From: Escherichia phage vB_EcoM_50EP
Sequence record: OR472545.1
Direction: 5' to 3' (one strand)
Length of the DNA: 50,636 bases
Position numbers and translations under genes: made by a program
The notes under the pieces: generated by a model
Databases searched by the model: none
What the model was told of the DNA's origin: nothing
Seen by the model: only the letters and a program-made list of their open reading frames with translations
Shown here: positions 1 through 50,636 of the stretch, in pieces
How positions within the stretch are numbered: position 1 is the stretch's first letter
Layout: every line of letters begins with the position of its first letter

Positions 1-872
1 TATCCGGCGCTGGTCGTCGTGATGGCATTGGCTTGAAGTGTCCGATCGTAATCCACGACAAGGAATCAATTGAATCCGCCAAGCGTGGCGACGCCGCAGA
101 ATTGTCGGTTGGTTACAAGACCAATGACATTCACCGCGAAGGGTGGGGAAACGTCAATACTGGCGAGTATGTTTTCAAGGATGACGCGGAAGGTATGGAG
201 GCGCAATTCCCTAACGGAACTGTCATGACTGATGAATGGGAAGAGTTCGACGTACTGCAAACGAACATCATCCCAAACCACGTTGCCAAGGTAAAGCACG
301 GGCGTGCAGGTATTGCCAGATTAAACCTTGACGGCTCAGAAGAAATTAAATATGATGAGCATGTTCAATTAACCAATGAGGAAAGTAACATGACCGTAAA
401 AATCAAAATTGATTCCGCAGAAGTGGAAGTGTCCAAAGACGTAGCTGACCACATCGGCAAACTGCAAACCGCAGCAGAGCAAGCTGGTGCTAAAGTCGAT
501 GGCCTGCAAGCTGAGCGTGATGCGCTGAAAGCAAAGGTTGACGGCATTCCGGCTCAGATCGAAGCGGCTCTGGCGGAAGCAAAGGAAAAAGCTGACGCGC
601 TGGGCGCTGTTATCGCATTAGCTTCCGGAATGGGTATCAAGTGCGACGGCCTGGACGAGAAAGCTATCAAGCTGGCAGTCATTGACGAAGTTCTCGGCAT
701 TGACGCAAAAGAAAAATCCGACGCATACATTAATCAGTCTTATGAAATCGCACGCGATTCTGATAAGATGGCTGCTCAACGCATTAAAGTGCACGGCGAC
801 AAAGCTGATGGCGCTCAAGGCGGCAAAGATGATGACGCGATTCCTGATCCGCAGGCTCGCTTCCGTAAGTAA
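1..872 (+). CDS. prohead protease/scaffolding protein, C-terminal part (5' end lies at 50378..50636; frame continues across the window junction)
   Basis: ORF open from position 3 in the same phase as 50378..50636 when end is joined to start; Ala/Lys/Glu-rich coiled-coil-like C-terminal half typical of scaffold; sits between head morphogenesis and capsid genes. Confidence 0.45.
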   Translation, partial: SGAGRRDGIGLKCPIVIHDKESIESAKRGDAAELSVGYKTNDIHREGWGNVNTGEYVFKDDAEGMEAQFPNGTVMTDEWEEFDVLQTNIIPNHVAKVKHGRAGIARLNLDGSEEIKYDEHVQLTNEESNMTVKIKIDSAEVEVSKDVADHIGKLQTAAEQAGAKVDGLQAERDALKAKVDGIPAQIEAALAEAKEKADALGAVIALASGMGIKCDGLDEKAIKLAVIDEVLGIDAKEKSDAYINQSYEIARDSDKMAAQRIKVHGDKADGAQGGKDDDAIPDPQARFRK

Positions 873-925
873 TAAAATGGCGGTCGAAAGGCCGCTTAAT
901 CTCTAAGTGAAAAAGGAAAAATATC

Positions 926-1438
926 ATGGCACTAATCAAAGCATCTTATACGGTCAACCGTTCAAAGGCATATGCTGGTCAGCTGGCTGACACTTCTCTT
1001 TACAATGTCGACGGTGCTTGCGCTGCGGCTAAATCAGTTAAGGTTGGCGTTGTTGTTGCTCTTGACCCAACCGGAAAGGTAGTCGATGGTCACAAGGTAG
1101 TAACCGACACAATCTCGGCAGAAGCACCGAATCTGGTCGGCGTCGCCATCATGTCGCACGCATACTCTCCCGAAGGGGTTTATGATGAAGGCTCAGCAAT
1201 CAACGTACTGACCAACGGTCGCGCATGGGTACTATGTGCTAAAGACCTGCCGGAAGTTAACAAGGAGTTTAACAAGCAGGTTTTCCTGACAACCTCAGGC
1301 ACTGTGGCGGCAACTGGTATTGGCACCGCGTACACCACTACTGGCGAATGGTTGAAGACTGATGATGAGAACTTCGACATTATCAAAATCCAGGTTACTC
1401 AAGCTCAATTCCAGCTTCCGGCAAGTCCGGCAGCTTAA
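926..1438 (+). CDS. putative head decoration/structural protein
   Basis: 170-aa ORF between scaffold and major capsid genes, followed by strong terminator; position analogous to lambda D. Confidence 0.3.
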   Translation: MALIKASYTVNRSKAYAGQLADTSLYNVDGACAAAKSVKVGVVVALDPTGKVVDGHKVVTDTISAEAPNLVGVAIMSHAYSPEGVYDEGSAINVLTNGRAWVLCAKDLPEVNKEFNKQVFLTTSGTVAATGIGTAYTTTGEWLKTDDENFDIIKIQVTQAQFQLPASPAA

Positions 1439-1454
1439 TAGCTGAACCATAATA

Positions 1455-1479
1455 GGGAGCCGAAAGGCTCCTTTTTTAT
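1455..1479 (+). terminator. rho-independent terminator (GGGAGCCGAAAGGCTCC + T-run)
   Basis: GC hairpin followed by TTTTTT; same hairpin core recurs at 30143. Confidence 0.6.
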
Positions 1480-1516
1480 TGCCAGGAATAGCTCAAGCGC
1501 TTAACACAAAAAGCTG

Positions 1517-1548
1517 TTGACCGTTTAACAAAAAGTGCTATTATAGAG
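1517..1548 (+). promoter_or_regulatory. sigma70-like promoter (-35 TTGACC) with inverted copy of the 18-bp TAGCAC box between -35 and -10
   Basis: TTGACC at 1517-1522, box reverse complement at 1523-1540, TTATAGA after it; upstream of major capsid gene. Confidence 0.4.
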
Positions 1549-1591
1549 CCGTGAACTTAATCACGTCTTTCTAAACCAAAAGGAACAAATT

Positions 1592-2545
1592 ATGACTATG
1601 AAACTCGACTCTTTCGAACAGAACATGATCACTACTGGTATGCGCCAGCTTGGCGTTAGCGGCAACAAGGCCGACCAGCTTGGCATCTGGACCGTTAAAC
1701 AGATGACTCAGTTGCTTAAGCGTCAGTATGAAGCGGCTTACCCTGAAACTTCCGCTCTGGCTCTGTTCCCTGTCACTACTGAGATTAGCCCGACCGCTAA
1801 CCTGTTCGAATATCTCAAGTTTGACGGCGTGACCATGGCGAAGATTATCGCTGACTACACCGACGACCTGCCGACTGTTGACGCTACTCACAGTCTGGAA
1901 TCTGGTCGAGTTCACCGCCTCGGTAACGCGTGGCTGATTTCTATCGACGAGATCAAAACTGGTGCAGCGCTGGGTTCAAGTTTGTCAGATCGTAAAGCGA
2001 CTCTGGCGCGTGAAGGTCACGAAACACTTGTTAACCAGTTGGTTTTCAAAGGCTCCAAGCCTCACAAAATCATCTCTGTTTTCGACCATCCGAACATTAC
2101 CCGCGTAACCTCTGCCACTGGTGCATGGGCTGACGCAGAGAAAGCAAGCGAAGAACTGACCGACCTGATCGAGAAGATGGAAACCCTGACCAATGGTCAG
2201 CACAAGATCACCGACATCGTAATCCCGCCGTCTCAGCGTAAATTGCTCGCTAAGCGTATGCCGGAAACCACGATGAGCTATCTGGACTGGTTCAAGTCTC
2301 AGAACGGTGGCATCACCATCTCTTCCATCTCCGAACTGGAAGACATCGACGGCGCAGGCACTAAAGCTGTTCTGGCATATGAGAAAGACCCAATGAACAT
2401 GAGTATCGAGATTCCAGAATCTTTCAACATGCTCCCGATGCAGGCGAAGGATTTGCACTTTAAAGTTCCGTGCACCTCCAAGACCACTGGTCTGATCGTA
2501 TATCGCCCACTGACGATTATCATGCTGGTTGGCGTAGGTAAGTAA
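1592..2545 (+). CDS. major capsid protein
   Basis: 317-aa ORF with strong RBS and promoter, position after scaffold/decoration genes, followed by terminator. Confidence 0.6.
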   Translation: MTMKLDSFEQNMITTGMRQLGVSGNKADQLGIWTVKQMTQLLKRQYEAAYPETSALALFPVTTEISPTANLFEYLKFDGVTMAKIIADYTDDLPTVDATHSLESGRVHRLGNAWLISIDEIKTGAALGSSLSDRKATLAREGHETLVNQLVFKGSKPHKIISVFDHPNITRVTSATGAWADAEKASEELTDLIEKMETLTNGQHKITDIVIPPSQRKLLAKRMPETTMSYLDWFKSQNGGITISSISELEDIDGAGTKAVLAYEKDPMNMSIEIPESFNMLPMQAKDLHFKVPCTSKTTGLIVYRPLTIIMLVGVGK

Positions 2546-2550
2546 GGCAA

Positions 2551-2582
2551 AGCTCCTGATTAACGTCAGGGGCTTTTTTTAT
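2551..2582 (+). terminator. rho-independent terminator
   Basis: AGCTCCTGATTAACGTCAGGGGCT hairpin followed by T7. Confidence 0.6.
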
Positions 2583-2610
2583 TGACATGCAACATCAAAA
2601 CAATTACATT
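2583..2610 (+). promoter_or_regulatory. sigma70-like promoter (TTGACA-16bp-TACATT)
   Basis: consensus -35 TTGACA at 2583-2588, -10-like TACATT at 2605-2610. Confidence 0.4.
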
Positions 2611-2656
2611 GAACACCTAGGCAACACACTCGTTAAACTAATCAAAGGAAATAAAC

Positions 2657-2929
2657 ATGGCTAAGAAAAACGTCATTAAGAACATCGGCGCTTGCTTGGT
2701 TCGCATCGAAAAGCAAGACATGAAACCTGACGACACTCTGGAAGTAACAGAAGAACAAATCAAATCTCAGGCGTTAAAATACCTGTTCTTGCGCAAAGAC
2801 ATTGAGTTCGAAGATGATCCGAAGCGCACACGTGAGTACATCGCCGAAATCAAAAAGGCCGCGAAGGTTAAGCCGGAAAAAGAAGTAAAAGATATTGAAG
2901 ATCTTGAAACTGGCAAGGAATACAAATAA
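2657..2929 (+). CDS. hypothetical Lys/Glu-rich protein
   Basis: 90-aa ORF with RBS, flanked by terminators. Confidence 0.4.
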   Translation: MAKKNVIKNIGACLVRIEKQDMKPDDTLEVTEEQIKSQALKYLFLRKDIEFEDDPKRTREYIAEIKKAAKVKPEKEVKDIEDLETGKEYK

Positions 2930-2934
2930 CCTAT

Positions 2935-2962
2935 AGGGGCGCTGATGCGTCCCTTTTTTTTA
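2935..2962 (+). terminator. rho-independent terminator
   Basis: GGGGCGC-TGAT-GCGTCCC hairpin followed by T8. Confidence 0.6.
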
Positions 2963-2978
2963 ACATGAGGAAGCTACT

Positions 2979-3392
2979 ATGAATGAAGATCAGATTAAGG
3001 CGTTCGAATTTATGTGCCAGCTGGCCCCAGCATTACGAAAGGTTGATAGCGTCACCTTCCTAGCTTGGATGATGCTGGCTGAGTCATTCGTGTGCAAGAA
3101 CAAATTCGGCGCTGATTATTACAAAGCGCTGGCCCTGTATACCATGCACTTGATGTTTTTGGATGGTGCAATGAAGGGAGAGAATGAAAGTCTGGAGAAC
3201 TACTCACGGCGAGTAACGTCATTCTCCCTGAGCGGTGAATTTTCGACTGGCTACGGTTCTGTAACTCAGAACACTGATGGGCGTCAGGTTACACAAACCC
3301 CATGGGGCAAAATGTACGACGTTCTCAACAAGAAGAAAGGCGGCGGCTTCGGCCTTATCTCTGGTATTCGGGCGCGGGGGTGTGTGCGATGA
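2979..3392 (+). CDS. putative head-tail connector/adaptor protein
   Basis: 137-aa ORF in head-to-tail joining region; ATGA overlap with next gene. Confidence 0.3.
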   Translation: MNEDQIKAFEFMCQLAPALRKVDSVTFLAWMMLAESFVCKNKFGADYYKALALYTMHLMFLDGAMKGENESLENYSRRVTSFSLSGEFSTGYGSVTQNTDGRQVTQTPWGKMYDVLNKKKGGGFGLISGIRARGCVR

Positions 3393-3769
3393 TTGATTAT
3401 AACGAAGTCCAAAGGCTTACCGATCAGGGGATTAATGCCTTCTCTGGAAACGATGAGGTCGGATTCGACATCATCATCACTGGTGGCGGCGTCCAAATGG
3501 TTGACGGTGAAGAGGTGAAAGTGCCGGAGGTTCGAGGTAAAGTGTTCGGCGCTGTGAGAGCGATCAACTATCACATGATTGATGGCGAATCTATCAAGCT
3601 GGGAGACAAGCGTGCGTTCTTCTCTAACGTTACACCGATTGAGAATGGGATGATTATCATCCTTGAGGGCCAGCACTGGCGAGTCGTTGACAATCGACCA
3701 GTTAACCCGACTCAATCTCACGTTATCGCATACCGTCCGATCTTGCGTAAGGTGGCGGCACATGGCTAA
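3389..3769 (+). CDS. putative head-tail joining protein
   Basis: start ATG at 3389 overlaps upstream stop (ATGA); track ORF 3302 N-terminal extension rejected. Confidence 0.3.
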   Translation: MIDYNEVQRLTDQGINAFSGNDEVGFDIIITGGGVQMVDGEEVKVPEVRGKVFGAVRAINYHMIDGESIKLGDKRAFFSNVTPIENGMIIILEGQHWRVVDNRPVNPTQSHVIAYRPILRKVAAHG

Positions 3770-4205
3770 CTATATCGTCAGGAAATTCCATGGCGATATA
3801 GAGAAGTGGATTAAGCAGGTTAAATCGGGCCTTGATGACGTTATTCGTGAGTTCGTCAAGGCTGTACACGCCGATTTAGTTAAAGGCTCTCCAGTCGATA
3901 CAGGGCGATTTAGAGCTAACTGGCAGATAACCTATAACCACATCCCAATGTACGCGCTGAATGAGTATGACAAAACGGGTGACAAAACCATCGCCGCAGG
4001 TATACGAACAGCTAACGCATTGCCGTTAGGTCGTGGCGGCGCGGTAACTACCATCTATTTTTCTAACATGCTGATCTATGCAAATGCTCTGGAGTACGGA
4101 CATTCACAGCAAGCTCCCGCTGGCGTGCTTGGCCTGGTGGCTATCCGGTTGAGATCTTACATGGCAGAAGCAATTATTGAATCAAGGAATAAAAATGGTT
4201 TATGA
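3762..4205 (+). CDS. putative tail completion/minor tail protein
   Basis: internal ATG 3762 overlapping upstream stop; gene position. Confidence 0.3.
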   Translation: MANYIVRKFHGDIEKWIKQVKSGLDDVIREFVKAVHADLVKGSPVDTGRFRANWQITYNHIPMYALNEYDKTGDKTIAAGIRTANALPLGRGGAVTTIYFSNMLIYANALEYGHSQQAPAGVLGLVAIRLRSYMAEAIIESRNKNGL

Positions 4206-4596
4206 CGATTATGACCTGGCGGTCGCGGCGCGTAAGGCGCTACATGGTGAGTTCGGAAGTCGATTCCCTATCATGTATGAGAACGTAGCGTTCACTGAGC
4301 CTGACGATGGCTCTACGTGGTTGAAGTTTGATTACATTCCGGCAGAGAAGACGTACAAATCTTTGAGCCGGAAGTGTATCAGGATTCGTGGCCTTGTCCA
4401 AATTGGCATTGTTTTTTCGCCTGATACTGGCATGGATGACGCGCGCAAGCTCGCAAAAGAAATTGCTAATTTCTTCGAAGATGGTAAAATCCTTTCTGTA
4501 GGTTTTATTTTTGAAGGCGCGAGCCAAAAGCCCGTGCAGAAATCCCAAAGAGGCTGGTTAATTCCAATCCGCTTCACAGTACAATACGACGAATAA
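4195..4596 (+). CDS. putative tail terminator-like protein
   Basis: ATG 4195 with AAGGAA RBS; overlaps upstream stop; position just before major tail gene. Confidence 0.3.
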   Translation: MVYDDYDLAVAARKALHGEFGSRFPIMYENVAFTEPDDGSTWLKFDYIPAEKTYKSLSRKCIRIRGLVQIGIVFSPDTGMDDARKLAKEIANFFEDGKILSVGFIFEGASQKPVQKSQRGWLIPIRFTVQYDE

Positions 4597-4609
4597 AGGA
4601 GCATTAACT

Positions 4610-5281
4610 ATGGCACTTCCTAACGGTTCCCAAATCTTTATTGAGCAGACCCGATCCGCTACTGAAATTGACGCAAGCAAAGTAAGCAACGCGGATGATC
4701 CGGTAGCAACTGTTACATCGACTACTGGCATTGTGAAAGGCGATTACGTCCTGGTGCTGGAAAGCGTATGGGCTGCATTTAAAAACCGCGTAATGCGCGT
4801 AAAAGAAGTGGTTAGCGACACATCAATCACGCTTGAAGGCGACAAGAACACTTCCACGGCTGACCTTAACAAGTTCCCCGCTGGCGGAGCCTCCACCTTC
4901 GTTAAGATCGAAAGCTGGATTGAGATTCCATGCGTGAGCGACATCGCAAAATCTGGTGGCGAGCAGCAGTTCTATACCAAGCAGTGTCTTTCAGATGACC
5001 GTGAAAAGCAGATCCCGACCTTTAAATCTGCGACGTCCATCGCGTATACGTTCGACTTCGACTACTCCAACCCAATCACGCAGCTTCTGATTGGTTACGA
5101 CGAAGACGGCAAGACGCGCGCTATGCGAATGTTTGTACCGAAGGCAAGCTATCCGATCCGCACCTTCTCTGGTACGCCATCTTTCGATGACATCCCTAAC
5201 ACGGTGATGAACGAAGATGAAACGACCATCCTGACCATCTCGCTTGATGGCAAATACACGCACATGAAAGAATCTGAGTAA
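4610..5281 (+). CDS. major tail protein
   Basis: 223-aa ORF with AAGGAG RBS, directly upstream of the chaperone/frameshift pair and tape measure; terminator downstream. Confidence 0.5.
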   Translation: MALPNGSQIFIEQTRSATEIDASKVSNADDPVATVTSTTGIVKGDYVLVLESVWAAFKNRVMRVKEVVSDTSITLEGDKNTSTADLNKFPAGGASTFVKIESWIEIPCVSDIAKSGGEQQFYTKQCLSDDREKQIPTFKSATSIAYTFDFDYSNPITQLLIGYDEDGKTRAMRMFVPKASYPIRTFSGTPSFDDIPNTVMNEDETTILTISLDGKYTHMKESE

Positions 5282-5286
5282 TGCAA

Positions 5287-5308
5287 GGGGGCTATTGCCC
5301 CCTTTTTC
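5287..5308 (+). terminator. rho-independent terminator
   Basis: GGGGGC-TATT-GCCCCC hairpin + T-run. Confidence 0.6.
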
Positions 5309-5353
5309 TATTTGTGATTTAATATCACCAATTCAAACAAAGAGGAAAAAACC

Positions 5354-5671
5354 ATGAGCTTTAAAGTAACCCTATCTGAACGCCTGCCAGACTTCCCGCT
5401 TCCGGTTAAATTCGTATTGCCGAACGGCGTTGAAGCTTCGTTTTCATTCACTGTCAAGGCGCTAACGTCATCCGAACTTAACGCCACGCTGAAAAATGCA
5501 GAAAAACAGACTGGCGCTCAGTTTGTAAAATCCCTGGCTAGCGGGTGGGAACTTGAGGACGAGTTCAATGATGAAAACATCAATAAGCTTGTTGATAGTT
5601 ACCCTGCCGTTGTTGGTGGCCTGATCTCAACCTACACTCAAGCGCTGGCTGGCTACCGAGTAAAAAACTAA
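5354..5671 (+). CDS. tail assembly chaperone (lambda G-like)
   Basis: 105-aa ORF immediately upstream of tape measure, ends in slippery A_AAA_AAC. Confidence 0.55.
   Translation: MSFKVTLSERLPDFPLPVKFVLPNGVEASFSFTVKALTSSELNATLKNAEKQTGAQFVKSLASGWELEDEFNDENINKLVDSYPAVVGGLISTYTQALAGYRVKN
5662..5668 (+). other. programmed -1 ribosomal frameshift slippery heptamer A_AAA_AAC
   Basis: heptamer in zero frame two codons before the G-like stop; -1 frame stays open from 5644 to 5982. Confidence 0.5.
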
Positions 5672-5982
5672 AACGGGCGGTCGAGCTATTATTCAGGCGA
5701 GCGCCCACCGACTCAGAGCTTGAGGCATACGGATTAACCCGTGAAGACTACGACAACGAAGAGCCGGAGATATTGCAGTTCGACGAGGAAACATACCAGT
5801 CATGGGAAGTATTCACCGCGATGCAAACGCAATGGAGATCTGCCGGAGCCGGAGCCTACGGGCTTGATTATAATGTCTTGCCTATGCTATTTCGAATCTA
5901 TAAAATAGATTGTGAAGAAATGGCCTTAAATGATGTGCGTGTGATGGAAGCGGAAGCGCTTAAGCAGATGCACAAAAAATAA
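5668..5982 (+). CDS. T-like extension of tail assembly chaperone (G-T fusion via -1 frameshift)
   Basis: -1 frame relative to 5354..5671 has no stop between slip site and 5982; no independent ATG or RBS (track ORF begins with TTG). Confidence 0.45.
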   Translation, partial: LKRAVELLFRRAPTDSELEAYGLTREDYDNEEPEILQFDEETYQSWEVFTAMQTQWRSAGAGAYGLDYNVLPMLFRIYKIDCEEMALNDVRVMEAEALKQMHKK

Positions 5983-5983
5983 T

Positions 5984-6006
5984 AGCGCCTACGGGCGCTT
6001 TTTTCG
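5984..6006 (+). terminator. rho-independent terminator
   Basis: AGCGCC-TACG-GGCGCT + T6. Confidence 0.55.
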
Positions 6007-6018
6007 TATGGGGGTTTT

Positions 6019-8931
6019 ATGACAGATAAATTTGCAGGGCTATCGCTTGGGGTTGACGTATCCCAGGTTGATGCGGCGGTTAAATCTCTGGATGACTTAT
6101 CCAGGGCGAACAACACAGCCGGAAAGAGCTTTGACAATTTCATTGATGCTGAGCAAGTAGCAAAGCAGAAGATGAAAGAGTTCAACAACGAGGTTAAGCG
6201 CCAGAAGAAAGAATTTGCCGACGTAGAGAAAGCCATTGATCCTACAATCGGAAAAATGCGCCAGTTGCAGAAGGCGAGCGTTGACCTGGATAACCTCTGG
6301 AGTAAAGGCCTCGTTCCAGACGCCGAGTTCTTCAATCTGTCAAGCATGATTGAAACTCAGATCAATGCGCTTAACCGATCCAAGATGGCGCTGACCGAAG
6401 AAGGCCGTGCGGCTATGGCTAACTCAAAAGCCAAAGAGGCGGCAACAAAGGACGCTGACAGGTTCCTTAAATCACTGCAAGAACAAGCTAACGCTGCGAC
6501 AATGACCAAGACTGAGCTTCTCGAATTGAAGGCGGCACAGCTTGGCGTATCGACTCAGGCCGCACCTTTAATTGCAGCGATGAACAAGCAGACTGTAGCG
6601 ACAAATGCGGCTGGCCTTTCCGCTGGCGAGTACAAGAACGCGCTGCGCATCTTGCCAATGCAGATCACTGACGTTGTTACCTCCCTTGCTTCCGGTATGC
6701 CTGTATGGCTGGTTGCAATCCAGCAGGGCGGGCAGATCAAGGATTCGTTCGGCGGTGTTGGGAATACGTTTAAAGTTTTGCTTTCTTACCTTAATCCGGT
6801 AACGGTTGGTATGGGCGCTATGGGTATCGCACTTGCTGGCCTTGCTAAAGCTGGTTACGACTCCTACCGCTCCATCACAGATATGAAAAACGCCTTGATT
6901 GAGACTGGCGGATTTGCAGCGGCGAGCGCGGCGGACCTTGACCAGATCGCAAACAAAATTGCAGACACCAGCAACGCGACTATCGGATCTGTGCGAGAAA
7001 TTGCCACTGAGCTTGCAAAAAGCGGTAAGTACACTCAGGACCAAATCAGGAATATCACCCGCGCCACCGCTGAATGGTCAGCCGCAACGGGCCGAGCTAC
7101 GAGCGACATTATCAGTGACTTTGGCAAGATTGCAGATGATCCGGTGAAAGGGCTTGCGAAGCTGAATGAGCAATACAACTTCCTGGAGAAAGGCCAACTG
7201 ACCTATATCAACGGGATTGTTAAAACCAAGGGCGAAACCGAAGCCGTGACGGAGGCGACCAAGCTGTTTGCTGACACCATGGAAGAACGCATGAGCAAGA
7301 TTGCAGGTACTGCAACGCCGCTTGAGAAAATGTGGACCGACATTAAGAAATGGTCATCCGACGCCTGGGGGTGGGTTGGCGATCATACGCTTGGTGCTCT
7401 AAACCTCATAATTGACGTGGTTAGCGGTACGGTGATTCAGGTAAAAATGATTCTCGCCAAAGGTGACGAGTACATTTCTAACTTTATTGCCTCAGCAATC
7501 AAGGCAACGCAAAGCCTGCCTGGTATGAGTGATTTCGGTAAGGATATTCTCAACGAACAGCAGACTATCGTTAAGAACTCCAAAGACACCTATGACAGCC
7601 TCGCAAAAGATCTGGACGTGATTAACGCGCGAGTAGAAAAGGGCGAAATGGGTTACATCAACGCTCTCAAGAACCGACGCGATATGGAGAAGCAATACAG
7701 CAAGGAGACAAAGGAGGCTGTAGAGAAGGAAGCAAAAGCCATTGAAGAGCAGAACAGGAAGAAAACTAAGAGAAGCGGCGCAGTAACCAAGGGCGCTACG
7801 GAACAGCTTGATAAAGAACTTTACGTTCTCAAAGCTCAGCTTAAAGTTTTAGAAGATCACAAGTCGATTAACGACAAGATCTCAACACAGCGCCGTGCTT
7901 TGTGGGCTACAGAGGCTCAGATTTCAATCCTCCAGGATGCACAGAGTAAGCGCAAGCTGACCAACGAGGAAAAAGCATTGCTAGCCAGTCAGCAAAAGGT
8001 GCTTTCGTTAGCGAAGGAGAAAGCAGAGCTTGGTGATCAGATTGTTAAGCAGGAGCAGATCAACAAACTGAATGACGAATCAATGAAGTTCATCATGCAA
8101 ATTGACGCAGCGAGCAAAAGCCTTAACGCCACGCGCGCCATGGGTACACTTGAGGCAGAACGCCAGATTCAGCTTGAGAAGATCCGAGCGGATTACATGT
8201 CTAAGGGCGGCGGTCAGGATGATGAAGCTCTCAAGAAAATGATTGACAAGCAGAACGAGTATTACGCCAACGAGGATGAGAAGCGCGGAGACTGGCTTGC
8301 AGGCGCGCAACGTGCATTTGAAGACTACGGCGAAAGCGCAACGGATATGTACACCAACGTAGGCAACATCGCAGCTAACGCCCTGAACGGTTTGTCTGAC
8401 ATGATGACTGAGTTCTTGATGACGGGCCAGGCCAACTTTGCCGACTTTGCAAAGAGTATTATCAGCCAGATTATTAAGATGATCACGCAGATGGTAATCT
8501 TTAACTCACTGTCAGGTATGATGGGCGGTGGCAGCGGTAAGGGGTTCTCCTTCGCTAACTCAGGATGGTTCGCCACTGGCGGATATACCGGAGACGGCGG
8601 AAAGTATGAGCCAGCGGGCACAGTTCATAAAGGTGAATTTGTCATGACCAAGGAAGCTACCAAGCGAATTGGAGTCGATAACCTTTATCGAATGATGCGC
8701 GGTTATGCGAATGGTGGGATGGTTGGTGGAACTTCAAGCGGTGGCGGCGGTGGCGGCGCAATCATGGCTGGCGGAGTGACAATCGGAAGCATCCCTGTTA
8801 GCATCAATAACGGAAGCGATCCGAAGGGCATGGAGCAGGGCGTGAAAATGATTTTTAAGCAAATGATTCAGGAATCATGTTCCCAGGGTGGCGAAGTTTA
8901 CAATTACATCAACGGAAAAGCAGGAGCGTAA
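6019..8931 (+). CDS. tail tape measure protein
   Basis: 970 aa, coiled-coil-rich, Gly-rich C-terminus, located after G/GT pair. Confidence 0.8.
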
Positions 8932-8934
8932 TAA

Positions 8935-9282
8935 ATGGCCCTAGACGTTTTCAAGTGGTGCGTACAGGTTCAGGATGGTGGCGGTGTAATGACCGTCACC
9001 AACAATGACAGGCAGGTGCAGTTTGGTAATGGATTCCGCCAGGTTGCATCGTCTGGCTATAACACTGAGCGACGAGAGTACGCGATCAGTTATATCGGCA
9101 AGGACTGGAAAGAGGTGCGCGAATTTTTGCGATCGCACAGACTGAAAGCCTTTGCTTTTACCCCACCGGAGGACAAGATCGGCGTCTTCCTATTGAAGCC
9201 TGACACGCTGAATACTCAGCCAATCGGTCGTGGTCTTCTTGTCGTAAAATGCACCATTGTAGAAGCCTTCACAGCGGTGTAG
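8935..9282 (+). CDS. minor tail protein (lambda gpM-like)
   Basis: 115 aa directly after tape measure; conserved M-L-K-I-J order. Confidence 0.55.
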   Translation: MALDVFKWCVQVQDGGGVMTVTNNDRQVQFGNGFRQVASSGYNTERREYAISYIGKDWKEVREFLRSHRLKAFAFTPPEDKIGVFLLKPDTLNTQPIGRGLLVVKCTIVEAFTAV

Positions 9283-9287
9283 AATAA

Positions 9288-9310
9288 AGCCTCCTAACGG
9301 GGGCTTTTTT
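9288..9310 (+). terminator. rho-independent terminator
   Basis: AGCCTCC-TAAC-GGGGGCT + T6. Confidence 0.5.
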
Positions 9311-9325
9311 ATTGGAGGTAATCAC

Positions 9326-10072
9326 ATGACACCTAAATTTGAAAACGTATTGCAGGGGCTATTCCCTGGTGAGATCATGACGCTAATCGACGTTGACGGC
9401 ACGAAGTTCGGAGCAGACGTCTACCGGTTCCACAATGAGAACATCCAGTTTACGCCGGAGGAGATTCTCGCAGCCACGCAGCCAGGCGGTAGCCTTCAGC
9501 CAAAAACAATCACCTTTCAGGGGAATGAATATGGCGCTCGTCCTTTCGGCATATCAGGCATTGACCTAAACGGTAACGGAAAGGCAGGAAAACCACAGTT
9601 AACCTTATCCAACCTTGACAGCAGAGTATCGGCCCTTATCCGGTCCTACAACGGCATGATGCAGGCCAAGGTGACTATCTGGATAACCTCACGCGAAATG
9701 CTAGGCAGCACAGGTAACGTTGCGGCTGGTGACTTCCGAAAATACGTTTACTACGTTGAACGACCGAACTTTGTGGATCAGAACCTTGCGCGATTCGACC
9801 TGACATCACCATACGATATGGATGGCATTATGATCCCGCCGCGAGTTACTCAGAGTGTTTGCTTTTGGGCGCAGCGTGGATGGTATCGGAGCGGACGCGG
9901 TTGCGGTTATAATGGAGGCCGGATGTTTGACAAAGACAACAATCCAGTAACTGATCCATCACAGGACGTATGCGCAGGAACGGTAACTGCCTGCAAATTA
10001 CGATTTGGCGACAAAAATGAATTAGATTTCGGCGGCTGCGCGGTCGCATCACTTGACAGGAAAAACCAATGA
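9326..10072 (+). CDS. minor tail protein (lambda gpL-like) with C-terminal Cys cluster
   Basis: 248 aa; C-terminal cysteines (CFWAQ...CGYNGG...CAGTVTAC...GGC) as in gpL Fe-S region. Confidence 0.6.
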   Translation: MTPKFENVLQGLFPGEIMTLIDVDGTKFGADVYRFHNENIQFTPEEILAATQPGGSLQPKTITFQGNEYGARPFGISGIDLNGNGKAGKPQLTLSNLDSRVSALIRSYNGMMQAKVTIWITSREMLGSTGNVAAGDFRKYVYYVERPNFVDQNLARFDLTSPYDMDGIMIPPRVTQSVCFWAQRGWYRSGRGCGYNGGRMFDKDNNPVTDPSQDVCAGTVTACKLRFGDKNELDFGGCAVASLDRKNQ

Positions 10073-10794
10073 TTAACGGCAAAATCAAGATGGCAATCTT
10101 CGAACATGCAAAATCAGTTTACCCCAATGAATGTTGCGGGGTGGTTACTCAGAAAGGCCGAGTGCAAAAATACTGGCCTATTGACAACGTTCACTCAGAG
10201 CCGGAAAAAGGTTTTCAGCTTCATTCTGTACAGTACGCCTGCATTGAGGATGACGCCGAACTAACCACGATCGCCATCGTCCATAGTCACACTGGAGACG
10301 GGGCGACCACTTTACCAAGCGCACATGACCTATGCGTATTGAATGAGATGGAATTGCCATGGGTGATTGTAAGCCTGCCGGAAGGTGACATGAGAATTGT
10401 TCATCCTGAAGCCATGCCTCTGATTGGCCGCCCTTGGTCGCTTGGCTCTTTCGATTGCTGGGGGCTGGTTATGGCATGGCACAAAGAGCGCGGCGTAATC
10501 CTGAATGACTTCCGAAAGCCTTACGAGTGGTGGAAGCCTGAATATGGTGAGAATCTCTACCAGGACAACTACATCAAGGAGGGCTTTGTTGAAACCGGAA
10601 AGGATCCTGAGCCTGGCGATATGATCATCATGAAATTGCAAGCTGAGGTATGGAACCATGCGGGGATTTACCTTGGAAACAATCAACTCCTACATCACGG
10701 ATTTGGAAAGTTGTCAAAGACAGACATTTATTCAGGATGGTTCCAGGATCACACAGTAATGATATGTAGGCATAAGGAGTTAAGGAAATGTTAA
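10069..10794 (+). CDS. tail assembly protein K-like (MPN/JAMM + NlpC/P60)
   Basis: HSHTGDG JAMM-like motif; C-terminal Cys/His hydrolase-like half; ATGA overlap with L. Confidence 0.65.
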   Translation: MINGKIKMAIFEHAKSVYPNECCGVVTQKGRVQKYWPIDNVHSEPEKGFQLHSVQYACIEDDAELTTIAIVHSHTGDGATTLPSAHDLCVLNEMELPWVIVSLPEGDMRIVHPEAMPLIGRPWSLGSFDCWGLVMAWHKERGVILNDFRKPYEWWKPEYGENLYQDNYIKEGFVETGKDPEPGDMIIMKLQAEVWNHAGIYLGNNQLLHHGFGKLSKTDIYSGWFQDHTVMICRHKELRKC

Positions 10795-11381
10795 AAACAA
10801 TCAAGCTATCAGGTTCTCTCGGCCGTAGGTTCGGCGTCTTCCACAAATATGATGTTGACTCATACCCTGAAGCAATCCGAGCGCTGTCATCTCAGGTTGC
10901 AGGATTCAAGGAGTTCATGCAAAGCCAGATCGGATCTCGTATGCACTTCGCTGTGTTCGTTGATGGTAAGAACGTTGGGCCACATGATGAATCGGCATTC
11001 AGTTGCGCGAAAGAAGTTCGGATCATACCTATTCCAACAGGCTCAAAAAATGGAGGGATGTTCCAGATTGTTGTTGGCGCGGTGATGATGGTGGCGGCAT
11101 TCTACACTGGTGGCGCGTCACTGGCTCTTATGGGTACATTCGCAACGTCAGCATTTATGATGGGCGGCGCTATGGTCCTTGGCGGCGTGATGCAGATGAT
11201 TTCACCGCAGCAAGGCGGCTCAAAGATGGAGGTTCAGAGCAGCAAGAACAAGCCTTCATATGCGTTCGGTGGTGCAGTTAACACAACGGCAGCTGGAAAC
11301 CCGATCCCGGTCCCTTACGGGTATCGAACTGTTGGCGGAGCGACATTCTCAGCTTATTCAGTGGCGGAGGATATGTCATAA
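10788..11381 (+). CDS. tail assembly protein I-like
   Basis: 197 aa with Gly/Ala/Met-rich hydrophobic C-terminal half as in lambda gpI. Confidence 0.55.
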   Translation: MLKTIKLSGSLGRRFGVFHKYDVDSYPEAIRALSSQVAGFKEFMQSQIGSRMHFAVFVDGKNVGPHDESAFSCAKEVRIIPIPTGSKNGGMFQIVVGAVMMVAAFYTGGASLALMGTFATSAFMMGGAMVLGGVMQMISPQQGGSKMEVQSSKNKPSYAFGGAVNTTAAGNPIPVPYGYRTVGGATFSAYSVAEDMS

Positions 11382-11413
11382 TGAAAGATGAACATCCAGA
11401 CTTTTAAACATAA

Positions 11414-11437
11414 GCCCGCCTTGCGCGGGTTTTTTTA
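11414..11437 (+). terminator. rho-independent terminator
   Basis: CCCGC-CTTGC-GCGGG + T7. Confidence 0.55.
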
Positions 11438-11484
11438 CGCCTGTATAATGAATCTTCTATAAATCGCACGAAAGGCTAAACATC

Positions 11485-14400
11485 ATGATTAAAAATAATG
11501 TAGTGACGGGCCGAAAGGGTGGAGGCAGTAAGCCTCACACACCACAGGAGATGGAAGACAACCTGATCTCAATCAACAAGATTAAGGTTTTGCTCGCTGT
11601 CAGTGATGGTGAGGTTGATGAGAATTTCTCATTAAAGGACTTATATCTTAATGACGTTCCTGTGATTGCACCTTCAGGCGAAGTTAACTATGAAGGTATT
11701 AAGGCTGAGTTCCGCCCAGGCACGCAGACTCAGGATTACATCAAAGGATTCAACGACACGGCGGCTGAGTTCACTGTTGGTCGTGAATTGACGACTACGA
11801 CGCCTTACGTGATCTCAGTAACAAACAAGCAGCTTTCCGCCGTCCGCGTCAAGGTAATGATGCCTCGCGGCGTAAAGACGGAAGAAAACGGCGACATGGT
11901 CGGGGTTGTCGTCAATTGGGCTGTTGATATGGCTGTTGATGGCGGGAGCTATCAGGAAGTATTGTCTGACACAATAGACGGAAAGACAATTAGCGGGTAT
12001 GACAGGACTAGGCGCATTGACTTGCCGACATTTAATAGTCAAGTCCTTCTTCGGGTTCGTCGTATTACTCCTGATTCGAATAATGCAAGAGTTGTTGACG
12101 CGATCAACATTCAGTCATATGCGGAAGTTATTGACGCTAAATTCCGTTATCCTCTGACTGGTCTTGTTTACGTCGAGTTTAACAGCGATCTTTTCCCGCA
12201 GATCCCAAGCATTAGCACGAAAAAGAAATGGAAGATCATCAACGTTCCGAGCAACTACGACCCAGTGCTGAGAGAATACAGCGGCACATGGGATGGCAGC
12301 TTTAAAAAAGCGTGGTCAAATAACCCCGCGTGGGTGCTTTATGATTTGATTACCAATCAGAGATATGGACTCGACCAAAGAGAACTAGGGATCGCGGTCG
12401 ATAAGTGGTCGCTATATGATGCTGGTCAATACTGCGATCAGAAAGTTCCTGACGGTCACGGAGGTTTGGAGCCTCGCTACCTTTGCGACGTGGTAATCCA
12501 GTCTCAGGTTGAGGCTTACAATCTGGTTCGAGATATTTGCTCAATATTCCGAGGGATGAGCTTCTGGAACGGCGAGAGCCTTTCAATTGTCATCGACCGA
12601 CCGCGAGAGGCGTCTTATATTTTCACTAACGACAACGTCGTTGACGGCTCATTTGCCTATACGTTCGCAAGTGAAAAAAGCATGTACACGACTTGCAACG
12701 TCACATTTGACGATGAGCAAAACATGTACAGCCAGGATATTGAGGGCGTATTCGACCTTAACGCATCGTTACGGTTCGGGCACAACCCTACAAGCATCAC
12801 CGCGATCGGATGTACTCGACGAAGCGAGGCGAACCGACGAGGCCGCTGGGTTCTTAAAACAAACCTTCGCAGCACGACGGTGAGTTTTGCAACTGGCCTT
12901 GAGGGTATGATTCCGATGATTGGCGACGTAGTGGCTATCGCTGATAACTTTTGGTCAAGCAACCTGACGCTTTCATTATCAGGTCGTGTCATGGAAGTAT
13001 CTGGACTGCAAGTGTTCACTCACTTTAAAGTCGATGCTCGTGCTGGTGACTTTATTATCGTCAATAAGCCTGACGGTAATCCGGTTCGCCGTACTATTTC
13101 AAAGGTATCGGCAGACGGAAAGACGATTGAGCTTAATGTTGGTTTTGGTTTTGATGTTAAGCCCAACACTGTTTTCGCAATCGACAGAACTGACGTGGCT
13201 TTGCAGAAATACGTCGTAACTGGAATCACGAAGGGTGACGGTGATGATGAGTTCACATACAGCATCACGGCGGTTGAGTATGATCCCAATAAATACGACG
13301 AGATCGACTACGGAGTAAATATTGATGACCGACCAACCAGTATTGTAGATCCTGACAACATGCAGCCACCAAAAAACATTGTTGTTTCATCATACTCTCG
13401 AATTGTGCAGGGGATGAGCGTTGAGACAATGGTGATAGGGTGGGATAAAGTTCAGTACGCGAGCAAGTACGACGTGCAGTGGAGAAAGGATAACGGTAAC
13501 TGGATGAACGTACCGCGTACAGCAAGCTCAGAGGTTGAGGTTGAAGGGATTTATGCGGGTAATTATCACGTACGCGTAAGGAGCATATCAAGCGGTGGAA
13601 ACACGTCTCCATGGTCTGATGTTGTCAGCGTTGGGTTGACTGGTAAGATTGGGAAGCCAAATAAACCAACAGTCATAACCGCATCTGACGATCAGGTATT
13701 TGGGATCAGGGTTAAATGGGGATTCCCTGAAGGTTCTGGCGACACTGCCTACACTGAATTGCAGCAGATACCAGATAATGGTGCCGGAGGTCACACTGGT
13801 GAGGAGAATGCAAGTCTATTAACAATGATTCCTTACCCTCAGTACGAGTACTGGCACTCAACATTACCAGCAGGTTATGTAAACTGGTACAGGGCAAGAT
13901 TGGTAGACAGGATTGGTAACGCCTCTGACTGGTCTGACATTGTTCGCGGAATGGCAAGCGATGACGTTGAGTCCATCATTGGAGAAATAAAGGTTGATAT
14001 CGAGAATTCCGATGGGTTTAAGTACCTACAGCAGAACGCCATTGAGTCAAACGGAGCTATTCAGGCGCAGGCGGAATCAATTCTTGAAAACGCACTTGCA
14101 AACGATACTGACGTGCGACGAATGACCAAGGAGAACGGCAAGAGAAAAGCTGAATACGTTCAGGCAGTGAATCTTATTGCCGATGAAACTCAGGCTCGCG
14201 TAGAGGCTCTCACGGCCCTTAAAGCGCAGATAGATGATGAAGTTGTAGCATCGATTACAGAAGTTCAGACTGCATTAGCCACAGAGACAGAAGCAAGGAC
14301 TACAGCAGACACGGCTTTGAGCGCTCAACTTGGCGATACGCAGGCCGTGCTTAATGAAAAACTTGACTCTTGGGTAGATGCGGAATCTGCTGGCGCTCAG

Positions 14401-14868
14401 TACGGCGTTAAGTTAGGACTAAAATACAATGGGGTTGAGTATAGCGCAGGGATGAGCATGGAACTTGTTGGTAGTGGTGCTGGCGTTAAGAGTCAGTTCA
14501 TCTTTGACGCAAACAGATTCGCTATCAGTAATGGGATTGGATCTGGTTCCGGTCAGTGGGCATTGCCTTTTGTTGTTGAGAGCAATCAGGTGTTCATCCA
14601 GAGCGCTGTGATCAAGGACGGTTCAATCACGAACGCGAAGATTGGTAACAGGATCCAATCTAACAACTACGTTCAAGGAAGTCAGGGGTGGGCTATTGAT
14701 AAATCTGGTTTTGCTGAACTAAGTAATGCCACCGTTAGAGGAAGCCTTTACGCTAACAATGGTAACTTCGCGTTTAACGGAACAAGCAACACTGTTCAGA
14801 TTGACGGTAACGGAATCACTGTTAACCTGCCAGGTGGAGGAAGGGTTGTAGTTGGAGTATGGAGTTAA
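11485..14868 (+). CDS. central tail fibre / host specificity protein (lambda J-like)
   Basis: 1127 aa, follows I-like gene; fibronectin-like middle and Gly-rich C-terminus. Confidence 0.75.
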   Translation: MIKNNVVTGRKGGGSKPHTPQEMEDNLISINKIKVLLAVSDGEVDENFSLKDLYLNDVPVIAPSGEVNYEGIKAEFRPGTQTQDYIKGFNDTAAEFTVGRELTTTTPYVISVTNKQLSAVRVKVMMPRGVKTEENGDMVGVVVNWAVDMAVDGGSYQEVLSDTIDGKTISGYDRTRRIDLPTFNSQVLLRVRRITPDSNNARVVDAINIQSYAEVIDAKFRYPLTGLVYVEFNSDLFPQIPSISTKKKWKIINVPSNYDPVLREYSGTWDGSFKKAWSNNPAWVLYDLITNQRYGLDQRELGIAVDKWSLYDAGQYCDQKVPDGHGGLEPRYLCDVVIQSQVEAYNLVRDICSIFRGMSFWNGESLSIVIDRPREASYIFTNDNVVDGSFAYTFASEKSMYTTCNVTFDDEQNMYSQDIEGVFDLNASLRFGHNPTSITAIGCTRRSEANRRGRWVLKTNLRSTTVSFATGLEGMIPMIGDVVAIADNFWSSNLTLSLSGRVMEVSGLQVFTHFKVDARAGDFIIVNKPDGNPVRRTISKVSADGKTIELNVGFGFDVKPNTVFAIDRTDVALQKYVVTGITKGDGDDEFTYSITAVEYDPNKYDEIDYGVNIDDRPTSIVDPDNMQPPKNIVVSSYSRIVQGMSVETMVIGWDKVQYASKYDVQWRKDNGNWMNVPRTASSEVEVEGIYAGNYHVRVRSISSGGNTSPWSDVVSVGLTGKIGKPNKPTVITASDDQVFGIRVKWGFPEGSGDTAYTELQQIPDNGAGGHTGEENASLLTMIPYPQYEYWHSTLPAGYVNWYRARLVDRIGNASDWSDIVRGMASDDVESIIGEIKVDIENSDGFKYLQQNAIESNGAIQAQAESILENALANDTDVRRMTKENGKRKAEYVQAVNLIADETQARVEALTALKAQIDDEVVASITEVQTALATETEARTTADTALSAQLGDTQAVLNEKLDSWVDAESAGAQYGVKLGLKYNGVEYSAGMSMELVGSGAGVKSQFIFDANRFAISNGIGSGSGQWALPFVVESNQVFIQSAVIKDGSITNAKIGNRIQSNNYVQGSQGWAIDKSGFAELSNATVRGSLYANNGNFAFNGTSNTVQIDGNGITVNLPGGGRVVVGVWS

Positions 14869-14874
14869 AATATA

Positions 14875-14896
14875 GGCCCCTTCTGGGGCCTTTTTT
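14875..14896. terminator. bidirectional rho-independent terminator (GGCCCC-TTCT-GGGGCC flanked by A/T runs)
   Basis: perfect 6-bp GC stem between convergent genes. Confidence 0.6.
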
Positions 14897-15866
14897 AATA
14901 CATGTTTGGTATGTAAGGTAGCTGCATTGTGATGTTGGTGTTGAATGGGAACTGCGCGCCAGACTGCGTTGAGTAGTTACCATAAACACTTCCTTTATGT
15001 GCCCTAACCTGACCATTTGACATTGCAACGCCTTTGTATCGTAGGTTGTTGTACCCGCCAGTTACCTCAACCATTGCGCCGCATCTTAATATCGGGAAAA
15101 ACCCATTACCTATTGATTGGTATGAGTTAGACAGCTGAAGGAATCCGCTTAAGACAAAAGGCCTCTTCACGCTGGAAAACACTACCTGCCCAGCGGCGTT
15201 TGACATTGTTAAACCAGGTCCGGCGGTTGGTGCTGTATTGTTGAATATAACAAGATCGATAGTTACTGATGCTGAGACATTATCAATTCCTGTGTAGGTA
15301 TTGTTTCTACATAGTATTCTTGCCCCGTCAAACTCAAGGGTGACGTTTGGGTTATTCCACCTTCCGAATGGTATTCCAGTAACCGGAAGTGTATAGCTTC
15401 CATTAACCGTTACAGTTCCAACGTACTGAGCAGTAAGGAGCCTGCTGTTTGATGTTATGGCTGTGAAGTTTGTTGAGTCGCTAACGAATATACCCTCACT
15501 TCCAGGTGATGCGCCTAGAACCTCAAAGCCCTGCGCGCCAAATCCAATCAGGTGGCCTGGCGATCCGTTGAAGTTTCCTATACTTATCCTACCGGTTAAG
15601 TTATTAACCCTTGAGAATCCATTCATGAAATAAACCTCTGGTATGAAGTCGAAGTCATAAACGTCAACCGCCTTTGTGGGTAATATAAAGGCTGTAGAGC
15701 CTTGAGTCATTGTCAAGCTAAAGTCTCTAGCGCTGCTCGCAGAATCGAACGTAGAGCTGCTGCTAAGGCTACCCGTTACCGCCGGCGCCCTTAATCCAGC
15801 GGTTATCTCCATTCTTGGCCTTCCGTCATTAAGGTCTATTAAGATACCTTGAGGCATTATTTCCAC
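14895..15866 (-). CDS. hypothetical Gly/Ser/Thr/Asn-rich protein, possible receptor-binding/fibre accessory protein
   Basis: 323 aa, composition typical of fibre proteins; co-oriented and overlapping with upstream lipoprotein gene. Confidence 0.3.
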
Positions 15867-16087
15867 TCCTTTGTGCCGTGATCTTTAACTGATCCAGAGA
15901 AGTTCTTGATACCATCCCAGCGGATGTCAGTTTCACCTGAAGCTACAACCACACCGCCTTTCCATTTAGCAACACAAGAACCGTTAACTTCAGTCGCACA
16001 CCAGCCGTCAGGGCGCGGACCAGAAGAACATCCTACTGTCATGATTACTGCTGCTGCGATGATTGCTGATTTGATGAAGTTAGTCAT
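15857..16087 (-). CDS. lipoprotein, Cor-like superinfection exclusion candidate
   Basis: 76 aa; signal peptide with lipobox TVGC; located beside tail fibre genes as cor is in T1/phi80-like phages. Confidence 0.45.
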
Positions 16088-16127
16088 TTTCTAATCCTTA
16101 TTAAGCGTGTTTCGTTTCGATGGAGTA

Positions 16128-16171
16128 ACTATACATGCAACTAGCGCCCGAGTCTTTAGCTATTCGTGCTA
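16128..16171 (-). promoter_or_regulatory. TAGCAC-box promoter cassette (minus strand) upstream of lipoprotein gene
   Basis: rc reads TAGCACGAATAGCTAAAG ... TATAGT ... CATCGAAACGAAAC. Confidence 0.45.
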
Positions 16172-16225
16172 TTGTATACGCGTAACCGCTGTAACTCGGT
16201 GTATGCAATCTCGTCCGCGGAAAAT

Positions 16226-16340
16226 GATATACGCGCAGTTACGCCTAGTTACGCGATAGTTACATTAAAATATCTATATATATCAACCTTCTACTATAAT
16301 TATTATTATTATATATATTACTGTGTATATCGTGTAACCA
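16226..16340. repeat. AT-rich control-region core with AGTTACG iteron-like repeats and (ATT)n tract; homologous to 35789..35905
   Basis: three AGTTAC(G/A) repeats at about 10-bp phasing, TAAAATATC, ATTATTATTATTAT; about 100 bp alignable with second locus. Confidence 0.5.
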
Positions 16341-16604
16341 CTTCTATAGAGTATTCCGCTTATAAATTTCTAATATGTATATTCATACAGTATCTAATCA
16401 CGCATACACTAATGCACCATCCGCGAAAAGTGGTATACACGATATACACGCTGTTTACATCAAGCCATGGCTGGGCTGGACAGCCATTTTATGTAACTAA
16501 CGCCATTGCATACACGTGATTACAAATATCTACATGTAACCACTTGACTAACGCAACCAAGCGCGTATAGTTACCCACATCAACAACGAACGAGGATTAA
16601 AGAG

Positions 16605-17645
16605 ATGACTAAGCCACTGTTTCAATATTTCACTTCAGAAGAAATGAGCAACGATTTCTATCACAGCAAAAGTGAATGGACTGCTGAGTATGTGTCGGGT
16701 TCATCACTTAGTAAGATTCACAGCACTTGCCCTGCGGCGTGGAAGTTTGAAATGAACTCGACTACAAAGGCTCTTGTTTTCGGCACTCAGTCACACACCA
16801 ACTTTGAGAGCAAGGCGCTGTTTGAACGTCAGTATCGCCGAGCACCGAAAGAAAGCGAGATTGAAAACGTGATAACAAGCCAGGCGGCTTTGGCAACTAA
16901 GTTAAAATCATTTGGCCTGACTGGTACAAGCGGCAAGCAATATCCAGAGTTGATTAAAATGATGGTTGATTGTGGTGAAGACCTCAACGTCATGTGGCTG
17001 ATTGATATGATCGCACAGTGTCAGGCGCGGGCCGATGGCGTGGAACTTGTTAAGGCGGAAGACTACGACGCTTGCGTCAGTATGCGCCAGGTTCTTGAGA
17101 TGATTCCTGAACATAACGCCTGCATGAACAGTGAGACAGCATTTCGTGAGTATTCATTGTTCGGCGTAATTTGTGGCGTTAAAGTCAAGGTGCGACTTGA
17201 CCACGTTGACATTATTAAAGATCCAGAAGCAATCCGTCGCATGGGTTACGATCCTGACATTCATCCTGAAATTGTCGTCATCACTGATTACAAAACGACA
17301 ATGAGCGCTAACCCGACTGAGTTCCCGCGACTGGCATTCAATCATGGATACTATCTCAAGATGGCATTGCAGCGCGACTTGTTCGTTAAATGCTTTGAGG
17401 AAACAAGACCTGTGGTTGTTCGATTGCTGGCCCAGGAGAAGAAGGAGCCTTACTTGCCGATGGCGTACCGGATGAGTAGCGATCAGCTTAAGATTGGTCG
17501 TGCGCAGTACATGAGCGTGATACACACCTTCTCAATGTGCGAAGCCAACGACGTGTGGCCTTCATACAACAACGGAGAGCCGGAAATGGAGCTTGAGACG
17601 CCTGACTGGATCATGAAGCAGTTCAAGCATATCCTGGACGCATAG
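16605..17645 (+). CDS. PD-(D/E)XK recombination exonuclease (RecB/Cas4-like fold)
   Basis: RLDHVD ... ITDYKTT motif pattern; immediately upstream of ERF and SSB. Confidence 0.5.
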   Translation: MTKPLFQYFTSEEMSNDFYHSKSEWTAEYVSGSSLSKIHSTCPAAWKFEMNSTTKALVFGTQSHTNFESKALFERQYRRAPKESEIENVITSQAALATKLKSFGLTGTSGKQYPELIKMMVDCGEDLNVMWLIDMIAQCQARADGVELVKAEDYDACVSMRQVLEMIPEHNACMNSETAFREYSLFGVICGVKVKVRLDHVDIIKDPEAIRRMGYDPDIHPEIVVITDYKTTMSANPTEFPRLAFNHGYYLKMALQRDLFVKCFEETRPVVVRLLAQEKKEPYLPMAYRMSSDQLKIGRAQYMSVIHTFSMCEANDVWPSYNNGEPEMELETPDWIMKQFKHILDA

Positions 17646-17685
17646 CACTTTTTGCTAAACACGAACACGGTGATTTGCTATAATC
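17643..17685 (+). promoter_or_regulatory. TAGCAC-box promoter cassette
   Basis: TAGCACTTTTTGCTAAAC, 7-bp stem CGGTGAT/ATCACCG with TGCTATAAT in loop. Confidence 0.45.
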
Positions 17686-17721
17686 ACCGTAAATCAAACG
17701 AAGTAAACAAAGGTATATATA

Positions 17722-18378
17722 ATGCGTACATCAGAGAAGTTTTCGAATGTTTCAGCCGCTCTAATTGCAGCTAAAAAGCAGTTTGCCATAGCAAAAAAAT
17801 CAGGCTTTAACACTCACCTGAAAACCCATTACTCAAACTTAACGGACGTTTTGGAGGCCGTAGAGCCAGCGTTAAAAGAGCATGACCTTATGGTTATCCA
17901 GTCAAATCTGGACACGTCAACCGAAAAGGTAATGCACATTGAGACGCTCATCCTTCACAGTTCCGGCGAGTGGCTTGCGTTCCAGTACAACATGCCGATC
18001 GAGAAGATTAGCGCCCAGGCTTACGGATCAACAACTTCATACGGTCGCCGTTACGCATTATGCGCAGCGCTTGGAATCACTCAGAGCGATGACGACGCTG
18101 AAATCGCTAAGCGCACGGCAGCGGACTACAAAAAACTTATCACCAATTGTGAAAAGCTGGAAGACCTCCAGGTGATTTATAAGAGCGCTAAGGGTTCACT
18201 CGGAGCGGCGGAATGGAAGATTGCAGAGGACCACTTGCAGAAGCGCAAGGCTGAATTGAGTATTGGTAGCGCTCGCGGTTTCCAGCCAGCGAAAAAGGCA
18301 GATACGCAAAAGGTTGATGATAAGGTTGCCAATGCACCTTCCGAGCCTGTACAATCTGAATCCATCGAACAATTCTAA
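17722..18378 (+). CDS. erf: ERF-family single-strand annealing protein
   Basis: N-terminal region resembles ERF family; sits between exonuclease and SSB. Confidence 0.5.
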   Translation: MRTSEKFSNVSAALIAAKKQFAIAKKSGFNTHLKTHYSNLTDVLEAVEPALKEHDLMVIQSNLDTSTEKVMHIETLILHSSGEWLAFQYNMPIEKISAQAYGSTTSYGRRYALCAALGITQSDDDAEIAKRTAADYKKLITNCEKLEDLQVIYKSAKGSLGAAEWKIAEDHLQKRKAELSIGSARGFQPAKKADTQKVDDKVANAPSEPVQSESIEQF

Positions 18379-18416
18379 TTAACGGGGCTTCTGCCCCATC
18401 CAAAAAGGAAAATACA

Positions 18417-18875
18417 ATGCCACACGTAATCACTGGTCAGATCCGCAAAGCCCCATACACCAAAGAAGGCAGCAACAACAACGGTCGTTGGAAAATGTAC
18501 GCCGTTGAACTGTCAGAACGCATGAAGATTCGAAATCAAAATGGGGAGGATGAGACGGTTTACAGTAACTACCGCGCCACGTTCTTCGCAAAAGAAAACG
18601 TTATGCAGTGGTATGATGAAGCGTTCCAGGAAGGTAAGGTTGTATCAATTTCTGCCGACACGCTTCACCTGGCGTCACGCCAGGGTAATGACGGCACGGT
18701 GTATGTAACCGCCGAAATGATCCGGCCTCAGTTGCAATTCAGCCAGCGTGAACCAGCGCAGCATGGACAAGGTCAGCAACAACAACGCCAACAGGCTCAG
18801 CAACAGCAGCAACAACGCCAGCCTCAGCAGCAACCGAATCAATCAATGCAATTCGACGATGACATTCCTTTCTGA
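18417..18875 (+). CDS. ssb: single-stranded DNA-binding protein
   Basis: Gln-rich linker and canonical acidic C-terminal tip FDDDIPF. Confidence 0.75.
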   Translation: MPHVITGQIRKAPYTKEGSNNNGRWKMYAVELSERMKIRNQNGEDETVYSNYRATFFAKENVMQWYDEAFQEGKVVSISADTLHLASRQGNDGTVYVTAEMIRPQLQFSQREPAQHGQGQQQQRQQAQQQQQQRQPQQQPNQSMQFDDDIPF

Positions 18876-18883
18876 TAAAAGAT

Positions 18884-18908
18884 AAAGCCCCTTTCGGGGC
18901 TTTTTTAT
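18884..18908. terminator. bidirectional rho-independent terminator (AGCCCC-TTTC-GGGGCT)
   Basis: GC hairpin flanked by A-run and T-run between convergent genes. Confidence 0.6.
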
Positions 18909-21241
18909 ACCAGAACAGCTTGAAGTGATCCCGCGTTAGTGACGCTTATTTTATACCTCTTGGTTCCATCAGGTGTCCAAACGATAACGCCACCATTCGC
19001 CTTATCTATACTAACATCCTCAATAAATGGCGTGCTCATTGATGGGTTAATGTACCCGCTTGGCGCGTAGTTTGCTGCCTTCATGAAGCATCTGCATATA
19101 GGGAAAACACCACTGCTTGATGTTGTAATTCCATTAACAGATAGCACCATGTATGAAGCCGAGTTAGCCTCAATGTGACCAGTTATGAATGTATTAGCCT
19201 TTGTTGAATCTATAGATCTGTCAAAAATCACTGAATTAGACGCATTGTATATTCTTAACCTCAAGTTATATGAATTTGCCCATGTTAGTTCACCAAAAGT
19301 AAACCCAGCAAACCTAACGTTACTTGCCGAAGGGAAGTTAACTCTCAACTCAAAGCTGTCACCATTTGATAAAACTGGCGTTGTAGCTATATCACCAATC
19401 AGAGGTGAAAACATTCTTCCGGCGTTAGTAAGAGAAGACGACGATCCATTTACGGTAAGGGAAACTGTAGTAGGGTTCGTAAGTCTTCTTATTGAATACA
19501 GTAAGCAATCATCAGCAACAGCAATGTAGTGATTCGTTAATGGACTATGCGTATTCGCTGCAGTGTCCTCGGGTATGAAGTTCTGCGTTAGCGCACCTGG
19601 TTGTATTACCCTATTTTGCCCCTGAAACCTTTCAAACATCCACGTACCATATCTGTCGCAAGATCTGTTTGTCGACTCCGTGTTAAGACCAGTTACCTGA
19701 ACCACATTATCCCTGGGCTGCGAAAATCCAACAGAAGGATTAGCTAGCGTATTACTGGTGTAATCAAAAACTACAACAGGAACCTTAACTGTGTTAGGCA
19801 AGTCCCAGGCATGGAAATTAAAGGTATTTTGCCTTCCAGAGCAAAAAACGTACTGCTCGGTTATTCCTGGGTACCACTGAATATCAGTGTTTGTATAAGT
19901 GTTAGCTGAAATTTCAACTTTCAAGCTACCGTTAGGTGAAGCTCCTGGGTTCTCAATCCTAATGTTGTATTTGCATCTGTTTGTTGTTATCTCATTAAAC
20001 TTATTCGAGTTGTTCCAGATCGTGTAGCCGTCGTCACTGTAAGCAACTTGAGTTATTGCTTTTTCAAACCCCTCAATGAACACTCTGTCAACTTTGTTCT
20101 TCCAGCAATATTCATTGGACTTCTCCTGCGTCTTACCCTCACCCCAACTGCCAGCTAAAAGACAAAGCCCCCTTCCGGTCATCTTTGTAACGTCAGTAAC
20201 TATTCCGAATGAGTCGTTTGTATAATCAATCCAGCCATTTGTGATCCTGATATCTGAAACTATGTTGTCTATGCAACCTACTGTTCTTCCATTTCTTGGG
20301 GAGTAAAGTATAACTGCCGTGCTCGTATAGTTTGCAAGAGATGCTGAGCGCCTAACTTCCCCGTTACCTATCAGCTTACTCTCCCTTGACAGGTGAAAGC
20401 CGTCAACATCAGCCATTATTTCAACAAGCCCATCAAGTTGAACATAAACACCAATTGGTACGTGAATCGTTCTGTTTATCTGGTAGTTACCCTTGAACCA
20501 CGCTCTTTTCTTTGTTGAAACAGACATAGAAAGGCAAGCGTCAATTCTTTCATTGTCGTCACTACCCGAAAATTGTTCAGGGGTTAGATAAACTGAATCA
20601 TATACATCTGACTGGCCAATCCCAACATAAGTTGCACCAATAGCAGATGAAAGGTCGTTCTTTTTTACCAGATTGTCAGTGTTTAAAGAGGCAGCTGCAT
20701 CTGCCGCTTCCTGTGCGGACGCCGCCGCAGAGTTCTTGCTGATTTCAGCGGATGAGGCGCTTTGTGCGGCTGCATTCTTATCTTCGGTTACTTTGGCGGA
20801 GTCAATTGAAACCTGGGTTCCAATAGTGACAACATCACTATGCTGCGTATTAACCTGTGAAACCTTTGCGTCAAAGTCATTTGCATCGAAGTTGTTGAAA
20901 GCATCAACAGCATCGGCAACCTCTGTTTCGCGTGACTGATAGTAACGCAGAGTCTCTGCAACATCCTGAGCTAAACCCTGAACAGTAATCCCATCGTGAG
21001 CAAGGATTGCGTAACCAGTTCCGGCAGGAACGGTTTCAGAATTAGGGTTATAAACATTAATCTGCGTATCGCTGATAATTTCTGAGATGGTGTAAATCTG
21101 TACTGGTTCAGTTTTAAATACGATGGTTGCACCAACTCTGATCAGTGTAAGAGGCGCCTTCCATGTTGTCCCGACGCCATTCACCTCGCCATTCGCGGCT
21201 AGAGATGCTGTTCCTAAGTCATAAATTGCCATAATAATCAA
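18905..21241 (-). CDS. side tail fibre / tailspike protein
   Basis: 778 aa, Ser/Thr/Asn/Gly-rich with Ala/Ser-rich coiled segment near N-terminus; AT-rich codon usage. Confidence 0.6.
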   Translation of the reverse strand: MIIMAIYDLGTASLAANGEVNGVGTTWKAPLTLIRVGATIVFKTEPVQIYTISEIISDTQINVYNPNSETVPAGTGYAILAHDGITVQGLAQDVAETLRYYQSRETEVADAVDAFNNFDANDFDAKVSQVNTQHSDVVTIGTQVSIDSAKVTEDKNAAAQSASSAEISKNSAAASAQEAADAAASLNTDNLVKKNDLSSAIGATYVGIGQSDVYDSVYLTPEQFSGSDDNERIDACLSMSVSTKKRAWFKGNYQINRTIHVPIGVYVQLDGLVEIMADVDGFHLSRESKLIGNGEVRRSASLANYTSTAVILYSPRNGRTVGCIDNIVSDIRITNGWIDYTNDSFGIVTDVTKMTGRGLCLLAGSWGEGKTQEKSNEYCWKNKVDRVFIEGFEKAITQVAYSDDGYTIWNNSNKFNEITTNRCKYNIRIENPGASPNGSLKVEISANTYTNTDIQWYPGITEQYVFCSGRQNTFNFHAWDLPNTVKVPVVVFDYTSNTLANPSVGFSQPRDNVVQVTGLNTESTNRSCDRYGTWMFERFQGQNRVIQPGALTQNFIPEDTAANTHSPLTNHYIAVADDCLLYSIRRLTNPTTVSLTVNGSSSSLTNAGRMFSPLIGDIATTPVLSNGDSFELRVNFPSASNVRFAGFTFGELTWANSYNLRLRIYNASNSVIFDRSIDSTKANTFITGHIEANSASYMVLSVNGITTSSSGVFPICRCFMKAANYAPSGYINPSMSTPFIEDVSIDKANGGVIVWTPDGTKRYKISVTNAGSLQAVLV

Positions 21242-21257
21242 CTCCTATATTGTTTTT

Positions 21258-21275
21258 TAGCACTAATTGCTAAAG
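21258..21275. promoter_or_regulatory. TAGCAC box (TAGCACTAATTGCTAAAG) in leader of minus-strand tail fibre gene
   Basis: 18-bp box 17 bp upstream of ATG at 21241; TACAAT-like hexamer further upstream. Confidence 0.4.
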
Positions 21276-21293
21276 TGCATTGTATCACAACAA

Positions 21294-21320
21294 AGGAATA
21301 AAAAAACCCGCCGTAGCGGG
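21294..21320 (-). terminator. rho-independent terminator of primase gene
   Basis: on minus strand CCCGCTACGGCGGG + T7. Confidence 0.55.
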
Positions 21321-21326
21321 TAATTG

Positions 21327-22268
21327 TTATGAATACTTATCTATCAGATCCTGCGGTGTATATAGCTTTCTCTCAAGTCCCATTTTGAAGTTTCCGCCGT
21401 TCGGCACTACAACTTTTAAATCACGTTCATCTGCCATGTAAAGCGTTCGCAAATCATCAGCCGGACACGCTACGCGCAACTCCCGATCGCCACGATAACG
21501 ATAAGCAACAATCTCAAGATTCTCAGGGGAGAAAGTCACCCACACTTCCTGACTGGTTGCTATCTTCACTCGGTATCCATCAACAAGGTCGCTTGTCATA
21601 TATATAGCTGCATCAGCCTCGCCACTACCCAGCTTAACCACTGATCCGCGAGAATAATCACGCGCAAGGAAAGTGTATTCGCCATTATCATAAGCAAACA
21701 TGACGTTACACATATCCTCATCAATTCCGTCGGGGTGGACCATGTAGCACGGCAGTGCGTGTATTAGCTCTTCAGTGCCATTCTGACGCACTTTTACGCC
21801 AACATCATATGAATCTTCGGTTAGGCACTCATACACGCTTAAATCAGTGCTCTCGCGCTTCTCTGTGCGCTCCATTACGGCTACACACGACTCATGATCC
21901 GCCATCTTGCCAAGCCCTTTCTCCGGTACGCGTGACGCCCTGCGGTAAGCCTTGGCTTTGTAATCCTGCGGAACCTTACCAAGGAATCGACCAAGGATGT
22001 TAATCACTTCACTGTAAGGCTCACCAGTCAGTTTCATCATCCAGCCGACGCCTTTATCGTTACCACATCCGTTACAGATCGCGCCGCCGTCACCAGGGGA
22101 ATCCAGTTCATCAGTCCACCGGAATCGGTCCTTGCCGCCGCAGTAAGGGCATGGCTGGTGCTTCTTATTGAACACGCCGGACTGCAAGCCACAAATGGAT
22201 TGTAACGCTTCACGCCATAATCCCTTCATATACGGCAGCACTTCTTCTTTCTGGAACATCTCGTTCAC
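21327..22268 (-). CDS. putative DNA primase (zinc-finger containing)
   Basis: CPYCGG...C..CG Cys cluster near N-terminus; location in replication module beside helicase. Confidence 0.45.
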   Translation of the reverse strand: MNEMFQKEEVLPYMKGLWREALQSICGLQSGVFNKKHQPCPYCGGKDRFRWTDELDSPGDGGAICNGCGNDKGVGWMMKLTGEPYSEVINILGRFLGKVPQDYKAKAYRRASRVPEKGLGKMADHESCVAVMERTEKRESTDLSVYECLTEDSYDVGVKVRQNGTEELIHALPCYMVHPDGIDEDMCNVMFAYDNGEYTFLARDYSRGSVVKLGSGEADAAIYMTSDLVDGYRVKIATSQEVWVTFSPENLEIVAYRYRGDRELRVACPADDLRTLYMADERDLKVVVPNGGNFKMGLERKLYTPQDLIDKYS

Positions 22269-22278
22269 TGTGTTTACT

Positions 22279-22311
22279 CCAATAAAAAAGGTTGCACCAA
22301 TTATGGCACAA
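22279..22311 (-). terminator. rho-independent terminator after HTH gene
   Basis: on minus strand GGTTGTGCCA-TAAT-TGGTGCAACC + T-run. Confidence 0.55.
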
Positions 22312-22320
22312 CCTTGATTG

Positions 22321-22803
22321 TTATTCTTTAGCTTTCCGTGCTGCTTCGTTTGCTGCTTTAATTTTTCGCCATGAGCGACATTCAGGCTTAGTGGCTAGTT
22401 CAGCCTCGGTGACGACGCGCAGCATGTGACGCTTTTTGCAACGCAGCGTTAGCGGCTTGCCGTTCCCGTCGAATTGCAGATCAGGGCGGCAGAATGTAGC
22501 GCGGAACCCTTCGCCAGTTCGCTTATATCGGTTGTGCGCCAGTTGAGCGCCGCGCGCCGACATCATGCCGCGCTTAAACCATTCCTCAACTGCCTGTCGA
22601 GTAACTTTTAATTGCTTCGCCATGTTCGCCTTGCTGCCGTAGAACTCAAACACAATATCAAGTCGCGCTCTTAATCCGGCCTTTACTTCATCCTTGAGAA
22701 CATAGTAACCTGACGGTCGTTTGCGCTGCTTCTTATCTTCCGTGCGGATAGTTCCGTTGTTACCGTTAAGAGTACGCTTATCATTTGCATTCATTTTCAT
22801 CAC
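22321..22803 (-). CDS. basic HTH DNA-binding protein (candidate transcription regulator)
   Basis: segment KANMAKQLKVTRQAVEEWFKRG resembles helix-turn-helix; Lys/Arg-rich; divergent from helicase promoter. Confidence 0.4.
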   Translation of the reverse strand: MMKMNANDKRTLNGNNGTIRTEDKKQRKRPSGYYVLKDEVKAGLRARLDIVFEFYGSKANMAKQLKVTRQAVEEWFKRGMMSARGAQLAHNRYKRTGEGFRATFCRPDLQFDGNGKPLTLRCKKRHMLRVVTEAELATKPECRSWRKIKAANEAARKAKE

Positions 22804-22808
22804 CTCAA

Positions 22809-22851
22809 TAGCACTTTTTGTTAAACATTGGTTTCGATGGTTGTTATTATA
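22809..22851 (+). promoter_or_regulatory. TAGCAC-box promoter cassette upstream of helicase, 6 bp from divergent HTH gene start
   Basis: TAGCACTTTTTGTTAAAC ... TATTAT ... TCGAACGAAC. Confidence 0.45.
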
Positions 22852-22887
22852 ACGTCAATCGAACGAACATGAAAGGCATTTAATACT

Positions 22888-24990
22888 ATGGCTATACGCA
22901 TTAAATCCATTAAAAAACAGATAGAAGAACTTGGCCCGCAAAAGATTAAAGAGATTCAGGATAAATTCACATTTGGCGACATGGTTCCTTATGAGTATCA
23001 GTGCGTAATGTATGACGAGATCGGCAAGCGCATTGCTCGCTATAAGCATCCATTCATCGTTAAGGCGTCGGTGTCGGCAGGTAAAACAATCGGCTTTGCC
23101 ATGATCGCATCGCGCGTCAAAGAGATGGGCTTGTCGATGATGATTCTTGCACGCCAGGGCGACATTGTTGCTCAGGATAGTGAAGAGATCTCAAACTTCG
23201 GCGTTCCTAACTCAGTTTATTGCGCTGGCCTGAACACGAAATCAGCTTACTTTCCTATCGTTGTAGGTTCGGAAGGTTCTGTTGCAAATGGTCTGTTTAA
23301 GGCGCTTGGTGACTTTACACCCATGGTTCTTGGGATTGATGAGTGCCACCAGGTGGATTGGGAAGACCTTGCCGCCGCCATCGACAACGAAGAAACGATC
23401 GAGATGATGCTAACTGAAAAAGATGAGCGCGTATTTGTTGACTACCCGAAAAACAGCGAAGGTTATGTCAATGGATACCTTGACGGCGTAGAGGTTGGCG
23501 TCCAGGTGATGGATAAGCAATTGCTGATAAGCCGGAAGACTGGCGAGCCTGTTCTTGGAACAAAACGAAGCCAGTACACGATCATAATCACTGAATTGAT
23601 GCGCCGCTGCAAAGAGAAGAACGGGAAGGAATTACGCATCTTCGGCATGACTGGTTCGGAGTTCAGAGGAACAGCGCCAATTGTTGTCGATAACCCTAAG
23701 CTGCCAGGATTCTGGCGTGAGCAGGTTACTAACATCGACACCAGCTACCTGATTGAGTTCGGCTCTGTTGTTCCAACAATCTTCGGAAGTGTCGGTGACG
23801 CTGGATATGATCTGGATGAGTTTAAGGCGTCAAGTCAGGATGGAACGGCTGACTTTGGTCAGAAAGAAATGAAGGCGATGGAGAAGAAAATCCATGATAA
23901 CGCCAGCATGACCAAGCGAATAATGGGAATGGTAGTCGAAGAGGCGAAGAAGCGAAACGGTGTACTGATTACGTGTTCAGGCCAGCGCCATTGCAAAGAG
24001 GCGGCGAGCTATCTGCCACCTGACGCTACCTATGAGATCATCACGGAGAAGACGAACACCAAAAAACGACAAGCGATACTGGAGGCGGCGAACCGTGGCG
24101 AGATCAAATACATATTCCAGGTGGTAGCGCTAACCACTGGCGTTAACGTTCCGTTTTGGGATTTTTCGGTAATCCTGCGCAAGATCGGCTCACTTACCCT
24201 GCTAATACAGTTGCTTGGTCGAGGTATGCGATTGCTTAAGCCGTGGCAAAAAGCGATGGGAATGGTGAAAGAAGATCACCTGGTATGGGATTTCGCTGGC
24301 ACGATGGATGAGCTTGGTCAGCTTTACTTCGATCCGATTCTTGAAGAGGCTCAGTACCAGCGCCGCTTTGATGGTAAGAAAGAGCCGAAAAAATGTGAAC
24401 TGTGCGGAACCGAGAACAGCTTTTACGCCCGCCGTTGCATTCACAGAGACGAAAACGGCAATCGTTGTGAGTATTTCTGGAAATCTCGAATCTGTGAAGA
24501 CCAGATTGATGATCGCACTGGTGAGGTGATTGTTAAGGGATGTGGCGCTGAGAATGACGTAGTGGCGAGAATATGCCGTTGCTGTGATGTGAGCCTGAAA
24601 GATCCCAATGATAATCTGACTGGTAAGGCTTACACCAAAAACGACTGGTGCACAGTGAATGGTTTTGAAGTAACGCTGACACGCAATCAGACTGGTATTC
24701 TTTATCGTTACGATCTGACAGATTCAGTTGGAGTTAATTTCATCGCGTATGAAAAGTTCTTCCCGCAGTCAACGGCACAGGTATGTCACACGATATGGAA
24801 ACAGAAAGGGGTGCTGCCTCATGTGCATGACAGTAAGATCGCAAAGTTAATGGCAGCTTACAGAAGTGCTAAAATGATTTTAAACAACGCTCACCACATA
24901 GCGCATCCAGTGCGGGTAACTCACCGCAAGAATGCAAAAGGTGAGGACATCATTTCACGTAAGGATTTTGGATTGGACGGTAACTTATGA
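22888..24990 (+). CDS. SF2 DNA helicase
   Basis: Walker A ASVSAGKT, DECH box (GIDECHQ), C-terminal Cys-rich zinc-ribbon-like segment. Confidence 0.7.
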   Translation: MAIRIKSIKKQIEELGPQKIKEIQDKFTFGDMVPYEYQCVMYDEIGKRIARYKHPFIVKASVSAGKTIGFAMIASRVKEMGLSMMILARQGDIVAQDSEEISNFGVPNSVYCAGLNTKSAYFPIVVGSEGSVANGLFKALGDFTPMVLGIDECHQVDWEDLAAAIDNEETIEMMLTEKDERVFVDYPKNSEGYVNGYLDGVEVGVQVMDKQLLISRKTGEPVLGTKRSQYTIIITELMRRCKEKNGKELRIFGMTGSEFRGTAPIVVDNPKLPGFWREQVTNIDTSYLIEFGSVVPTIFGSVGDAGYDLDEFKASSQDGTADFGQKEMKAMEKKIHDNASMTKRIMGMVVEEAKKRNGVLITCSGQRHCKEAASYLPPDATYEIITEKTNTKKRQAILEAANRGEIKYIFQVVALTTGVNVPFWDFSVILRKIGSLTLLIQLLGRGMRLLKPWQKAMGMVKEDHLVWDFAGTMDELGQLYFDPILEEAQYQRRFDGKKEPKKCELCGTENSFYARRCIHRDENGNRCEYFWKSRICEDQIDDRTGEVIVKGCGAENDVVARICRCCDVSLKDPNDNLTGKAYTKNDWCTVNGFEVTLTRNQTGILYRYDLTDSVGVNFIAYEKFFPQSTAQVCHTIWKQKGVLPHVHDSKIAKLMAAYRSAKMILNNAHHIAHPVRVTHRKNAKGEDIISRKDFGLDGNL

Positions 24991-25415
24991 TTACAGATAA
25001 AGGCGACTACCTGGAATATTACACTCCAGACAAATCGGATACATGGACCGAAAGCAAACACCAGATCGATTGCGTGACCTGGACTAAAGTTAGGCATGGT
25101 GATTTGCTGTTCTGGCACGCCGTTAATGAGAACAAGAAGCACATCCACACGGCGCTAAAGGATGCTCAGAGCGGGTTATTGAAAGGGGTTAGTGATTTTG
25201 TATTCCTTTTAGGCCCGTTCGGTAAATATCCGTTCGGGGCCATAGAATTGAAGCGCGTCAATAAGAGCGGGAAAGGAAAGGCATCACCAGTCAGCAAGGA
25301 GCAGAAAGATTTCCTCCGGCGTGTCCGAGAGCGCGGCGGGTTTGCGGCGGTGGCATACGGGCAGGAGGAATACAAGAAAGCCGTTGCTGATATGCTGAAT
25401 AGCACGAATTGCTAA
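24987..25415 (+). CDS. VRR-NUC domain nuclease
   Basis: 142 aa; pattern D..FLLGPFG...AIELK ... KEQKDFL consistent with VRR-NUC. Confidence 0.45.
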   Translation: MITDKGDYLEYYTPDKSDTWTESKHQIDCVTWTKVRHGDLLFWHAVNENKKHIHTALKDAQSGLLKGVSDFVFLLGPFGKYPFGAIELKRVNKSGKGKASPVSKEQKDFLRRVRERGGFAAVAYGQEEYKKAVADMLNSTNC

Positions 25416-25442
25416 AGACGAATCGGCGGGGTGGTGTATTAT
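25400..25442 (+). promoter_or_regulatory. TAGCAC-box promoter cassette
   Basis: TAGCACGAATTGCTAAAG ... TATTAT ... CATCGAAACGAAGT; box overlaps upstream stop codon. Confidence 0.45.
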
Positions 25443-25481
25443 CACCTCATCGAAACGAAGTAACCAACCAAGGAAATCAAA

Positions 25482-25754
25482 ATGAAAAAGTCAATCATCG
25501 CTCTACTGGCAGTTGTGGCAATGGCAGGTTGTGCAGAAGATACCAAGTTTTACGATTGCGGTAAGGAATCATTCACAGTAACCAAGTCGCAGATTGTTTC
25601 AGACAAGGGCGTTGTTATTGAGCGTGAAGGCGATCACTATGAACTGCAAACTTTCTTGGGGAAGGCGGTTTACAACGTGACTGAAAGTCAGGTCAAAGTT
25701 AGCGTCGGCGGGTTCGTCGCTGTTAATAACTGCAAAGTTACCGAGGTTAAATAA
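25482..25754 (+). CDS. lipoprotein
   Basis: signal peptide + lipobox MAGC. Confidence 0.5.
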   Translation: MKKSIIALLAVVAMAGCAEDTKFYDCGKESFTVTKSQIVSDKGVVIEREGDHYELQTFLGKAVYNVTESQVKVSVGGFVAVNNCKVTEVK

Positions 25755-25755
25755 G

Positions 25756-26484
25756 ATGATCGACTCAAACGACAAGGATACTCATGACGCATTCGTTAGC
25801 TTTGAGCAGATCGAGCGTGAAAATTTTGTTACTAATGCGCTTGTTCCTGGCAATGGTCATTACCAAGCGGTTAAGCCAGACACCTTCTATCAGGTAACTG
25901 GAAACAGATACGCAGGAAGTAAGACGCCTGACGCAGTGCGTGACCTTTGGGCCACTGATCGAGAAGTGATCTCATGGATGGAGTCGCGTTATGGGAAGTA
26001 TGACATTGACGCCGCCGCCAGCGCTAACAATGCTGTTTGCGAAAAGTTCTATAGCGAACAAGTGAACTGCCTAAAAATCTGGTGGGGTAGCAATAAGCAC
26101 ATCTGGCTTAATCCGCCGTACTCACATCCAGATCCTTTCGTGAAGAAAGCGATTGAGCAAATGGAGCACAACAATCAGATTGATATGTTGCTTCCTGGTG
26201 ATAACTCTACGGCATGGTTTGCCGAGGCCCGTCGCAACGCGGCTGAAATCATCTGGATTGAGACTGACATCACAGAGATTGACAGTCAGGAATATTGCCG
26301 GACGGGGCGGTTGGCATTCATCTCTGGACTGACCGGAAAGCCTGTCGATGGCAACAATAAAGGTAGCGTGATTTTTGTCATGCGAAAACTGAAAGAAGGC
26401 GAGACGCAGAAAACGACATACGTTAGCGTTGCCGATATTTGTCCTGGCGTAAGCCGCAAGAAACCACGTAAACGGAGTGTTTAA
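25756..26484 (+). CDS. dam: DNA N6-adenine methyltransferase (phage Dam family)
   Basis: NPPY motif (WLNPPYSHPD); about 240 aa as in T1-type Dam. Confidence 0.65.
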   Translation: MIDSNDKDTHDAFVSFEQIERENFVTNALVPGNGHYQAVKPDTFYQVTGNRYAGSKTPDAVRDLWATDREVISWMESRYGKYDIDAAASANNAVCEKFYSEQVNCLKIWWGSNKHIWLNPPYSHPDPFVKKAIEQMEHNNQIDMLLPGDNSTAWFAEARRNAAEIIWIETDITEIDSQEYCRTGRLAFISGLTGKPVDGNNKGSVIFVMRKLKEGETQKTTYVSVADICPGVSRKKPRKRSV

Positions 26485-26485
26485 G

Positions 26486-26701
26486 ATGAGCGTAAAATCA
26501 AGTAATCAATTTCATTTATTTCGTGCGATCGTTTGCGATGAGTTAACGAGTTCAGGGTTCAAAGGTAACGCGTGGTTATTCTCAGGTGATCTTGATATGT
26601 CATTTGATGAGTTGAAAGATCAGTCAGTATCATCATGGCGCGCTGCAATACGGAAAGACCTTGAAGACTATATGCTTGCTTGCCCCGAAGATTTTGCGTA
26701 A
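26486..26701 (+). CDS. hypothetical protein
   Basis: ATG 26486 with GGAG RBS right after dam stop. Confidence 0.35.
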   Translation: MSVKSSNQFHLFRAIVCDELTSSGFKGNAWLFSGDLDMSFDELKDQSVSSWRAAIRKDLEDYMLACPEDFA

Positions 26702-26744
26702 TAGCACGAATTGCTAAACATACCCGCCGCCGCGCGGGTATACT
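26702..26744 (+). promoter_or_regulatory. TAGCAC-box promoter cassette
   Basis: TAGCACGAATTGCTAAAC ... GGTATACTTCTTTCATACC hairpin. Confidence 0.45.
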
Positions 26745-26774
26745 TCTTTCATACCAACGAGACGAGGAATCACC

Positions 26775-27008
26775 ATGAAGAAGCAACCTTTTAGCACTTA
26801 CAACCAGCAGGCATACCGTAAAAATATTTTACTGCCGCACCTGCTTCGCATGGCTAATGAGTGCGCAAGTGAAGCGCTGTCGCTTGGTAAGGACGGCGGT
26901 CTTGACGAAGTGATTGCCGTTACTTATCTCAAGGGCGCTTATGGTCACTTGCCGATCGCAGACTATCAAGCTATGTCAGGGAGCTTTGACATTTATGGTA
27001 ACTGTTGA
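26775..27008 (+). CDS. hypothetical protein
   Basis: ORF with RBS GAGGAA. Confidence 0.35.
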   Translation: MKKQPFSTYNQQAYRKNILLPHLLRMANECASEALSLGKDGGLDEVIAVTYLKGAYGHLPIADYQAMSGSFDIYGNC

Positions 27009-27240
27009 GGTAGGTCGTCAGGCTGTTTGGGATCACTGCAAGGAGGCAGGCATAAGTGATGATATTGCTCTTATAGCAAAGTATTTCGATATTAAAGATA
27101 TATGCGTCATTTTCAACGGAAAGATGACGTATATACACGAAAGGCCACGTAAGCTGATCAGGGTTCCGGCAAATCCGGTGAAGATTGACTACAAGGCCTG
27201 CATTCAAGCAACGAAAGACGCAGCGAGAAGATATAAATGA
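26995..27240 (+). CDS. hypothetical protein
   Basis: ATG 26995 overlapping upstream stop; track N-terminal extension rejected. Confidence 0.3.
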   Translation: MVTVEVGRQAVWDHCKEAGISDDIALIAKYFDIKDICVIFNGKMTYIHERPRKLIRVPANPVKIDYKACIQATKDAARRYK

Positions 27241-27488
27241 ACTTACCAGGCCTTGATTTTGACGCTGACAAATATCCGACTTGCAGCAACAACAATGAGA
27301 CGTTCGCGATCATCCCTTTCGCTGACTGGTTGCCTTCTGACTTCGAAGATGTGCCATGTTCGCGCGGTGGCGGCTATCGCCTGATGTATTTTAGCCCTTC
27401 AACTGGTATGATGGTTCCCAGCGAATCAGAGAATGCAGGTAAAGCGGTTGAACCAGATACTTTAACAACATGGCTGAAAAAGATTTGA
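27237..27488 (+). CDS. hypothetical protein
   Basis: ATGA overlap with upstream ORF. Confidence 0.35.
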   Translation: MNLPGLDFDADKYPTCSNNNETFAIIPFADWLPSDFEDVPCSRGGGYRLMYFSPSTGMMVPSESENAGKAVEPDTLTTWLKKI

Positions 27489-27571
27489 TGCTCTGCTTAA
27501 TTCCTGTATTATTACCGCCGCTAATTGGTTTTATTATCATCTACTTACTAACAAGATAAGGATTTACAAAA

Positions 27572-28714
27572 ATGGCTATTCAAAAAATAAGTGACGAACA
27601 ATTCATTGCTGAGCGCGAAGCTGGTAAGACACTGCGTCAAATAGCCCAAGAATACGGGATGAACATTCGAACCGTTGAGCAGCGCTCAAGCCGCCTGGCA
27701 AAGCGCGGTGAGTTCCACGGAAATAAACACGTAAGCGTACACGTACCAGAGGGTTTTCAGGTTAAAGGTACATCAACTATGATTCGCGCTGACGGTTCTG
27801 AGGTTGTGCGCTGGGTTAAGACCGATCAGGACAAGGAGAAGTTAGCCGCCATGATGAATGCTGCAATTGAAGCATTCTGTGATGAACTACCACGCGCGGC
27901 GGCTCAGCCTATCCTTGGCGAACCTCACTACGATGAAAATCTCCTGGCGCTCTATCCGGTATTCGATCTTCATATTGGCGCGATGGCACACAAGCATGAA
28001 TGCGGTGAGAACTACAGCACCGACATCTCAGAGAAAGTACTGAAAAACTTCTTTGATTATTCTGTCGGCGTATCTCCGAAGGCTAAGAAAGCAGTCCTGT
28101 TAATCGGCGGTGACTTCCTTCACTCTGATGGCCTGGACGCAGTAACGCCTGCAAGCGGTCACGTACTGGATCAGGATAGTCGATACGCCAAGCTAGTTCA
28201 CGTTGCAATCCGTTCCGTACGCCGCGCGGTGGCGCTAATGCTGGATAAGCACGAAGAAGTCGAAATCCAGATCATTGAGGGCAACCATGACCAGGCGGGT
28301 ATGATTTGGCTTCGCGCGGCAATGGCAGCATACTTTGAAGATGAGGCGCGCGTAACGGTTGATGTTTCACCTATGATTCTTCACCGTACTAAGTGGGGTA
28401 AAACATTGCTGGGATACACTCATGGTCACACCATGAAGAAAGCAGATACTCGACTGGCGGCAATGGCTACTGACTTCCGCGAAGAGTTCGGTACGAGCAA
28501 ATATATTTACACTCACTCGGGGCACTGGCATCACCAGACGATCACAGAAGGCACGCTTGGTATTGATGAGGTTCACGGTCAGTTGGGCGCGAAAGATGCC
28601 TATGCTGCGCGCGGCGGTTGGCGTTCATATCGCCAGGCGGCGGTAATTGTCTACTCCAAGGAGTTCGGCGAAGTAGGTCGCTTCGTTTACCGTCCTGAAA
28701 TGAGCGACATCTAA
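27572..28714 (+). CDS. calcineurin-like metallophosphoesterase with N-terminal HTH-like segment
   Basis: phosphoesterase motifs DLH, GGDFLHSD, GNHD, GHTH, GHWHH; N-terminal GKTLRQIAQEYGMNIRTV. Confidence 0.6.
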   Translation: MAIQKISDEQFIAEREAGKTLRQIAQEYGMNIRTVEQRSSRLAKRGEFHGNKHVSVHVPEGFQVKGTSTMIRADGSEVVRWVKTDQDKEKLAAMMNAAIEAFCDELPRAAAQPILGEPHYDENLLALYPVFDLHIGAMAHKHECGENYSTDISEKVLKNFFDYSVGVSPKAKKAVLLIGGDFLHSDGLDAVTPASGHVLDQDSRYAKLVHVAIRSVRRAVALMLDKHEEVEIQIIEGNHDQAGMIWLRAAMAAYFEDEARVTVDVSPMILHRTKWGKTLLGYTHGHTMKKADTRLAAMATDFREEFGTSKYIYTHSGHWHHQTITEGTLGIDEVHGQLGAKDAYAARGGWRSYRQAAVIVYSKEFGEVGRFVYRPEMSDI

Positions 28715-28757
28715 TAGCACGAATTGCCTAACACCATAGCGCCGGAAGGCGCTATAT
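28715..28757 (+). promoter_or_regulatory. TAGCAC-box promoter cassette
   Basis: TAGCACGAATTGCCTAAC ... GCGCCGGAAGGCGC hairpin ... TATATT. Confidence 0.4.
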
Positions 28758-28785
28758 TCATATCTCACTCACATAGGATTCAATC

Positions 28786-28959
28786 ATGGTTAAATTATTT
28801 TGCGTTAAGAACACATCTAAAACTCTGCCTTTCACTGTTAACAATCCGTACAGCGCCGAGTACCAGGGCGACGGGAACTACAAGATTTACGGCGACGATA
28901 TGACGTGGATTTTTGCGCCGATTGATGGTGCTTTGGTGGAATTCATTATAGAAGACTAA
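28786..28959 (+). CDS. small hypothetical protein (57 aa, below track threshold)
   Basis: ATG after cassette; ORF read manually. Confidence 0.3.
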   Translation: MVKLFCVKNTSKTLPFTVNNPYSAEYQGDGNYKIYGDDMTWIFAPIDGALVEFIIED

Positions 28960-29073
28960 GTTATAAAAAACATGAAGTTACAAAGAGGTGGCCTTTAAGG
29001 TCGCCTTTTTTCGTTTATGTCAAGGAGTAATATCTGGTATTATTTAAACAAATAAACTTGACGAGGCCGCAAC

Positions 29074-29289
29074 ATGAAACATTTCTATGACGCAGCCGCC
29101 TTATCCGGAAGCGGGGTAGCTATGGGTGGCGGTTTATCTGACAACACAATAATCGGAATTATCGGCTTAGTGGTAGCCGTGTGCTTTGGTATCTTTGGCG
29201 CATGGCTTCGCTGGCGTGATAGCCAGGCTCTACATCGTGCGCTGGAGGCTGGCGATATTCGGGAAGCCATGAAAATCAGGAGTAAATAA
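29074..29289 (+). CDS. holin (pinholin-like, two TMDs)
   Basis: 71 aa; Gly/Ala-rich weak TMD1 then strong TMD2, charged C-terminus; immediately upstream of endolysin. Confidence 0.5.
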   Translation: MKHFYDAAALSGSGVAMGGGLSDNTIIGIIGLVVAVCFGIFGAWLRWRDSQALHRALEAGDIREAMKIRSK

Positions 29290-29772
29290 ATGAGCATAAA
29301 GAATAAGGTTATTGGCTCCGCTGTTGCTGGGGCTTTGGCAATATCAGTTCCGTTTCTGAATGAATATGAGGGGGTTGAGTACAGGCCATACAAGGATGTT
29401 GCAGGGGTGTGGACGGTTTGCGCTGGTATCACTGGCTCAGATGTTGTTCTCGGTAAGGTTTACACTCAGCGAGAATGTGACGCCCTCCTTGTGAAGCATT
29501 TATCAATTCACCAAAAGGCCGTAGATTCTGCGCTAAAGGTGGATGTTCCCGTAAGTACCAGGGCAGCGCTATACTCTCTTAGCTTTAACATTGGCGCAAA
29601 TGCAATGAGAAAATCAACTGTTATCAGGCGCATGAATAGTGGCGACCTAAAGGGTGGGTGCAATGCATTCTCCATGTGGAATAAGATTACAGTTAACGGA
29701 AAGAAAGTGGTCAGCAAGGGCTTGGTTAACAGGCGCAACGGGGAGATTGAATTATGTTTAAAGGAATTGTGA
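29290..29772 (+). CDS. SAR endolysin (T4-lysozyme-type muramidase)
   Basis: N-terminal Gly/Ala-rich signal-anchor-release-like segment, E...D...T catalytic pattern. Confidence 0.65.
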   Translation: MSIKNKVIGSAVAGALAISVPFLNEYEGVEYRPYKDVAGVWTVCAGITGSDVVLGKVYTQRECDALLVKHLSIHQKAVDSALKVDVPVSTRAALYSLSFNIGANAMRKSTVIRRMNSGDLKGGCNAFSMWNKITVNGKKVVSKGLVNRRNGEIELCLKEL

Positions 29773-30140
29773 TTGCAGCGGTGATTATGCTTTCTGGTTG
29801 CTCTGCTACATCGGCTCTGACTGGTTTAATTGGCAGTAAGCCAGAAATTAGCGCGCAGGCTGGGGCCGAGAACGTGAAGCAAACGGTAGGCGTTACCGGA
29901 AAGGTGGATAAGTCAAACGACAACGACACCACTATCAAAGATTCAAAGGTAGGAAAGGTTGATACGTCAAACGGGAAGTCTGTCAGCACCTCAAGCATCA
30001 AGGCTGACACTATCATCGCTGATAAGATTGAGATCAGGAATGATGACTCTAAAGGTAATCTGATTTCCGGACTGGTATTCCTGTTCATCGGCATTGCGAT
30101 GATTGCTATTTCAATCTGGCTGGAACGACGCAAAAAATAA
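29754..30140 (+). CDS. unimolecular spanin
   Basis: N-terminal lipoprotein signal (LSGC) plus C-terminal TMD in one 128-aa protein, as in T1 gp11. Confidence 0.55.
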   Translation: MFKGIVIAAVIMLSGCSATSALTGLIGSKPEISAQAGAENVKQTVGVTGKVDKSNDNDTTIKDSKVGKVDTSNGKSVSTSSIKADTIIADKIEIRNDDSKGNLISGLVFLFIGIAMIAISIWLERRKK

Positions 30141-30142
30141 AA

Positions 30143-30167
30143 GGAGCCGAAAGGCTCCCTTTTTTTA
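30143..30167. terminator. bidirectional rho-independent terminator (GGAGCCGAAAGGCTCC + T8)
   Basis: same hairpin core as 1455; between convergent lysis and accessory operons. Confidence 0.6.
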
Positions 30168-30303
30168 TCCAAATCTTTGCACCAGCAGCAACAATTCTCC
30201 TTCATTGTTGCATAGAGTATGTTCATCACGTCGTCCGGCGCGCATGGATGAGTTAAGCATTGAAAGAAGGGCTTGGTTAAGCCCGTCCTCGCTAATCCCA
30301 TTC

Positions 30304-30678
30304 TCAGAACTGCATCTGATTATCGCGTCGATTACGACCTGGCTTTCCGAATAACTCTTCATCGCTCATCTTCTCTATGTTCATCATCTCCCATGTATAG
30401 CGATCGTTCTCACCGCCATAGCACCTGAAATGAAATTCAAATGGCCTTTTTTGCGCCCCTTTGGACCAGTACCAGTTGTTCACGCCGTCAAGGTATCCTT
30501 CGCCCATGCATCTTGCGATGAACTCCTTTGATGCTGATGATGCGAAGTAGCGAGGCGTAACTCCGGCAGCCTTCGCCAGTCGATCGCACTCCCTATGCTT
30601 GTATATGAATACCGCCAGGTGCTGACGGTTGAATTTTTCATAGCCTTCGCAAAAACGGTACAGATCCAGAAGAAACAT
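30304..30678 (-). CDS. hypothetical protein
   Basis: 124-aa ORF at end of minus-strand operon. Confidence 0.4.
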   Translation of the reverse strand: MFLLDLYRFCEGYEKFNRQHLAVFIYKHRECDRLAKAAGVTPRYFASSASKEFIARCMGEGYLDGVNNWYWSKGAQKRPFEFHFRCYGGENDRYTWEMMNIEKMSDEELFGKPGRNRRDNQMQF

Positions 30679-30681
30679 AAT

Positions 30682-32265
30682 TTACCCCAGCAGTCGCGGA
30701 TTAATGTAAATTTTATCACCAATCAGGCACGTATAGTTTTTCTCATCCAGCATAGGGATCAGATGGTCTTTGATGCGAGTCATTACACCAGCCTGGCCCT
30801 CGAATGGCTTAACCTTACGCGCCGCTTCATATAGGGATCGGACACCTACAACGCCTTTCCCGTTCTTGCCTTGCTTGATCAGGATGTCAATAAGCTTGTT
30901 CATCTCCGCATGGTCGCCAGCGTGACCAGCAGCGTTTGCAGATGACAGATAAGTTTTACTCAGTTCCTGGAACATAATTACAGCTTCTTGCATTGTATCA
31001 AGCTCAATCTCTCTGGACTTCTGCGGACTTCCGCCATTGGGATTAAACCAGTTACGCACAGTGTGAAGAACAGCCGCGATCCTGATAGCCTGCTTATCGA
31101 ACTTACCCAGCGCGCCGCGAAGCATTGTGTGTGAATACTTCCCGCCGTCCGCAAGGTGAGGTTCCATATCCTGACGCGCACGGTTGAGATATTTCATCGC
31201 CGACGTGCTCACTGTCAGGTTGACTTCGTGTTCGCTCATGATCTCATGGACCAGACGGAAGTAGTCCGCCTTGAGTCCTCCATCAATCGGCTCGTATGTT
31301 GATTCGCCTTTTTCGTCAACGAATACACGCTCGCCAAGGAATGACTTCTCACGCACAAGCAAGAAACGTTCTGACACACCGATACCACGCGCACCAGCAT
31401 TCATGATCGCGTTGATTGTTTCATCCTGTGCAATTACAGAGATGCAACCCATCGCAATAAAGCTCATGTTATTGTCTGCGTTCGCACGCGCGATAGATAC
31501 GTTACCAGCATCCCATGCTTTCAGCACAAGCTCGCTGTTCGTTTTCTTTGAGCCATCACCATAGGTCATGCCTAACAGTGAGTTTACGCTCGTCGCTTCA
31601 TCCGAGATCACAGAGAAGTTACCCTGGCGGTTGTTGATTCGCGCCAGACCTTCCGGCGTGGTGTCGGATACGGGGAATACGATGTCACAAAGGCGTTCCA
31701 GTTTTTCTTCCAGTTCTTCTTTTTCCTCAAACAGTGCCGCCATGTCGGACGGTGATTTTTCCTGCTTCATCTCCTTGGATAGAGCAGATAGTTTAGCCAT
31801 AATCTTCTTGCGGTCGCGCTTTCGGATCTCGTTGAGTCGTTCAGTCTCTGCGATCATCGGGGCCAGAGAAAGTGAGTTAATGGCTGATTTACCTGTCGAT
31901 GGTGGCTGACTGGTTACGACGTAAAGAGCGGTCGGCTGTTGTGTTCCGTGATACTCAACCGTAAATCGGCCCAGCATGGCGGCTGATATGCATCCGAGGA
32001 AATGCATGTAAGCGGACGACTCGGGGAACTGAACTGAACGAGCGGCATTGCTTGACAGCTTACCAACGACATCATAATCGTTACCAAGTGAGATAACCGG
32101 ATATTTGTCACCGCCTGAGTCAATTTCTGTTGGGGCTTTCCAGAATGATTGGCTCTGCCTGTATCCGTTCGCATTGATGGCAACGCGCAAAGGTGGCAGG
32201 TTATCGGCAGCGGCTACAGCCATTACCTGATCGATAGACAATTTATCTTCGTTAAAATCAAACAT
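30682..32265 (-). CDS. P-loop NTPase, unknown family (possible replication/primase-associated ATPase)
   Basis: Walker A-like PPSTGKS; 527 aa; N- and C-terminal ends shared with mini-paralog at 36693..37262. Confidence 0.5.
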   Translation of the reverse strand: MFDFNEDKLSIDQVMAVAAADNLPPLRVAINANGYRQSQSFWKAPTEIDSGGDKYPVISLGNDYDVVGKLSSNAARSVQFPESSAYMHFLGCISAAMLGRFTVEYHGTQQPTALYVVTSQPPSTGKSAINSLSLAPMIAETERLNEIRKRDRKKIMAKLSALSKEMKQEKSPSDMAALFEEKEELEEKLERLCDIVFPVSDTTPEGLARINNRQGNFSVISDEATSVNSLLGMTYGDGSKKTNSELVLKAWDAGNVSIARANADNNMSFIAMGCISVIAQDETINAIMNAGARGIGVSERFLLVREKSFLGERVFVDEKGESTYEPIDGGLKADYFRLVHEIMSEHEVNLTVSTSAMKYLNRARQDMEPHLADGGKYSHTMLRGALGKFDKQAIRIAAVLHTVRNWFNPNGGSPQKSREIELDTMQEAVIMFQELSKTYLSSANAAGHAGDHAEMNKLIDILIKQGKNGKGVVGVRSLYEAARKVKPFEGQAGVMTRIKDHLIPMLDEKNYTCLIGDKIYINPRLLG

Positions 32266-32297
32266 CTTATTCTCTCTCGTTGTTATCGATGGGTATA

Positions 32298-32341
32298 AAT
32301 ATACCCGCCGAAGCGGGTATTGTCATTAACAAAAAGTGCTA
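32298..32341 (-). promoter_or_regulatory. TAGCAC-box promoter cassette (minus)
   Basis: rc: TAGCACTTTTTGTTAATG ... CCCGCTTCGGCGGG hairpin ... TATATT. Confidence 0.4.
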
Positions 32342-32548
32342 TTTTTTGAAGTGCCCTGGCGCATAGCATTTTCCATCCTTCTTATGCAAAACCCACCCAG
32401 CAGATTTAAGTTGCCTTGCACAATCAGAAAAGTTCTCGCCAGCAGCGTCCGTATAGTGTGGCATAAAATAATGCCCATCATCATTTGACTCAGTTGAGCA
32501 CTTCTTGCAGTCGCAATAAACAGCGATGGAATAACCTGAAACAATCAT
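32339..32548 (-). CDS. small Cys-rich protein (possible zinc-binding)
   Basis: 69 aa with CDCKKC ... C ... C pattern. Confidence 0.35.
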   Translation of the reverse strand: MIVSGYSIAVYCDCKKCSTESNDDGHYFMPHYTDAAGENFSDCARQLKSAGWVLHKKDGKCYAPGHFKK

Positions 32549-32898
32549 TTGTAAGCCGCCTCAAACTTATACATCCCATAACCAACATCATATCCAACCT
32601 CATCATCACGAGTGAGTTGCCAGCCGTCGCCGTCATTGTCGTAGATGTAGCCGGCATTACGACCTAATCCAGCGTGCATGGAGATCTGATAGCGCTTTCC
32701 TTCAGTGAATGATTTCTTAAGTGGATTGCTGTGGTCAACTTTTGTACATAGCAGGGTTTTGGTCTTAATGTAGCGCCCCTTGACGTCCAGGTTAACCCAC
32801 TTGCCATCAACCTTGATTTGCTCTACCTCATCTTTCACGCGAGCTTTCAGCATGCGGTTATCTGATGTGACGAAGTTTTTGGTGATAGTGGTAGCCAT
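32545..32898 (-). CDS. hypothetical protein
   Basis: 117 aa, ATGA-coupled to downstream gene. Confidence 0.4.
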   Translation of the reverse strand: MATTITKNFVTSDNRMLKARVKDEVEQIKVDGKWVNLDVKGRYIKTKTLLCTKVDHSNPLKKSFTEGKRYQISMHAGLGRNAGYIYDNDGDGWQLTRDDEVGYDVGYGMYKFEAAYK

Positions 32899-32936
32899 GA
32901 TTATTTTCCTTTAGTGTGTTTCGTTTCGATGAGATG

Positions 32937-32979
32937 AATATACAGGAAAAGCCCCGAAGGGCTTTAGCAATTCGTGCTA
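32937..32979 (-). promoter_or_regulatory. TAGCAC-box promoter cassette (minus)
   Basis: rc: TAGCACGAATTGCTAAAG ... GCCCTTCGGGGC hairpin ... TATATT ... CATCGAAACGAAAC. Confidence 0.45.
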
Positions 32980-33489
32980 TCTTCCATGGTTTTCATGAAA
33001 ACCAAGCCTTGCATTGGCTGACATTCTCATGCATACAGCCTCAAACCAATCTTTTGACGTTCCGAGCTTTATATTTCTCCTTTTTCCACCATCCTTTATC
33101 TCAACCTGAGCCAGCCAAGTGTTTCTATCAGACCTCCACACAACGCCGCACACGCCGCTTTTGTTTAGTGGGCTTTTGCTGAAATTTCTACAATTTCCAG
33201 ATCTGGAAACAAGCCTGTGATTGCTGTCGGAATTGTCATCTCTTATGTGATTTATGTGATCAACCTCCATCCCCTCTGGTATCACGCCGTGCCTCATCTC
33301 CCAAATTATTCTATGATGAGGGTGGCATACTCCGTTAACCTCAGAATAAAGGTATCCATTCATTACATATCCTGCTAAATCGCCAGGTCTTATCTGATTA
33401 TTTCCTCTAATCCAAAAAAGCCTGTCATTCACTAGTTCAAAATGCTTTGTCCAGTCATTACTTATTGCTTTCATAAATCGCTCTCGCAA
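32977..33489 (-). mobile_element. HNH homing endonuclease with AP2-like DNA-binding domain
   Basis: HRIIWEMRHG ... VDHINHIRDDN ... N HNH pattern followed by GVCGVVW...W.A...GK AP2-like segment. Confidence 0.6.
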
Positions 33490-34126
33490 AACCTTCCGGT
33501 GTTAATGAGCGGAGTACCTTTGTCTTTGCAGACTTTCCGCCGCAGTATTTCCAGGCCCAGAAGAATCCAATGCTCTCAACTGGCTTTTTAATAGGTTCAA
33601 CAAATCCATTGCCACACCAAATGCAAGTCTTTTTATTGTAAGCATTACGAGTGGGCATTCTTGGGTGATAAACATCATCGTGATCAACGTAACCGCCATA
33701 ATCGCAAGGATTGAAATAGAAGTCAGGCTTACGCCACAGGCTTGACAGTTTGCCTACAGGATTCTCAACCATCCATGGGGCATTAAAGTGATTGCCGACT
33801 TCTTCGACTAACTTCGCGTTAGCCAGAGCATACGCCAGTTCATCTTCCCCGCGCTCATGCTGTGATCCAGACTGAGAGAACAGCGTGCAATCAGGAAAGC
33901 CGATAACCATTTGCGCCGGAGGCAGGCCGAGCAATTCACACTTATTGATGAAATCCTTGTCAATCCACATGTTGACGTAGTGGATGTTCTCATGCTTCAT
34001 CTTGATGTGATATTCGCCATGATTGCCGGAGTCCGCGTTGAAGCAGTAGACGGTGTGACCATCTTCCGCCCATGGGAGGCCAGCAATACCAGAACCGTCG
34101 AACAAGCAGTAAATTACCTTTTTCAT
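33458..34126 (-). CDS. putative DNA (cytosine-5) methyltransferase-like protein
   Basis: FDGSG (motif I-like), GFPDC..FSQSG (PC motif-like), ENPVG (ENV-like); short at 222 aa so uncertain. Confidence 0.4.
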   Translation of the reverse strand: MKKVIYCLFDGSGIAGLPWAEDGHTVYCFNADSGNHGEYHIKMKHENIHYVNMWIDKDFINKCELLGLPPAQMVIGFPDCTLFSQSGSQHERGEDELAYALANAKLVEEVGNHFNAPWMVENPVGKLSSLWRKPDFYFNPCDYGGYVDHDDVYHPRMPTRNAYNKKTCIWCGNGFVEPIKKPVESIGFFWAWKYCGGKSAKTKVLRSLTPEGFARAIYESNK

Positions 34127-34296
34127 TTCTTCTTTGCCTTCTCAATTGCTTTCTGTGTGATTTCAAAGCTGCTTTGTAGGTCGGATTCTGTTTTGCGGCT
34201 CATGTTTAGATCGCTTGCTGTAAGTCTATACCCTGGTCGCGAGATTCCCGCTACAACCTGCATATCACCACAATTCAAATCGGATGGCTTGAGCAT
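34123..34296 (-). CDS. small hypothetical protein (57 aa, below track threshold), translationally coupled to the methyltransferase-like gene
   Basis: manually translated; ATGA overlap at 34123-34126 and TAATG overlap at 34294-34298. Confidence 0.3.
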   Translation of the reverse strand: MLKPSDLNCGDMQVVAGISRPGYRLTASDLNMSRKTESDLQSSFEITQKAIEKAKKK

Positions 34297-34535
34297 TATT
34301 TCACCTCATCAAACGTTGCGATACCAGGGATAAACATTCCGACCTTCCAGCCTGCGATAGCAATCCAGCCAGAATCGTGCTTGTGCGGTCTCTCAGCGCC
34401 ATTAATCACCCATTCGTTCGGGATTGTCTTACCGTTAATGATTAGCGCCTCAGCGTCGTATACAGAGCCTTTTACGAACGGTGTCAAAACCTTCTTGTCG
34501 GTGCTGGTGATTACGTTAGTGCATTTTACTTTCAT
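34296..34535 (-). CDS. hypothetical protein
   Basis: 79-aa ORF in operon. Confidence 0.4.
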   Translation of the reverse strand: MKVKCTNVITSTDKKVLTPFVKGSVYDAEALIINGKTIPNEWVINGAERPHKHDSGWIAIAGWKVGMFIPGIATFDEVK

Positions 34536-34544
34536 GATCTCACC

Positions 34545-34760
34545 TTAGAACGGGATTCCGTCATCAAATTTTAAGCGGTAGTCGAAATCATCCCCGATCC
34601 CGTCTACTGACTGGTTGCTTTCGCTTTCCAGATCCATATCCATAACGCCCAATGCGTCATCGAGTTCGATGCATCCGTAAGCAACCTTGATCGCCCACTC
34701 TTCATTGAGTCCGGCTTCAAGTGCCGCGCGGTGGCGGCTCCAGAAATTATCTTGATGCAC
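34545..34760 (-). CDS. small acidic protein with SSB-like C-terminal tip (FDDGIPF)
   Basis: 71 aa; C-terminus DDFDYRLKFDDGIPF resembles SSB tail FDDDIPF of this phage's own SSB. Confidence 0.45.
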   Translation of the reverse strand: MHQDNFWSRHRAALEAGLNEEWAIKVAYGCIELDDALGVMDMDLESESNQSVDGIGDDFDYRLKFDDGIPF

Positions 34761-34762
34761 TG

Positions 34763-34987
34763 TTAGCTCCAGGAATTGATGTAAAGTGAGTTATCGTTTA
34801 ACAGGTTGACCATCTCAGCACGGGTAAGGCTACGGATGATTGATCCTGGATGAGTGCCAACAACGTAGCGGTCGAACTCACGGCGCGTAATGGTGATTTG
34901 GCTTACGCCTGCGGCGCGGTCCAGCTTGACGATTGCACGGCCTTTTGCTTCGATGTGTGCTACTACGTTCTGAGCTTTAACTGACAT
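34763..34987 (-). CDS. hypothetical protein
   Basis: 74-aa ORF after cassette. Confidence 0.4.
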   Translation of the reverse strand: MSVKAQNVVAHIEAKGRAIVKLDRAAGVSQITITRREFDRYVVGTHPGSIIRSLTRAEMVNLLNDNSLYINSWS

Positions 34988-35023
34988 TTTTACTTCCTCT
35001 TTGTGTACTTCGTTTCGATGAAA

Positions 35024-35068
35024 TGATTATGCCTCATTCCGTGAGGCTTCGTTTAGCAATTCGTGCTA
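35024..35068 (-). promoter_or_regulatory. TAGCAC-box promoter cassette (minus)
   Basis: rc: TAGCACGAATTGCTAAAC ... GCCTCACGGAATGAGGC hairpin ... CATCGAAACGAAGT. Confidence 0.45.
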
Positions 35069-35070
35069 TT

Positions 35071-35262
35071 TCAGAATTTAACTTTCTCGACTACCTGGAC
35101 CATCTCGTATCCAAGGCGGTAACTGTCACCAAGGATTAATCGGCCCATGAACTGATCTTGCGTGAAGCTCTCCTTGCCCATGGTCCGAAGCGCTCCGTGA
35201 TGGATGATGGTGTCGCCTACCTTCACGTCGTTCTTGTGCGTCAAAACAATTTCGTTAGCCAT
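35071..35262 (-). CDS. hypothetical protein
   Basis: 63-aa ORF. Confidence 0.35.
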   Translation of the reverse strand: MANEIVLTHKNDVKVGDTIIHHGALRTMGKESFTQDQFMGRLILGDSYRLGYEMVQVVEKVKF

Positions 35263-35275
35263 TATGCTGATCCCC

Positions 35276-35458
35276 TTACATGTGTTTCATGTAGAAAGCG
35301 ATTTCACGGATGTTGTCCTCTGGATGAGCCTTCACGACTACCGCGAACATCTTCTCAACCAGCGACTTGGTGCTCTCAGGGTTGTAACCTTCCTGGACCA
35401 GCATGGCGATAGTGTTTTCGATGGTAACTGGTGAGTTCTTGTTGATGCGCTTAGCCAT
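35276..35458 (-). CDS. hypothetical protein
   Basis: 60-aa ORF after cassette. Confidence 0.35.
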   Translation of the reverse strand: MAKRINKNSPVTIENTIAMLVQEGYNPESTKSLVEKMFAVVVKAHPEDNIREIAFYMKHM

Positions 35459-35494
35459 GATGATTTCCTTTAGTGCGTGCCGTTTCGATGAGGT

Positions 35495-35538
35495 AATAAT
35501 AGCTAATCACTCCTGATCGGTCATTAGCAAAAAGTGCT
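35495..35538 (-). promoter_or_regulatory. TAGCAC-box promoter cassette (minus)
   Basis: rc: TAGCACTTTTTGCTAATG ... TATTAT ... CATCGAAACGGCAC. Confidence 0.45.
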
Positions 35539-35552
35539 ATTCGTTCGATTTA

Positions 35553-35665
35553 TGGATTGTTGCAGCTATTGCAATGATTAACTTCACTATTGCACATATA
35601 GCAATATTGCATCCTTTGCAATGACGTTTTCGATTGTTGCGAATTGAGCAATGATTCATTGATGG
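35553..35665. repeat. cluster of at least 7 TTGCA(A/T) / GCAATGATT direct and inverted repeats
   Basis: ATTGTTGCAGCTATTGCAATGATTAACTTCACTATTGCACATATAGCAATATTGCATCCTTTGCAATGACG...TTGCGAATTGAGCAATGATTC. Confidence 0.5.
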
Positions 35666-35788
35666 GGGGAATGATGGGGTGAGATCTGATCCCCTGATCG
35701 CCTGGTAGGATTTTCCCGCCACACGTTTCTAGCGCATACGCGTTATGCATGTTATGCTCTGTAGACAAATCCATCCGGCGTGGAATCA

Positions 35789-35905
35789 GGTACGCATATA
35801 ACGCCTATTTACGCTATGGTTACAATAAAATATCCTTATATAACAACCCTTTATCTATATTATTATTATTATTATATATATATGTAGATAATGTAGATAA
35901 GGGAT
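35789..35905. repeat. AT-rich control-region core with GGTTACA motifs and (ATT)n tract; homologous to 16226..16340
   Basis: TTTACGCTATGGTTACAATAAAATATCC...ATTATTATTATTATTATATATATAT alignable with first locus. Confidence 0.5.
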
Positions 35906-36174
35906 ACGAGATATTGCGATAGTTTTCTATGATACATTCTGACACTTGTAAGAATGGGATGACATTGTAGGAATAAAAAGGCATATATGGGGCAATCCTC
36001 CGCGAAATTTGATGTACAAGCTGTACACAGTGGTTACATTGAGCTATATCTGGCCCGAGAGGTCGCAAAACGTAACTAAGTCGAACATTTGCATCAATAA
36101 CACTTGATAACATGTAACCACGCTGGTAATATTGCACCCATCTTAACGAAGACCACCAATCAGGAGTAACATCT

Positions 36175-36696
36175 ATGTCAAATCATAATCAACCCGTAAG
36201 CCTGGGCGATGTCGTCCGCTACATGGCGGAGCAGGCGCTCAAGTCCGAGAACCGCAGCTACCACGTTCCAATCCACCTGATAGCTCGCCAGATGTACGGC
36301 CTCACGGCTGATGATATGGGCAGAATCAATGCCGACGACCTTGAGGCTGGCGGTAAGTACAGCGTTGCAAAGCTGAAAGCCTCGTACGTCTCTAACACGG
36401 TTGCCAGGATGCCAGAGATTCAGGCGGCGAACGTTCGGGCCAAGCTGTCAATCAAGGATGGCGACTTCGGGGATGATGTAGATGTTCGATGTGCTTACAT
36501 CACCCTGGTTGATGGTGCGATCCAGACCGGAACACGACACAAGGGTGACGCGGAAAAGGAGGCGGTCATCGTTGAAAGGTTCAAGTCTCGGTTGCTCAAG
36601 ATCACACCGAACGTCATCGACCTGCAAGGTGAGCAGAAAGAAGGTGCGCTCATTGCCCTGGCTCGCTACCATGAAATGATCAAGGATACTAAATGA
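36175..36696 (+). CDS. hypothetical early protein
   Basis: 173-aa ORF, first gene after AT-rich region, RBS AGGAG. Confidence 0.45.
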   Translation: MSNHNQPVSLGDVVRYMAEQALKSENRSYHVPIHLIARQMYGLTADDMGRINADDLEAGGKYSVAKLKASYVSNTVARMPEIQAANVRAKLSIKDGDFGDDVDVRCAYITLVDGAIQTGTRHKGDAEKEAVIVERFKSRLLKITPNVIDLQGEQKEGALIALARYHEMIKDTK

Positions 36697-37262
36697 TGAG
36701 CATGTTTGATTTCAGTGAAGATAAACTAACAGATGAGCAGGTGATTGAAGTTGCCATGATTGATGGTCTACTTCCGCTGCGAGTTGCGATCAGTCATAAC
36801 GGATACCGACAGTCGTTCAAATACTGGTGCAGCGCGGAAGAGATGCTTCGTGTCAAGCTCGACAGAAAGCTCGCCGTCGTCACCCATAAGATACACGACC
36901 AGGCGAAAAGAGGTAAGGGAGTTGTAGGCATTCGATCAACATACGAGGCGATCAGGAAGTTGCATCCTTTCGTCGGGCGCAATGGTGTCATGAATGACCT
37001 GAATGATAACATTCTGCCAGCGCTCCAGGGCGCCGGAATAATTTGCGTTATTGGTGACAAGATATATGCTCACCCTGCATTGGTTGGTATGGATGGTCGC
37101 GACGTCTATAAGTGGTGCAACGCCTGGCGCGCTGTGGAGCGCCGCAAATCTCAGAGCAAATTGCAGTCCAGCTCAGATCTGATTCATGGCTATGATGCAG
37201 ATGAGGTCAGAAAGGCCATCCAGTTCTACCGGAAAGCGAAATCTCTCCTGAACGGTGAATAG
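36693..37262 (+). CDS. mini-paralog of the P-loop ATPase (N- and C-terminal segments only, ATPase core absent)
   Basis: MFDFSEDKLTDEQV...LPLRVAI..NGYRQS and KRGKGVVGIRSTYEA...GDKIYAHPALVG align to the ends of the 30682..32265 product. Confidence 0.45.
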   Translation: MMSMFDFSEDKLTDEQVIEVAMIDGLLPLRVAISHNGYRQSFKYWCSAEEMLRVKLDRKLAVVTHKIHDQAKRGKGVVGIRSTYEAIRKLHPFVGRNGVMNDLNDNILPALQGAGIICVIGDKIYAHPALVGMDGRDVYKWCNAWRAVERRKSQSKLQSSSDLIHGYDADEVRKAIQFYRKAKSLLNGE

Positions 37263-37302
37263 CACGAATTGCTAAACCAGTTCCGCAAGGACGCGGTATA
37301 TT
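37260..37302 (+). promoter_or_regulatory. TAGCAC-box promoter cassette
   Basis: TAGCACGAATTGCTAAAC ... CCGCAAGGACGCGG ... TATATT ... CATTGAAACGAAAT. Confidence 0.45.
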
Positions 37303-37333
37303 GAACTCATTGAAACGAAATAGGAACATCACC

Positions 37334-37564
37334 ATGAGCTACACGATCGCCACAATGCGCACATCCACCAGGGAGCAGCGAAAGAGCCGTAAGCAGGTTA
37401 TCACCAAGCGAATCGAACGTAATGCCATGAGATACATGACGGCTGAGCAGGCCGAGAGATTCATGCGCGCCATCAAGTCCGACCTTGTGGAATTGATGGA
37501 TATTGGAAGCGCCGCCGGATACCAGTCAGGCCGTAACGATGAGCGCAATAGCACGAATTGCTAA
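37334..37564 (+). CDS. hypothetical basic protein
   Basis: ATG 37334 with RBS AGGAAC; track N-terminal extension rejected. Confidence 0.35.
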   Translation: MSYTIATMRTSTREQRKSRKQVITKRIERNAMRYMTAEQAERFMRAIKSDLVELMDIGSAAGYQSGRNDERNSTNC

Positions 37565-37591
37565 ACAATAAATCGGGTAGTCAGCTATGAT
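37549..37591 (+). promoter_or_regulatory. TAGCAC-box promoter cassette
   Basis: TAGCACGAATTGCTAAAC ... TATGAT; box overlaps upstream stop. Confidence 0.4.
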
Positions 37592-37621
37592 TGCCCTATC
37601 AACAACGAAGAGGAAATGATT

Positions 37622-37828
37622 ATGGAAACTGTACGTATTGACGACGTTCACTTTGACCAAGCAGAGGTCAGCGTCACGATGGGAACCGCTCGTGGGCATG
37701 TTGTTAGCCTAGACTTTAATCCTGACGGCTACGCAGACTGTCAAACACTGATGCAATACTCACCTGATGCGGCCCGCAAATTAGCGGCGGCACTAATCCT
37801 GGCAGCAGAAGAGGCAGAAAATCAATGA
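37622..37828 (+). CDS. small protein, paralog family member A
   Basis: shares DFNPD...Y.P..AR.LAAAL..AAEE pattern with 37825 and 38603 ORFs. Confidence 0.4.
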   Translation: METVRIDDVHFDQAEVSVTMGTARGHVVSLDFNPDGYADCQTLMQYSPDAARKLAAALILAAEEAENQ

Positions 37829-38043
37829 GAGACATTCGAGTTAACTCATCATGGAATCAGGAAACGGAAATCTCAGTAATCAAGGTTCCGTTCGGAAAGA
37901 TGCGTAAGCGCGTGCACCTGGACCTTTCGCCGGATTCGCAAGTGGATGGCGCTGGCATGACATACACCGCAGAGCAGGCGCGCGAACTTGCTGCGGCACT
38001 CATCAAAGCGGCTGAGGAAGTGGAGGCGGAAGTCGATGAGTAA
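37825..38043 (+). CDS. small protein, paralog family member B
   Basis: LDLSPD...YTAEQARELAAALIKAAEE; ATGA-coupled to A. Confidence 0.4.
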   Translation: MRDIRVNSSWNQETEISVIKVPFGKMRKRVHLDLSPDSQVDGAGMTYTAEQARELAAALIKAAEEVEAEVDE

Positions 38044-38236
38044 ATTCAGGATCGCATTGATTGACACAACAACCGCCTTCGGTCATCCGGTCAAGTGGTA
38101 TGCCGTCCAAAAACGGGTGGCTTTGTTCTGGTGGGTTACGGTTGGGCACACCAGCCAGTTATCCCAGGCTCGCTACTGGCTGCATAAGTCCGGCGCACCG
38201 CATCGCAAAGAGAAAGTAGTGAGGATTATCGAATGA
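38036..38236 (+). CDS. hypothetical protein
   Basis: ATG 38036 overlapping upstream stop. Confidence 0.3.
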   Translation: MSKFRIALIDTTTAFGHPVKWYAVQKRVALFWWVTVGHTSQLSQARYWLHKSGAPHRKEKVVRIIE

Positions 38237-38523
38237 AGAAACTAATTTTATTAGCAGCACTGGCTCTGGCTGGATGTGATTTCGGAAGCACCCGCGTAGA
38301 TTCAGAGGCTCGGCAGAAGATGCCAGTGAATGTCAACGATCGCGTCCAGGTTGTGAAGATTCAGGAGTTCAGGGATGAACTGGCATATGAGAACGTCAGA
38401 GCGATATACGTCATCACCGATAAGGACACTGGTCAGGAATACATCGGCTTAAGCGGTGTCGGGATCGTGGAAGTTGGTCGCCATGGTTGCGGCAAGGGAT
38501 GCTCCAGAGAAGATGAGCGATAG
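38233..38523 (+). CDS. lipoprotein
   Basis: signal peptide with lipobox LAGC. Confidence 0.5.
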   Translation: MKKLILLAALALAGCDFGSTRVDSEARQKMPVNVNDRVQVVKIQEFRDELAYENVRAIYVITDKDTGQEYIGLSGVGIVEVGRHGCGKGCSREDER

Positions 38524-38563
38524 CACTTTTTGTTAAAAATGCCGTGAGTGCATTTGCTATAGT
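38521..38563 (+). promoter_or_regulatory. TAGCAC-box promoter cassette
   Basis: TAGCACTTTTTGTTAAAA, 8-bp stem TGAGTGCA/TGCACTCA with TTTGCTATAG loop, CATTGAAGTGAAAC. Confidence 0.5.
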
Positions 38564-38602
38564 GCACTCATTGAAGTGAAACAATCAACTAAGGGGTAAT
38601 TT

Positions 38603-38833
38603 ATGAGCACGACCGCCGTACGCATCGCTGACGACTCAGGCGAACAGGCCGAGGTAATGGTAAAGAAACTGCATAGCAGCGCCCATGGCTTCGCATTCAA
38701 GGTGTGCGTTGACTTCAATCCTGAAGAGTATGTTGACGCATCAAGTTACATGGCGTACACGCCAGACCAGGCGCGCCAGTTAGCGGCGTATCTGATGGAA
38801 GCTGCCAACCGCGCTGATAAGGGGGTTTTATGA
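38603..38833 (+). CDS. small protein, paralog family member C
   Basis: VDFNPEEY...YTPDQARQLAAYLMEAA. Confidence 0.4.
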   Translation: MSTTAVRIADDSGEQAEVMVKKLHSSAHGFAFKVCVDFNPEEYVDASSYMAYTPDQARQLAAYLMEAANRADKGVL

Positions 38834-39054
38834 TTAACGATTATGAAATTAAGAAAGAAAGCAAGATATTTAACGATTCAGATGGTGATTCTTGCTGCAT
38901 TTACACGAGAACTACGCTGGGAGTTGTAACCGTCGAGATGGTGATTGAACACGAATCAGGAGCGTTCCCCATGAGGGAGTCGACAACAGTCCGAGCAATG
39001 GGCGAGCACCTTATCAAAATGGCTGACTACATGGAGCGCCACAATGAACAATGA
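38830..39054 (+). CDS. hypothetical acidic protein
   Basis: 74-aa ORF, ATGA-coupled. Confidence 0.35.
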   Translation: MINDYEIKKESKIFNDSDGDSCCIYTRTTLGVVTVEMVIEHESGAFPMRESTTVRAMGEHLIKMADYMERHNEQ

Positions 39055-39259
39055 AGAAATGATTAAGATCCGCATTATCAAGTCACCTTACCACTGCGTT
39101 GACAAAAGCAAACTGCCAGTTGTGGCTATGGCCTTGCGATACGATGAGGGTGGAGAGGTTTTTTATAATGTTGACGCCGACTTCCTTCCTGCTATTGACA
39201 AGAAAGGAATTTCCCCTGGGTGCTGGCCTTTCAGAGAGGAAGAGGTTGAAGTGCTATGA
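39044..39259 (+). CDS. hypothetical protein
   Basis: 71-aa ORF overlapping neighbour. Confidence 0.35.
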   Translation: MNNEEMIKIRIIKSPYHCVDKSKLPVVAMALRYDEGGEVFYNVDADFLPAIDKKGISPGCWPFREEEVEVL

Positions 39260-39354
39260 AGTTCAAATTAGTTGACGTGCTGCAATTGCTGTGTGTTGGG
39301 TTATCCTGGGTGCTGTTGTTCCTGGTGATAATCCTCCTGGTTACTATCAAATAA
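39256..39354 (+). CDS. possible 32-aa hydrophobic membrane peptide (below track threshold)
   Basis: manually read ORF MKFKLVDVLQLLCVGLSWVLLFLVIILLVTIK; ATGA-coupled. Confidence 0.2.
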   Translation: MKFKLVDVLQLLCVGLSWVLLFLVIILLVTIK

Positions 39355-39360
39355 AGGTGA

Positions 39361-39609
39361 ATGAAAATGGTTTTCAATAAACAGACAATCTTTGATTTTA
39401 TGGACGACGTGAACAAGGCTATTCAGGAGTTTGCTGTTGCAATGGAAGCGGTAATCATTAGCTACTCAGTCGAATACGGAAGGATTGAGGTCCGGTACTA
39501 CCCTGCTAACGCCATAGCAGATGTGCATCCAGTGATGAGCATCTTGGTCGGTGATGCAAGTGAGCTTCGACGGATTACGTCTGGTGTGAGAAAGAGCACG
39601 AATTGCTAA
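39361..39609 (+). CDS. hypothetical protein
   Basis: 82-aa ORF. Confidence 0.35.
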   Translation: MKMVFNKQTIFDFMDDVNKAIQEFAVAMEAVIISYSVEYGRIEVRYYPANAIADVHPVMSILVGDASELRRITSGVRKSTNC

Positions 39610-39636
39610 AACGATATTCTCCCTGACTGGTATACT
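39594..39636 (+). promoter_or_regulatory. TAGCAC-box promoter cassette (GAGCAC variant)
   Basis: GAGCACGAATTGCTAAAA ... CTGACTGGTATACTTCTTTCATACC. Confidence 0.4.
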
Positions 39637-39664
39637 TCTTTCATACCAACAAGGGAGATACGAA

Positions 39665-39853
39665 ATGACTAACTACACCACGATTTACACTCACTGCGGC
39701 AAAGCGTTCACGGCACTGGCTGAGGATATTGAGTATCTGCCCTGGCACCAGGTATGGAAGATGCACAAGATTACTTCCACTGGAACGCAGGAGTGGTTCT
39801 TGAGAAAGATTTACGTGGCTGAGGTCATTCACCACAACGAAAAATTCGAATAG
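39665..39853 (+). CDS. hypothetical protein
   Basis: 62-aa ORF after cassette. Confidence 0.35.
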   Translation: MTNYTTIYTHCGKAFTALAEDIEYLPWHQVWKMHKITSTGTQEWFLRKIYVAEVIHHNEKFE

Positions 39854-39893
39854 CACTTTTTGTTAAACCTTCCGCAAGGCCATTTGATATAGT
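39851..39893 (+). promoter_or_regulatory. TAGCAC-box promoter cassette
   Basis: TAGCACTTTTTGTTAAAC, stem AAGGCCA/TGGCCTT with TTTGATATAG loop. Confidence 0.5.
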
Positions 39894-39933
39894 GGCCTTA
39901 TTGAAGCAAAGCAACCAATCAGAGGATTTGCAG

Positions 39934-40137
39934 ATGTTTACTGAAAAAGAGTTTGAGCAGTTTTTCCGCCTGGTCAATATGTCAGGCAGCGCGGACCAGA
40001 TGGATCGCATAAACAGCCGTCTTGAGATGCCAAAGTTCATCGAAGCGGTAGGCCGCAAGACGTGCGATAAGATGTGGCACTTAATTGAGCATTGCGGCGT
40101 AACACCAGCAACACTTAAATCGGAGCATATGAAATGA
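39934..40137 (+). CDS. hypothetical protein
   Basis: ATG 39934 with RBS AGAGGA. Confidence 0.35.
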   Translation: MFTEKEFEQFFRLVNMSGSADQMDRINSRLEMPKFIEAVGRKTCDKMWHLIEHCGVTPATLKSEHMK

Positions 40138-40523
40138 AAGTACGTTTACTTAACCCTAGCATCTATGCAGATCCTGAATACTTCAAGCTGCATCCGAAAG
40201 AGACTAGCCCTCGCGATCCTGGCTCTTACCCGATCGTTGTGGAAGGGTTTATTGTTGAGCCGATGGAGTTCGAGAAGAAATATGGAATTGAGTCTCCAAA
40301 TAACTCAATCAAGGTTGGCGGCGATGAACTGGATCGCGTATTCAAAAGCTATTTCAGTGACGGACGCCCGATGAACTCAATCTACGGTAGTGCTGCGGTT
40401 CTCGGTTGGTGGAATCATGAAGGCGAGCCGAAATCATGGGAGCCAGTAGGGCCGTTCGACTTCTGGAACAAATTAAAGGCATCACGCGAAATTGGTGAAA
40501 CAGTAGGGAAGGGTTACTTATGA
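40134..40523 (+). CDS. hypothetical protein
   Basis: 129-aa ORF. Confidence 0.4.
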   Translation: MKVRLLNPSIYADPEYFKLHPKETSPRDPGSYPIVVEGFIVEPMEFEKKYGIESPNNSIKVGGDELDRVFKSYFSDGRPMNSIYGSAAVLGWWNHEGEPKSWEPVGPFDFWNKLKASREIGETVGKGYL

Positions 40524-40708
40524 TTATTTATGATTATTTATGCATCGTGCTTTACATCCTTGGCGCACTTCCGGTTTACGCAATTGCAAAAGACGTTAGC
40601 AATAGTGATAACAAGTGGTACGACATGGTGATCGTTGCTGCTATCTGGCCCATTGCCATTGCGTTCGGAGCAATCAAAGGCATCTACCAAAAGTTGAAGG
40701 AGCAATAA
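40520..40708 (+). CDS. small membrane protein (2 predicted TMDs)
   Basis: two hydrophobic stretches; 5' end contains a 10-bp tandem duplication. Confidence 0.4.
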   Translation: MIIYDYLCIVLYILGALPVYAIAKDVSNSDNKWYDMVIVAAIWPIAIAFGAIKGIYQKLKEQ

Positions 40709-40710
40709 TC

Positions 40711-40929
40711 ATGCAAGTCTACACTAACAGTAAAGGCGTCGAATTTTGTGCAATCGGTGATGTGGTTCTGCGTACTGGCGGCGGATACGGGGTTATTAAC
40801 ATCTCAGGCATCACGCAGGATCAGTTGGTAAAGGGCATCCAGGCTGGCATCTTTACCTATCACTCATCACTGACGGCTAAGCAGTACGTCACACTTGAAA
40901 CTGCAATTCGCGCCGGATTCATCGAATAG
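40711..40929 (+). CDS. hypothetical protein
   Basis: ATG 40711 with RBS GAAGGAG. Confidence 0.35.
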   Translation: MQVYTNSKGVEFCAIGDVVLRTGGGYGVINISGITQDQLVKGIQAGIFTYHSSLTAKQYVTLETAIRAGFIE

Positions 40930-40969
40930 CACTTTTTGTTAAAACTTGCTCGGAGACATTAGCTATAGT
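40927..40969 (+). promoter_or_regulatory. TAGCAC-box promoter cassette
   Basis: TAGCACTTTTTGTTAAAA, stem GGAGACA/TGTCTCC with TTAGCTATAG loop. Confidence 0.5.
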
Positions 40970-41010
40970 GTCTCCTGTCAAGTGAACGCAAACCAACTGA
41001 GGAATCACAT

Positions 41011-41814
41011 ATGAACAGCATCAACCGTTATATCCCTGTGTCAGTGCCAACCAGCGTCAACATTCACGGCGTCGGAATGCAAGCCTGCGACGATGGAGCA
41101 TGGGTATCCTACGCAATGCATAAAAAAGAAATCGAGTCCTTACAGGCACGCTTAAAGGCCTTAGAATCGACTCAAAAACATCAAATTTCTGCACCGTCGA
41201 TTATCGCTGACCATGTTGAGCAGGCAATCAAAGAAGCTGTAGGTAAGCTGGTGCACGAAGCATGTGAGCAATTGCTCAAGGATTTGCCTAAGTACAATGG
41301 CGATCCGTGTCACAGCACTGTCGATGCATTCGTGAATGAGCTTGCGGCTGGCTCAGGGAAAACCGTCGTAGATGATGGCGTAAAGTTTGATTACCTGACG
41401 AAAGATGCCAAGTTCACTTTCGGTAGCAATTTCGGTGAAGGCAAGGCGCTTACCATGTCAACCGCGAAAATGGAGCCACGCAGCGGCGGTTACGATTATG
41501 GAAATCGTCACGTATGGGCGGTAGGTGAATGCGAATCTGCACGCGATCGCAAGGTGGCAGTTTGCTATTACGTTGGCGGGAATGGATTCGTAAATGGTGG
41601 AGAATATGAGTATGAAGAAGGAGAGTGCGAAACAGGTTCCAAACCGCGCGTTATTCACATCACGCAAGACGATTTCGTATCTGGATTAAAAGGTGACTAC
41701 CGCTGGAGAGCTATGAAGGTTGGTAATGTGATAAATGCTAATGGTGAGCTAGTTGACGCATACGCAACACTAAATATTAATGGCGGAGTAGTGGCTCAGT
41801 TCTATATCAAATAG
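41011..41814 (+). CDS. hypothetical protein with C-terminal Cys/Gly-rich region
   Basis: 267-aa ORF. Confidence 0.4.
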   Translation: MNSINRYIPVSVPTSVNIHGVGMQACDDGAWVSYAMHKKEIESLQARLKALESTQKHQISAPSIIADHVEQAIKEAVGKLVHEACEQLLKDLPKYNGDPCHSTVDAFVNELAAGSGKTVVDDGVKFDYLTKDAKFTFGSNFGEGKALTMSTAKMEPRSGGYDYGNRHVWAVGECESARDRKVAVCYYVGGNGFVNGGEYEYEEGECETGSKPRVIHITQDDFVSGLKGDYRWRAMKVGNVINANGELVDAYATLNINGGVVAQFYIK

Positions 41815-41854
41815 CACTTTTTGTTAAAAGGGGATTCATCCTGACTGGTATAAT
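41812..41854 (+). promoter_or_regulatory. TAGCAC-box promoter cassette
   Basis: TAGCACTTTTTGTTAAAA, stem GGGGATT/AATCCCC, CTGACTGGTATAAT. Confidence 0.5.
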
Positions 41855-41887
41855 CCCCACATCAACCACACGAAAGGAAGTTAACCA

Positions 41888-42340
41888 ATGAAAAGGATTG
41901 ATGAACTTGTAATTATTACATCATTAGAGACTGATGATTGCATAGATTGGACTTACGCAAAAACAAGAGATGGATACGGCCAGGTTAGATATCGTGGGGC
42001 AACCAGAAGGGCGCACAAGGTATCATACTGCATGTCAAATGGAATTGACTATGAGGATGTAAAAGGTGTTGTAATGCACTCATGCGATAATCCTTGTTGT
42101 GTAAACCCAAGACACCTAACAGTTGGCACTCAGCATGAAAATATTATTGATTGCGTCTCAAAGGGTAGATTTAGAAGTGTGGAGGGCATTAAGAATCCAA
42201 GGTCGATAGTGTCAAACTCTGACGCAGAGAAAATGCGCTCAATGAGGGAGATTGGAATGACTTATGGTGATATAGCGAAAAGCATGGGCGTTGGAAAATC
42301 AACGGCGTATAGAGTAATAACAACTGGATACTTATCATGA
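41888..42340 (+). mobile_element. HNH homing endonuclease with C-terminal HTH-like segment
   Basis: DGYGQV...HK..Y......V.HSCDNPCCVNPRHL..GT..EN pattern; markedly AT-rich relative to flanks. Confidence 0.55.
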
Positions 42341-42876
42341 ATCAGCTTTACACAATGATTAAACACCATATAGAAACATCATACAATAACAAGCCTGTTT
42401 ACTGTTTTGACTACGACGGCACGCTGTCGGACGGATCGCATCGCTTGCACAGGTTGCCGACAAAGGATTTGCACCTTACCGAGTCATGGTCTGAGTTCAA
42501 TAGATTGTCAATACATGATGAACCTATCGAATCAACCATTCAGGTGATGAATAGCCTGTTTGACTCAGGCGCGTTCATCATCATTCTAACAGGGCGTTCA
42601 GATGAGGTATGTGAGATTTCAACTCAATGGCTTCATGATGCTGGCGCAAAATATAACGTCATGGTAATGCGGCAGGCGAGAGACAATCGCAAAGACACTC
42701 TCATCAAAGAGGAGTTCTTGCGTTACATTGGCTTGCACCGCATCACCGCAGCGTGGGATGATAGCCCTAATGTTATCGCGCACTTCCGAAGCCTGCGAAT
42801 CACCACCTATCAAGTGTGTGACTATGGCGATAAGCTCCATGCCGGAGTAGGATCACACGGCGTGCATAATAAGTGA
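42337..42876 (+). CDS. HAD-superfamily phosphatase
   Basis: DxDGT motif (FDYDGTL) near N-terminus, ILTGRS motif II-like. Confidence 0.5.
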   Translation: MNQLYTMIKHHIETSYNNKPVYCFDYDGTLSDGSHRLHRLPTKDLHLTESWSEFNRLSIHDEPIESTIQVMNSLFDSGAFIIILTGRSDEVCEISTQWLHDAGAKYNVMVMRQARDNRKDTLIKEEFLRYIGLHRITAAWDDSPNVIAHFRSLRITTYQVCDYGDKLHAGVGSHGVHNK

Positions 42877-42996
42877 CGATATACGAACATATATTCAGCA
42901 GCAGGGGTATTGATATGCTCCTGCATTATGTAGACAAAAAATACGCAAACCTCATGCTTAAGACGCATGGTGGAAAAATAAAGAGGATTAAAGTAA

Positions 42997-43629
42997 ATGG
43001 CTAAAATTATCATTCTCAACGGTCCAGCTTCGGTTGGTAAAGACACGATCGGCAACGCGCTCGCAGCGGATTACAACTGCATCCCTACCAGCTTCAAGCG
43101 TCCGATGTTTGAGATTGCAGCATCAATCCTTGGTGCCAGGGCTTTCTCAAAGTTCATCACCGCATACGACGACCGCGATCAGAAAGAGCAGCCTCAGAGC
43201 TTTCTCGGTGGCAAGACCTGCCGTGAGTTCATGATCTGGATTAGCGAAACAGTGGTCAAGCCGCTTTTTGGCAATCAGCAGTTCGGCAAATTGATGAGCG
43301 AGCATATCCAACTGTGTGATCAAGGTTTCTGTTTTGTGTGTACTGATGGCGGCTTCCCTGATGAAGTGATCCAACTCCTTGAAGATGGTCACGATGTCAC
43401 CCTGGTTCGCCTGTTCATGGATGGCAAGACTTTCGATGGCGATAGCCGTGATTACATTCGTCTTAAGGAATTGTACTACCCTTATTACAAGAAATATAGC
43501 GAGCATGATGTGCATCTGGTGAATGGTGATATTTATGGCGGCGTCCTGGCGGTTGCTGAGGCTTGCGGTATTAGCTCACAAGTTCCAGAGGTTGATGTTT
43601 ACGAGTGGGAAGATGGATTACCATGGTAA
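42997..43629 (+). CDS. P-loop kinase (nucleotide or polynucleotide kinase-like)
   Basis: Walker A GPASVGKDT at residues 9-17; about 210 aa; adjacent to HAD phosphatase. Confidence 0.45.
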   Translation: MAKIIILNGPASVGKDTIGNALAADYNCIPTSFKRPMFEIAASILGARAFSKFITAYDDRDQKEQPQSFLGGKTCREFMIWISETVVKPLFGNQQFGKLMSEHIQLCDQGFCFVCTDGGFPDEVIQLLEDGHDVTLVRLFMDGKTFDGDSRDYIRLKELYYPYYKKYSEHDVHLVNGDIYGGVLAVAEACGISSQVPEVDVYEWEDGLPW

Positions 43630-43630
43630 A

Positions 43631-43673
43631 TAGCACGAATTGCTAAACCAGCTCCGGCGGGTTTTGTTATAGT
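43631..43673 (+). promoter_or_regulatory. TAGCAC-box promoter cassette
   Basis: TAGCACGAATTGCTAAAC ... TTGTTATAGT. Confidence 0.4.
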
Positions 43674-43702
43674 TAGCTCACACCAAACGAGAGGAAGGCA
43701 AG

Positions 43703-43861
43703 ATGATTACTATCAACCTGTCAGATAAGCAAGCCGCCACACTGAAACAGTTACTGGCCAGTCAGACTATGCAGTGCTCAGCCGATGAGTTCTCTGAGAT
43801 GGTCAAAGAGGTTCGCACTCAGATCAACAATCAGCAATTCGACGAAAACGAAGGGGAATAA
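43703..43861 (+). CDS. small hypothetical protein (52 aa, below track threshold)
   Basis: manually read ORF with RBS GAGGAAGG. Confidence 0.3.
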   Translation: MITINLSDKQAATLKQLLASQTMQCSADEFSEMVKEVRTQINNQQFDENEGE

Positions 43862-43863
43862 CC

Positions 43864-44262
43864 ATGAAATTACGTTGCGTTAAAATACATCCAGGGTTAG
43901 CGCCGCTGCTCGAAGATCACTTTCAGGTTGGTCATGTGTACGAAGCTAAACGCAGGCCAAACCGCCACCTCAACGTGGCTGATGTTATTGATGTGGATAA
44001 CGGCCTTACTTGGTACGCCATCCAGAAAGGCAGTAAGTTTAACCTGAATCTCGCAAGCGGCAAAGCAGTCACTTTCGCGGTAGTAAAAGGTCCGCGCCGC
44101 TTAGTAGTGACGGAAAAACGTGTAACTGGCGTCCTTAATGATAAGCGTAAGTTCCGCCGTATGTGTCGCCAGTATGGAAAGCTGCGATTCACCGAGCCTG
44201 GGATGTTCTGCTTCATCGCCTTTGCGGCAATGAAAAAGAATGCACGTAATCACCAGCGATAG
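43864..44262 (+). CDS. hypothetical basic protein
   Basis: 132-aa ORF. Confidence 0.4.
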   Translation: MKLRCVKIHPGLAPLLEDHFQVGHVYEAKRRPNRHLNVADVIDVDNGLTWYAIQKGSKFNLNLASGKAVTFAVVKGPRRLVVTEKRVTGVLNDKRKFRRMCRQYGKLRFTEPGMFCFIAFAAMKKNARNHQR

Positions 44263-44302
44263 CACTTTTTGTTAAAACTCAGAATCGGGGTGGCTGTATA
44301 GT
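44260..44302 (+). promoter_or_regulatory. TAGCAC-box promoter cassette
   Basis: TAGCACTTTTTGTTAAAA ... GGGGT...TGTATAGTTACCCC ... CATCGAAACGAACG. Confidence 0.5.
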
Positions 44303-44332
44303 TACCCCATCGAAACGAACGAGGAAGCAGAA

Positions 44333-44545
44333 ATGAAAATTGAAATTATCGACGTAGATTACCAGGTAGATACGGAAGTTCTCACACTGCGTGACTGTGG
44401 TTTCCAGGTTGGAGATGTAGTCGAGGTCTCTGGTTATTACCTTGATGGAGACCTTTCAATTCAGGCAATCCGTGAGACTGAGTTAGTGAATGTCGGCAAT
44501 GAAATCAGTATTAGCGAGCATGAATATAAGGTGATCGAAGAATGA
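44333..44545 (+). CDS. small acidic protein
   Basis: 70 aa, about 27% Asp+Glu. Confidence 0.35.
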   Translation: MKIEIIDVDYQVDTEVLTLRDCGFQVGDVVEVSGYYLDGDLSIQAIRETELVNVGNEISISEHEYKVIEE

Positions 44546-44736
44546 GCAAGGTGAAGATTAAGAGTGATGGAGCCGATCTTTATCTGCTCACCTCGCGAGC
44601 AAAGTATTACGGCGTGAAAGATGGTGATGAGCTTGACGTTATCACCGGATCTGTTGGTGGCACTATCACCGTTAGCAAGAAAGGCGGGTATCAGTTTATC
44701 TTACTGCCTGGCGAATACGAAGAGGTTAAACAATGA
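44542..44736 (+). CDS. hypothetical protein
   Basis: 64-aa ORF, ATGA-coupled. Confidence 0.35.
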   Translation: MSKVKIKSDGADLYLLTSRAKYYGVKDGDELDVITGSVGGTITVSKKGGYQFILLPGEYEEVKQ

Positions 44737-45059
44737 TTTACATTCACACTTACGGAGTCGGCAAATTTGGCAAAGAGATTCGCCGGACCGTTCACGAAAC
44801 GAAGGAATCAGCCGAAGCGGCACAGAAAGTTCTCGGCGGTGAGTTCAAGGCTTACCGCGAAGCGGAGGACTCGGTTGAATGCTGGCAGGTTGAGCACATG
44901 CGTAACGTTCTGGAAAGTGAGGTGTCAGAACTTATCGACAACATGACATGTCACGGCCCTGGCGGACCATGGGAAGAACCAGGCTCACCGGAATGGGATT
45001 GCGCCAAGGTTGACACAATGAACAAGATCAGCGAAATCATTGATGAGGTGCACGAATAA
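44733..45059 (+). CDS. hypothetical protein
   Basis: 108-aa ORF, ATGA-coupled. Confidence 0.4.
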   Translation: MIYIHTYGVGKFGKEIRRTVHETKESAEAAQKVLGGEFKAYREAEDSVECWQVEHMRNVLESEVSELIDNMTCHGPGGPWEEPGSPEWDCAKVDTMNKISEIIDEVHE

Positions 45060-45298
45060 TGTTTGGATTAACTGATCCGCAAATGAACGCAGTAAAGGCA
45101 AAGGCCAAGCAATTAAACGCAGCGTATGCCGATCTGAGCAAGAAAGATCGCAAAGATGATAAGCTGGTCGCATCAATTATTACCAAGCACCATGAGGCCG
45201 TGGCGACCATTATATCGCGTGACAAATTTGTGTGGATTGCTGGTTATCTTAAGGGGCTGGTTGGAAAACGTGAAAACGGAGATAGCATCTATGAGTAA
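45059..45298 (+). CDS. hypothetical protein
   Basis: 79-aa ORF. Confidence 0.35.
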   Translation: MFGLTDPQMNAVKAKAKQLNAAYADLSKKDRKDDKLVASIITKHHEAVATIISRDKFVWIAGYLKGLVGKRENGDSIYE

Positions 45299-45485
45299 GA
45301 TCAAGAAGGGTGACGTGATCAAGTGTATCGGCGCGCGCGGTTATGAGTTCTTTACTGGCTGCGAGTACACAGTGGAAAAAGTTGATTCCCAGGGATACGT
45401 TTACGTCTACAGTGACGAGGGGAACAAGGTCGCGATCGACTACCCTGTTTGCCCGACGTATGGAACTTTTAAAAAAGTTGATTGA
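45291..45485 (+). CDS. hypothetical protein
   Basis: ATG 45291 overlapping upstream stop; track N-terminal extension rejected. Confidence 0.3.
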   Translation: MSKIKKGDVIKCIGARGYEFFTGCEYTVEKVDSQGYVYVYSDEGNKVAIDYPVCPTYGTFKKVD

Positions 45486-45669
45486 CAGCCATCTCACTGA
45501 CTGGTATCTTTAATCTCGTAAACAGACGAGGCCACCAAGTGGTAACGAGCGGTTCGTAAGCCGCAAATTGAAATAGCGCATCGCCAAAAGCAAAGTGTAA
45601 GTCGCAAAAAATCGGGGCATTGTGAAAGCCCGCCGGACTCCGTAACCGGACCTAACAATGAGGTTTGAT

Positions 45670-45855
45670 ATGTTTGAGGTCAAGCTAACTATTTTGCTAA
45701 TGGGGCGCACATGCGCATCTTGTAAGCAAAACTTTGAAGCAAAGGTTGAGGCCAGTAGCGCCGAAGAGGCCGTTTCAAAGGTGAAGGAAATGATCGGAGT
45801 CGATACAACGACTCATAAATTTTTAGTTAATTATGTAAGGGGTATTTCATGCTGA
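45670..45855 (+). CDS. hypothetical Cys-containing small protein
   Basis: ATG 45670 preceded by GAGG. Confidence 0.3.
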   Translation: MFEVKLTILLMGRTCASCKQNFEAKVEASSAEEAVSKVKEMIGVDTTTHKFLVNYVRGISC

Positions 45856-46070
45856 CGTTTATTTATGGTTTTATTTTCGCTTCCGTCCTGATCATCTCGT
45901 TATCTTGCGCCTGGATTGCCAAGCTAATCAAGCGCGGGCAATTCGCTCAAGCGCGATACGATGAGAAGAAAAAGCAGTGGCGAGTATCCGGCAAGTTTAT
46001 CTCTGTGTTTAACGAGATTAACGACATTCGATCGGGGCGGAAGCCTGGGGCCATCAAATACGTTGACTGA
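45849..46070 (+). CDS. small membrane protein
   Basis: N-terminal TMD then basic tail. Confidence 0.35.
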   Translation: MLTFIYGFIFASVLIISLSCAWIAKLIKRGQFAQARYDEKKKQWRVSGKFISVFNEINDIRSGRKPGAIKYVD

Positions 46071-46077
46071 TTCATTT

Positions 46078-46103
46078 AAGCATCCTTCGGGGTGCTTTTT
46101 TTA
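46078..46103 (+). terminator. rho-independent terminator
   Basis: AAGCATCC-TTCG-GGGTGCTT + T7. Confidence 0.6.
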
Positions 46104-46109
46104 TGCCTG

Positions 46110-46125
46110 CAATCTGGTATAATTC
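46110..46125 (+). promoter_or_regulatory. extended -10 promoter (TGGTATAAT) for packaging genes
   Basis: CAATCTGGTATAATTC upstream of terminase small subunit. Confidence 0.35.
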
Positions 46126-46152
46126 ATTCCTATTCAACAAGGGGAAACAACT

Positions 46153-46689
46153 ATGAAAGACGAAAACTTCACCAGTCACGCGAACGAGAAGGTTCGAATC
46201 GGTAACTTCAAAGAGCTATACAATAAAAAGTATGGCGACATTGCCAACCTGAACCATCGTCACCCAATGACGCCTGAGACTGTATTCAACCTTGCGGTTA
46301 AATATTTCTCATGGGCCGAGGATCAGGCAATTAAGGCAATCGAAACGGCGAGCTTCCAGGGCGTTGTCACTGAGAACCTAGTGCACAAGCCGCGAGTGTT
46401 CACGCTCAACGGCTTCCAGCTTTATTGCGGCGTTACCTCCGGTGCGATCCAAAGCTGGCGCGCGTCGCCTGGATTCTCTGAGGTAATGGAGTTCATCGAC
46501 TCAGTAATTATTGAACAGAAATATCAGTTAGCTGCGTCCAACCTTATCAACGCAGGATTCGTAGGCAAAGACATTGGTATCGACAAGGCGGCAGAAGTGA
46601 ACGTGCAGAACAACGTATCTGCTGGCGCGGTGTCCGTGACTACTGATGAATTTAAAGAAGCCGTTAAGGATATTTTGGGGGAATTATGA
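46153..46689 (+). CDS. terminase small subunit
   Basis: 178-aa ORF immediately upstream of and overlapping the large terminase. Confidence 0.55.
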   Translation: MKDENFTSHANEKVRIGNFKELYNKKYGDIANLNHRHPMTPETVFNLAVKYFSWAEDQAIKAIETASFQGVVTENLVHKPRVFTLNGFQLYCGVTSGAIQSWRASPGFSEVMEFIDSVIIEQKYQLAASNLINAGFVGKDIGIDKAAEVNVQNNVSAGAVSVTTDEFKEAVKDILGEL

Positions 46690-48272
46690 TCCAGTGGGAA
46701 GATCTCGACCTTGCAAGAAAGCAGGCAATAAAGGCGCTCTCTGAGCAGTCATTCGAAAAGATGTTACGAATCTGGTTCCAGATCGGGCAGGCTCAGAAGT
46801 TCCAAAGCAACTGGCACTTCACTTACCTTTGCTGGAAGGTTGAGCAGATCATCAAAGGCGAGGCTCAGAACGTGATATTCAACATCACGCCAGGTTCCGG
46901 CAAAACTGAGATCTTCTCCATCCACATGCCAGTGTACGGGATGTTAAAGAGTCCGAAGGTTCGAAATTTGAACCTTTCGTTCTCTGACAGTCTGGTGAAG
47001 GATAACGGGATCAGGACGCGTGAGATTATCGGTTGCGATGAGTTCCAGGAGCTATGGCCTACCAAACTGGCTAAGGCGTCCGGTGGCGATATTACCGCAC
47101 TGAACGATAACGATAAGGCGTGGCTGACGTTAACATCACGTGCGATCGGCGGCCAGGTAACTGGTAAGCGTGGCGGGTACATGGAAGACCCCAGTAAACC
47201 CTGGAGCTTTACCGGAATGTTAACGCTTGATGACCCCGACAAACCGAAAGACATGTATTCGTCCGTTAAGCGCAAGGCGGCTCATACACTGCTAAAAAAC
47301 ACCGTGCGATCACGTCGTATGACTGACAGGACGCCATGCGTTGTTGTGCAGCAGCGACTGCACGTTAACGACTCGACGTGGTTCCTGATGAATGGCGGTA
47401 TGGGTGGCATGAAGTTTGAGCAGGTAATCATTCCGGCGCTGGTAACTGAGGAATACAGAGACACGCTTCCTGACTGGTTGAAAGAGGAATTTGATAAAGA
47501 CGTGCTATCGTCCCCGTCGGTAATGATTGACGGTGTTGAGCACTTCTCTTTCTGGCCTGCGAAGGAAAGCGCAGAAAGCCTACTGGCGTTGCGCGAAGCT
47601 GACCTGTACACCTTCGAGTCTCAGTATCAGCAGAAGCCCATTGCGCTTGGTGGCAATGCGTTTAAGTCGGACTGGTTCCAGTATTACGGCGACGGCGAGA
47701 AAGCCAATATGCCAAAACCGGATCGCTTCGAATACCTTTTTACCACTGCGGATACTGCGCAGAAGGCCGAGGAAATTCACGACTACAGCGTCTTTGTTTT
47801 GTGGGGCAAGTATAAGGATCGCGTATATTTCATCGACGGCATTCGCGGTAAGTGGGAAGCGCCGGACCTTGAGACGATGGCCCTTAACTTTTATGGCAAC
47901 TGCTTTAAGTGGGCGAAGGAGAACAAGACGTCATTACGCAAGGTTTACATTGAAGACAAGGCGAGCGGTACGGGCCTGATCCAGTCAATTAACAAGAAGC
48001 TCCCGATTGACATCACGCCAGTGCAGCGAGATACCGACAAGGTTACGCGTGCAATGGACGCAGCGCCAATCATGAAAGCAGGGCGAATCGTTTTTCCTGA
48101 ATCTCACCCAATGCTTACTGAAATGGAAGCGGAACTGGTAGGCTTCACCTTTGATGATAGCCATCCTCACGATGATATAGTGGATAACGTGGTTGATGCT
48201 GGAAACTTCGAAATGAACTTGCTTGATGATCCGGTAGCACGAATGAAACGATTAGCGGGAATGCGCAAATAA
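46686..48272 (+). CDS. terminase large subunit
   Basis: 528 aa; P-loop-like GSGKTE and C-terminal acidic nuclease-like region; followed by portal. Confidence 0.7.
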   Translation: MIQWEDLDLARKQAIKALSEQSFEKMLRIWFQIGQAQKFQSNWHFTYLCWKVEQIIKGEAQNVIFNITPGSGKTEIFSIHMPVYGMLKSPKVRNLNLSFSDSLVKDNGIRTREIIGCDEFQELWPTKLAKASGGDITALNDNDKAWLTLTSRAIGGQVTGKRGGYMEDPSKPWSFTGMLTLDDPDKPKDMYSSVKRKAAHTLLKNTVRSRRMTDRTPCVVVQQRLHVNDSTWFLMNGGMGGMKFEQVIIPALVTEEYRDTLPDWLKEEFDKDVLSSPSVMIDGVEHFSFWPAKESAESLLALREADLYTFESQYQQKPIALGGNAFKSDWFQYYGDGEKANMPKPDRFEYLFTTADTAQKAEEIHDYSVFVLWGKYKDRVYFIDGIRGKWEAPDLETMALNFYGNCFKWAKENKTSLRKVYIEDKASGTGLIQSINKKLPIDITPVQRDTDKVTRAMDAAPIMKAGRIVFPESHPMLTEMEAELVGFTFDDSHPHDDIVDNVVDAGNFEMNLLDDPVARMKRLAGMRK

Positions 48273-48280
48273 TGTATAAT

Positions 48281-48307
48281 GGCTAGGCTAACAACCTAGC
48301 CTTTTTT
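48281..48307 (+). terminator. rho-independent terminator
   Basis: GCTAGG-CTAACAA-CCTAGC + T6. Confidence 0.55.
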
Positions 48308-48323
48308 ATTGGGAGAAAAACAG

Positions 48324-49586
48324 ATGAGTAAAAAAAGCGTTAAGACCGACTCTTACAACAAGACGTTTAAGGGTGAAGGTACGGCAGGCGGCGCGCTTGC
48401 ATCGCTATACGATCAGATGTATGTGACGCAGTTTTACATTGATGATCCTATGGCTAAGAAAATTGTCGATGTTATTCCAGAGGAAATGGTTTTCCCTGGA
48501 TTCGGCCTGGACGGGGTGAAGGATGAGAAGGCGTTCAAATCTTTGTGGGATGGCATGAAGCTGAACAAGCAGATTGTCGAGGCGTTCTCATGGGAGCGGC
48601 TTTATGGTGGTTCCGCTATCGTTGCCGTCGTCCGTGACAACCGACTCCTGACATCACCAATCAAGGAAGGTGCGCAGCTTGAATCAATCCGAGTGTACGA
48701 GAAAGAGCAGATCCGCATCAAGGACCGCGAGAAGAACGCACGCAACCCTCGCTATGGTATGCCGAAGATTTACACCATTAACCCTGGCGGCAGCGTACCG
48801 GAATACGACGTACACTACACGCGAATCTATGTTAACGGCGGCGAGCGCGTACCTAACTCACTTCGCGCGCAGAATAACGATTGGGGCGCATCGGTGCTGA
48901 GTAAGGGCTTGATTGACGCCATCCTGGACTACAACTACTGTGAAGAACTGGCGACTCAGCTATTGCGCCGTAAGCAGCAAGGCGTATGGAAAGCAAAAGG
49001 ACTGGCTGATTTGTGCGACGATGACGAAGGGCGTTACGCGGCTCGACTGCGATTAGCTCAGGTTGATGACAATAGCGGCGTAGGCCGGACGATTGGCATT
49101 GATGCCACCGACGAAGAATACGACGTCCTTAACTCAGACATTGGCGGCGTTGATGCTTTCCTTGATAAGAAGATGGACCGCATCGTCAACTACTCGCAGA
49201 TTCATGAGATTATCCTCAAGAATAAGAACGTAGGCGGCGTGTCAGCGAGCCAGAACACAGCGCTTGAGACTTTCTATAAGATGATTGATCGCAAGCGTAA
49301 CGAGTATTACAGGCCTCTTCTGGAGTGGCTGGTTCCTATGATTATTCAGGAAGATGAATGGTCAATCCGCTTTGAGCCGTTATCAATGCCAAGCGAGAAA
49401 GAGCAGTCCGAGACGTTGAAGAATAACGTTGAGTCAATCTCAAAGCTGGTGGCGGATCAGGTCATTGACCGAGACGAAGCGCGTGATACACTTGAGGCGA
49501 TCGCAGACTTTATCAAGATTCAAGGCCCAGCGCCGGAGCTTGAAGAAATCGAACCAACTAACCCGCAGGTGAACAACGAGGAATAA
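48324..49586 (+). CDS. portal protein
   Basis: about 420 aa directly after terminase; track TTG start at 48309 replaced by ATG 48324 with RBS GGAGAAAAA. Confidence 0.6.
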   Translation: MSKKSVKTDSYNKTFKGEGTAGGALASLYDQMYVTQFYIDDPMAKKIVDVIPEEMVFPGFGLDGVKDEKAFKSLWDGMKLNKQIVEAFSWERLYGGSAIVAVVRDNRLLTSPIKEGAQLESIRVYEKEQIRIKDREKNARNPRYGMPKIYTINPGGSVPEYDVHYTRIYVNGGERVPNSLRAQNNDWGASVLSKGLIDAILDYNYCEELATQLLRRKQQGVWKAKGLADLCDDDEGRYAARLRLAQVDDNSGVGRTIGIDATDEEYDVLNSDIGGVDAFLDKKMDRIVNYSQIHEIILKNKNVGGVSASQNTALETFYKMIDRKRNEYYRPLLEWLVPMIIQEDEWSIRFEPLSMPSEKEQSETLKNNVESISKLVADQVIDRDEARDTLEAIADFIKIQGPAPELEEIEPTNPQVNNEE

Positions 49587-49588
49587 TC

Positions 49589-50368
49589 ATGAAGGTTAAC
49601 GGCATTGTAAATCAATGGAGTTACCCCGAAGCAAGCGAGCGGCAGCTTAGCCGCTCATTGTCAACCTTAGCAGGCGAGATGGCAAAGAAGGCCAGATCGC
49701 TTACTGGCGGGATGAGGTTCGACGCTTCGGACGAAGAAATCAATGACGCAGAAAGTGAGCTTGAGGAATACGCTGCCGTACTGATCGCGGCGATTGTTGC
49801 TACACTTCCTGCGATGGCCCTAACTATCTATAAGTTCAACTCAAAGCAATTTCTCAACGTGGCAAAGAAAGCAGGTGGCGGAAAGAATCAATCTGTAATA
49901 TTGCTTGGTGCGCTTGGGGCAAACGCCAATGAGTCGTGGTATAGAGAGAAGTCATCTCAATGGCGAGGTTCTGCTGAGGCGAGTATTCTAAAGTTAGCGA
50001 GAGACATCATCTCTGACTGGTCGCAAAACCTCCGAGTGGAAAACGTGCGCAATAAAACCAGTCAGCAGATTGATGAAGTTTTAAAGCAGCGCTACAAGGT
50101 GTATACTGGCTGGACCGTGAATCGCTCACGTGGAATCGTGTCCACATGGAACAGCGTACTGATGCGCCAGCGACTTGATGATGCTGGAGTAACTCACTAT
50201 TTCTGGCATGGTAAACTGGACGAGCGCGAGCGATTGCAGCACGTAAAATGGGAAGGTAAACGCATTGAGATCTCAGATGACCATCCGTTCCCTGGAGAGC
50301 CTTACGGTTGCAGATGCTGGGCCGTACCTGATTTCTCAACCAGCAAACAATCACAATTAATCACATAA
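49589..50368 (+). CDS. head morphogenesis protein (Mu F / SPP1 gp7-like)
   Basis: 259 aa after portal; C-terminal GEPYGCRCWAVPDF-type motif. Confidence 0.5.
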   Translation: MKVNGIVNQWSYPEASERQLSRSLSTLAGEMAKKARSLTGGMRFDASDEEINDAESELEEYAAVLIAAIVATLPAMALTIYKFNSKQFLNVAKKAGGGKNQSVILLGALGANANESWYREKSSQWRGSAEASILKLARDIISDWSQNLRVENVRNKTSQQIDEVLKQRYKVYTGWTVNRSRGIVSTWNSVLMRQRLDDAGVTHYFWHGKLDERERLQHVKWEGKRIEISDDHPFPGEPYGCRCWAVPDFSTSKQSQLIT

Positions 50369-50377
50369 GGGTAATAT

Positions 50378-50636
50378 ATGACCACTAAGCAACGATACGA
50401 TAGCGTGCAACTGAAAGCACGCTTTGACTCTAACGGATTCATGCATGATGAGCCAATCATTGCACGAATCGGTATTCAGGAATATATGCGTGCCGATGGA
50501 ACAATGCAGCGTGAGTTCCGACCAGCAAACGAAGTGTTCAAGGCCGAGGCGATGGAACTGTTTCGCGGTATGCCGATCGTAGAGGGCCACCAGGAAGTAA
50601 GCACAAGCAACGCGCGAAAGATTGTTGTCGGCTCAC
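50378..50636 (+). CDS. prohead protease/scaffolding protein, N-terminal part (continues at 1..872 across the window junction)
   Basis: ORF runs off the window end; phase matches open frame at positions 3..872. Confidence 0.45.
   Translation, partial: MTTKQRYDSVQLKARFDSNGFMHDEPIIARIGIQEYMRADGTMQREFRPANEVFKAEAMELFRGMPIVEGHQEVSTSNARKIVVGS

Follow-up and report, generated by a model that had tools for sequence, protein, structure and literature searches.

Marboxes are asymmetric sites of about 20 bp whose readers are the monomeric two-HTH activators MarA, SoxS and Rob (and RamA in Klebsiella and Salmonella). The consensus reported for MarA/SoxS/Rob is gcannwwntgnnaaa (PMC12052159), and CAC(T/G)-N7-AAA has been given for MarA and micF (PMC8811837). 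In class II promoters the marbox lies in forward orientation and overlaps the -35 region (PMC12052159, PMC6900184), and a recognisable -35 element is absent (PMC10268841). In phages, PeSL cassettes, composed of an early promoter and a stem-loop, are known from T4-like phages (PMC4122927), and a 21-nt direct repeat (aaATAGCACnnnTTGnTAAAA) was described in 2024 for phage TLS and also in T1, Rtp and Rogue1. The function of this repeat was left open (a stoperator, an enhancer or an UP element were suggested), and only three sigma70-like promoters were found in TLS by the same authors (PMC11447400).

The DNA analysed here (the window) was a stretch of 50,636 nucleotides from Escherichia phage vB_EcoM_50EP (OR472545.1). 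Exact matches to TAGCACNNNTTGYTAAA occurred 16 times (0.00 in shuffles), and five more copies were recovered when up to two mismatches were allowed (16155-16171(-), 28715(+), 32325-32341(-), 35523-35539(-) and 39594(+)). A sequence-only reading of this DNA had proposed about 21 copies, far above chance, and the count of 16 exact and five near copies against none expected agrees with this; its minus-strand positions were one to two bases off, and the box, which it had taken to be 18 bp long, is 17 nt as written. It was right that the conservation is not coding, as stop codons of upstream genes are overlapped in all three phases: of 17 upstream stop codons, 12 lay inside the box (eight as TAG at position 1, four as TAA at position 14) and others immediately 5' of it. 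Its supposition that the element was undescribed did not hold, since the box is the published TLS repeat and agrees with it in its subgroups (GAA, TTT and AAA), in being oriented with transcription and in lying upstream of start codons (PMC11447400). Four features are added here, none of them part of the TLS description (PMC11447400): the fixed distance to a -10 hexamer, the match to the marbox, the hairpins and the presence of the box within late promoters.

Matches without mismatch to the 15-mer core gcannwwntgnnaaa were enriched over shuffles in related genomes as well as in the window (18 versus 0.25 in the window, 20 versus 0.3 in T1, 19 versus 0.7 in TLS, 14 versus 1.0 in Rtp, and 12 versus 1.1 in Opt-79). 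The box is unchanged between subfamilies whose proteins are just 45-60% identical, and an identical box is present in a record named 'Vibrio phage Vc1'.

A sigma70 -10 hexamer was located at a fixed 18 (17-19) bp downstream of the box in 19 of the 21 window copies, with G at -14 in most of these 19 units and a -35 element in none; the predicted +1 falls 21-35 nt upstream of the next start codon. When units from the window, T1 and TLS were pooled (59 in total), 45 had exactly 18 bp between the end of the marbox and the -10 hexamer, and none fell outside 17-19 bp. A search for -35 elements in the phage box units gave best matches averaging 2.6 of 6 positions, compared with 2.45 at random positions, and canonical promoters were not enriched (30 found, 26.8 expected). 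Two promoters without a box have the -10 and leader of the box units together with a genuine -35, spaced at 16-17 bp: 16544..16571 (+; TTGACT-16-TATAGT, same leader style), upstream of the recE-like gene at 16605, and 36104..36132 (+; TTGATA-17-TGgTAATAT), upstream of the first plus-strand early gene at 36175 (DUF7174). The box is a DNA-level signal and not a coding constraint; it is linked to the predicted transcript starts and is very probably bound by a protein.

Five of the box units are on the minus strand. The unit at 16121..16172 (marbox-like 20-mer 16153-16172, -10 TATAGT 16128-16133, predicted +1 near 16121) precedes a lipoprotein gene (15857-16087; Pfam Phage_lipoprotein), and that at 32291..32342 (marbox 32323-32342, spacer hairpin, -10 TATATT 32298-32303) a DUF3987 helicase-like gene (30682-32265). 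The other three are 32930..32980 (marbox 32961-32980, -10 TATATT 32937-32942; gene 32545-32898), 35019..35069 (marbox 35050-35069, spacer hairpin, -10 CATAAT 35026-35031; gene 34763-34987) and 35489..35540 (marbox 35521-35540, -10 TATTAT 35496-35501; gene 35276-35458). On the plus strand, the unit at 17642..17691 (marbox 17642-17661, TGcTATAAT with its hexamer at 17679-17684, predicted +1 near 17691) leads into the ERF recombinase gene at 17722, and the TAG of its box is the stop codon of gene 16605-17645. The unit at 22808..22857 (marbox 22808-22827, -10 TATTAT 22845-22850) serves the helicase gene at 22888 and is divergent from a Cro-like gene. It is followed by 25399..25449 (marbox 25399-25418, -10 TATTAT 25437-25442 with hairpin arms on either side; gene 25482), 26701..26751 (marbox 26701-26720, GC spacer hairpin ATACCCGC...GCGGGTAT, -10 TATACT 26739-26744; gene 26775) and 28714..28765 (degenerate marbox 28714-28733, spacer hairpin, -10 TATATT 28753-28758; gene 28786).

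The remaining plus-strand units lie at 37259..37309 (marbox 37259-37278, -10 TATATT 37297-37302; gene 37334), 37548..37598 (marbox 37548-37567, -10 TATGAT 37586-37591; gene 37622), 38520..38570 (marbox 38520-38539, TGcTATAGT with hexamer 38558-38563 and hairpin arms on either side of the -10; gene 38603) and 39593..39643 (marbox 39593-39612, TGgTATACT with hexamer 39631-39636; gene 39665). The unit at 39850..39900 (marbox 39850-39869, TGaTATAGT with hexamer 39888-39893; gene 39928) has a hairpin, aaggcca/tggcctt, around its -10, and the same hairpin is found in T1 and TLS. Flanking hairpins also accompany 40926..40976 (marbox 40926-40945, -10 TATAGT 40964-40969; gene 41011), 41811..41861 (marbox 41811-41830, TGgTATAAT with hexamer 41849-41854; HNH endonuclease gene 41888) and 44259..44309 (marbox 44259-44278, -10 TATAGT 44297-44302; gene 44333), and the set is completed by 43630..43680 (marbox 43630-43649, TGtTATAGT with hexamer 43668-43673; gene 43703).

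RNA polymerase itself might read the box, as a displaced -35-like TTGCTA or TTGTTA combined with an UP-like enhancer for the alpha-CTD. TTGYTA resembles TTGACA at four of six positions, the box lies within -50 to -33, where the alpha-CTD binds, and UP-like enhancers were proposed by the TLS authors (PMC11447400). Of the 59 units, however, 45 have 22 bp between TTGYTA and the -10, and the range over all units is 21-23 bp; the invariant GCAC block lacks the A/T-richness of an UP element, and a real -35 stands at 16-17 bp in the two box-less promoters. In sigma70 promoters, 21-23 bp between -35 and -10 is outside the working spacer range, and we regard this explanation as improbable.

The phage box matches the marbox consensus gcannwwntgnnaaa without mismatch and also agrees with CAC(T/G)-N7-AAA. 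A weight matrix was built from 70 Salmonella ChIP-seq sites of MarA/SoxS/Rob/RamA (PMC10268841 Table 1), and its consensus, GCACAAATTGCTAAA, is itself one of the phage box variants. On this matrix the phage boxes scored 16-18 bits (median 16.0, with 18.1 the maximum possible), compared with a median of 10.2 and a 90th percentile of 16.2 bits for genuine chromosomal sites; 17 window positions reached at least 16 bits versus 0.0 in shuffles. For two phage boxes, chromosomal ChIP-seq sites of identical sequence exist. Where the phage box varies (positions 8, 9, 10 and 14; only A/T at 9-10, mostly C/T at 14), the marbox is degenerate too, and the K-12 mar marbox (ATGCCACGTTTTGCTAAATC) is identical to the phage sequence ATAGCACTTTTTGCTAAAAC at 16 of 20 positions. 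As measured here, E. coli micF reads ACAGCACTGAATGTCAAAAC-18-TAGAAT and its annotated RNA start lies 8 nt beyond, so that both the orientation of the phage box and its 18-bp distance to the -10 are those of micF. With class II mar/sox/rob promoters (micF, lpxC P2, lpxL P1 and rfaY P1) the phage units share a forward marbox over the -35 position, no recognisable -35, a sigma70-type -10 and the core sequence; a hairpin separating the site from +1, and a transcribed leader that is conserved, set them apart. About 20 sites, all near the optimum, occur in 50 kb of a virulent phage, whereas the marboxes of chromosomes are dispersed and for the most part score low (median 10 bits). On balance we favour the reading, drawn from sequence comparison, that host MarA/SoxS/Rob drive the box units as class II marbox promoters. 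That another host protein such as Lrp reads the box appears exceedingly improbable. The Lrp consensus, YAGHAWATTWTDCTR, resembles TAGCA-N5-TGCTA, and its outer half-sites agree at 11-12 of 15 positions when aligned by hand; box position 6 (an invariant C) and the likewise invariant AAA tail have no counterpart in it, and its central bases mismatch, whereas the marbox fits without mismatch.

Searches for a phage-encoded MarA/SoxS-like protein, by tblastn and phmmer with MarA and SoxS, gave no match, and no HTH_18 or AraC domain was found by Pfam among the ORFs of 15.8-46.7 kb. A different candidate is the product of 22321..22794 (-), a Cro-type protein of the T1 gp23 'transcriptional regulator' family, which had been put forward as a candidate box-binding protein together with the observation that the GAA variant is an inverted repeat. 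The repeat, TAGCA-N5-TGCTA, is present, but a symmetric dimer site is not supported, given the asymmetric conservation, the strict orientation and the coincidence of the variable box positions with the degenerate ones of the marbox, an asymmetric site with monomeric readers. As a dimer, the protein would bind TAGCA-N5-TG(C/T)TA near -42, activate the box promoters via sigma region 4 and repress the late promoters with the box in their core, the likeness to the marbox being coincidence or mimicry. Its gene, which adjoins a box promoter divergently, is conserved across the family, with 103 homologues that come mostly from contigs of about 50 kb; the single-HTH product gave a high-confidence model (pLDDT 88) with Cro proteins (Xfaso 1, N15) as best structural matches. 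The 10-bp separation of half-sites fits a dimer, and the two box-less canonical promoters could begin a cascade. The GAA-variant dyad, with its centre near -42, would be well placed for a dimeric HTH activator too, as with lambda cI at PRM. Against this, C7, T11 and A16-A18 are (nearly) invariant across copies and have no complementary partners, leaving three position pairs non-complementary, and the dyad partner of the invariant G4 is C or T, with T in place of C in the right half-site of half of the copies. All promoter-associated copies point the same way with respect to the gene downstream. The recognition helix reads TRQAVEEW in the window, SNQTVQGW in T1, NLKTVWGW in TLS and CCVRLTNAY in Vc1, while the box is identical in all four, which speaks against the protein as box reader, and a chance fit both to an 18-bit consensus and to the -10 distance of micF would be improbable. 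We therefore consider this explanation unlikely. T4 middle promoters provide a further comparison: a MotA box (TGCTT) at about -30 replaces the -35, the -10 is often extended, and phage MotA and AsiA are required. The box units likewise have a factor-binding box instead of a -35 and an often extended -10; the window box differs in lying at -50 to -31, and no such phage factor was found by Pfam among the ORFs of 15.8-46.7 kb.

Two predicted late promoters hold the box in repressor-type positions. The major-capsid-gene promoter, 1517..1544 (+), comprises TTGACC (1517-1522), a 16-bp spacer and TGcTATTAT (hexamer 1539-1544), with a reverse box within the spacer (20-mer 1522-1541(-)) covering about -29 to -10, an arrangement conserved in T1 and TLS. 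The tail-fibre gene promoter, 21258..21287 (-), has TGaTACAAT (TG 21287-21286, hexamer 21284-21279; ATG at 21232) and a box, the only fully palindromic copy, at 21258-21274, that is, predicted +1 to +17; its T1 equivalent has TGaTAAAAT plus the box. At pbpG, a marbox in the spacer leads to direct repression by MarA, SoxS and Rob (PMC12052159), and the capsid promoter likewise carries a spacer marbox, the effect in the phage being a prediction. Activation is another possible outcome, as with a marbox at -16 to -30 of a sigma28 promoter (PMC12781870).

In most units a sense-strand hairpin lies between the box and +1. Being upstream of +1, it can form only in RNA that reads through from upstream; it is a separate layer and probably ends or stabilises the upstream transcript; each unit would then be a compact cassette of stop codon, activator site, hairpin and promoter. 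PeSLs are similar in being short repeated cassettes of promoter and hairpin at gene boundaries in variable early regions of virulent phages, and in being possible sites of modular exchange; they differ in that the PeSL promoter has a normal -35, 17-bp spacer and -10, while the box unit has an activator site without -35 and a hairpin within the promoter. The repeats might serve mainly as recombination points or insulators (PeSL-like terminator-promoter cassettes for module swapping) or as roadblock 'stoperators', with binding specificity secondary. The cassettes do sit at gene boundaries of the variable early region and contain hairpins, HNH endonuclease genes directly adjoin them in the window phage, T1 and Rtp, and with PeSLs such cassettes have a precedent in the literature (PMC4122927). 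This view would leave unexplained both the fixed 18 bp between an optimal marbox and the -10 and the constancy of the box between subfamilies with 45-60% protein identity, and in this virulent phage no repressor or lysogeny module was seen; as a main function this is very improbable, although a recombination or insulator role is compatible with a promoter role.

Under the marbox reading, a host MarA-family protein would bind at about -50 to -31, contact sigma70 region 4 and the alpha-CTD, and so recruit or stabilise host RNA polymerase at promoters with just a good, often extended, -10. The box promoters would drive most early and middle genes (small early, replication, recombination, methylase and lysis-region genes), and the same host protein, on the reverse spacer box of the capsid promoter and the +1 box of the tail-fibre promoter, would keep both of these late promoters in check. 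Several points count against this reading. T1-like phages grow fast in ordinary broth, which counts against reliance on MarA/SoxS/Rob; without stress, cells contain little MarA or SoxS and most of their Rob is aggregated (PMC10268841), and activation by the MarA family is usually modest, two- to fourfold (PMC8811837). Basal activity from a near-consensus extended -10 may already be high, and the box would then do no more than modulate it. None of rob, marA and soxS appears in the main text of a 2026 preprint on genome-wide host screens against 255 coliphages (64 T1-like); the subject of that text is receptors, and redundancy among the three activators would hide the effect of losing any one of them. 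The presence of the same box in the 'Vibrio phage Vc1' record may also count against the marbox reading. For the T1-like phages, the marbox reading would give a testable answer to the open function of the TLS repeat.

The repeat family recognised in the sequence-only reading is real: TAGCACNNNTTGYTAAA occurs in 16 exact copies in the window, against an expectation of 0.00 from shuffles, and five further copies with one or two mismatches lie where that reading had placed them. As written there, the box is 17 nt long rather than the 18 bp claimed, and its minus-strand coordinates had been displaced by a base or two. Its conservation is non-coding, as had been argued: in 12 of 17 cases the upstream gene ends on a stop codon inside the box, either TAG (position 1) or TAA (position 14), other stops lie immediately 5' of it, and all three stop phases are represented. 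The element was thought to be undescribed, but it has already been published and is not new: a 2024 reannotation of phage TLS reported a 21-nt direct repeat, aaATAGCACnnnTTGnTAAAA, in 21 copies that are aligned with the direction of transcription about 76 nt 5' of start codons, fall into AAA, TTT and GAA subgroups, and are found also in T1, Rtp and Rogue1 (PMC11447400). Its authors detected only three sigma70-like promoters in TLS, suggested that the repeats are stoperators, enhancer sites or UP elements, and posed their function as an open question (PMC11447400). Our literature search found no other paper carrying the repeat sequence in such a context, and no transcript mapping, 5'-end or reporter data for T1-like phages. 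The window itself represents a T1-like phage (Drexlerviridae), with an early region 85-90% identical to those of TH27, CJ19 and P817 and a terminase 99.8% identical to that of P817.

Units consisting of a forward box, a -10 hexamer and a predicted +1 ahead of a gene were pooled from the window (19 units), T1 and TLS, giving 59 in total. The spacing from TTGYTA to the -10 hexamer was 22 bp in 45 of the 59 and 21-23 bp in all of them. When the units were aligned on the -10, T-12 was present in 53, G-14 in 46, C-1 in 36 and A+1 in 46 of the 59; A-11 and T-7 were present in all 59, which is not independent evidence because both were required during unit picking. The predicted start lay 21-35 nt 5' of the next start codon in the 19 units of the window. 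Where a -35 would normally lie, the best TTGACA match averaged 2.6 of 6 positions versus 2.45 at random positions, and the interpretation of TTGYTA as the -35 of an ordinary sigma70 promoter was rejected because of the resulting spacer of 21-23 bp. The fixed distance between box and -10, together with the missing -35, marks the units as predicted promoters that lack a -35 but combine a good -10, often of the extended type, with a conserved box spanning about -50 to -31. A generic scan of the window gave 30 canonical promoters against 26.8 expected, that is, no enrichment, and generic promoter and terminator scanning missed the units; the promoter features annotated in phage ETEP102 likewise proved to be generic predictions. 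An internal contrast is provided by two box-less promoters, TTGACT-16-TATAGT at 16544-16571(+) and TTGATA-17-TGgTAATAT at 36104-36132(+), which have a true -35 at 16 and 17 bp, respectively, and a -10 and leader style like those of the units.

In its older form, the consensus of the marbox, the asymmetric site of about 20 bp bound by the host activators MarA, SoxS and Rob (and RamA in Klebsiella and Salmonella), which are monomers with two HTH motifs, reads AYnGCACnnWnnRYYAAAYn. It has also been given as gcannwwntgnnaaa (PMC12052159). Perfect consensus matches numbered 18 in the window, 20 in T1, 19 in TLS, 14 in Rtp and 12 in Klebsiella phage Opt-79, where shuffles expect 0.25, 0.3, 0.7, 1.0 and 1.1, respectively. 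The box also agrees with CAC(T/G)-N7-AAA, the pattern given for MarA and micF (PMC8811837). In a weight matrix built from 70 sites mapped in Salmonella by ChIP-seq for MarA, SoxS, Rob or RamA (PMC10268841 Table 1), the consensus, GCACAAATTGCTAAA, is itself one variant of the phage box. Phage boxes scored a median of 16.0 of a maximum of 18.1 bits, compared with a median of 10.2 bits and a 90th percentile of 16.2 for genuine chromosomal sites; 17 positions in the window scored at least 16 bits (0.0 in shuffles), and two boxes were identical in sequence to chromosomal sites. Positions 8, 9, 10 and 14, at which the phage boxes vary, are those at which the marbox is degenerate, with only A/T at positions 9-10 and mostly C/T at position 14, and 16 of 20 positions are identical between the marbox of E. 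coli K-12 mar, ATGCCACGTTTTGCTAAATC, and the phage sequence ATAGCACTTTTTGCTAAAAC. The Lrp consensus, compared by hand, fitted less well than the marbox.

Class II promoters of the mar/sox/rob regulon carry a forward marbox overlapping the -35 (PMC12052159, PMC6900184) and have no recognisable -35 (PMC10268841). In the 19 units of the window the 20-mer is in forward orientation and spans about -50 to -31, with a sigma70-type -10 and no -35 downstream. The class II archetype micF of K-12 was measured as ACAGCACTGAATGTCAAAAC, 18 bp, TAGAAT and the annotated RNA start, and it resembles the phage units in its forward orientation and in the 18 bp from marbox end to -10, the distance found in 45 of the 59 units, micF being the sole reference promoter measured. 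All sequence-level features of marbox and class II promoter were therefore present, and the best-supported explanation of the repeat, judged moderately probable on these motif and spacing data, is that it forms class II marbox promoters across the genome on which host MarA, SoxS and Rob act. Other element classes agree less well with the units. An UP element is an A/T-rich alpha-CTD site at -60 to -40 ahead of a -35, whereas the box contains an invariant GCAC block and is followed by no -35. The stoperator of mycobacteriophage L5 is a repressor-bound roadblock in a temperate phage, without fixed relation to promoters, whereas the box lies at a fixed 18 bp from the -10; no repressor or integrase was present among the scanned genes of the window. 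The PeSL cassettes of T4-like phages are likewise repeated promoters with a stem-loop at gene boundaries, but their promoter has a normal arrangement of sigma70 -35, N17 and -10 (PMC4122927), and the phage units have no -35.

No MarA-like phage protein was found by tblastn or phmmer with MarA and SoxS as queries, and Pfam detected no AraC-type HTH in the ORFs located between 15.8 and 46.7 kb of the window ('Serglycin' matches were artefacts of the GS linkers used). The sole clear DNA-binding candidate was the product of 22321-22794(-), which belongs to the T1 gp23 'transcriptional regulator' family (103 homologues). The structural model of this product (pLDDT 88) has Cro proteins of Xfaso 1 and N15 as matches, and the protein is therefore assigned a single HTH; a two-HTH protein was discarded, the fold comprising one Cro-type HTH and a C-terminal part. 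The main rival explanation is that a dimer of this Cro-like protein binds the quasi-dyad TAGCA-N5-TGCTA centred near -42. The sequence-only reading had likewise proposed a dimeric binding site, and was right in kind as to a protein-binding site, but the palindrome is unsupported: conservation is asymmetric and oriented, with invariant positions that are not dyad-symmetric, 4-5 of 8 conserved symmetric pairs complementary, and one orientation in 19 of 19 units. Furthermore, the recognition helix of the Cro-like protein varies among the window phage, T1, TLS and 'Vibrio phage Vc1' (the most distant homologue, 47% identity), whereas the box is constant in all of them. Constancy of the box across phages whose proteins have drifted to about 50% identity points to a slowly evolving host protein as its partner. 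MarA, SoxS and Rob homologues occur in many enterics (PMC10268841), and the hosts of the box-bearing phages are Escherichia, Shigella, Klebsiella, Salmonella and relatives. Neither of two intended non-enterobacterial controls was usable: Pseudomonas phage Haboob proved to be a lambdoid temperate phage, and the host label of phage Motto offers no clean test because the identity of this phage to Salmonella and Vibrio isolates is 82-88%. The gene for the Cro-like protein and the helicase gene are divergent and about 90 bp apart (22795-22887). Read on the opposite strand, the helicase -10, TATTAT (in ttattataa), is TATAAT; the two promoters may therefore face and overlap each other, in which case the box would belong to the 5' leader of the gene for the Cro-like protein.

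Two box copies occupy late promoters. One, at 1524-1540(-), sits within the spacer (16 bp) of a strong predicted plus-strand promoter (TTGACC at 1517-1522; TGcTATTAT with hexamer at 1539-1544) just 5' of the major capsid gene, a layout kept in T1 and TLS; a marbox in the pbpG spacer leads to direct repression by MarA, SoxS and Rob (PMC12052159). The other, a palindromic copy at 21258-21274, begins at the predicted +1 of the tail-fibre extended -10 promoter TGaTACAAT, a layout shared with T1. Because boxes also occupy these promoters, one factor could activate early and middle genes while holding down two late promoters. Apart from the reverse capsid-promoter copy, no box was found at 46-50.6 kb or in the structural-gene stretch at 1.6-15.8 kb. 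Strong plus-strand terminator-like hairpins are located at 46078-46097, just 5' of the small terminase gene, and at 48281-48301, just 3' of the large terminase gene. T1 (L003) has an extra reverse box at 18847(-), between the genes for the major tail protein and the tape-measure chaperone, with no counterpart in the window, and several IMG/VR viral contigs of 39-42 kb (for example, IMGVR_UViG_2974571228_000001; loci L062-L064) contain multiple exact boxes.

In most units the region from box to +1 can fold into a hairpin, with a mean z of -3.1 over the 59 units (76% below -1.5) versus -0.09 (11% below -1.5) for random 39-mers of the window. Two forms were distinguished: a GC-rich hairpin in the spacer that terminates in the TAT of the -10, four of which are annotated in the T1 record as rho-independent terminators, and a flanking hairpin with arms around the -10 (pairs -16/-9 out to -26/+2) and the loop TGnTAT. 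For the flanking register in 40 units, 55.7% of cells were paired versus 47.4% in shuffles (0 of 500 reached the observed value), double changes numbered 68 versus 38, and slid registers paired 37-44%. In 39 of 46 units (p = 5e-7) folding favoured the sense over the antisense strand, and G-U pairs numbered 60 in the former versus 26 in the latter, so a cruciform was disfavoured and the hairpin would act in RNA read through from upstream. Because the left arm lies 5' of the start of the promoter's own transcript, it is the message from upstream that the hairpin would most likely terminate or stabilise. Rfam and tRNA scans gave no matches.

Most units also carry a conserved transcribed leader, (C)ATCGAAACGAA, from the predicted +1 and 5' of the ribosome-binding site (for example, at 25449-25462, 35019-35006 on the minus strand, and 44309-44322), and a similar leader, CAACGAAACGAAC, is found in the distant 'Vibrio phage Vc1' (L129, repeat family D2); the leader might influence promoter escape, translation or RNA stability. 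Both divergent gene junctions of the window are occupied by paralogous AT-rich non-coding modules of about 430 bp and 37% GC (16172-16604 and 35751-36174). The two align collinearly (85% identity over 81 nt, E = 1e-19, with further blocks at equal offsets), and each has (TAT/ATT)n tracts as well as numerous GTTAC/GTAAC motifs, with three tandem AGTTACGC-like units at 16237-16263. The right end of each module is one of the box-less canonical promoters, and the modules might serve as origins, as immediate-early control regions or as sites of the Cro-like protein. HNH endonuclease genes directly adjoin box units in the window (41888-42340 and 32977-33363), T1 (ST15) and Rtp (rtp20), in the last case even within the late region; this adjacency in several phages suggests that the box-promoter cassette travels with mobile genes.

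The main doubts about the marbox reading are that MarA, SoxS and Rob activity is low in unstressed cells, that activation by these factors is usually modest (PMC8811837), and that rob, marA and soxS go unmentioned in the main text of a preprint on a large host screen. The literature search found no paper that ties T1-like phages to marboxes or to MarA, SoxS or Rob. The class II marbox reading would explain both the function of the repeat and the near-absence of ordinary promoters from the TLS genome, and it predicts the positions of transcript starts. A bolder extension, which we regard as speculative and rather unlikely, is that almost all early and middle transcription would be wired, through optimal marboxes, to the activators with which the host responds to antibiotics, bile and oxidative stress (Rob, MarA, SoxS and RamA), with the same host protein repressing the capsid and tail-fibre promoters. 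Replication of the phage DNA, with about 20 high-affinity sites per copy, would then titrate the limited activator, turning early promoters down and late promoters on while simultaneously draining the host's mar/sox/rob defence regulon. If true, phage development would be tied to the stress state of the host (bile salts in the gut, salicylate, mar-type multidrug-resistant mutants); TolC, the receptor of TLS, is itself a member of the mar/sox/rob regulon. Should the class II marbox reading itself hold, its units would offer some 20 compact promoters, graded and responsive to an activator, in ready-made form. The regulators of intrinsic multidrug resistance would then be required by a large and common group of enteric phages, among them contaminants of laboratories and fermentations and candidates for therapy against Klebsiella and E. 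coli, with a bearing on phage-antibiotic combinations and on the behaviour of these phages in the gut.

What the first reader, a model, noticed from the sequence alone, without database searches (positions are those of the whole stretch)
5354..5982. G/GT-type programmed -1 frameshift at A_AAA_AAC before the tape measure gene
The slippery heptamer at 5662-5668 lies two codons before the stop of the 105-aa chaperone ORF. The -1 frame is open from there to 5982 and has no start codon or RBS of its own (the track ORF begins with TTG). This matches the conserved tail assembly chaperone frameshift known from lambda G/GT and many other tailed phages, giving a predicted fusion of about 209 aa.
Basis: partly seen in the sequence, partly recalled or inferred. 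Interest (0 to 1): 0.4.

Follow-up and report, generated by a model that had tools for sequence, protein, structure and literature searches.

The report
Tail chaperone G/GT programmed frameshift
This T1-like E. coli phage carries the ordinary, long-known "slip back one base" signal that makes a short and a long form of the tail assembly chaperone just before the tape measure gene; it is real, but it is not new.

Summary
ORF 5354-5671 (105 aa, Pfam Phage_TAC_4) ends GTA AAA AAC TAA. The heptamer A_AAA_AAC (5662-5668) is in the X_XXY_YYZ register and directly abuts the stop. The -1 frame is open from 5599 to 5982 and has no start-type codon before TTG 5773. The predicted fusion is 209 aa, and its second half is a Pfam DUF1799 domain. 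The gene pair lies between the tail tube gene (4610-5281) and the tape measure gene (6019-8931). The window is a Drexlerviridae phage of genus Nouzillyvirus, 99.3% identical to phage PH1062 over the 1.5-kb stretch searched.

In 48 distinct related loci, including phage T1, the second ORF is always in the -1 frame. In 38 of them a canonical slippery heptamer sits directly against the stop. The T-frame peptides align without gaps from the first codon after the slip. Substitutions there fall mainly on third codon positions, even upstream of any possible start codon.

Homologous fusions are already annotated in the Klebsiella T1-like phage Skenny, and a 210-aa full-length entry exists for phage Solomon. 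A hairpin 6 nt downstream (5675-5706) may stimulate the shift. It is statistically supported in T1-type relatives but not in this window.

Verdict: a genuine lambda G/GT-type -1 programmed frameshift, already known as a kind, and unannotated in this genus.

The parts
4610..5281 (+). Major tail (tube) protein gene, upstream neighbour
   Evidence: Pfam Phage_tail_3, E 1.5e-47; phrog_584 major tail protein
5285..5304 (+). Intrinsic-terminator-like hairpin plus T run between the tail tube gene and the chaperone gene
   Evidence: 8-bp stem with 6 GC pairs, followed by TTTCTATTT. A terminator is annotated at the same place in T1 and Skenny
5341..5346 (+). Shine-Dalgarno sequence (AGAGGA) of the chaperone gene, 7 nt before the ATG
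   Evidence: Sequence; duplex with the anti-SD -6.0 kcal/mol
5354..5671 (+). G-like tail assembly chaperone ORF, 105 aa (the product of normal decoding)
   Evidence: Translation; Pfam Phage_TAC_4, E 7.5e-23, covering residues 1-105
5662..5668 (+). Slippery heptamer A_AAA_AAC in X_XXY_YYZ register, the only such heptamer in the 5599-5671 overlap
   Evidence: [quoted passage not shown]
5669..5671 (+). Zero-frame stop codon UAA directly abutting the heptamer; possible part of the signal (inferred)
   Evidence: A canonical heptamer abuts the stop in 38 of 48 related loci (the other 10 have a lysine-codon site within two codons of it), and the stop varies between UAA, UGA and UAG. Lambda has 5 sense codons in between
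5675..5706 (+). Hairpin 6 nt downstream of the heptamer (GGGCG/CGCCC plus UCG/CGA); candidate stimulator, weakly supported in this window
   Evidence: -15.4 kcal/mol; z -2.0 against dinucleotide shuffles but only z -1.4 against synonymous recodings. The equivalent hairpin is significant in T1-type relatives. 71% of cells are paired against 36-53% in slid controls, and 4 pairs show compensatory changes
5668..5982 (+). T-like extension in the -1 frame: 104 codons plus stop. It is translated only as the C-terminal half of the 209-aa GT fusion (5354-5668 joined to 5668-5982)
   Evidence: Open frame; Pfam DUF1799, E 4e-13, on fusion residues 127-206 (nt ~5731-5970); phrog_17368 profile spans both halves; third-position substitution bias
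5984..5999 (.). Bidirectional intrinsic-terminator-like hairpin between the chaperone unit and the tape measure gene
   Evidence: a terminator is annotated at the same place in T1 and Skenny
6019..8931 (+). Tape measure protein gene, downstream neighbour
   Evidence: Pfam TMP_2, E 6.7e-67, and Tape_meas_lam_C, E 1.2e-23; phrog_24

Best explanation
This is the tail assembly chaperone gene pair of a T1-like siphophage, expressed by -1 programmed ribosomal frameshifting. Most ribosomes that start at ATG 5354 decode to UAA 5669 and release the 105-aa G-like chaperone. A minority slip back one base while tRNA-Lys and tRNA-Asn occupy AAA AAC in the heptamer A_AAA_AAC (5662-5668), re-pairing with AAA AAA. 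These ribosomes read CUA next and continue to 5982, which gives a 209-aa GT-like fusion. Its C-terminal half is the DUF1799 domain.

By analogy with lambda (inferred, not shown here), the shared N-terminal domain coats the tape measure protein, and the rarer T domain recruits the tail tube protein. The frameshift would thus fix the ratio of the two forms, and neither form would end up in the virion.

The abutting stop codon and the hairpin 6 nt downstream may slow the ribosome on the slip site and set the efficiency (inferred). A_AAA_AAC is a weak shifter in E. coli, which fits a low-ratio product.
For: - Sequence anatomy matches.
- Domain identities and gene order tube - G - T - tape measure are as expected.
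- The window belongs to Drexlerviridae/Nouzillyvirus.
- tblastn of the fusion finds 1150 phage records; 1017 cover at least 80% of it, and in the rows listed these matches are in two pieces.
- In 48 of 48 distinct loci T is in the -1 frame. In 38 a canonical heptamer abuts the stop, and the other 10 have Lys-codon A_AAG or A_AAA_G sites there. Phage T1 itself has A_AAA_AAC UAA.
- T-frame peptides align ungapped from the first post-slip codon, while the first possible start codon wanders from codon 5 to codon 56.
- Substitutions against relatives fall mainly on codon position 3 in the T frame, including the 35 codons upstream of any start codon. Against LF82-40 the counts by position are 7/6/18.
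- Gene callers and annotators pick inconsistent T starts.
- The join is annotated in Klebsiella phage Skenny and described in PMC6763657.
- A full-length 210-aa chaperone of phage Solomon matches the model at TM 0.78.
Against: - No protein-level evidence exists for this phage or, as far as I could find, for any member of this TAC_4/DUF1799 family.
- TTG 5773 has a GGAG 3 nt upstream, so some independent initiation of a truncated T cannot be excluded.
- The hairpin is not significant in this window once the amino-acid sequence is controlled for (9% of recodings are as stable).
- RNAalifold finds no consensus structure over 18 family members.
- No upstream SD-like stimulator is present.
- The lambda-derived roles of the two domains are extrapolated across different Pfam families.
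Confidence: 0.9

Rival explanations
1. The downstream ORF is an independent small gene, translated from its own start (TTG 5773 or ATG 5821, as annotated in PH1062) and giving a free 53-69-aa T-like protein. On this reading the heptamer is coincidental.
For: - GenBank records of close relatives annotate a separate CDS: PH1062 uses the position equivalent to 5821, and CJ19 starts 18 nt after the G stop.
- TTG 5773 has a GGAG upstream, -6.6 kcal/mol.
- Some relatives have ATG at T codon 8, and many database T proteins start there.
Against: - The DUF1799 match starts at about 5731, and family-wide conservation starts at 5668. Both lie upstream of every start codon in this window.
- Purifying selection is visible in codons 1-35.
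- The position of the first start codon is not conserved, ranging from codon 5 to codon 56.
- The GGAG-TTG spacing is 3 nt.
- The -1 frame relation and the slippery site at the stop are kept in 48 of 48 loci, which an independent gene would not need.
Confidence: 0.05
2. The fusion is made by transcriptional slippage. RNA polymerase would drop one A (or add two) in the A6 run 5662-5667, producing a subpopulation of mRNAs in which G and T are in frame.
For: A run of six A residues is present. Transcriptional slippage on homopolymer runs is an established route to such fusions (general knowledge; reviewed in PMC5009743).
Against: [quoted passage not shown]
- What is conserved is the X_XXY_YYZ register relative to the zero frame, and that matters only to the ribosome.
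- A6 is shorter than the runs of about 8-9 or more usually needed by bacterial RNA polymerase (from my own knowledge, not tested).
Confidence: 0.03
3. The -1 ORF is a decaying remnant and no T-containing product is made in this phage.
For: None specific. Several RefSeq and GenBank records do not annotate T at all (tunus, aalborv, ESCO41 RefSeq).
Against: - The frame is intact over 104 codons in every relative.
- The Pfam domain hit is above threshold.
- Synonymous substitutions predominate (11 synonymous against 3 non-synonymous versus ESCO41).
Confidence: 0.01

Closest known systems
Bacteriophage lambda G / GT tail assembly chaperones (Levin, Hendrix & Casjens 1993; Xu, Hendrix & Duda 2004, 2013, 2014; as summarised in PMC5009743)
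   Same: - The position is the same: between the tail tube and tape measure genes.
- Two overlapping ORFs, with the second in the -1 frame.
- An X_XXY_YYZ heptamer ending in a Lys/Asn-type codon lies near the end of the first ORF.
- The long form is expected to be made at a low level.
   Different: - The sequence families differ: lambda G is Phage_TAC_2 and T is Phage_tail_T, whereas here they are Phage_TAC_4 and DUF1799.
- The lambda heptamer is G_GGA_AAG with 5 sense codons before the stop. Here it is A_AAA_AAC directly abutting the stop.
- The proteins here are smaller: 105/209 aa against 140/~279 aa.
Annotated chaperone frameshift of T1-like Klebsiella phages (Skenny MK931444, 'tail assembly chaperone frameshift product'; Solomon 210-aa 'Tape measure chaperone')
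   Same: - They are true homologues: 42-53% identity for each half, the same Pfam families and the same gene order including the flanking terminators.
[quoted passage not shown]
   Different: Webervirus has GCA AAA GUU UAA at the site. This is a Lys-codon A_AAA_G-type site, not a canonical heptamer.
Phage T1 genes ST40/ST39 (NC_005833)
   Same: The heptamer and stop are identical (A_AAA_AAC UAA). The frame relation, the flanking terminators and the position of the downstream hairpin are the same.
   Different: - The RefSeq record annotates two separate CDSs, with ST39 starting 150 nt after the ST40 stop, and no join.
- The T1 hairpin is clearly beyond what the protein sequence imposes (z -3.5), unlike the one in this window (z -1.4).
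E. coli dnaX -1 frameshift (A_AAA_AAG with an upstream SD-like element and a downstream hairpin)
   Same: It is a -1 tandem slip on an A-rich heptamer in E. coli, with a hairpin a few nucleotides downstream.
   Different: - No upstream SD-like element is present here (best -3.3 kcal/mol).
- The last base is C rather than G, which is less shift-prone in E. coli (PMC5009743).
- The outcome is an extension of the protein, not a truncation.

Membership tests
G/GT-type tail assembly chaperone frameshift (functional class of Xu et al. 2004) | The gene pair lies directly between the major tail (tube) gene and the tape measure gene | tested here: met
   4610-5281 is Phage_tail_3; 6019-8931 is TMP_2 plus Tape_meas_lam_C
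G/GT-type tail assembly chaperone frameshift (functional class of Xu et al. 2004) | The second ORF overlaps the end of the first in the -1 frame and lacks a conserved start of its own | tested here: met
   The -1 frame is open over 5599-5982. The first start-type codon is at codon 36. T is in the -1 frame in 48 of 48 loci, and the first start position varies from codon 5 to 56
G/GT-type tail assembly chaperone frameshift (functional class of Xu et al. 2004) | A slippery sequence lies in the zero-frame register inside the overlap | tested here: met
   A_AAA_AAC at 5662-5668 is the only X_XXY_YYZ in the overlap
G/GT-type tail assembly chaperone frameshift (functional class of Xu et al. 2004) | The arrangement is conserved among homologues even where the sequence has diverged | tested here: met
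   48 distinct loci down to 28-35% identity; five different canonical heptamers at the same position
G/GT-type tail assembly chaperone frameshift (functional class of Xu et al. 2004) | Both the short and the long product are made at a fixed ratio, both are required for tail assembly, and both are absent from virions | not testable with these tools
   Needs proteomics and genetics
Pfam Phage_TAC_4 (PF08748) | Score above the gathering threshold of 21.1 bits | tested here: met
   81.5 bits, E 7.5e-23, residues 1-105. The T1 homologue scores 128.6 bits
Pfam DUF1799 (PF08809) | Score above the gathering threshold of 26 bits | tested here: met
   49.8 bits, E 4.2e-13, fusion residues 127-206
Lambda gpG (Pfam Phage_TAC_2, PF06894) and gpT (Phage_tail_T, PF06223) sequence families | Match to the family profile | tested here: not met
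   The window proteins match neither profile at E <= 0.01, whereas lambda G and T match them at 9e-62 and 2e-14. The window pair is a functional analogue, not a member of these sequence families
dnaX-type stimulated -1 frameshift | SD-like element about 10 nt upstream of the heptamer | tested here: not met
   The best anti-SD duplex in the 22 nt upstream is -3.3 kcal/mol
dnaX-type stimulated -1 frameshift | Stable stem-loop 5-9 nt downstream of the heptamer | tested here: inconclusive
   The hairpin 5675-5706 has a 6-nt spacer and -15.4 kcal/mol. Its z is -2.0 against shuffles but -1.4 against synonymous recodings. It is supported in relatives, but RNAalifold finds no consensus

The most novel reading that the evidence does not exclude
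In the Phage_TAC_4/DUF1799 chaperone family the zero-frame stop codon may be an integral, selected part of the frameshift signal. A canonical heptamer abuts the stop in 38 of 48 distinct loci, across five different heptamers, all three stop codons and down to about 30% protein identity. The other 10 loci have a lysine-codon slip site within two codons of the stop. In the A_AAA_AAC subgroup a hairpin also lies 6-7 nt downstream. If competition between release factor and slippage at this 'shift-stop' site sets the G:GT ratio, the ratio would respond to termination efficiency in the host. Lambda would lack that tuning mechanism, because its heptamer is 15 nt from the stop.
Probability: 0.25. Interest if true: 0.35.

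Novelty: already known. Interest (0 to 1): 0.12.

Why it matters
The main value is for annotation.
- No fetched Nouzillyvirus record (PH1062, ESCO41, CJ19) joins the two ORFs, nor do most other Drexlerviridae records fetched, including the T1 RefSeq entry.
- The T ORF is given arbitrary starts or omitted.
- Both ORFs are often mislabelled 'tail length tape measure protein'.

Correct annotation gives a 105-aa chaperone and a 209-aa frameshift product.

In biological terms this is one more instance of a mechanism that is conserved across long-tailed phages. The one mildly interesting point is that the slippery heptamer, or in ten loci a lysine-codon site, always lies at the stop codon in this chaperone family. 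Such 'shift-stop' signals could easily be tested in reporter assays.

Tried and rejected
- RNAalifold on 18 Drexlerviridae sequences from the heptamer to +78 predicted no consensus pairs. The hairpin had to be named by hand and tested with controls.
- Rfam (E-value mode, 5300-6100) gave no match.
- The PDB sequence search with the fusion gave no match at E <= 1.
- Single-sequence AlphaFold gave pLDDT 37 and was unusable. A 66-sequence alignment gave pLDDT 80.9.
- The search for homologous proteins returned only three T-only proteins. The exhaustive search was more useful.
- A search for an upstream SD-like stimulator found none.
- The other in-frame slippery heptamers near gene ends (29757, 46674) were considered as further frameshifts and rejected. 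In each case the downstream gene has its own ATG.
- Literature searches for a specific description of the frameshift in T1 or Nouzillyvirus found only the Skenny announcement. Xu et al. 2013 (PMC3762263) is not held.

Full report
**Observation.**
- ATG 5354 is preceded by AGAGGA at 5341-5346. It opens a 105-codon frame that ends GTA AAA AAC TAA, with the stop at 5669-5671.
- Positions 5662-5668 read AAAAAAC in the register A_AAA_AAC, the classical X_XXY_YYZ pattern.
- The -1 frame is open from 5599 to the stop at 5980-5982.
- A tandem -1 slip resumes decoding at CUA 5668 and adds 104 residues, so the fusion is 209 aa.
- The first start-type codons in that frame after the slip are TTG 5773 (codon 36) and ATG 5821 (codon 52).
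- One small correction: TTG 5773 does have a GGAG three bases upstream, so 'no RBS' is a little too strong.

**Is it more than chance?** The bare heptamer is not enriched: there are 14 copies in the window and 12.2 are expected. In the 50 long non-overlapping ORFs, in-frame X_XXY_YYZ heptamers occur at 34 of 13,133 codon positions. Only three lie within two codons of a stop and are followed by a long open -1 frame. The other two (29757, 46674) are ordinary overlaps in which the next gene has its own ATG. The case therefore rests on context and conservation.

**Identity of the parts.**
- The 105-aa product is a Pfam Phage_TAC_4 tail assembly chaperone (E 7.5e-23).
- The -1 extension carries Pfam DUF1799 (E 4e-13) on fusion residues 127-206. 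That corresponds to about nt 5731 onward, upstream of every possible start codon.
- PHROG profile phrog_17368 is 213 positions long. The G half matches positions 4-107 and the T half matches 109-211, so already-joined proteins appear to be among its members.
- Upstream lies the tail tube gene (4610-5281, Phage_tail_3). Downstream lies the tape measure gene (6019-8931, TMP_2 plus Tape_meas_lam_C).
- Terminator-like hairpins sit at 5285-5304 and 5984-5999, as annotated in T1 and Skenny.

**Source of the window.** A 1.5-kb stretch of the window (4600-6100) is 99.3% identical to Escherichia phage PH1062 and 93% identical to ESCO41, both Drexlerviridae of genus Nouzillyvirus.

**Comparative evidence.**
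- tblastn of the fusion finds 1150 phage records. In 1017 the match covers at least 80% of the fusion, and the rows listed show it in two pieces, that is, two frames.
- I fetched 48 distinct loci from GenBank phages, including T1, and from IMG/VR contigs. They run down to about 28-35% identity.
- T is in the -1 frame relative to G in all 48.
- In 38 a canonical heptamer lies directly against the G stop:

| Heptamer | Loci |
|---|---|
| A_AAA_AAC (T1 included) | 17 |
| G_GGA_AAC | 17 |
| U_UUA_AAC | 2 |
| G_GGA_AAG | 1 |
| A_AAG_GGU | 1 |

- The remaining 10 have lysine-codon sites of the A_AAG or A_AAA_G type within two codons of the stop. They are Webervirus (GCA AAA GUU/C UAA), Sf12 and Sabo. 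A_AAG is a known shift-prone motif in E. coli (PMC5009743).
- T-frame peptides align without gaps from the very first post-slip codon (L-[KR]-R-A...). The first available start codon, by contrast, varies from codon 5 to codon 56.
- Substitutions against relatives fall mainly on codon position 3 of the T frame, including the first 35 codons where no start codon exists. By codon position the counts are 3/0/6 against ESCO41, 10/3/15 against CJ19 and 7/6/18 against LF82-40.
- An exhaustive HMMER search of 1.84 billion representatives found 511 relatives. G-type proteins end at query residue 105. T-type proteins begin anywhere between query residues 87 and 157, which is the signature of gene callers guessing starts. 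Only one full-length protein appeared.

**Prior knowledge.**
- The join is annotated in Klebsiella phage Skenny as 'tail assembly chaperone frameshift product'. Its announcement describes a frameshift analogous to lambda G/GT (PMC6763657).
- A model of the fusion built with a 66-sequence alignment (pLDDT 80.9) matches the 210-aa 'Tape measure chaperone' of Klebsiella phage Solomon over its full length (TM 0.78, 50% identity).
- The review PMC5009743 describes G-T frameshifting as widely conserved among long-tailed phages. [quoted passage not shown] That fits a low-abundance long form.
- No fetched Nouzillyvirus record, nor the T1 RefSeq record, joins the ORFs.

**Possible stimulators.**
- A hairpin at 5675-5706 starts 6 nt after the heptamer. 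It has -15.4 kcal/mol and z -2.0 against dinucleotide shuffles.
- The mean 40-nt folding energy across 42 loci has its minimum for windows that start 1-7 nt after the heptamer.
- A hairpin in the same columns occurs in T1, YSP2, Vc1, phiL, aalborv, LF82-40, SECphi4 and ChibiTotoro.
- For the named 9-pair helix, 71% of cells are paired against 36-53% in slid controls, and 4 pairs show compensatory changes.
- Against synonymous recodings the hairpin is clearly non-random in T1-type phages (z -2.8 to -4.6). In this window it is not (z -1.4; 9% of recodings are as stable).
- RNAalifold finds no family-wide consensus, Rfam has no match, and there is no upstream SD-like element.
- The stop codon sits at the slip site in every locus: against a canonical heptamer in 38, and within two codons of a lysine-codon site in the other 10. 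Lambda has five sense codons between G_GGA_AAG and its stop. Whether the stop contributes to the signal is untested.

**Mechanism.**
- Shown by sequence and comparison: one initiation site, a slippery heptamer at the last two sense codons, and a conserved coding extension that can be reached only by a -1 shift.
- Inferred: a tandem slip of tRNA-Lys and tRNA-Asn from AAA AAC to AAA AAA in a small fraction of ribosomes.
- Inferred from lambda: the G domain binds the tape measure protein, and the T domain recruits the tube protein.

**Rival explanations.**
- Independent initiation of T would cut off conserved, selected codons and does not explain the conserved frame and slip site.
- Transcriptional slippage does not explain relatives with only three identical bases in a row and a conserved ribosomal register.
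- A decaying remnant is contradicted by the substitution pattern.

**Membership.** The locus meets every computable criterion of the G/GT functional class and belongs to Pfam Phage_TAC_4 and DUF1799. It is not a member of lambda's own G (Phage_TAC_2) and T (Phage_tail_T) sequence families. No solved structure resembles the model.

**Verdict.** This is a textbook mechanism in a family where it is already annotated, so novelty is low and the value is mainly in correcting annotation. The only mildly new thread is the invariant shift-stop arrangement, with a downstream hairpin in the A_AAA_AAC subgroup.

Noticed in passing
window 5285-5304 and 5984-5999: Intrinsic-terminator-like hairpins bracket the chaperone gene pair. 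One follows the tail tube gene and one (bidirectional) precedes the tape measure gene. T1 and Skenny records annotate terminators at the same two places, so transcription into the chaperone and tape measure genes may be attenuated.
   Followed up: partly
L001 (PH1062), L002 (ESCO41 RefSeq), L064 (T1 RefSeq) and others: Both chaperone ORFs are labelled 'tail length tape measure protein', and PHROG families 569, 680 and 17368 carry that label. The start chosen for the T ORF differs from record to record, or the ORF is omitted. This looks like a label-propagation and gene-calling artefact of an unannotated frameshift.
   Followed up: partly
L004 707-718 (Klebsiella phage Skenny) and other Webervirus loci; L057 (Sf12); L060 (Sabo): These relatives lack a canonical X_XXY_YYZ heptamer at the homologous site. 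They read GCA AAA GUU/C UAA, A_AAG_GUC UAA and CAA AAG UAA. The shift there presumably uses a single tRNA-Lys slip on A_AAA_G or A_AAG. Where the Skenny annotators placed the join could not be read from the table.
   Followed up: partly
L065 173-793 (ENA contig NODE_101157, 811 nt, coverage 2.6): G and T domains lie in one continuous 206-aa ORF (P0017, both Pfam domains). About 11 residues of the usual G C-terminus are missing, and a TGA in another frame sits where the G stop would be. This is either a natural in-frame fusion or an assembly error.
   Followed up: partly
one search hit list (e.g. MG065679 Campylobacter phage A13a, MG065675 A118): Twenty-one records named 'Campylobacter phage' (two listed: 47.2 and 50.1 kb) carry this Drexlerviridae-type chaperone pair; the two listed are 56-59% identical to the window's. 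The host label looks doubtful for T1-like genomes.
   Followed up: no
window 29757-29763 and 46674-46680: In-frame slippery-type heptamers (U_UUA_AAG, U_UUG_GGG) lie two codons before a stop and are followed by long open -1 frames. In both cases the downstream gene has its own ATG (29754 and 46686), so they are ordinary gene overlaps.
   Followed up: yes
fusion residues 84-114 (window ~5603-5697): The AlphaFold model (pLDDT 80.9) predicts a single long helix running across the frameshift junction. The last residues of G and the first of T would then form one structural element in the long form.
   Followed up: no
L038, L040-L042, L045-L048 (IMG/VR contigs of 90-107 kb): The same chaperone family with G_GGA_AAC abutting the stop occurs on contigs of about 100 kb. 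The family and its shift-stop arrangement therefore extend well beyond 50-kb T1-like phages. These loci mostly lack the downstream hairpin.
   Followed up: partly

Follow-up and report, generated by a model that had tools for sequence, protein, structure and literature searches.

Cor of phages T1, phi80, N15 and HK022 and Llp of phage T5 are superinfection-exclusion lipoproteins that block FhuA. They are encoded beside the receptor-binding protein (RBP) and act at the periplasmic face (PMC9586334). Both are small outer-membrane (OM) lipoproteins, with about 60 mature residues and one internal disulfide (PMC9586334). Rtp45 is also a superinfection-exclusion lipoprotein; it binds LptDE, and a cryo-EM structure of it with LptDE is available (PDB 9RPS, with Rtp45 as chain D; PMC12685063).

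The DNA considered here, called the window in the following, is the whole 50,636-nucleotide sequence of Escherichia phage vB_EcoM_50EP (OR472545.1). It is the genome of a Nouzillyvirus (T1-like, Drexlerviridae) and has four lipoprotein genes. Three of these, here called LP1, LP2 and LP3, had been proposed from the sequence as candidate superinfection-exclusion factors, and they are found to differ in status. The joint reading that we favour, and consider reasonably probable, is that LP1 is the exclusion lipoprotein cognate to an LptD-type module, that LP2 is likely a second exclusion factor, and that LP3 is probably an inner-membrane protein with another role. Most of this is ordinary; the one useful lead is the LP2 family, which is unstudied and may provide a second exclusion factor.

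Results and Discussion

Lipoprotein genes of the window

The features discussed below are collected in Table 1. The three open reading frames of the original prediction were all found at the positions given there, with canonical lipoprotein signal peptides, and their locations had been described correctly: LP1 follows the tail genes, LP2 is in the replication region, and LP3 is in the early region of small genes. Each has an ATG start, a Shine-Dalgarno-like sequence, a basic N-terminus and a hydrophobic core. In the window, a strict lipoprotein signal-peptide pattern is matched by four genes with an ATG start and by no others, namely these three and the u-spanin gene; the 200 first-order Markov resamples that served as the null gave 0.06 such genes on average and never more than 1. 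The codon changes with respect to relatives indicate purifying selection on LP1, LP2 and LP3 alike, and the homologues of the lipoproteins keep the lipobox.

Table 1. Coordinates of the features discussed, as positions in the window.
Feature	Position	Strand	Remarks
gpJ-like central tail fibre	11485..14868	+	C-terminus of the J0 type, which goes with a separate RBP
Bidirectional terminator	14874-14891		Follows the gpJ-like gene
DUF6453/Rtp44-type RBP (LptD type)	14895..15866	-	43% identity to Rtp44, full length
LP1, Rtp45-family superinfection-exclusion lipoprotein (Pfam PF24052)	15857..16087	-	76 aa; lipobox TVG↓C, Cys20 lipidated
Phage promoter-like element (AGCACGAATAGCTAAAGAC ... TGTATAGT ... 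CATCGAAACGAA)	16111..16170	-	Perfect copy; heads the LP1-RBP unit
VRR-NUC nuclease gene	24987..25415	+	Left border of the Dam slot
Promoter-like element, same type as before LP1	25401..25459	+	Perfect copy; heads the LP2-Dam unit
LP2, Dam-slot lipoprotein (phrog_7420, TLS gp60 family)	25482..25754	+	90 aa; MAG↓C at Cys17
Dam N6-adenine methyltransferase gene	25756..26484	+	Right border of the Dam slot
u-spanin, T1 gp11-type	29754..30140	+	LSG↓C lipobox and C-terminal transmembrane segment; fourth lipoprotein, a lysis protein
Promoter-like element, nearest copy upstream of LP3	37550..37568	+	2 mismatches
LP3, widespread lipoprotein family (phrog_16585)	38233..38523	+	96 aa; LAG↓C at Cys15, then Asp+2

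The u-spanin gene was absent from the earlier list of lipoproteins. It is part of a lysis cassette at about 29.3-30.1 kb, and the same position is annotated as spanin in T1, Rtp and TLS (PMC11447400). LP1, LP2 and LP3 do not show the features of spanins: they lie outside this cassette, have no C-terminal transmembrane segment and have no i-spanin next to them.

It had also been suggested that carrying three such lipoproteins is notable. A census of T1, Rtp and TLS weakens this point. T1 has three lipoprotein genes in total and Rtp has four, and the count in the window is therefore not unusual; when only non-spanin lipoproteins are counted, the numbers are three for the window, three for Rtp, two for T1 and one for TLS.

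LP1 and its receptor-binding partner

The proposal that LP1 is an exclusion factor finds support in its close homology to the structurally characterised Rtp45, which is stronger evidence than the original prediction could draw on. LP1 matches PF24052 with E = 1.3e-35 (121.7 bits, cut-off 27; residues 1-75 covered) and PDB entry 9rps_D with E = 2.1e-35, and its identity to Rtp45 is 73% without gaps (BLASTP E = 4e-42). Both proteins have 76 residues, share the lipobox context VGC together with the next 10 residues, and have their cysteines at the same positions, 20, 30 and 38; in LP1, the lipobox TVGC is followed by SS, with a +2 residue of the OM type. The positions matching Cys30 and Cys38 form the disulfide in Rtp45 (PMC12685063). 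Compared to TR1, the LP1 gene shows 18 synonymous and 0 non-synonymous codon changes.

The surroundings of the gene are also those of Rtp45, that is, upstream of and overlapping an Rtp44-type RBP gene, on the strand opposite to gpJ. The gene order is that of rtp43-rtp44-rtp45 in Rtp, and it is the same in TR1. The RBP gene begins within the last codons of LP1, which makes co-transcription of the two likely. The RBP of IME542, for which LptD binding has been predicted (PMC13035648), is 93% identical to that of the window. Judged from these sequence relations, the DUF6453 RBP is the cognate partner of LP1. The two systems differ in that LP1 comes from a Nouzillyvirus and Rtp45 from an Rtpvirus, and in that the two RBPs are considerably less similar to each other than the lipoproteins are.

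The association of the two families was also followed across 57 loci. A member of the LP1 family accompanies the DUF6453 RBP in 9 of the 10 RBP-positive loci and in 0 of the 47 RBP-negative ones (Fisher p = 1e-9, a statistic that is inflated by relatedness, many of the loci being weberviruses), and the co-occurrence persists even where the genes are 10 kb apart.

Homology and synteny thus identify LP1 as the putative cognate superinfection-exclusion lipoprotein of an LptD-type receptor-binding module, with binding to LptDE predicted from Rtp45; its role would be the already-known biology of the Rtp45 class. LP1 would be made along with the Rtp44-type RBP from a promoter of its own. If it behaves like its homologue Rtp45 (mechanism from PMC12685063), LP1 would after export and lipidation reach the outer membrane, in its periplasmic leaflet, and bind the periplasmic side of closed LptDE, with a hairpin pushed into the lumen. 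This would move the extracellular loops EL4 and EL5, such that the RBP of an incoming or progeny phage would be unable to bind LptD.

A different outcome was obtained for the proposed likeness to Cor and Llp, as the homology search gave no homologue of either among the three lipoproteins; Cor and Llp serve here as functional analogues. In BLASTP comparisons of the mature domains of LP1, LP2 and LP3 with Cor and Llp, no pair was better than E = 4.5. LP1 was considered as a Cor homologue and rejected, the alignment being confined to the signal peptide. The matches to the PHROG family of Cor (phrog_1119) are likewise weak, with E about 2e-3, and involve mostly the signal peptide or N-terminus. 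Homologues of T1 gp31/gp32, the FhuA-type RBP, were looked for in the window and none was found; the cassette there is the DUF6453 one. The relative BUCT-XGG-1 does have a genuine Cor orthologue, encoded at its RBP locus; the window has none. LP2 and LP3 are located 10 kb and 22 kb, respectively, from the RBP locus.

LP2 in the Dam slot

LP2 matches phrog_7420 at E = 1.3e-34, and members of its family were found by tblastn in 231 phage records. The family includes TLS gp60 and KP36_057; LP2 is 30-39% identical to its members, has the same slot, length and cysteine pattern, and is predicted to fold alike, with a TM of 0.84 between the models of LP2 and TLS gp60. The mature protein has 74 residues with cysteines at positions 1 (the lipidated one), 10 and 68, and C1, Y8, C10 and C68 are invariant in the family. 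With Ala at +2 it is a canonical lipoprotein of the OM type, and like Llp, Cor and Rtp45 it has one further pair of cysteines; the spacing C1,C10,C68 of 74 can be compared to C1,C11,C58 of 62 in Llp and C1,C9,C57 of 59 in Cor. Profile searches of the PDB with LP2 and LP3 found no Llp chain, and fold searches with the LP2 model returned no Cor or Llp model or structure, a comparison that is limited by the inaccuracy of AF models. Such inaccuracy has been reported for Llp as modelled with AF2 and for Rtp45 as modelled with AF3 (PMC9586334, PMC12685063). No similarity between LP2 and Rtp45 was seen either, in sequence or in predicted fold.

The arguments for a role in exclusion come instead from the genomic context. 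An LP2-family gene is found between VRR-NUC and Dam in the window, in KP36, 1KOFFS, TLS and IsaakIselin, and in about 30 IMG/VR loci. In related phages the slot is either empty or filled by a gene of the LP2 or the Rtp45 type, and in weberviruses and L084 it is occupied by either of the two types. Among the 57 loci, a lipoprotein in the Dam slot and one at the RBP locus are almost mutually exclusive. The LP2-family gene is present in 21 of the 22 loci without an RBP cassette, where gpJ has an extension, as against 2 of the 35 with a cassette (Fisher p = 2e-12, again inflated by relatedness, with many weberviruses among the loci). TLS has no other non-spanin lipoprotein, and in TLS and the weberviruses the Dam-slot gene is the only candidate exclusion lipoprotein, whereas in the window it co-exists with LP1. 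LP2 also has a promoter-like element of its own, a perfect copy of the one before LP1.

Because the slot is exchanged with Rtp45-type genes and its occupancy complements the lipoproteins of the RBP locus, it is plausible that LP2 is a second exclusion factor, independent of the phage's own RBP cassette. The original proposal for LP2 can be retained to this extent, on genomic context and not on any Cor or Llp homology. All known TolC phages checked, TLS, LL5 and Bas08, have the gene (for the TolC phages, see PMC8594841), and it is also kept together with YncD-type (Bas10), FhuA-type (BUCT-XGG-1, L030) and LptD-type (window, GaoY1-9D) modules, so that the presence of LP2 is not tied to the terminal receptor of the phage itself. 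A gpJ segment specific to the LP2-bearing phages was looked for, and none is shared by them.

The same distribution could be read in another way, namely that LP2 is the leftover cognate exclusion protein of an ancestor that used the C-terminal extension of gpJ, as TLS and the weberviruses do. Nouzillyvirus would then have gained RBP cassettes later, and LP2 would exclude only other kinds of phages or be on its way to being lost. The strong preference for J-extension loci and the presence of the gene in all TolC phages checked are consistent with this. The same is true of the weberviruses, in which the LP2-type gene has been replaced by an Rtp45-type gene upon the switch to a DUF6453 RBP and has mostly been lost in those with a gp31/32 cassette. 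However, within Nouzillyvirus LP2 is more strongly conserved than the rest of its region, as an island of 98-99% nucleotide identity between flanks of 85-95%, and its codon changes are synonymous only (5/0 synonymous/non-synonymous compared to CJ19 and 3/0 compared to P817). The protein is 100% identical in 10 relatives with different cassettes, which is the opposite of decay, and the retention of the gene in Bas10 points in the same direction. We consider it quite unlikely that LP2 is such a remnant.

Another option is suggested by the predicted LP2 model, a small 8-stranded β-barrel whose best fold neighbours are MliC/PliC. LP2 could in this case inhibit a peptidoglycan hydrolase in the periplasm, with a function like that of MliC/PliC or T4 Spackle. 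It would then not block any receptor, but would either protect the infected cell from lysozymes, for instance the muramidases that other phages have in their tails or as endolysins, or tune the phage's own lysis. The likeness to the periplasmic lysozyme inhibitors MliC/PliC (E. coli YdhA/MliC, PDB 2F09) is, however, that of a predicted model, and the fold is a generic one. The search of LP2 against Pfam gave nothing at E ≤ 1, and thus no MliC match, the LP2 profile gave no MliC/PliC match among the PDB sequences, and the invariant columns of the family do not contain the MliC/PliC motif, that of the loop inserted into the active site. Both variants of this hydrolase-inhibitor role appear distinctly improbable to us.

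In the reading that we favour, LP2 is most likely a second periplasmic, OM-anchored factor of the same functional class as LP1, and an envelope protein that other phages use would be jammed or masked by it.

LP3

LP3 belongs to a family with the conserved core GVSGVGI..H..DER, whose hosts range from E. coli through to Burkholderia and in which 111 of 119 members have the lipobox. Compared to CJ19, the gene shows 9 synonymous and 2 non-synonymous codon changes. The Asp+2 residue is conserved among the members from enterobacterial phages; in the wider family the +2 residue is variable (D 31, G 29, A 12, and others). Members occur in jumbo phages, in prophages and in at least one ordinary chromosomal neighbourhood, beside MinCDE and Fur. 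A fold search with the LP3 model gave no informative match.

On the basis of Asp+2, LP3 is predicted to be retained, probably, in the inner membrane. Because of this signal, and because the family extends to jumbo phages, prophages and a chromosomal neighbourhood, LP3 is unlikely to be an outer-membrane receptor blocker. The evidence thus leaves this part of the original prediction unsupported, the family being spread across phages of unrelated hosts. From the inner membrane, LP3 would face the periplasm and may act on a conserved component there or elsewhere in the envelope, and not on an outer-membrane receptor, and any exclusion of phages by it would come after adsorption.

The genomic contexts of the family are heterogeneous, as seen from seven that were inspected. 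In one of them, an Enterobacter ludwigii prophage, the LP3 homologue P0045 (C-D-N) is located between a GH19 endolysin and an Rz/Rz1 pair. This raises the question of whether the role of LP3 is one in lysis or in the envelope more generally, such as the modulation of endolysin, spanin or the state of the peptidoglycan, instead of one in exclusion, and the occurrence of the family in jumbo phages and next to MinCDE/Fur would fit such a role as well. However, a lysis cassette is seen in only 1 of the 7 contexts; the others belong to early or replication regions, with DNA methylases close by. The lysis genes of the window are about 8 kb away from LP3, which is in the early region and has no fold or family match to lysis proteins. 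We regard this lysis-related or general envelope role as unlikely.

If LP3, as a probable inner-membrane protein, were to act on incoming phages, a functional analogy could be drawn to the inner-membrane or membrane-anchored blockers of injection, such as Imm/Sp of T4, SieA of P22, gp15 of HK97 and the lipid-anchored Ltp of Streptococcus phage TP-J34. The possible analogy is that of a factor at the interface of cytoplasmic membrane and periplasm, and the difference is that the LP3 family is also found in contexts unrelated to exclusion, that is, the lysis cassette and the chromosomal neighbourhood. The promoter-like element found upstream of LP3 probably heads the small-gene operon that contains it.

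Lipoprotein genes of the phage

With its 50.6 kb, the window holds all or nearly all of the genome of a T1-like siphovirus. Its nearest relatives are the Escherichia phages CJ19, TH21, GaoY1-9D, BUCT-XGG-1, P817 and PH1062, all of which GenBank places in the genus Nouzillyvirus of the Drexlerviridae. The gene order is that of T1 and Rtp: the structural and tail genes with the gpJ-like central fibre are followed by a short reverse-strand cassette, the recombination genes and the lateral fibre, and then by primase, helicase, VRR-NUC, Dam, the lysis genes and blocks of small early genes.

The three small lipobox ORFs named in the original prediction, here called LP1, LP2 and LP3, are all present and have textbook lipoprotein signal peptides (see the table for coordinates, where L-numbers denote comparison loci and genomes). 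When a PROSITE-like lipobox rule is run over all ORFs with all their alternative starts, the three come out together with a fourth good candidate and a small number of ORFs that are antisense or weak. With a stricter pattern and ATG starts, exactly these four are found, compared to 0.06 ± 0.24 (maximum 1) in 200 Markov resamples. The fourth gene, which was absent from the original list, closes the lysis cassette, where it holds the position of the T1 gp11-type unimolecular spanin, or u-spanin (PMC11447400). Comparison with relatives indicates purifying selection on the other three, the synonymous/non-synonymous changes being 18/0 for LP1, 5/0 and 3/0 for LP2, and 9/2 for LP3.

The presence of three such genes had been considered notable. 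This point is weakened, since the same scan gives three lipoproteins in T1, four in Rtp and two in TLS, which makes the count in the window unremarkable. T1 and Rtp carry further small lipoprotein genes (the gp72-position ORF of T1, and rtp3 and rtp34 of Rtp), none of which is related to LP2 or LP3.

It had also been proposed that the three proteins act in superinfection exclusion, like Cor and Llp. None of them is a homologue of either, as judged by mature-domain pairwise BLASTP and by PHROG, Pfam, NCBIfam and PDB-sequence profile searches, and PADLOC returns nothing for them except a weak 27-residue UzuA match in LP3. The idea of exclusion itself stands at the sequence level for LP1, as a member of the Rtp45 family, and has circumstantial backing for LP2, while LP3 is probably not a receptor blocker. 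LP1 is already-known biology, and LP2 and LP3 are members of unstudied families.

Coordinates of the features discussed in the window and in comparison sequences
Feature	Sequence	Coordinates	Strand	Remark
gpJ-like central fibre	window	11485..14868
DUF6453 ORF	window	14895..15866	-	323 aa
LP1	window	15857..16087	-	76 aa, TVGC
LP2	window	25482..25754	+	90 aa, MAGC
u-spanin, T1 gp11-type	window	29754..30140	+	LSGC lipobox, C-terminal TM segment
LP3	window	38233..38523	+	96 aa, LAGC
UzuA-like stretch of LP3	window	38368-38448		residues 46-72
Promoter-like element	window	25401-25419, 26703-26721, 28716-28734, 37261-37279, 37550-37568, 39595-39613, 43632-43650	+
Promoter-like element	window	16152-16170, 32960-32978, 35049-35067	-
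Promoter-like element	window	21259	+	weaker copy
Promoter-like element	window	22324	-	weaker copy
gp72-position lipoprotein ORF	T1 (L002)	2099-2272		early region
rtp3	Rtp (L003)	1120-1383		early region
rtp34	Rtp (L003)	16380-16766		tail region
SH6-type lipoprotein	L068	3494-3724	-	adjoins DUF6453 RBP
LP3 homologue	NBD2 (L005, KX130668)	1435-1755		unannotated frame
LP3 homologue	Enterobacter ludwigii prophage (L107, GCA_054382735.1)	6001-6312		C-D-N
gp60	TLS (L103)	38231-38653		annotated as 140 aa
YncD-type cassette	IsaakIselin (L112)	1367-2741	-	three genes

LP1 and the Rtp45 family

The Pfam entry PF24052 ('Phage lipoprotein family') matches LP1 end to end (E = 1.3e-35), and the alignment with Rtp45 of phage Rtp is gap-free with 73% identity. 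LP1 also matches the Rtp45 chain of PDB entry 9RPS (E = 2e-35), and its cysteines at positions 20, 30 and 38 are exactly at the Rtp45 positions. In this cryo-EM structure of Shigella LptDE-LptM with Rtp45, the ~6-kDa lipoprotein is located at the periplasmic outer-membrane interface, with LptDE closed. It has a Cys30-Cys38 disulfide, and its hairpin extends up the LptD lumen and shifts extracellular loops 4 and 5, leading to a clash with the receptor-binding protein, RBP (PMC12685063). Published AF3 models of complexes with Rtp45 are reported to be wrong.

The stop codon of LP1 overlaps the start of the DUF6453 ORF, whose product is 43% identical to Rtp44 over the full length and 93% identical to the IME542 protein that has been modelled as an LptD-binding RBP (PMC13035648). 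The two genes are on the strand opposite to gpJ, from which a bidirectional terminator separates them, and the layout is the same as that of rtp43-rtp44-rtp45 in Rtp and that of phage TR1. By every sequence-level criterion, LP1 is a new member of this known and structurally explained exclusion family. Conceptually it would be nothing new, that is, one more Rtp45-type LptD blocker, but membership in the family allows the terminal receptor of the phage to be predicted as LptD. LP1 itself would be expected to bind LptDE. A relationship to Cor was also considered; however, the similarity to T1 Cor is confined to 17 signal-peptide residues, and none is left when the mature domains are compared.

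The LP1 family and the DUF6453 RBP are found by tblastn in 354 and 352 phage records, respectively, with nearly the same taxonomic make-up. We have also scored a set of IMG/VR sequences by local tblastn and lipobox scan: 87 Drexlerviridae loci centred on the helicase gene, whose flanks of 10 kb bring both the locus after gpJ and the Dam region into view. Every intact DUF6453 locus in the sample has an LP1-family gene. The family occurs in 9/10 RBP-positive and 0/47 RBP-negative loci, for which the Fisher p of about 1e-9 overstates independence because the sampled loci are related. The gene adjoins the RBP in the window, TR1, Rtp, L068, L069, L071 and L074. In four other loci, from at least two lineages (the weberviruses L036, L049 and L089, and L084), it lies ~10 kb from the RBP, in the interval between the VRR-NUC nuclease and Dam methyltransferase genes that holds LP2 in the window, called here the Dam slot.

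In L068, L069, L071 and L074, which are of the SH6/Shfl1 type, the lipoprotein joins a near-T1-Cor signal peptide (MKKLITII.AAFILTGC) to a mature domain of the Rtp45 family, and on account of this signal peptide it is called Cor by naive searches. As its likeness to Cor lies in the signal peptide, it is no bridge between the two families.

LP3

LP3 matches only uncharacterised PHROGs (phrog_16585, E = 2e-11). Its close relatives are Nouzilly-type, and tblastn and profile searches extend the family to other Drexlerviridae (NBD2, PaulSarasin, LF82 phages), an Enterobacter phage, a Hafnia phage, jumbo phages of Serratia, Pectobacterium and Burkholderia, prophages and metagenomic contigs. The profile used was that of the concatenated LP2 and LP3 mature domains, with the matches then split by two HMMs. 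In total, 119 LP3-family clusters are listed, the lipobox is present in 111 of these, and the core GVSGVGI..H..GK..DER is almost invariant. LP3 points in this way to a large lipoprotein family (>100 clusters, no Pfam entry) that is common to small siphoviruses, jumbo phages and prophages.

In E. coli, Asp at position +2 is a Lol-avoidance signal that retains lipoproteins in the inner membrane. LP3 of the window has this residue (C-D-F), as do the homologues in NBD2 (C-D-N), Enterobacter MII_001 (C-D-Q), Hafnia Pocitis76 (C-D-G) and the E. ludwigii prophage (C-D-N). As a family-wide trait this is only partly true, since Asp is the commonest +2 residue (31/111) but not universal, the others including Gly (29), Ala (12), Glu (9) and Ser (9). 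If LP3 excludes phage, we would speculate that it more plausibly hits a step after adsorption. Some siphovirus groups need DcrB, SdaC or MetQ (bioRxiv 10.64898/2026.04.02.716166).

Another option considered was that LP3 is a spanin. A lysis-cassette context was found in one of the seven contexts inspected, the E. ludwigii prophage, where the homologue sits between a GH19 endolysin and a complete, classic Rz/Rz1 spanin pair, and this rules the option out. The UzuA match (E = 2e-4 in a single-protein search) is probably due to chance or to a shared motif; phrog_26160 matches over the same stretch. The public NBD2 record is in error at this gene, as its CDS NBD2_05 does not share the frame of the LP3 homologue.

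LP2 and the Dam slot

The interest of the three genes rests almost wholly on the Dam slot, where LP2 is the useful lead. LP2 matches a sole, uncharacterised PHROG (phrog_7420, E = 1e-34) and no Pfam, NCBIfam or PADLOC family apart from the generic lipid-attachment motif. BLASTP, PDB-sequence profile search and PHROG all fail to detect homology to Cor, Llp or Rtp45. Its close relatives in a collection of 5.8 billion proteins are all at least 78% identical and on ~50-kb contigs. The wider family found by tblastn has 231 phage records, with 13 near-identical Nouzillyvirus copies and about 218 records at 30-40% identity from Klebsiella weberviruses and from Citrobacter, Salmonella and Escherichia phages of the TLS group. 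All members are in the Dam slot. TLS gp60 is also annotated wrongly in the public record: it begins upstream of the lipoprotein, which starts at an internal Met and is a 92-aa member of the family. The mature form of LP2 has 74 aa, and Ala at +2 predicts sorting to the outer membrane. Two further invariant cysteines are located near both ends, with a spacing like that in Llp and Cor.

Several observations speak for placing LP2 in the same functional class as LP1. A proven exclusion family can replace it in the slot, which holds an LP2-type lipoprotein in webervirus KP36 and an Rtp45-type one, 52% identical to LP1, in FZ10. Among the sampled IMG/VR loci, a lipoprotein at the RBP locus hardly ever coexists with one in the Dam slot: the slot is empty (gaps of 74-288 nt) in T1-type loci (gp32/gp31 with Cor) and in those with an adjacent LP1, and where it is occupied by a lipoprotein, there is none after gpJ. 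The gpJ C-terminal module types J1 and J2, which lack a separate RBP gene, have been described for TolC phages (PMC8594841). An LP2-family gene is present in 21/22 J1/J2-type loci without an RBP gene, compared to 2/35 loci with an RBP cassette after gpJ, the 57 loci being mutually non-independent. The family is also found in the TolC phages TLS, LL5, U136B and DanielBernoulli/Bas08, and in TLS it is the only lipoprotein besides the spanin. We know of no exclusion factor described for these TolC-targeting T1-like phages, whose only non-spanin lipoprotein is the one in the Dam slot.

From the IMG/VR loci and the TolC phages, the case for LP2 as strictly the cognate blocker of TolC or J-extension phages looks strong. 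However, this is contradicted by Bas10 (IsaakIselin), which is experimentally YncD-dependent and retains the gene, by BUCT-XGG-1, and by the window. In Nouzillyvirus, LP2 has 98-100% protein identity irrespective of the cassette, which is DUF6453 with LP1 in CJ19 and GaoY1-9D, and FhuA-type gp32/gp31 with a genuine Cor orthologue in BUCT-XGG-1. A J1/TLS-type receptor domain hidden in gpJ of the window is ruled out, as the similarity to LP2-bearing phages is not raised in any 50-aa segment.

The nucleotide identity of LP2 between the window and CJ19 (L104) or P817 (L105) is 98.2-98.9%, versus 85-95% in the flanking genes. Such an island points to unusually strong constraint or to a recent horizontal homogenisation, and it argues for active maintenance or recent spread and not for decay. 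Our best reading, for which we put the chances at close to even, is LP2 as a second exclusion factor, independent of the cassette and acting on an envelope component; its main rivals are a legacy role and a lysozyme-inhibitor-type role. The circumstantial evidence for an exclusion-type role is good.

A wider reading, which we offer tentatively and with some doubt, is that the Dam slot in Drexlerviridae is a second, previously unrecognised exclusion-lipoprotein locus that exchanges cassettes with the one after gpJ. LP2 and TLS gp60 would then form a new β-barrel-fold class with no kinship to Cor, Llp or Rtp45, whose target might be TolC or some other envelope protein. Nouzilly-type phages would be deliberately pairing a cognate LP1 with a heterotypic LP2, and LP3 would be an inner-membrane-anchored periplasmic factor acting after adsorption. 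If the LP2 family does block an envelope protein, be it TolC or another, small periplasmic lipoproteins would have a fourth structural way of jamming a receptor, which would also be relevant to TolC-based phage-steering ideas. The pattern of slot swapping and complementarity also provides a simple annotation rule for exclusion genes away from the RBP.

The YncD-type cassette of IsaakIselin, also found in L016, L048, L064 and L079, encodes a protein of 110-125 aa whose signal peptide is of the ordinary, non-lipoprotein kind, and which could be the exclusion or accessory factor of that cassette.

Promoter-like element

LP1 and LP2 are each directly preceded by a perfect copy of a conserved promoter-like element, of which the window has 12 copies versus 0.01 expected, all intergenic and oriented toward the downstream genes. 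The element consists of ATAGCACGAATTGCTAAA, ~18 nt, (T)GTATAnT and often TCATCGAAACGAA, followed by the RBS and ATG. TTGCTA is too far from the -10-like box for the two to make a standard sigma-70 -35/-10 pair, and the upstream block may therefore serve a phage regulator as an operator or UP-like site.

Follow-up and report, generated by a model that had tools for sequence, protein, structure and literature searches.

Paired word arrays and AT tracts as candidate replication origins in the T1-like Escherichia phage vB_EcoM_50EP

The genome of Escherichia phage vB_EcoM_50EP (OR472545.1), analysed here over its whole length of 50,636 nucleotides (the window), is a complete T1-like genome (Drexlerviridae, Nouzillyvirus). 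Between its tail/moron block and the exo-erf-ssb genes it contains a conserved non-coding element, R1, in which phased arrays of a short word face each other across an unusually unstable AT tract, and a paralogous element, R2, is located about 19.5 kb away. Judged from its sequence, R1 is probably a cis-acting DNA element that is read by a sequence-specific DNA-binding protein, and most likely serves as one of two paralogous origins. T1 itself belongs to the classical set of seven T phages and is notorious for contaminating laboratories; older genetics indicates that it needs host elongation functions and is silent on the position of the origin. The papers found on T1-like phages report no identified origin (PMC11447400, PMC7718038), and literature searches for start-site data or for the mapped origin of a T1-like phage found none.

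RESULTS

Genome setting of R1

The genes on either side of 16088-16604 were as given in a preliminary description of this region, which had placed it between a Cor-like lipoprotein gene and the recombination module (Table 1). The name Cor-like holds for the position only, since a signal peptide and a lipobox are all that the lipoprotein has in common with T1 Cor. The score of the promoter predicted for the exoVIII-erf-ssb operon is matched by only a handful of promoters genome-wide. This promoter is kept in the Nouzillyvirus relatives, and its T1 counterpart is TTGACT-17-TATAAT. The predicted lipoprotein promoter lies within 16088-16604 but outside the conserved element. A family-wide palindrome, TAGC(T/A)-N5-TGCTA, is present in one copy upstream of the lipoprotein gene (16157-16171, minus strand) and corresponds to the TLS 21-nt repeat (PMC11447400). 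These intergenic direct repeats of TLS and T1 (aaATAGCACnnnTTGnTAAAA) differ from the words of R1 in motif and distribution; 20 copies are spread over the genome, always co-oriented with the genes, and the repeat is not part of the element at 16177-16540. Cumulative GC skew was rejected as a clue to the origin, as it tracks gene orientation and is uninformative in this respect.

Table 1. Coordinates of R1, R2, their components and the associated genes
Feature	Position	Strand	Remarks
Lipoprotein gene, 76 aa	15857-16087	-	Left flank of the non-coding region
Predicted leftward promoter, lipoprotein gene	16128-16171	-	-10 TATAGT, reverse complement of 16128-16133
R1, conserved non-coding element, candidate origin	16177-16540		About 365 bp; defined by conservation in relatives
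Array C: GCGTAAC, CTGTAAC, GTGTATG	16180-16205	+	Period 9-10 bp
Conserved box TCCGCGGAAAATGA	16214-16227		Repeat family D1, 82% over 22 nt; kept in 19-phage alignment
Array A: TATACGC (16228), GTTACGC (16238), GTTACGC (16248), GTTACAT (16259)	16228-16265	-	Period 10-11 bp
AT tract, candidate DNA unwinding element	16264-16322		88% A+T over 60 bp
Array D: GTGTATA, GTGTAAC	16323-16338	+	Period 9 bp; other side of AT tract, opposed to array A
Array B: TATACAC, TATACAC, TTTACAT	16434-16460	-	Period 9-11 bp; preceded by second TCCGCGAAAAGTGG box
Distal words: ATGTAAC (16491), ATTACAA (16519), ATGTAAC (16534)	16491-16540		
Predicted sigma-70-type promoter, exoVIII-erf-ssb operon, TTGACT-16-TATAGT	16544-16571	+	10/12 matches
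Exonuclease VIII, Erf and SSB genes	16605-18875	+	Right flank of the non-coding region
MCM-like (DUF3987) helicase with terminal winged-helix domain, candidate initiator (putative role)	30682-32265	-	Pfam DUF3987, E 5.6e-39
R2, paralogous element	35740-36135		AT tract 35815-35900
Predicted R2 promoter, TTGATA-17-TAATAT	36104-36132		ATGTAAC word in spacer
189-aa helicase paralogue, candidate word-binding regulator (putative role)	36693-37262	+	Second gene right of R2

Repeated words and arrays

The three AGTTAC(G/A) repeats at about 10-bp spacing that had been noticed before are present (AGTTACG at 16237 and 16247, AGTTACA at 16258; spacings 10 and 11 bp). The earlier count of at least 8 GTTAC/GTAAC cores against about 1 expected was correct as a minimum: 10 were found in 16088-16604, at 16125, 16182, 16191, 16238, 16248, 16259, 16334, 16493, 16536 and 16570, whereas the local composition predicts about 1.1 and the genome-wide rate 1.3. 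These 517 bp are the densest stretch of that length in the genome for GTAAC/GTTAC, and the second region follows with 5 cores. Two of the 10, at 16125 and 16570, are located outside the arrays in a TATAGTTAC -10 context that both flanking promoters share.

A better repeat unit is the 7-bp word KWTACRY (core TTAC/GTAA). At least 14 copies were found against 0.77 expected, an excess whose p-value is inflated because the definition of the word followed inspection of the region. The AGTTACG/A repeats are part of this set but make up only 3 of its at least 14 words; they are contained in array A, which abuts the AT tract. The words are arranged in phased arrays that repeat every 9-11 bp, and the arrays on either side of the 60-bp tract have opposite orientations. 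The box TCCGCGGAAAATGA recurs at 16420-16433, and each copy stands directly before a word array. GTTACA/TGTAAC occurs 8 times in the cores of the two elements versus 18 times in the remaining 49.8 kb. R1 is bounded by a mosaic junction on the left and abuts the exonuclease promoter on the right.

Stability of the AT tract

The (ATT)n tract of the preliminary description was identified as an (ATT)4 run, ATTATTATTATTAT, at 16299-16312 within the AT tract, which also contains an IHF-core-like sequence at 16281-16293. Nearest-neighbour calculations gave this tract the first or second lowest duplex stability genome-wide at every window size. Lowest in stability genome-wide are two segments, at about 16256-16340 and 35815-35900, which are located about 5 standard deviations from the mean, with the third far behind. 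The equivalent sites in T1 and CJ19 are likewise the least stable DNA of those genomes.

The paralogous element R2

The similarity to a second region that had been described before is present, but it is not confined to about 100 bp: R1 and R2 align colinearly for about 390 bp (16175-16560 and 35745-36135), so that the paralogy had been underestimated. The best block, 16241-16312 versus 35801-35872, is 81% identical. R2 has the words TTTACGC and GTTACAA to the left of its AT tract and a tandem of TGTAGATAA x2 to the right. One protein may not read both elements, because these right-hand words partly differ from those of R1.

The presence of two elements leads to an unlikely reading, in which R1 would be a site that is bound by the initiator and does not fire, namely a fork barrier, a mode switch or an enhancer like P4 crr, and R2 would be the true origin. 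It would suit the position of R1 directly in front of exo-erf-ssb, and it is R2, not R1, that adjoins the operon with the helicase and the truncated-paralogue gene. A precedent is phage SPP1, where gp38 at oriR has been proposed to stall forks and to trigger recombination-dependent concatemer synthesis by means of exonuclease, annealase and SSB (PMC6316719). The words of R1 are, however, more numerous and better conserved than those of R2 (14 versus 5 copies of KWTACRY), the AT tract of R1 is equally unstable, and at the sequence level R1 is more widely conserved than R2.

Conservation in T1-like and distant phages

R1 is conserved in 134 phage records from several genera with 76-95% identity and is non-coding in all of them, although its left neighbour gene varies. 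In an alignment of 19 phages the conservation begins exactly at TACrCGTAACC, and the left flanks differ. The columns of the words are 94% conserved and those of the AT tract 98%, compared with 82% for the others (permutation p < 2e-4); 86% of the AT tract columns are invariant. The words of array A are invariant in the relatives, whereas the spacers between them vary. Only one or two of the 19 phages deviate from TATACACGATATACAC of array B, and in relatives words of array C read ATGTAAC and ATGTATA. Taken as sequence patterns, the R1 repeats are phylogenetic footprints.

T1 has the same architecture at both sites, yet the sequences are barely alignable and are not aligned by BLAST. As an independent check of the enrichment, the 527-bp cor-exo spacer of T1 contains 7 of the 24 TGTAAC sites of that genome, and all six T1 copies of TGTAACA are located within the two elements. 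Left and right words are opposed around the AT tract in R1 of the window, in R1 and R2 of T1 and in phiEB49. A lack of repeat conservation in related phages had been named beforehand as one of the grounds for refuting the origin or regulator proposal; the outcome was clearly the opposite, as the repeats are kept in the 134 records and, as an architecture, in T1.

Two distant phages, L027 and L028, encode DUF3987 helicases that are 35-39% identical to that of the window. In both, a non-coding region of 560-620 bp that is packed with a repeated word and with AT or low-complexity tracts is located directly upstream of the helicase operon. The region of L027 contains 10 of the 21 CTTACA/TGTAAG sites of the locus, and that of L028 contains 7 of 9 GGGGGT sites, in both orientations. 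A small gene upstream of the L027 helicase was considered as a truncated paralogue and rejected, as it shows no similarity. A search for plasmid homologues of the R1 element found none.

Coding capacity and RNA structure

It is highly improbable that R1 is the source of a structured non-coding RNA or codes for a small protein, the latter in an open frame of 117 codons (16166-16519). A frame of about 100 codons stays free of stops in 12 of the 19 relatives, but the 117-codon frame is broken in 7 of the 19 phages by 1-nt indels, and the substitutions show no 3-base periodicity (0.122, 0.112, 0.120). The alifold energy of the alignment is below that of column-shuffled alignments (z -7 to -8.6). 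Only 2 of the 84 predicted pairs are compensatory, however, with a covariation term of -2.2 kcal/mol, and RNA structure was therefore rejected; the predicted helices merely pair invariant words in opposite orientation. Rfam 15 gave no match at the gathering score in the whole window and none in 16000-16700 at E <= 1. A hairpin at 16467-16487 resembles a terminator, but neither stem nor T-run is conserved, and in Braunvirinae the T-run is replaced by an A-run. Long-range inverted repeats (16190-16214/16500-16524, 16253-16269/16487-16503 and 16323-16336/16436-16449) were also rejected, as relatives change one arm and do not compensate in the other; these repeats are a by-product of the opposed arrays. 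The failure of the coding and RNA alternatives, together with the conserved words and the unstable tract, supports the class proposed in the preliminary description, an origin or clustered regulator sites; the computed features do not separate the one from the other.

Predicted promoters and possible operators

Few promoters of the genome come close to the sigma-70 consensus, and one such predicted promoter terminates each of R1 and R2. The last distal word of R1 (16534) stops 4 bp short of the -35 hexamer in the exonuclease promoter, and the R2 promoter has a word inside its spacer. Such placement of words, beside one early promoter and within the other, would be just as compatible with simple transcriptional control, and this counts against the origin. 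In the main rival to the origin reading, R1 would be a control region for early transcription that has no origin function, with the words as operators for a phage regulator, which we regard as rather unlikely. It is similarly doubtful that such a regulator, for example the Cro-like HTH protein (22321-22803) or the 189-aa protein, switches exo-erf-ssb and the rightward early operon of R2, and we would give no greater weight to the corresponding view of the AT tract as an UP element, a bending element or a divergent-promoter region. Weak promoter-like hexamer pairs do occur on the minus strand of the tract, and the depositors of ETEP102 annotated predicted promoters in the corresponding region. 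Promoter-like matches in the region are nevertheless no commoner than in shuffles (3 found, 3.5 expected), and the tract is too far away for an UP element because it is located about 250 bp from the promoter. Most of the words are 100-370 bp upstream of the promoter, and the element is kept in Braunvirinae and phiEB49 although the downstream promoter and gene are different. Operators would also leave unexplained that three divergent genomes have their least stable DNA at this tract, and that analogous regions of words and AT tracts occur beside DUF3987 helicase operons. Origin and operator functions are not mutually exclusive.

Candidate DNA-binding proteins

The words could in principle be sites for host proteins, either of the OmpR/CpxR type (tandem GTTACA or GTAAA with a 10-bp period) or DnaA or IHF, and R1 a host-dependent architectural or regulatory element, but we consider this very unlikely. 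In the relatives, TTTACGCATTGGTTACAT resembles the OmpR F1 site, TTTACTTTTGGTTACATATT. Read as its reverse complement, 16322-16330 (ATATACACA) has one mismatch to the R2 DnaA box of oriC, TTATACACA, and in their AT tract most relatives have an IHF core, TATCAACCTTTTA. The element R2, however, has TTATCTACA in place of the DnaA-like word, which breaks the conserved C of the box, and the IHF core is absent from T1 and imperfect in the window. A phage-encoded reader is suggested, because the word tracks the phages with DUF3987 helicases and becomes CTTACA or GGGGGT in distant ones. Host factors could still be accessory players.

The first candidate is the helicase. Its AF2 model (pLDDT 89) gave Mcm2-7 subunits and archaeal MCM as best matches, and members of the DUF3987 family have been classed as SF6 helicases that have a wHTH at the C-terminus (PMC4889955). 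Its gene is located about 15 kb from R1 and 3.2 kb from R2. The second candidate, the 189-aa paralogue, consists only of the N-terminal 48 aa and the C-terminal 63 aa of the helicase and is devoid of the ATPase core; it resembles the winged-helix domains of ORC/Cdc6. The Cro-like HTH regulator mentioned above is an alternative candidate binder, and the winged-helix fold is generic. The primase is a separate protein of 313 aa (21327-22268).

DISCUSSION

Proposed mechanism

The analysis shows the words with their phasing, orientation and conservation, the extreme instability of the tract, the paralogy of R1 and R2 and the nature of the helicase; the identity of the protein that reads the words, melting of the tract and the start of replication at R1 are inferred from these. 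The phased 7-bp words would be bound by the winged-helix module of the MCM-like helicase or by the 189-aa paralogue, and binding on both flanks would distort and melt the AT tract between them. Two helicase rings would then load themselves at the melted tract, and primase from the phage and the replisome of the host would come in after them. Opening may be helped by the strong sigma-70 promoter next to R1, and the word beside this promoter may let the same protein regulate early exo-erf-ssb transcription. A more detailed version is offered only tentatively: R1 and R2 might be T1-like origins that are fired by the self-loading MCM-like helicase at iterons with a TTAC core, with the 189-aa protein competing for the sites or marking them in advance and thereby controlling the choice of origin or the switch to recombination-dependent replication (exo-erf-ssb).

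The analysis provides two precise candidate origin sites, each about 365 bp long and present in all family members examined, together with a candidate initiator and a candidate regulator. If confirmed, initiation by a self-loading helicase at iterons that surround an AT-rich core would extend from satellites of staphylococci to virulent phages of enterobacteria that make up a large family, and a tractable E. coli system for the loading of MCM-type helicases would be at hand. Practical uses could include phage engineering, such as phage-dependent replicons or attenuation by mutation of the origin, and help in interpreting the sequencing-coverage profiles of Drexlerviridae.

Comparison with known origins

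R1 does not resemble an oriC-type DnaA origin; only one 9-mer (reverse complement of 16322-16330) is within one mismatch of the box TTATNCACA, and GATC occurs 0 times in R1 versus 231 times in the genome. In P4, ori and crr are two separated cis regions with the same octamer iteron, which is bound by the winged-helix C-terminus of alpha. P4 differs in that alpha is a fusion of an SF3 primase and helicase and crr acts as an enhancer, not as the place where replication starts, whereas the T1-like primase is separate. Lambda-type origins, with tandem 18-19-bp iterons inside an O-like initiator gene, can be set aside, as R1 is non-coding; the authors of the TLS study also found no iterons of this type in T1-like genomes (PMC11447400).

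The closest likeness is to the origins of SaPI/PICI elements, and on balance we favour, from the sequence features, a SaPI-type origin with iterons around a DNA unwinding element, which would be one of a pair as are oriL and oriR of SPP1. In SaPI origins 6 to 12 or more penta- to heptamers flank an AT-rich centre, with at least two on each side; the opposition of the words around this centre is a conserved feature (PMC9371898). R1 matches this pattern in its phased word copies, its central AT-rich region and its opposed flanking words. The SaPI initiator Rep loads itself and has a C-terminal winged helix; it is an AAA+ helicase of the MCM-related or the SF3 clade, and the primase is separate or fused (PMC9371898). 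The window phage encodes an MCM-like helicase that ends in a winged helix, a candidate reader of the words, and its primase is separate. No sequence similarity to SaPI Rep was found, and Rep is absent among the best 50 fold matches listed for the helicase. SaPI origins are located directly downstream of rep, whereas the distance to the helicase gene is about 15 kb for R1 and about 3 kb for R2; in L027 and L028 the word region does adjoin the helicase operon. A further difference from SaPI is that there are two elements per genome here.

It is in this last respect that the phage resembles SPP1, a virulent pac-packaging siphovirus with two similar origins, oriL and oriR, each built from direct repeats along with an AT-rich unwinding element and kilobases apart (PMC6316719). 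The colinear pair of R1 and R2 corresponds to this arrangement, and T1 also has both elements. SPP1 differs in that gp38 serves it as a dedicated origin-binding protein and that it has a loader and a helicase of the DnaB type, with oriL inside gene 38; the helicase found here is MCM-like. One of the SPP1 origins is nevertheless intergenic among late/moron genes, and the SPP1 origin system is functionally linked to a module of exonuclease, annealase and SSB (PMC6316719); R1 for its part adjoins exo-erf-ssb.

Organization of the control region

The sequence is the complete 50,636-bp genome of a T1-like coliphage of the family Drexlerviridae, with the Nouzillyvirus phages TH21, CJ19, GaoY1-9D and ETEP102 as its nearest records. 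The interval 16088-16604 is flanked by a lipoprotein gene on one side and the exonuclease VIII gene on the other. The lipoprotein had been called Cor-like; its gene occupies the position of cor in T1, but only the signal peptide and the lipobox are common to the protein and T1 Cor.

The AGTTAC(G/A) repeats, the (ATT)n tract and the excess of GTAAC/GTTAC cores noted in the preliminary description were all found again. AGTTACG occurs at 16237 and 16247 and AGTTACA at 16258 (spacing 10 and 11 bp), the tract is ATTATTATTATTAT at 16299-16312, and 10 cores were counted in 517 bp, compared with 1.1-1.3 expected. The interval is the genome's densest window for these cores, followed by the second control region with 5; two of the ten lie in the TATAGTTAC -10 context common to the promoters of the phage. 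The real element, termed R1, was delimited to 16177-16540, between the two flanking promoters, and is built from the 7-bp word KWTACRY (GTTACGC, GTTACAT, TATACGC, TATACAC and TTTACAT), largely in phased arrays A to D. The core contained 14 words against 0.77 expected, a figure that is descriptive and not a test because the word was derived from the same region. An assumption-free k-mer enrichment singled out GTTACA/TGTAAC, with 8 sites in the two cores and 18 in the other 49.8 kb. GATC is absent from 16088-16604, compared with 231 sites in the genome and about 2.4 expected per 517 bp, which alone is not significant.

Coordinates of R1, its flanking features and two further genes
Feature	Position	Strand	Remarks
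Lipoprotein gene	15857-16087	minus	76 aa
Leftward lipoprotein-gene promoter	left 90 bp of 16088-16604		-10 TATAGT, reverse complement of 16128-16133
TAGCA-N5-TGCTA palindrome	16157-16171	minus	within lipoprotein-gene promoter region
Array C	16180-16205		3 words, single orientation, period 9-10 bp
Box	16214-16227		TCCGCGGAAAATGA
Array A	16228-16265		4 words, opposite to array C, period 10-11 bp; includes the three AGTTAC(G/A) repeats
AT tract	16264-16322		88% A+T over 60 bp
Array D	16323-16338		2 words, oriented as array C, period 9 bp
Box, second copy	16420-16433		TCCGCGAAAAGTGG
Array B	16434-16460		3 words, oriented as array A
Distal words	16491, 16519, 16534		last one ends 4 bp short of the -35 hexamer
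Sigma-70 promoter, near consensus	16544-16571		TTGACT-16-TATAGT, right end of interval
Exonuclease VIII gene	16605-17645	plus	upstream of Erf and SSB genes
Primase gene, separate	21327-22268
Cro-like HTH regulator gene	22321-22803

The analysis leans towards R1 being an origin of replication or, failing that, an element to which an initiator binds. The words adjoin or fall inside two early promoters, which speaks for the main rival, a purely transcriptional operator array; this reading is considered unlikely. Origin and operators could coexist, since initiators often autoregulate through their own iterons. Lesser weight is given to R1 as an initiator-bound site that does not fire and would act as a fork barrier or an enhancer.

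The palindrome in the lipoprotein-gene promoter region belongs to a set of 20 genomic copies and corresponds to the 21-nt direct repeat described for TLS (PMC11447400). Sites are found, for example, at 17643, 22809, 25400, 26702, 37260, 38521, 43631 and 44260, and minus-strand copies at 16157, 32965, 35054 and 35525. Its orientation is always that of transcription; a TATAnT hexamer follows 22-23 nt downstream, and then a common leader (..CATCGAAACGAA..). The centre near -41.5 corresponds to the geometry of class-II-activator-dependent promoters, which may answer the open question on the 21-nt repeats raised for TLS (PMC11447400).

Conservation and duplex stability

The core (16170-16560) matched 134 phage records with 76-95% identity, including Nouzillyvirus, Rtp, DTL, IME542, Veterinaerplatzvirus and the BASEL phages JeanPiccard and AugustePiccard. 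Its left half additionally matched phiEB49, C119, Sd1, AHS24 and ACG-M12. In all records inspected the stretch was non-coding, save for short non-conserved ORF calls by some depositors, and was located upstream of the exonuclease VIII module, from which 1-3 small genes usually separated it. On the left, the neighbouring gene varied (lipoprotein, Dcm methyltransferase, Roi-like DNA-binding protein or Rha antirepressor). Conservation begins abruptly at TACrCGTAACC (16177), a mosaic junction with at least two unrelated left flanks among the relatives. Because the element is common to the relatives while flanks and neighbouring genes differ, its left edge seems to be a boundary at which morons are exchanged by recombination.

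The repeats are conserved in related phages. In an alignment of 19 phages the mean conservation was 94% for word columns (67% invariant) and 98% for AT tract columns (86% invariant), compared with 82% for all other columns (31% invariant; permutation test, p < 2e-4). A 30-mer taken where array A meets the AT tract had exact matches in seven IMG/VR contigs. T1 was barely alignable with the window in R1; the block AAATTTCTAATATGTATATTCATACAG at 16364-16388 is one of the few alignable islands (AAATTTCTATCATGTATGTTCAAAAT in T1). Seven of the 24 TGTAAC sites of T1 are inside the 527-bp cor-exo spacer, and TGTAACA occurs six times, always in the two elements and nowhere else in that genome.

According to nearest-neighbour energies, no duplex segments of the genome are less stable than the two AT tracts, at about 16256-16340 and 35815-35900. 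This ranking held at all window sizes from 40 to 100 bp, and both tracts were about 5 standard deviations off the genome mean, with the third place far behind. The two equivalent sites are likewise the least stable 80-mers in CJ19 and in T1 (z of 6.3 and 5.5 in T1, next 3.4). The right edge of the R1 tract carries a DnaA-box-like 9-mer, ATATACACA (16322-16330, minus strand), and that of the tract in the second region a tandem, TTATCTACA TTATCTACA (35883-35900, minus strand), whose 9-mers depart from the box at its conserved C. In most relatives the AT tract has a perfect IHF core, TATCAACCTTTTA (fitting WATCAANNNNTTR), preceded by an A/T run; the window has one mismatch (CTA, 16281-16293), and T1 is without the core.

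Two further readings, both of lesser weight, are that R1 consists of host-factor sites, given apparent resemblances to OmpR/CpxR, DnaA and IHF sites, and that it is the source of an RNA or peptide product. Known RNAs were ruled out, as a search of Rfam yielded no matches for R1. A structured RNA was rejected as well: the consensus fold paired nothing but invariant words of opposite orientation, with compensatory change in just 2 of 84 pairs and a covariation term of -2.2 kcal/mol. R1 was also judged not to be coding, the 117-codon open frame showing no codon periodicity and being interrupted in 7 of the 19 relatives. A terminator was rejected because the terminator-like hairpin at 16467-16487 is not conserved, and a plasmid derivation because no plasmid homologue was found in PLSDB.

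The second element

The similarity of R1 to a second region had been put at about 100 bp. It is real but larger, being colinear over about 390 bp (16175-16560 and 35745-36135), with a best block of 72 nt at 81% identity. Full-length copies of this paralogous element, R2 (35740-36135), were confined to Nouzillyvirus at the BLAST level; an architecturally equivalent second element of T1 spans the ends of the T1 record. Repeats of the type ATTGCA/TTGCAAT/AGCAAT are densely clustered in the left part of region 2 (35555-35700), which also has a G-rich block; GATC occurs there three times within 17 bp (35683, 35688 and 35696). All these features are kept in Nouzillyvirus. Since the T1 GenBank record begins within the corresponding cluster of repeats, and the starts of several related records are close by, 35555-35700 may be the pac region.

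Helicase and related regions

A candidate for the protein that reads the words is the product of the gene at 30682-32265 (minus strand), a DUF3987 protein and MCM-like helicase; its AF2 model (pLDDT 89) best matched Mcm2-7 subunits and archaeal MCM. The phage also has the separate primase and the Cro-like HTH regulator. A 189-aa protein (36693-37262, plus strand), encoded just right of R2 and widespread in Drexlerviridae, is made up of 48 residues from the N terminus and 63 from the C terminus of this helicase (58% and 54% identity), the ATPase core being entirely missing. Its winged-helix fold is nearest to ORC2, ORC1 and Cdc6 domains.

Two distant phages from metagenomic or read-archive assemblies, L027 and L028, have DUF3987 helicases with 35-39% identity to that of the window. 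In both, a non-coding region of 560-620 bp (L027 9203-9759; L028 9060-9680) is located immediately upstream of an operon for the helicase, a primase (L027 only), an SNF2-type helicase and a DUF3799 protein; the SSB gene of L028 is farther downstream. Of the 21 CTTACA/TGTAAG sites at the L027 locus, whose core, TTACA, is also that of the word in the window, 10 are in this region, together with an AT/low-complexity tract. A (CAA)14-like run is present at about 9393-9425. The L028 region contains 7 of 9 GGGGGT sites (GGGGGT/ACCCCC) in both orientations around TATATA tracts. The word-plus-AT architecture thus travels with the helicase family, and the word itself is free to differ. The module of T1-like phages appears to be split in two parts, and we infer that a copy of the element stands at the head of each.

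Comparison with known origins

The replication origin of T1-like phages has been stated to be unidentified (PMC11447400, PMC7718038). Elements of the kind of R1 are already known, and the literature searched has no description of one from T1-like phages. We infer the function of R1 in all its aspects, and an origin is favoured because the anatomy fits SaPI origins and the two-element layout recalls oriL and oriR of SPP1. SaPI origins, used by self-loading Rep helicases, have an easily melted AT region flanked on either side by short phased words (PMC9371898). As in R1, these words are in opposite orientation across the AT region, and the SaPI helicase has a winged-helix terminus (PMC9371898), as does the candidate reader in the phage studied here. 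SPP1, a virulent pac-type siphovirus, likewise has two similar elements, as R1 and R2 are, and its second copy is located among late and moron genes and linked to exonuclease, annealase and SSB (PMC6316719).
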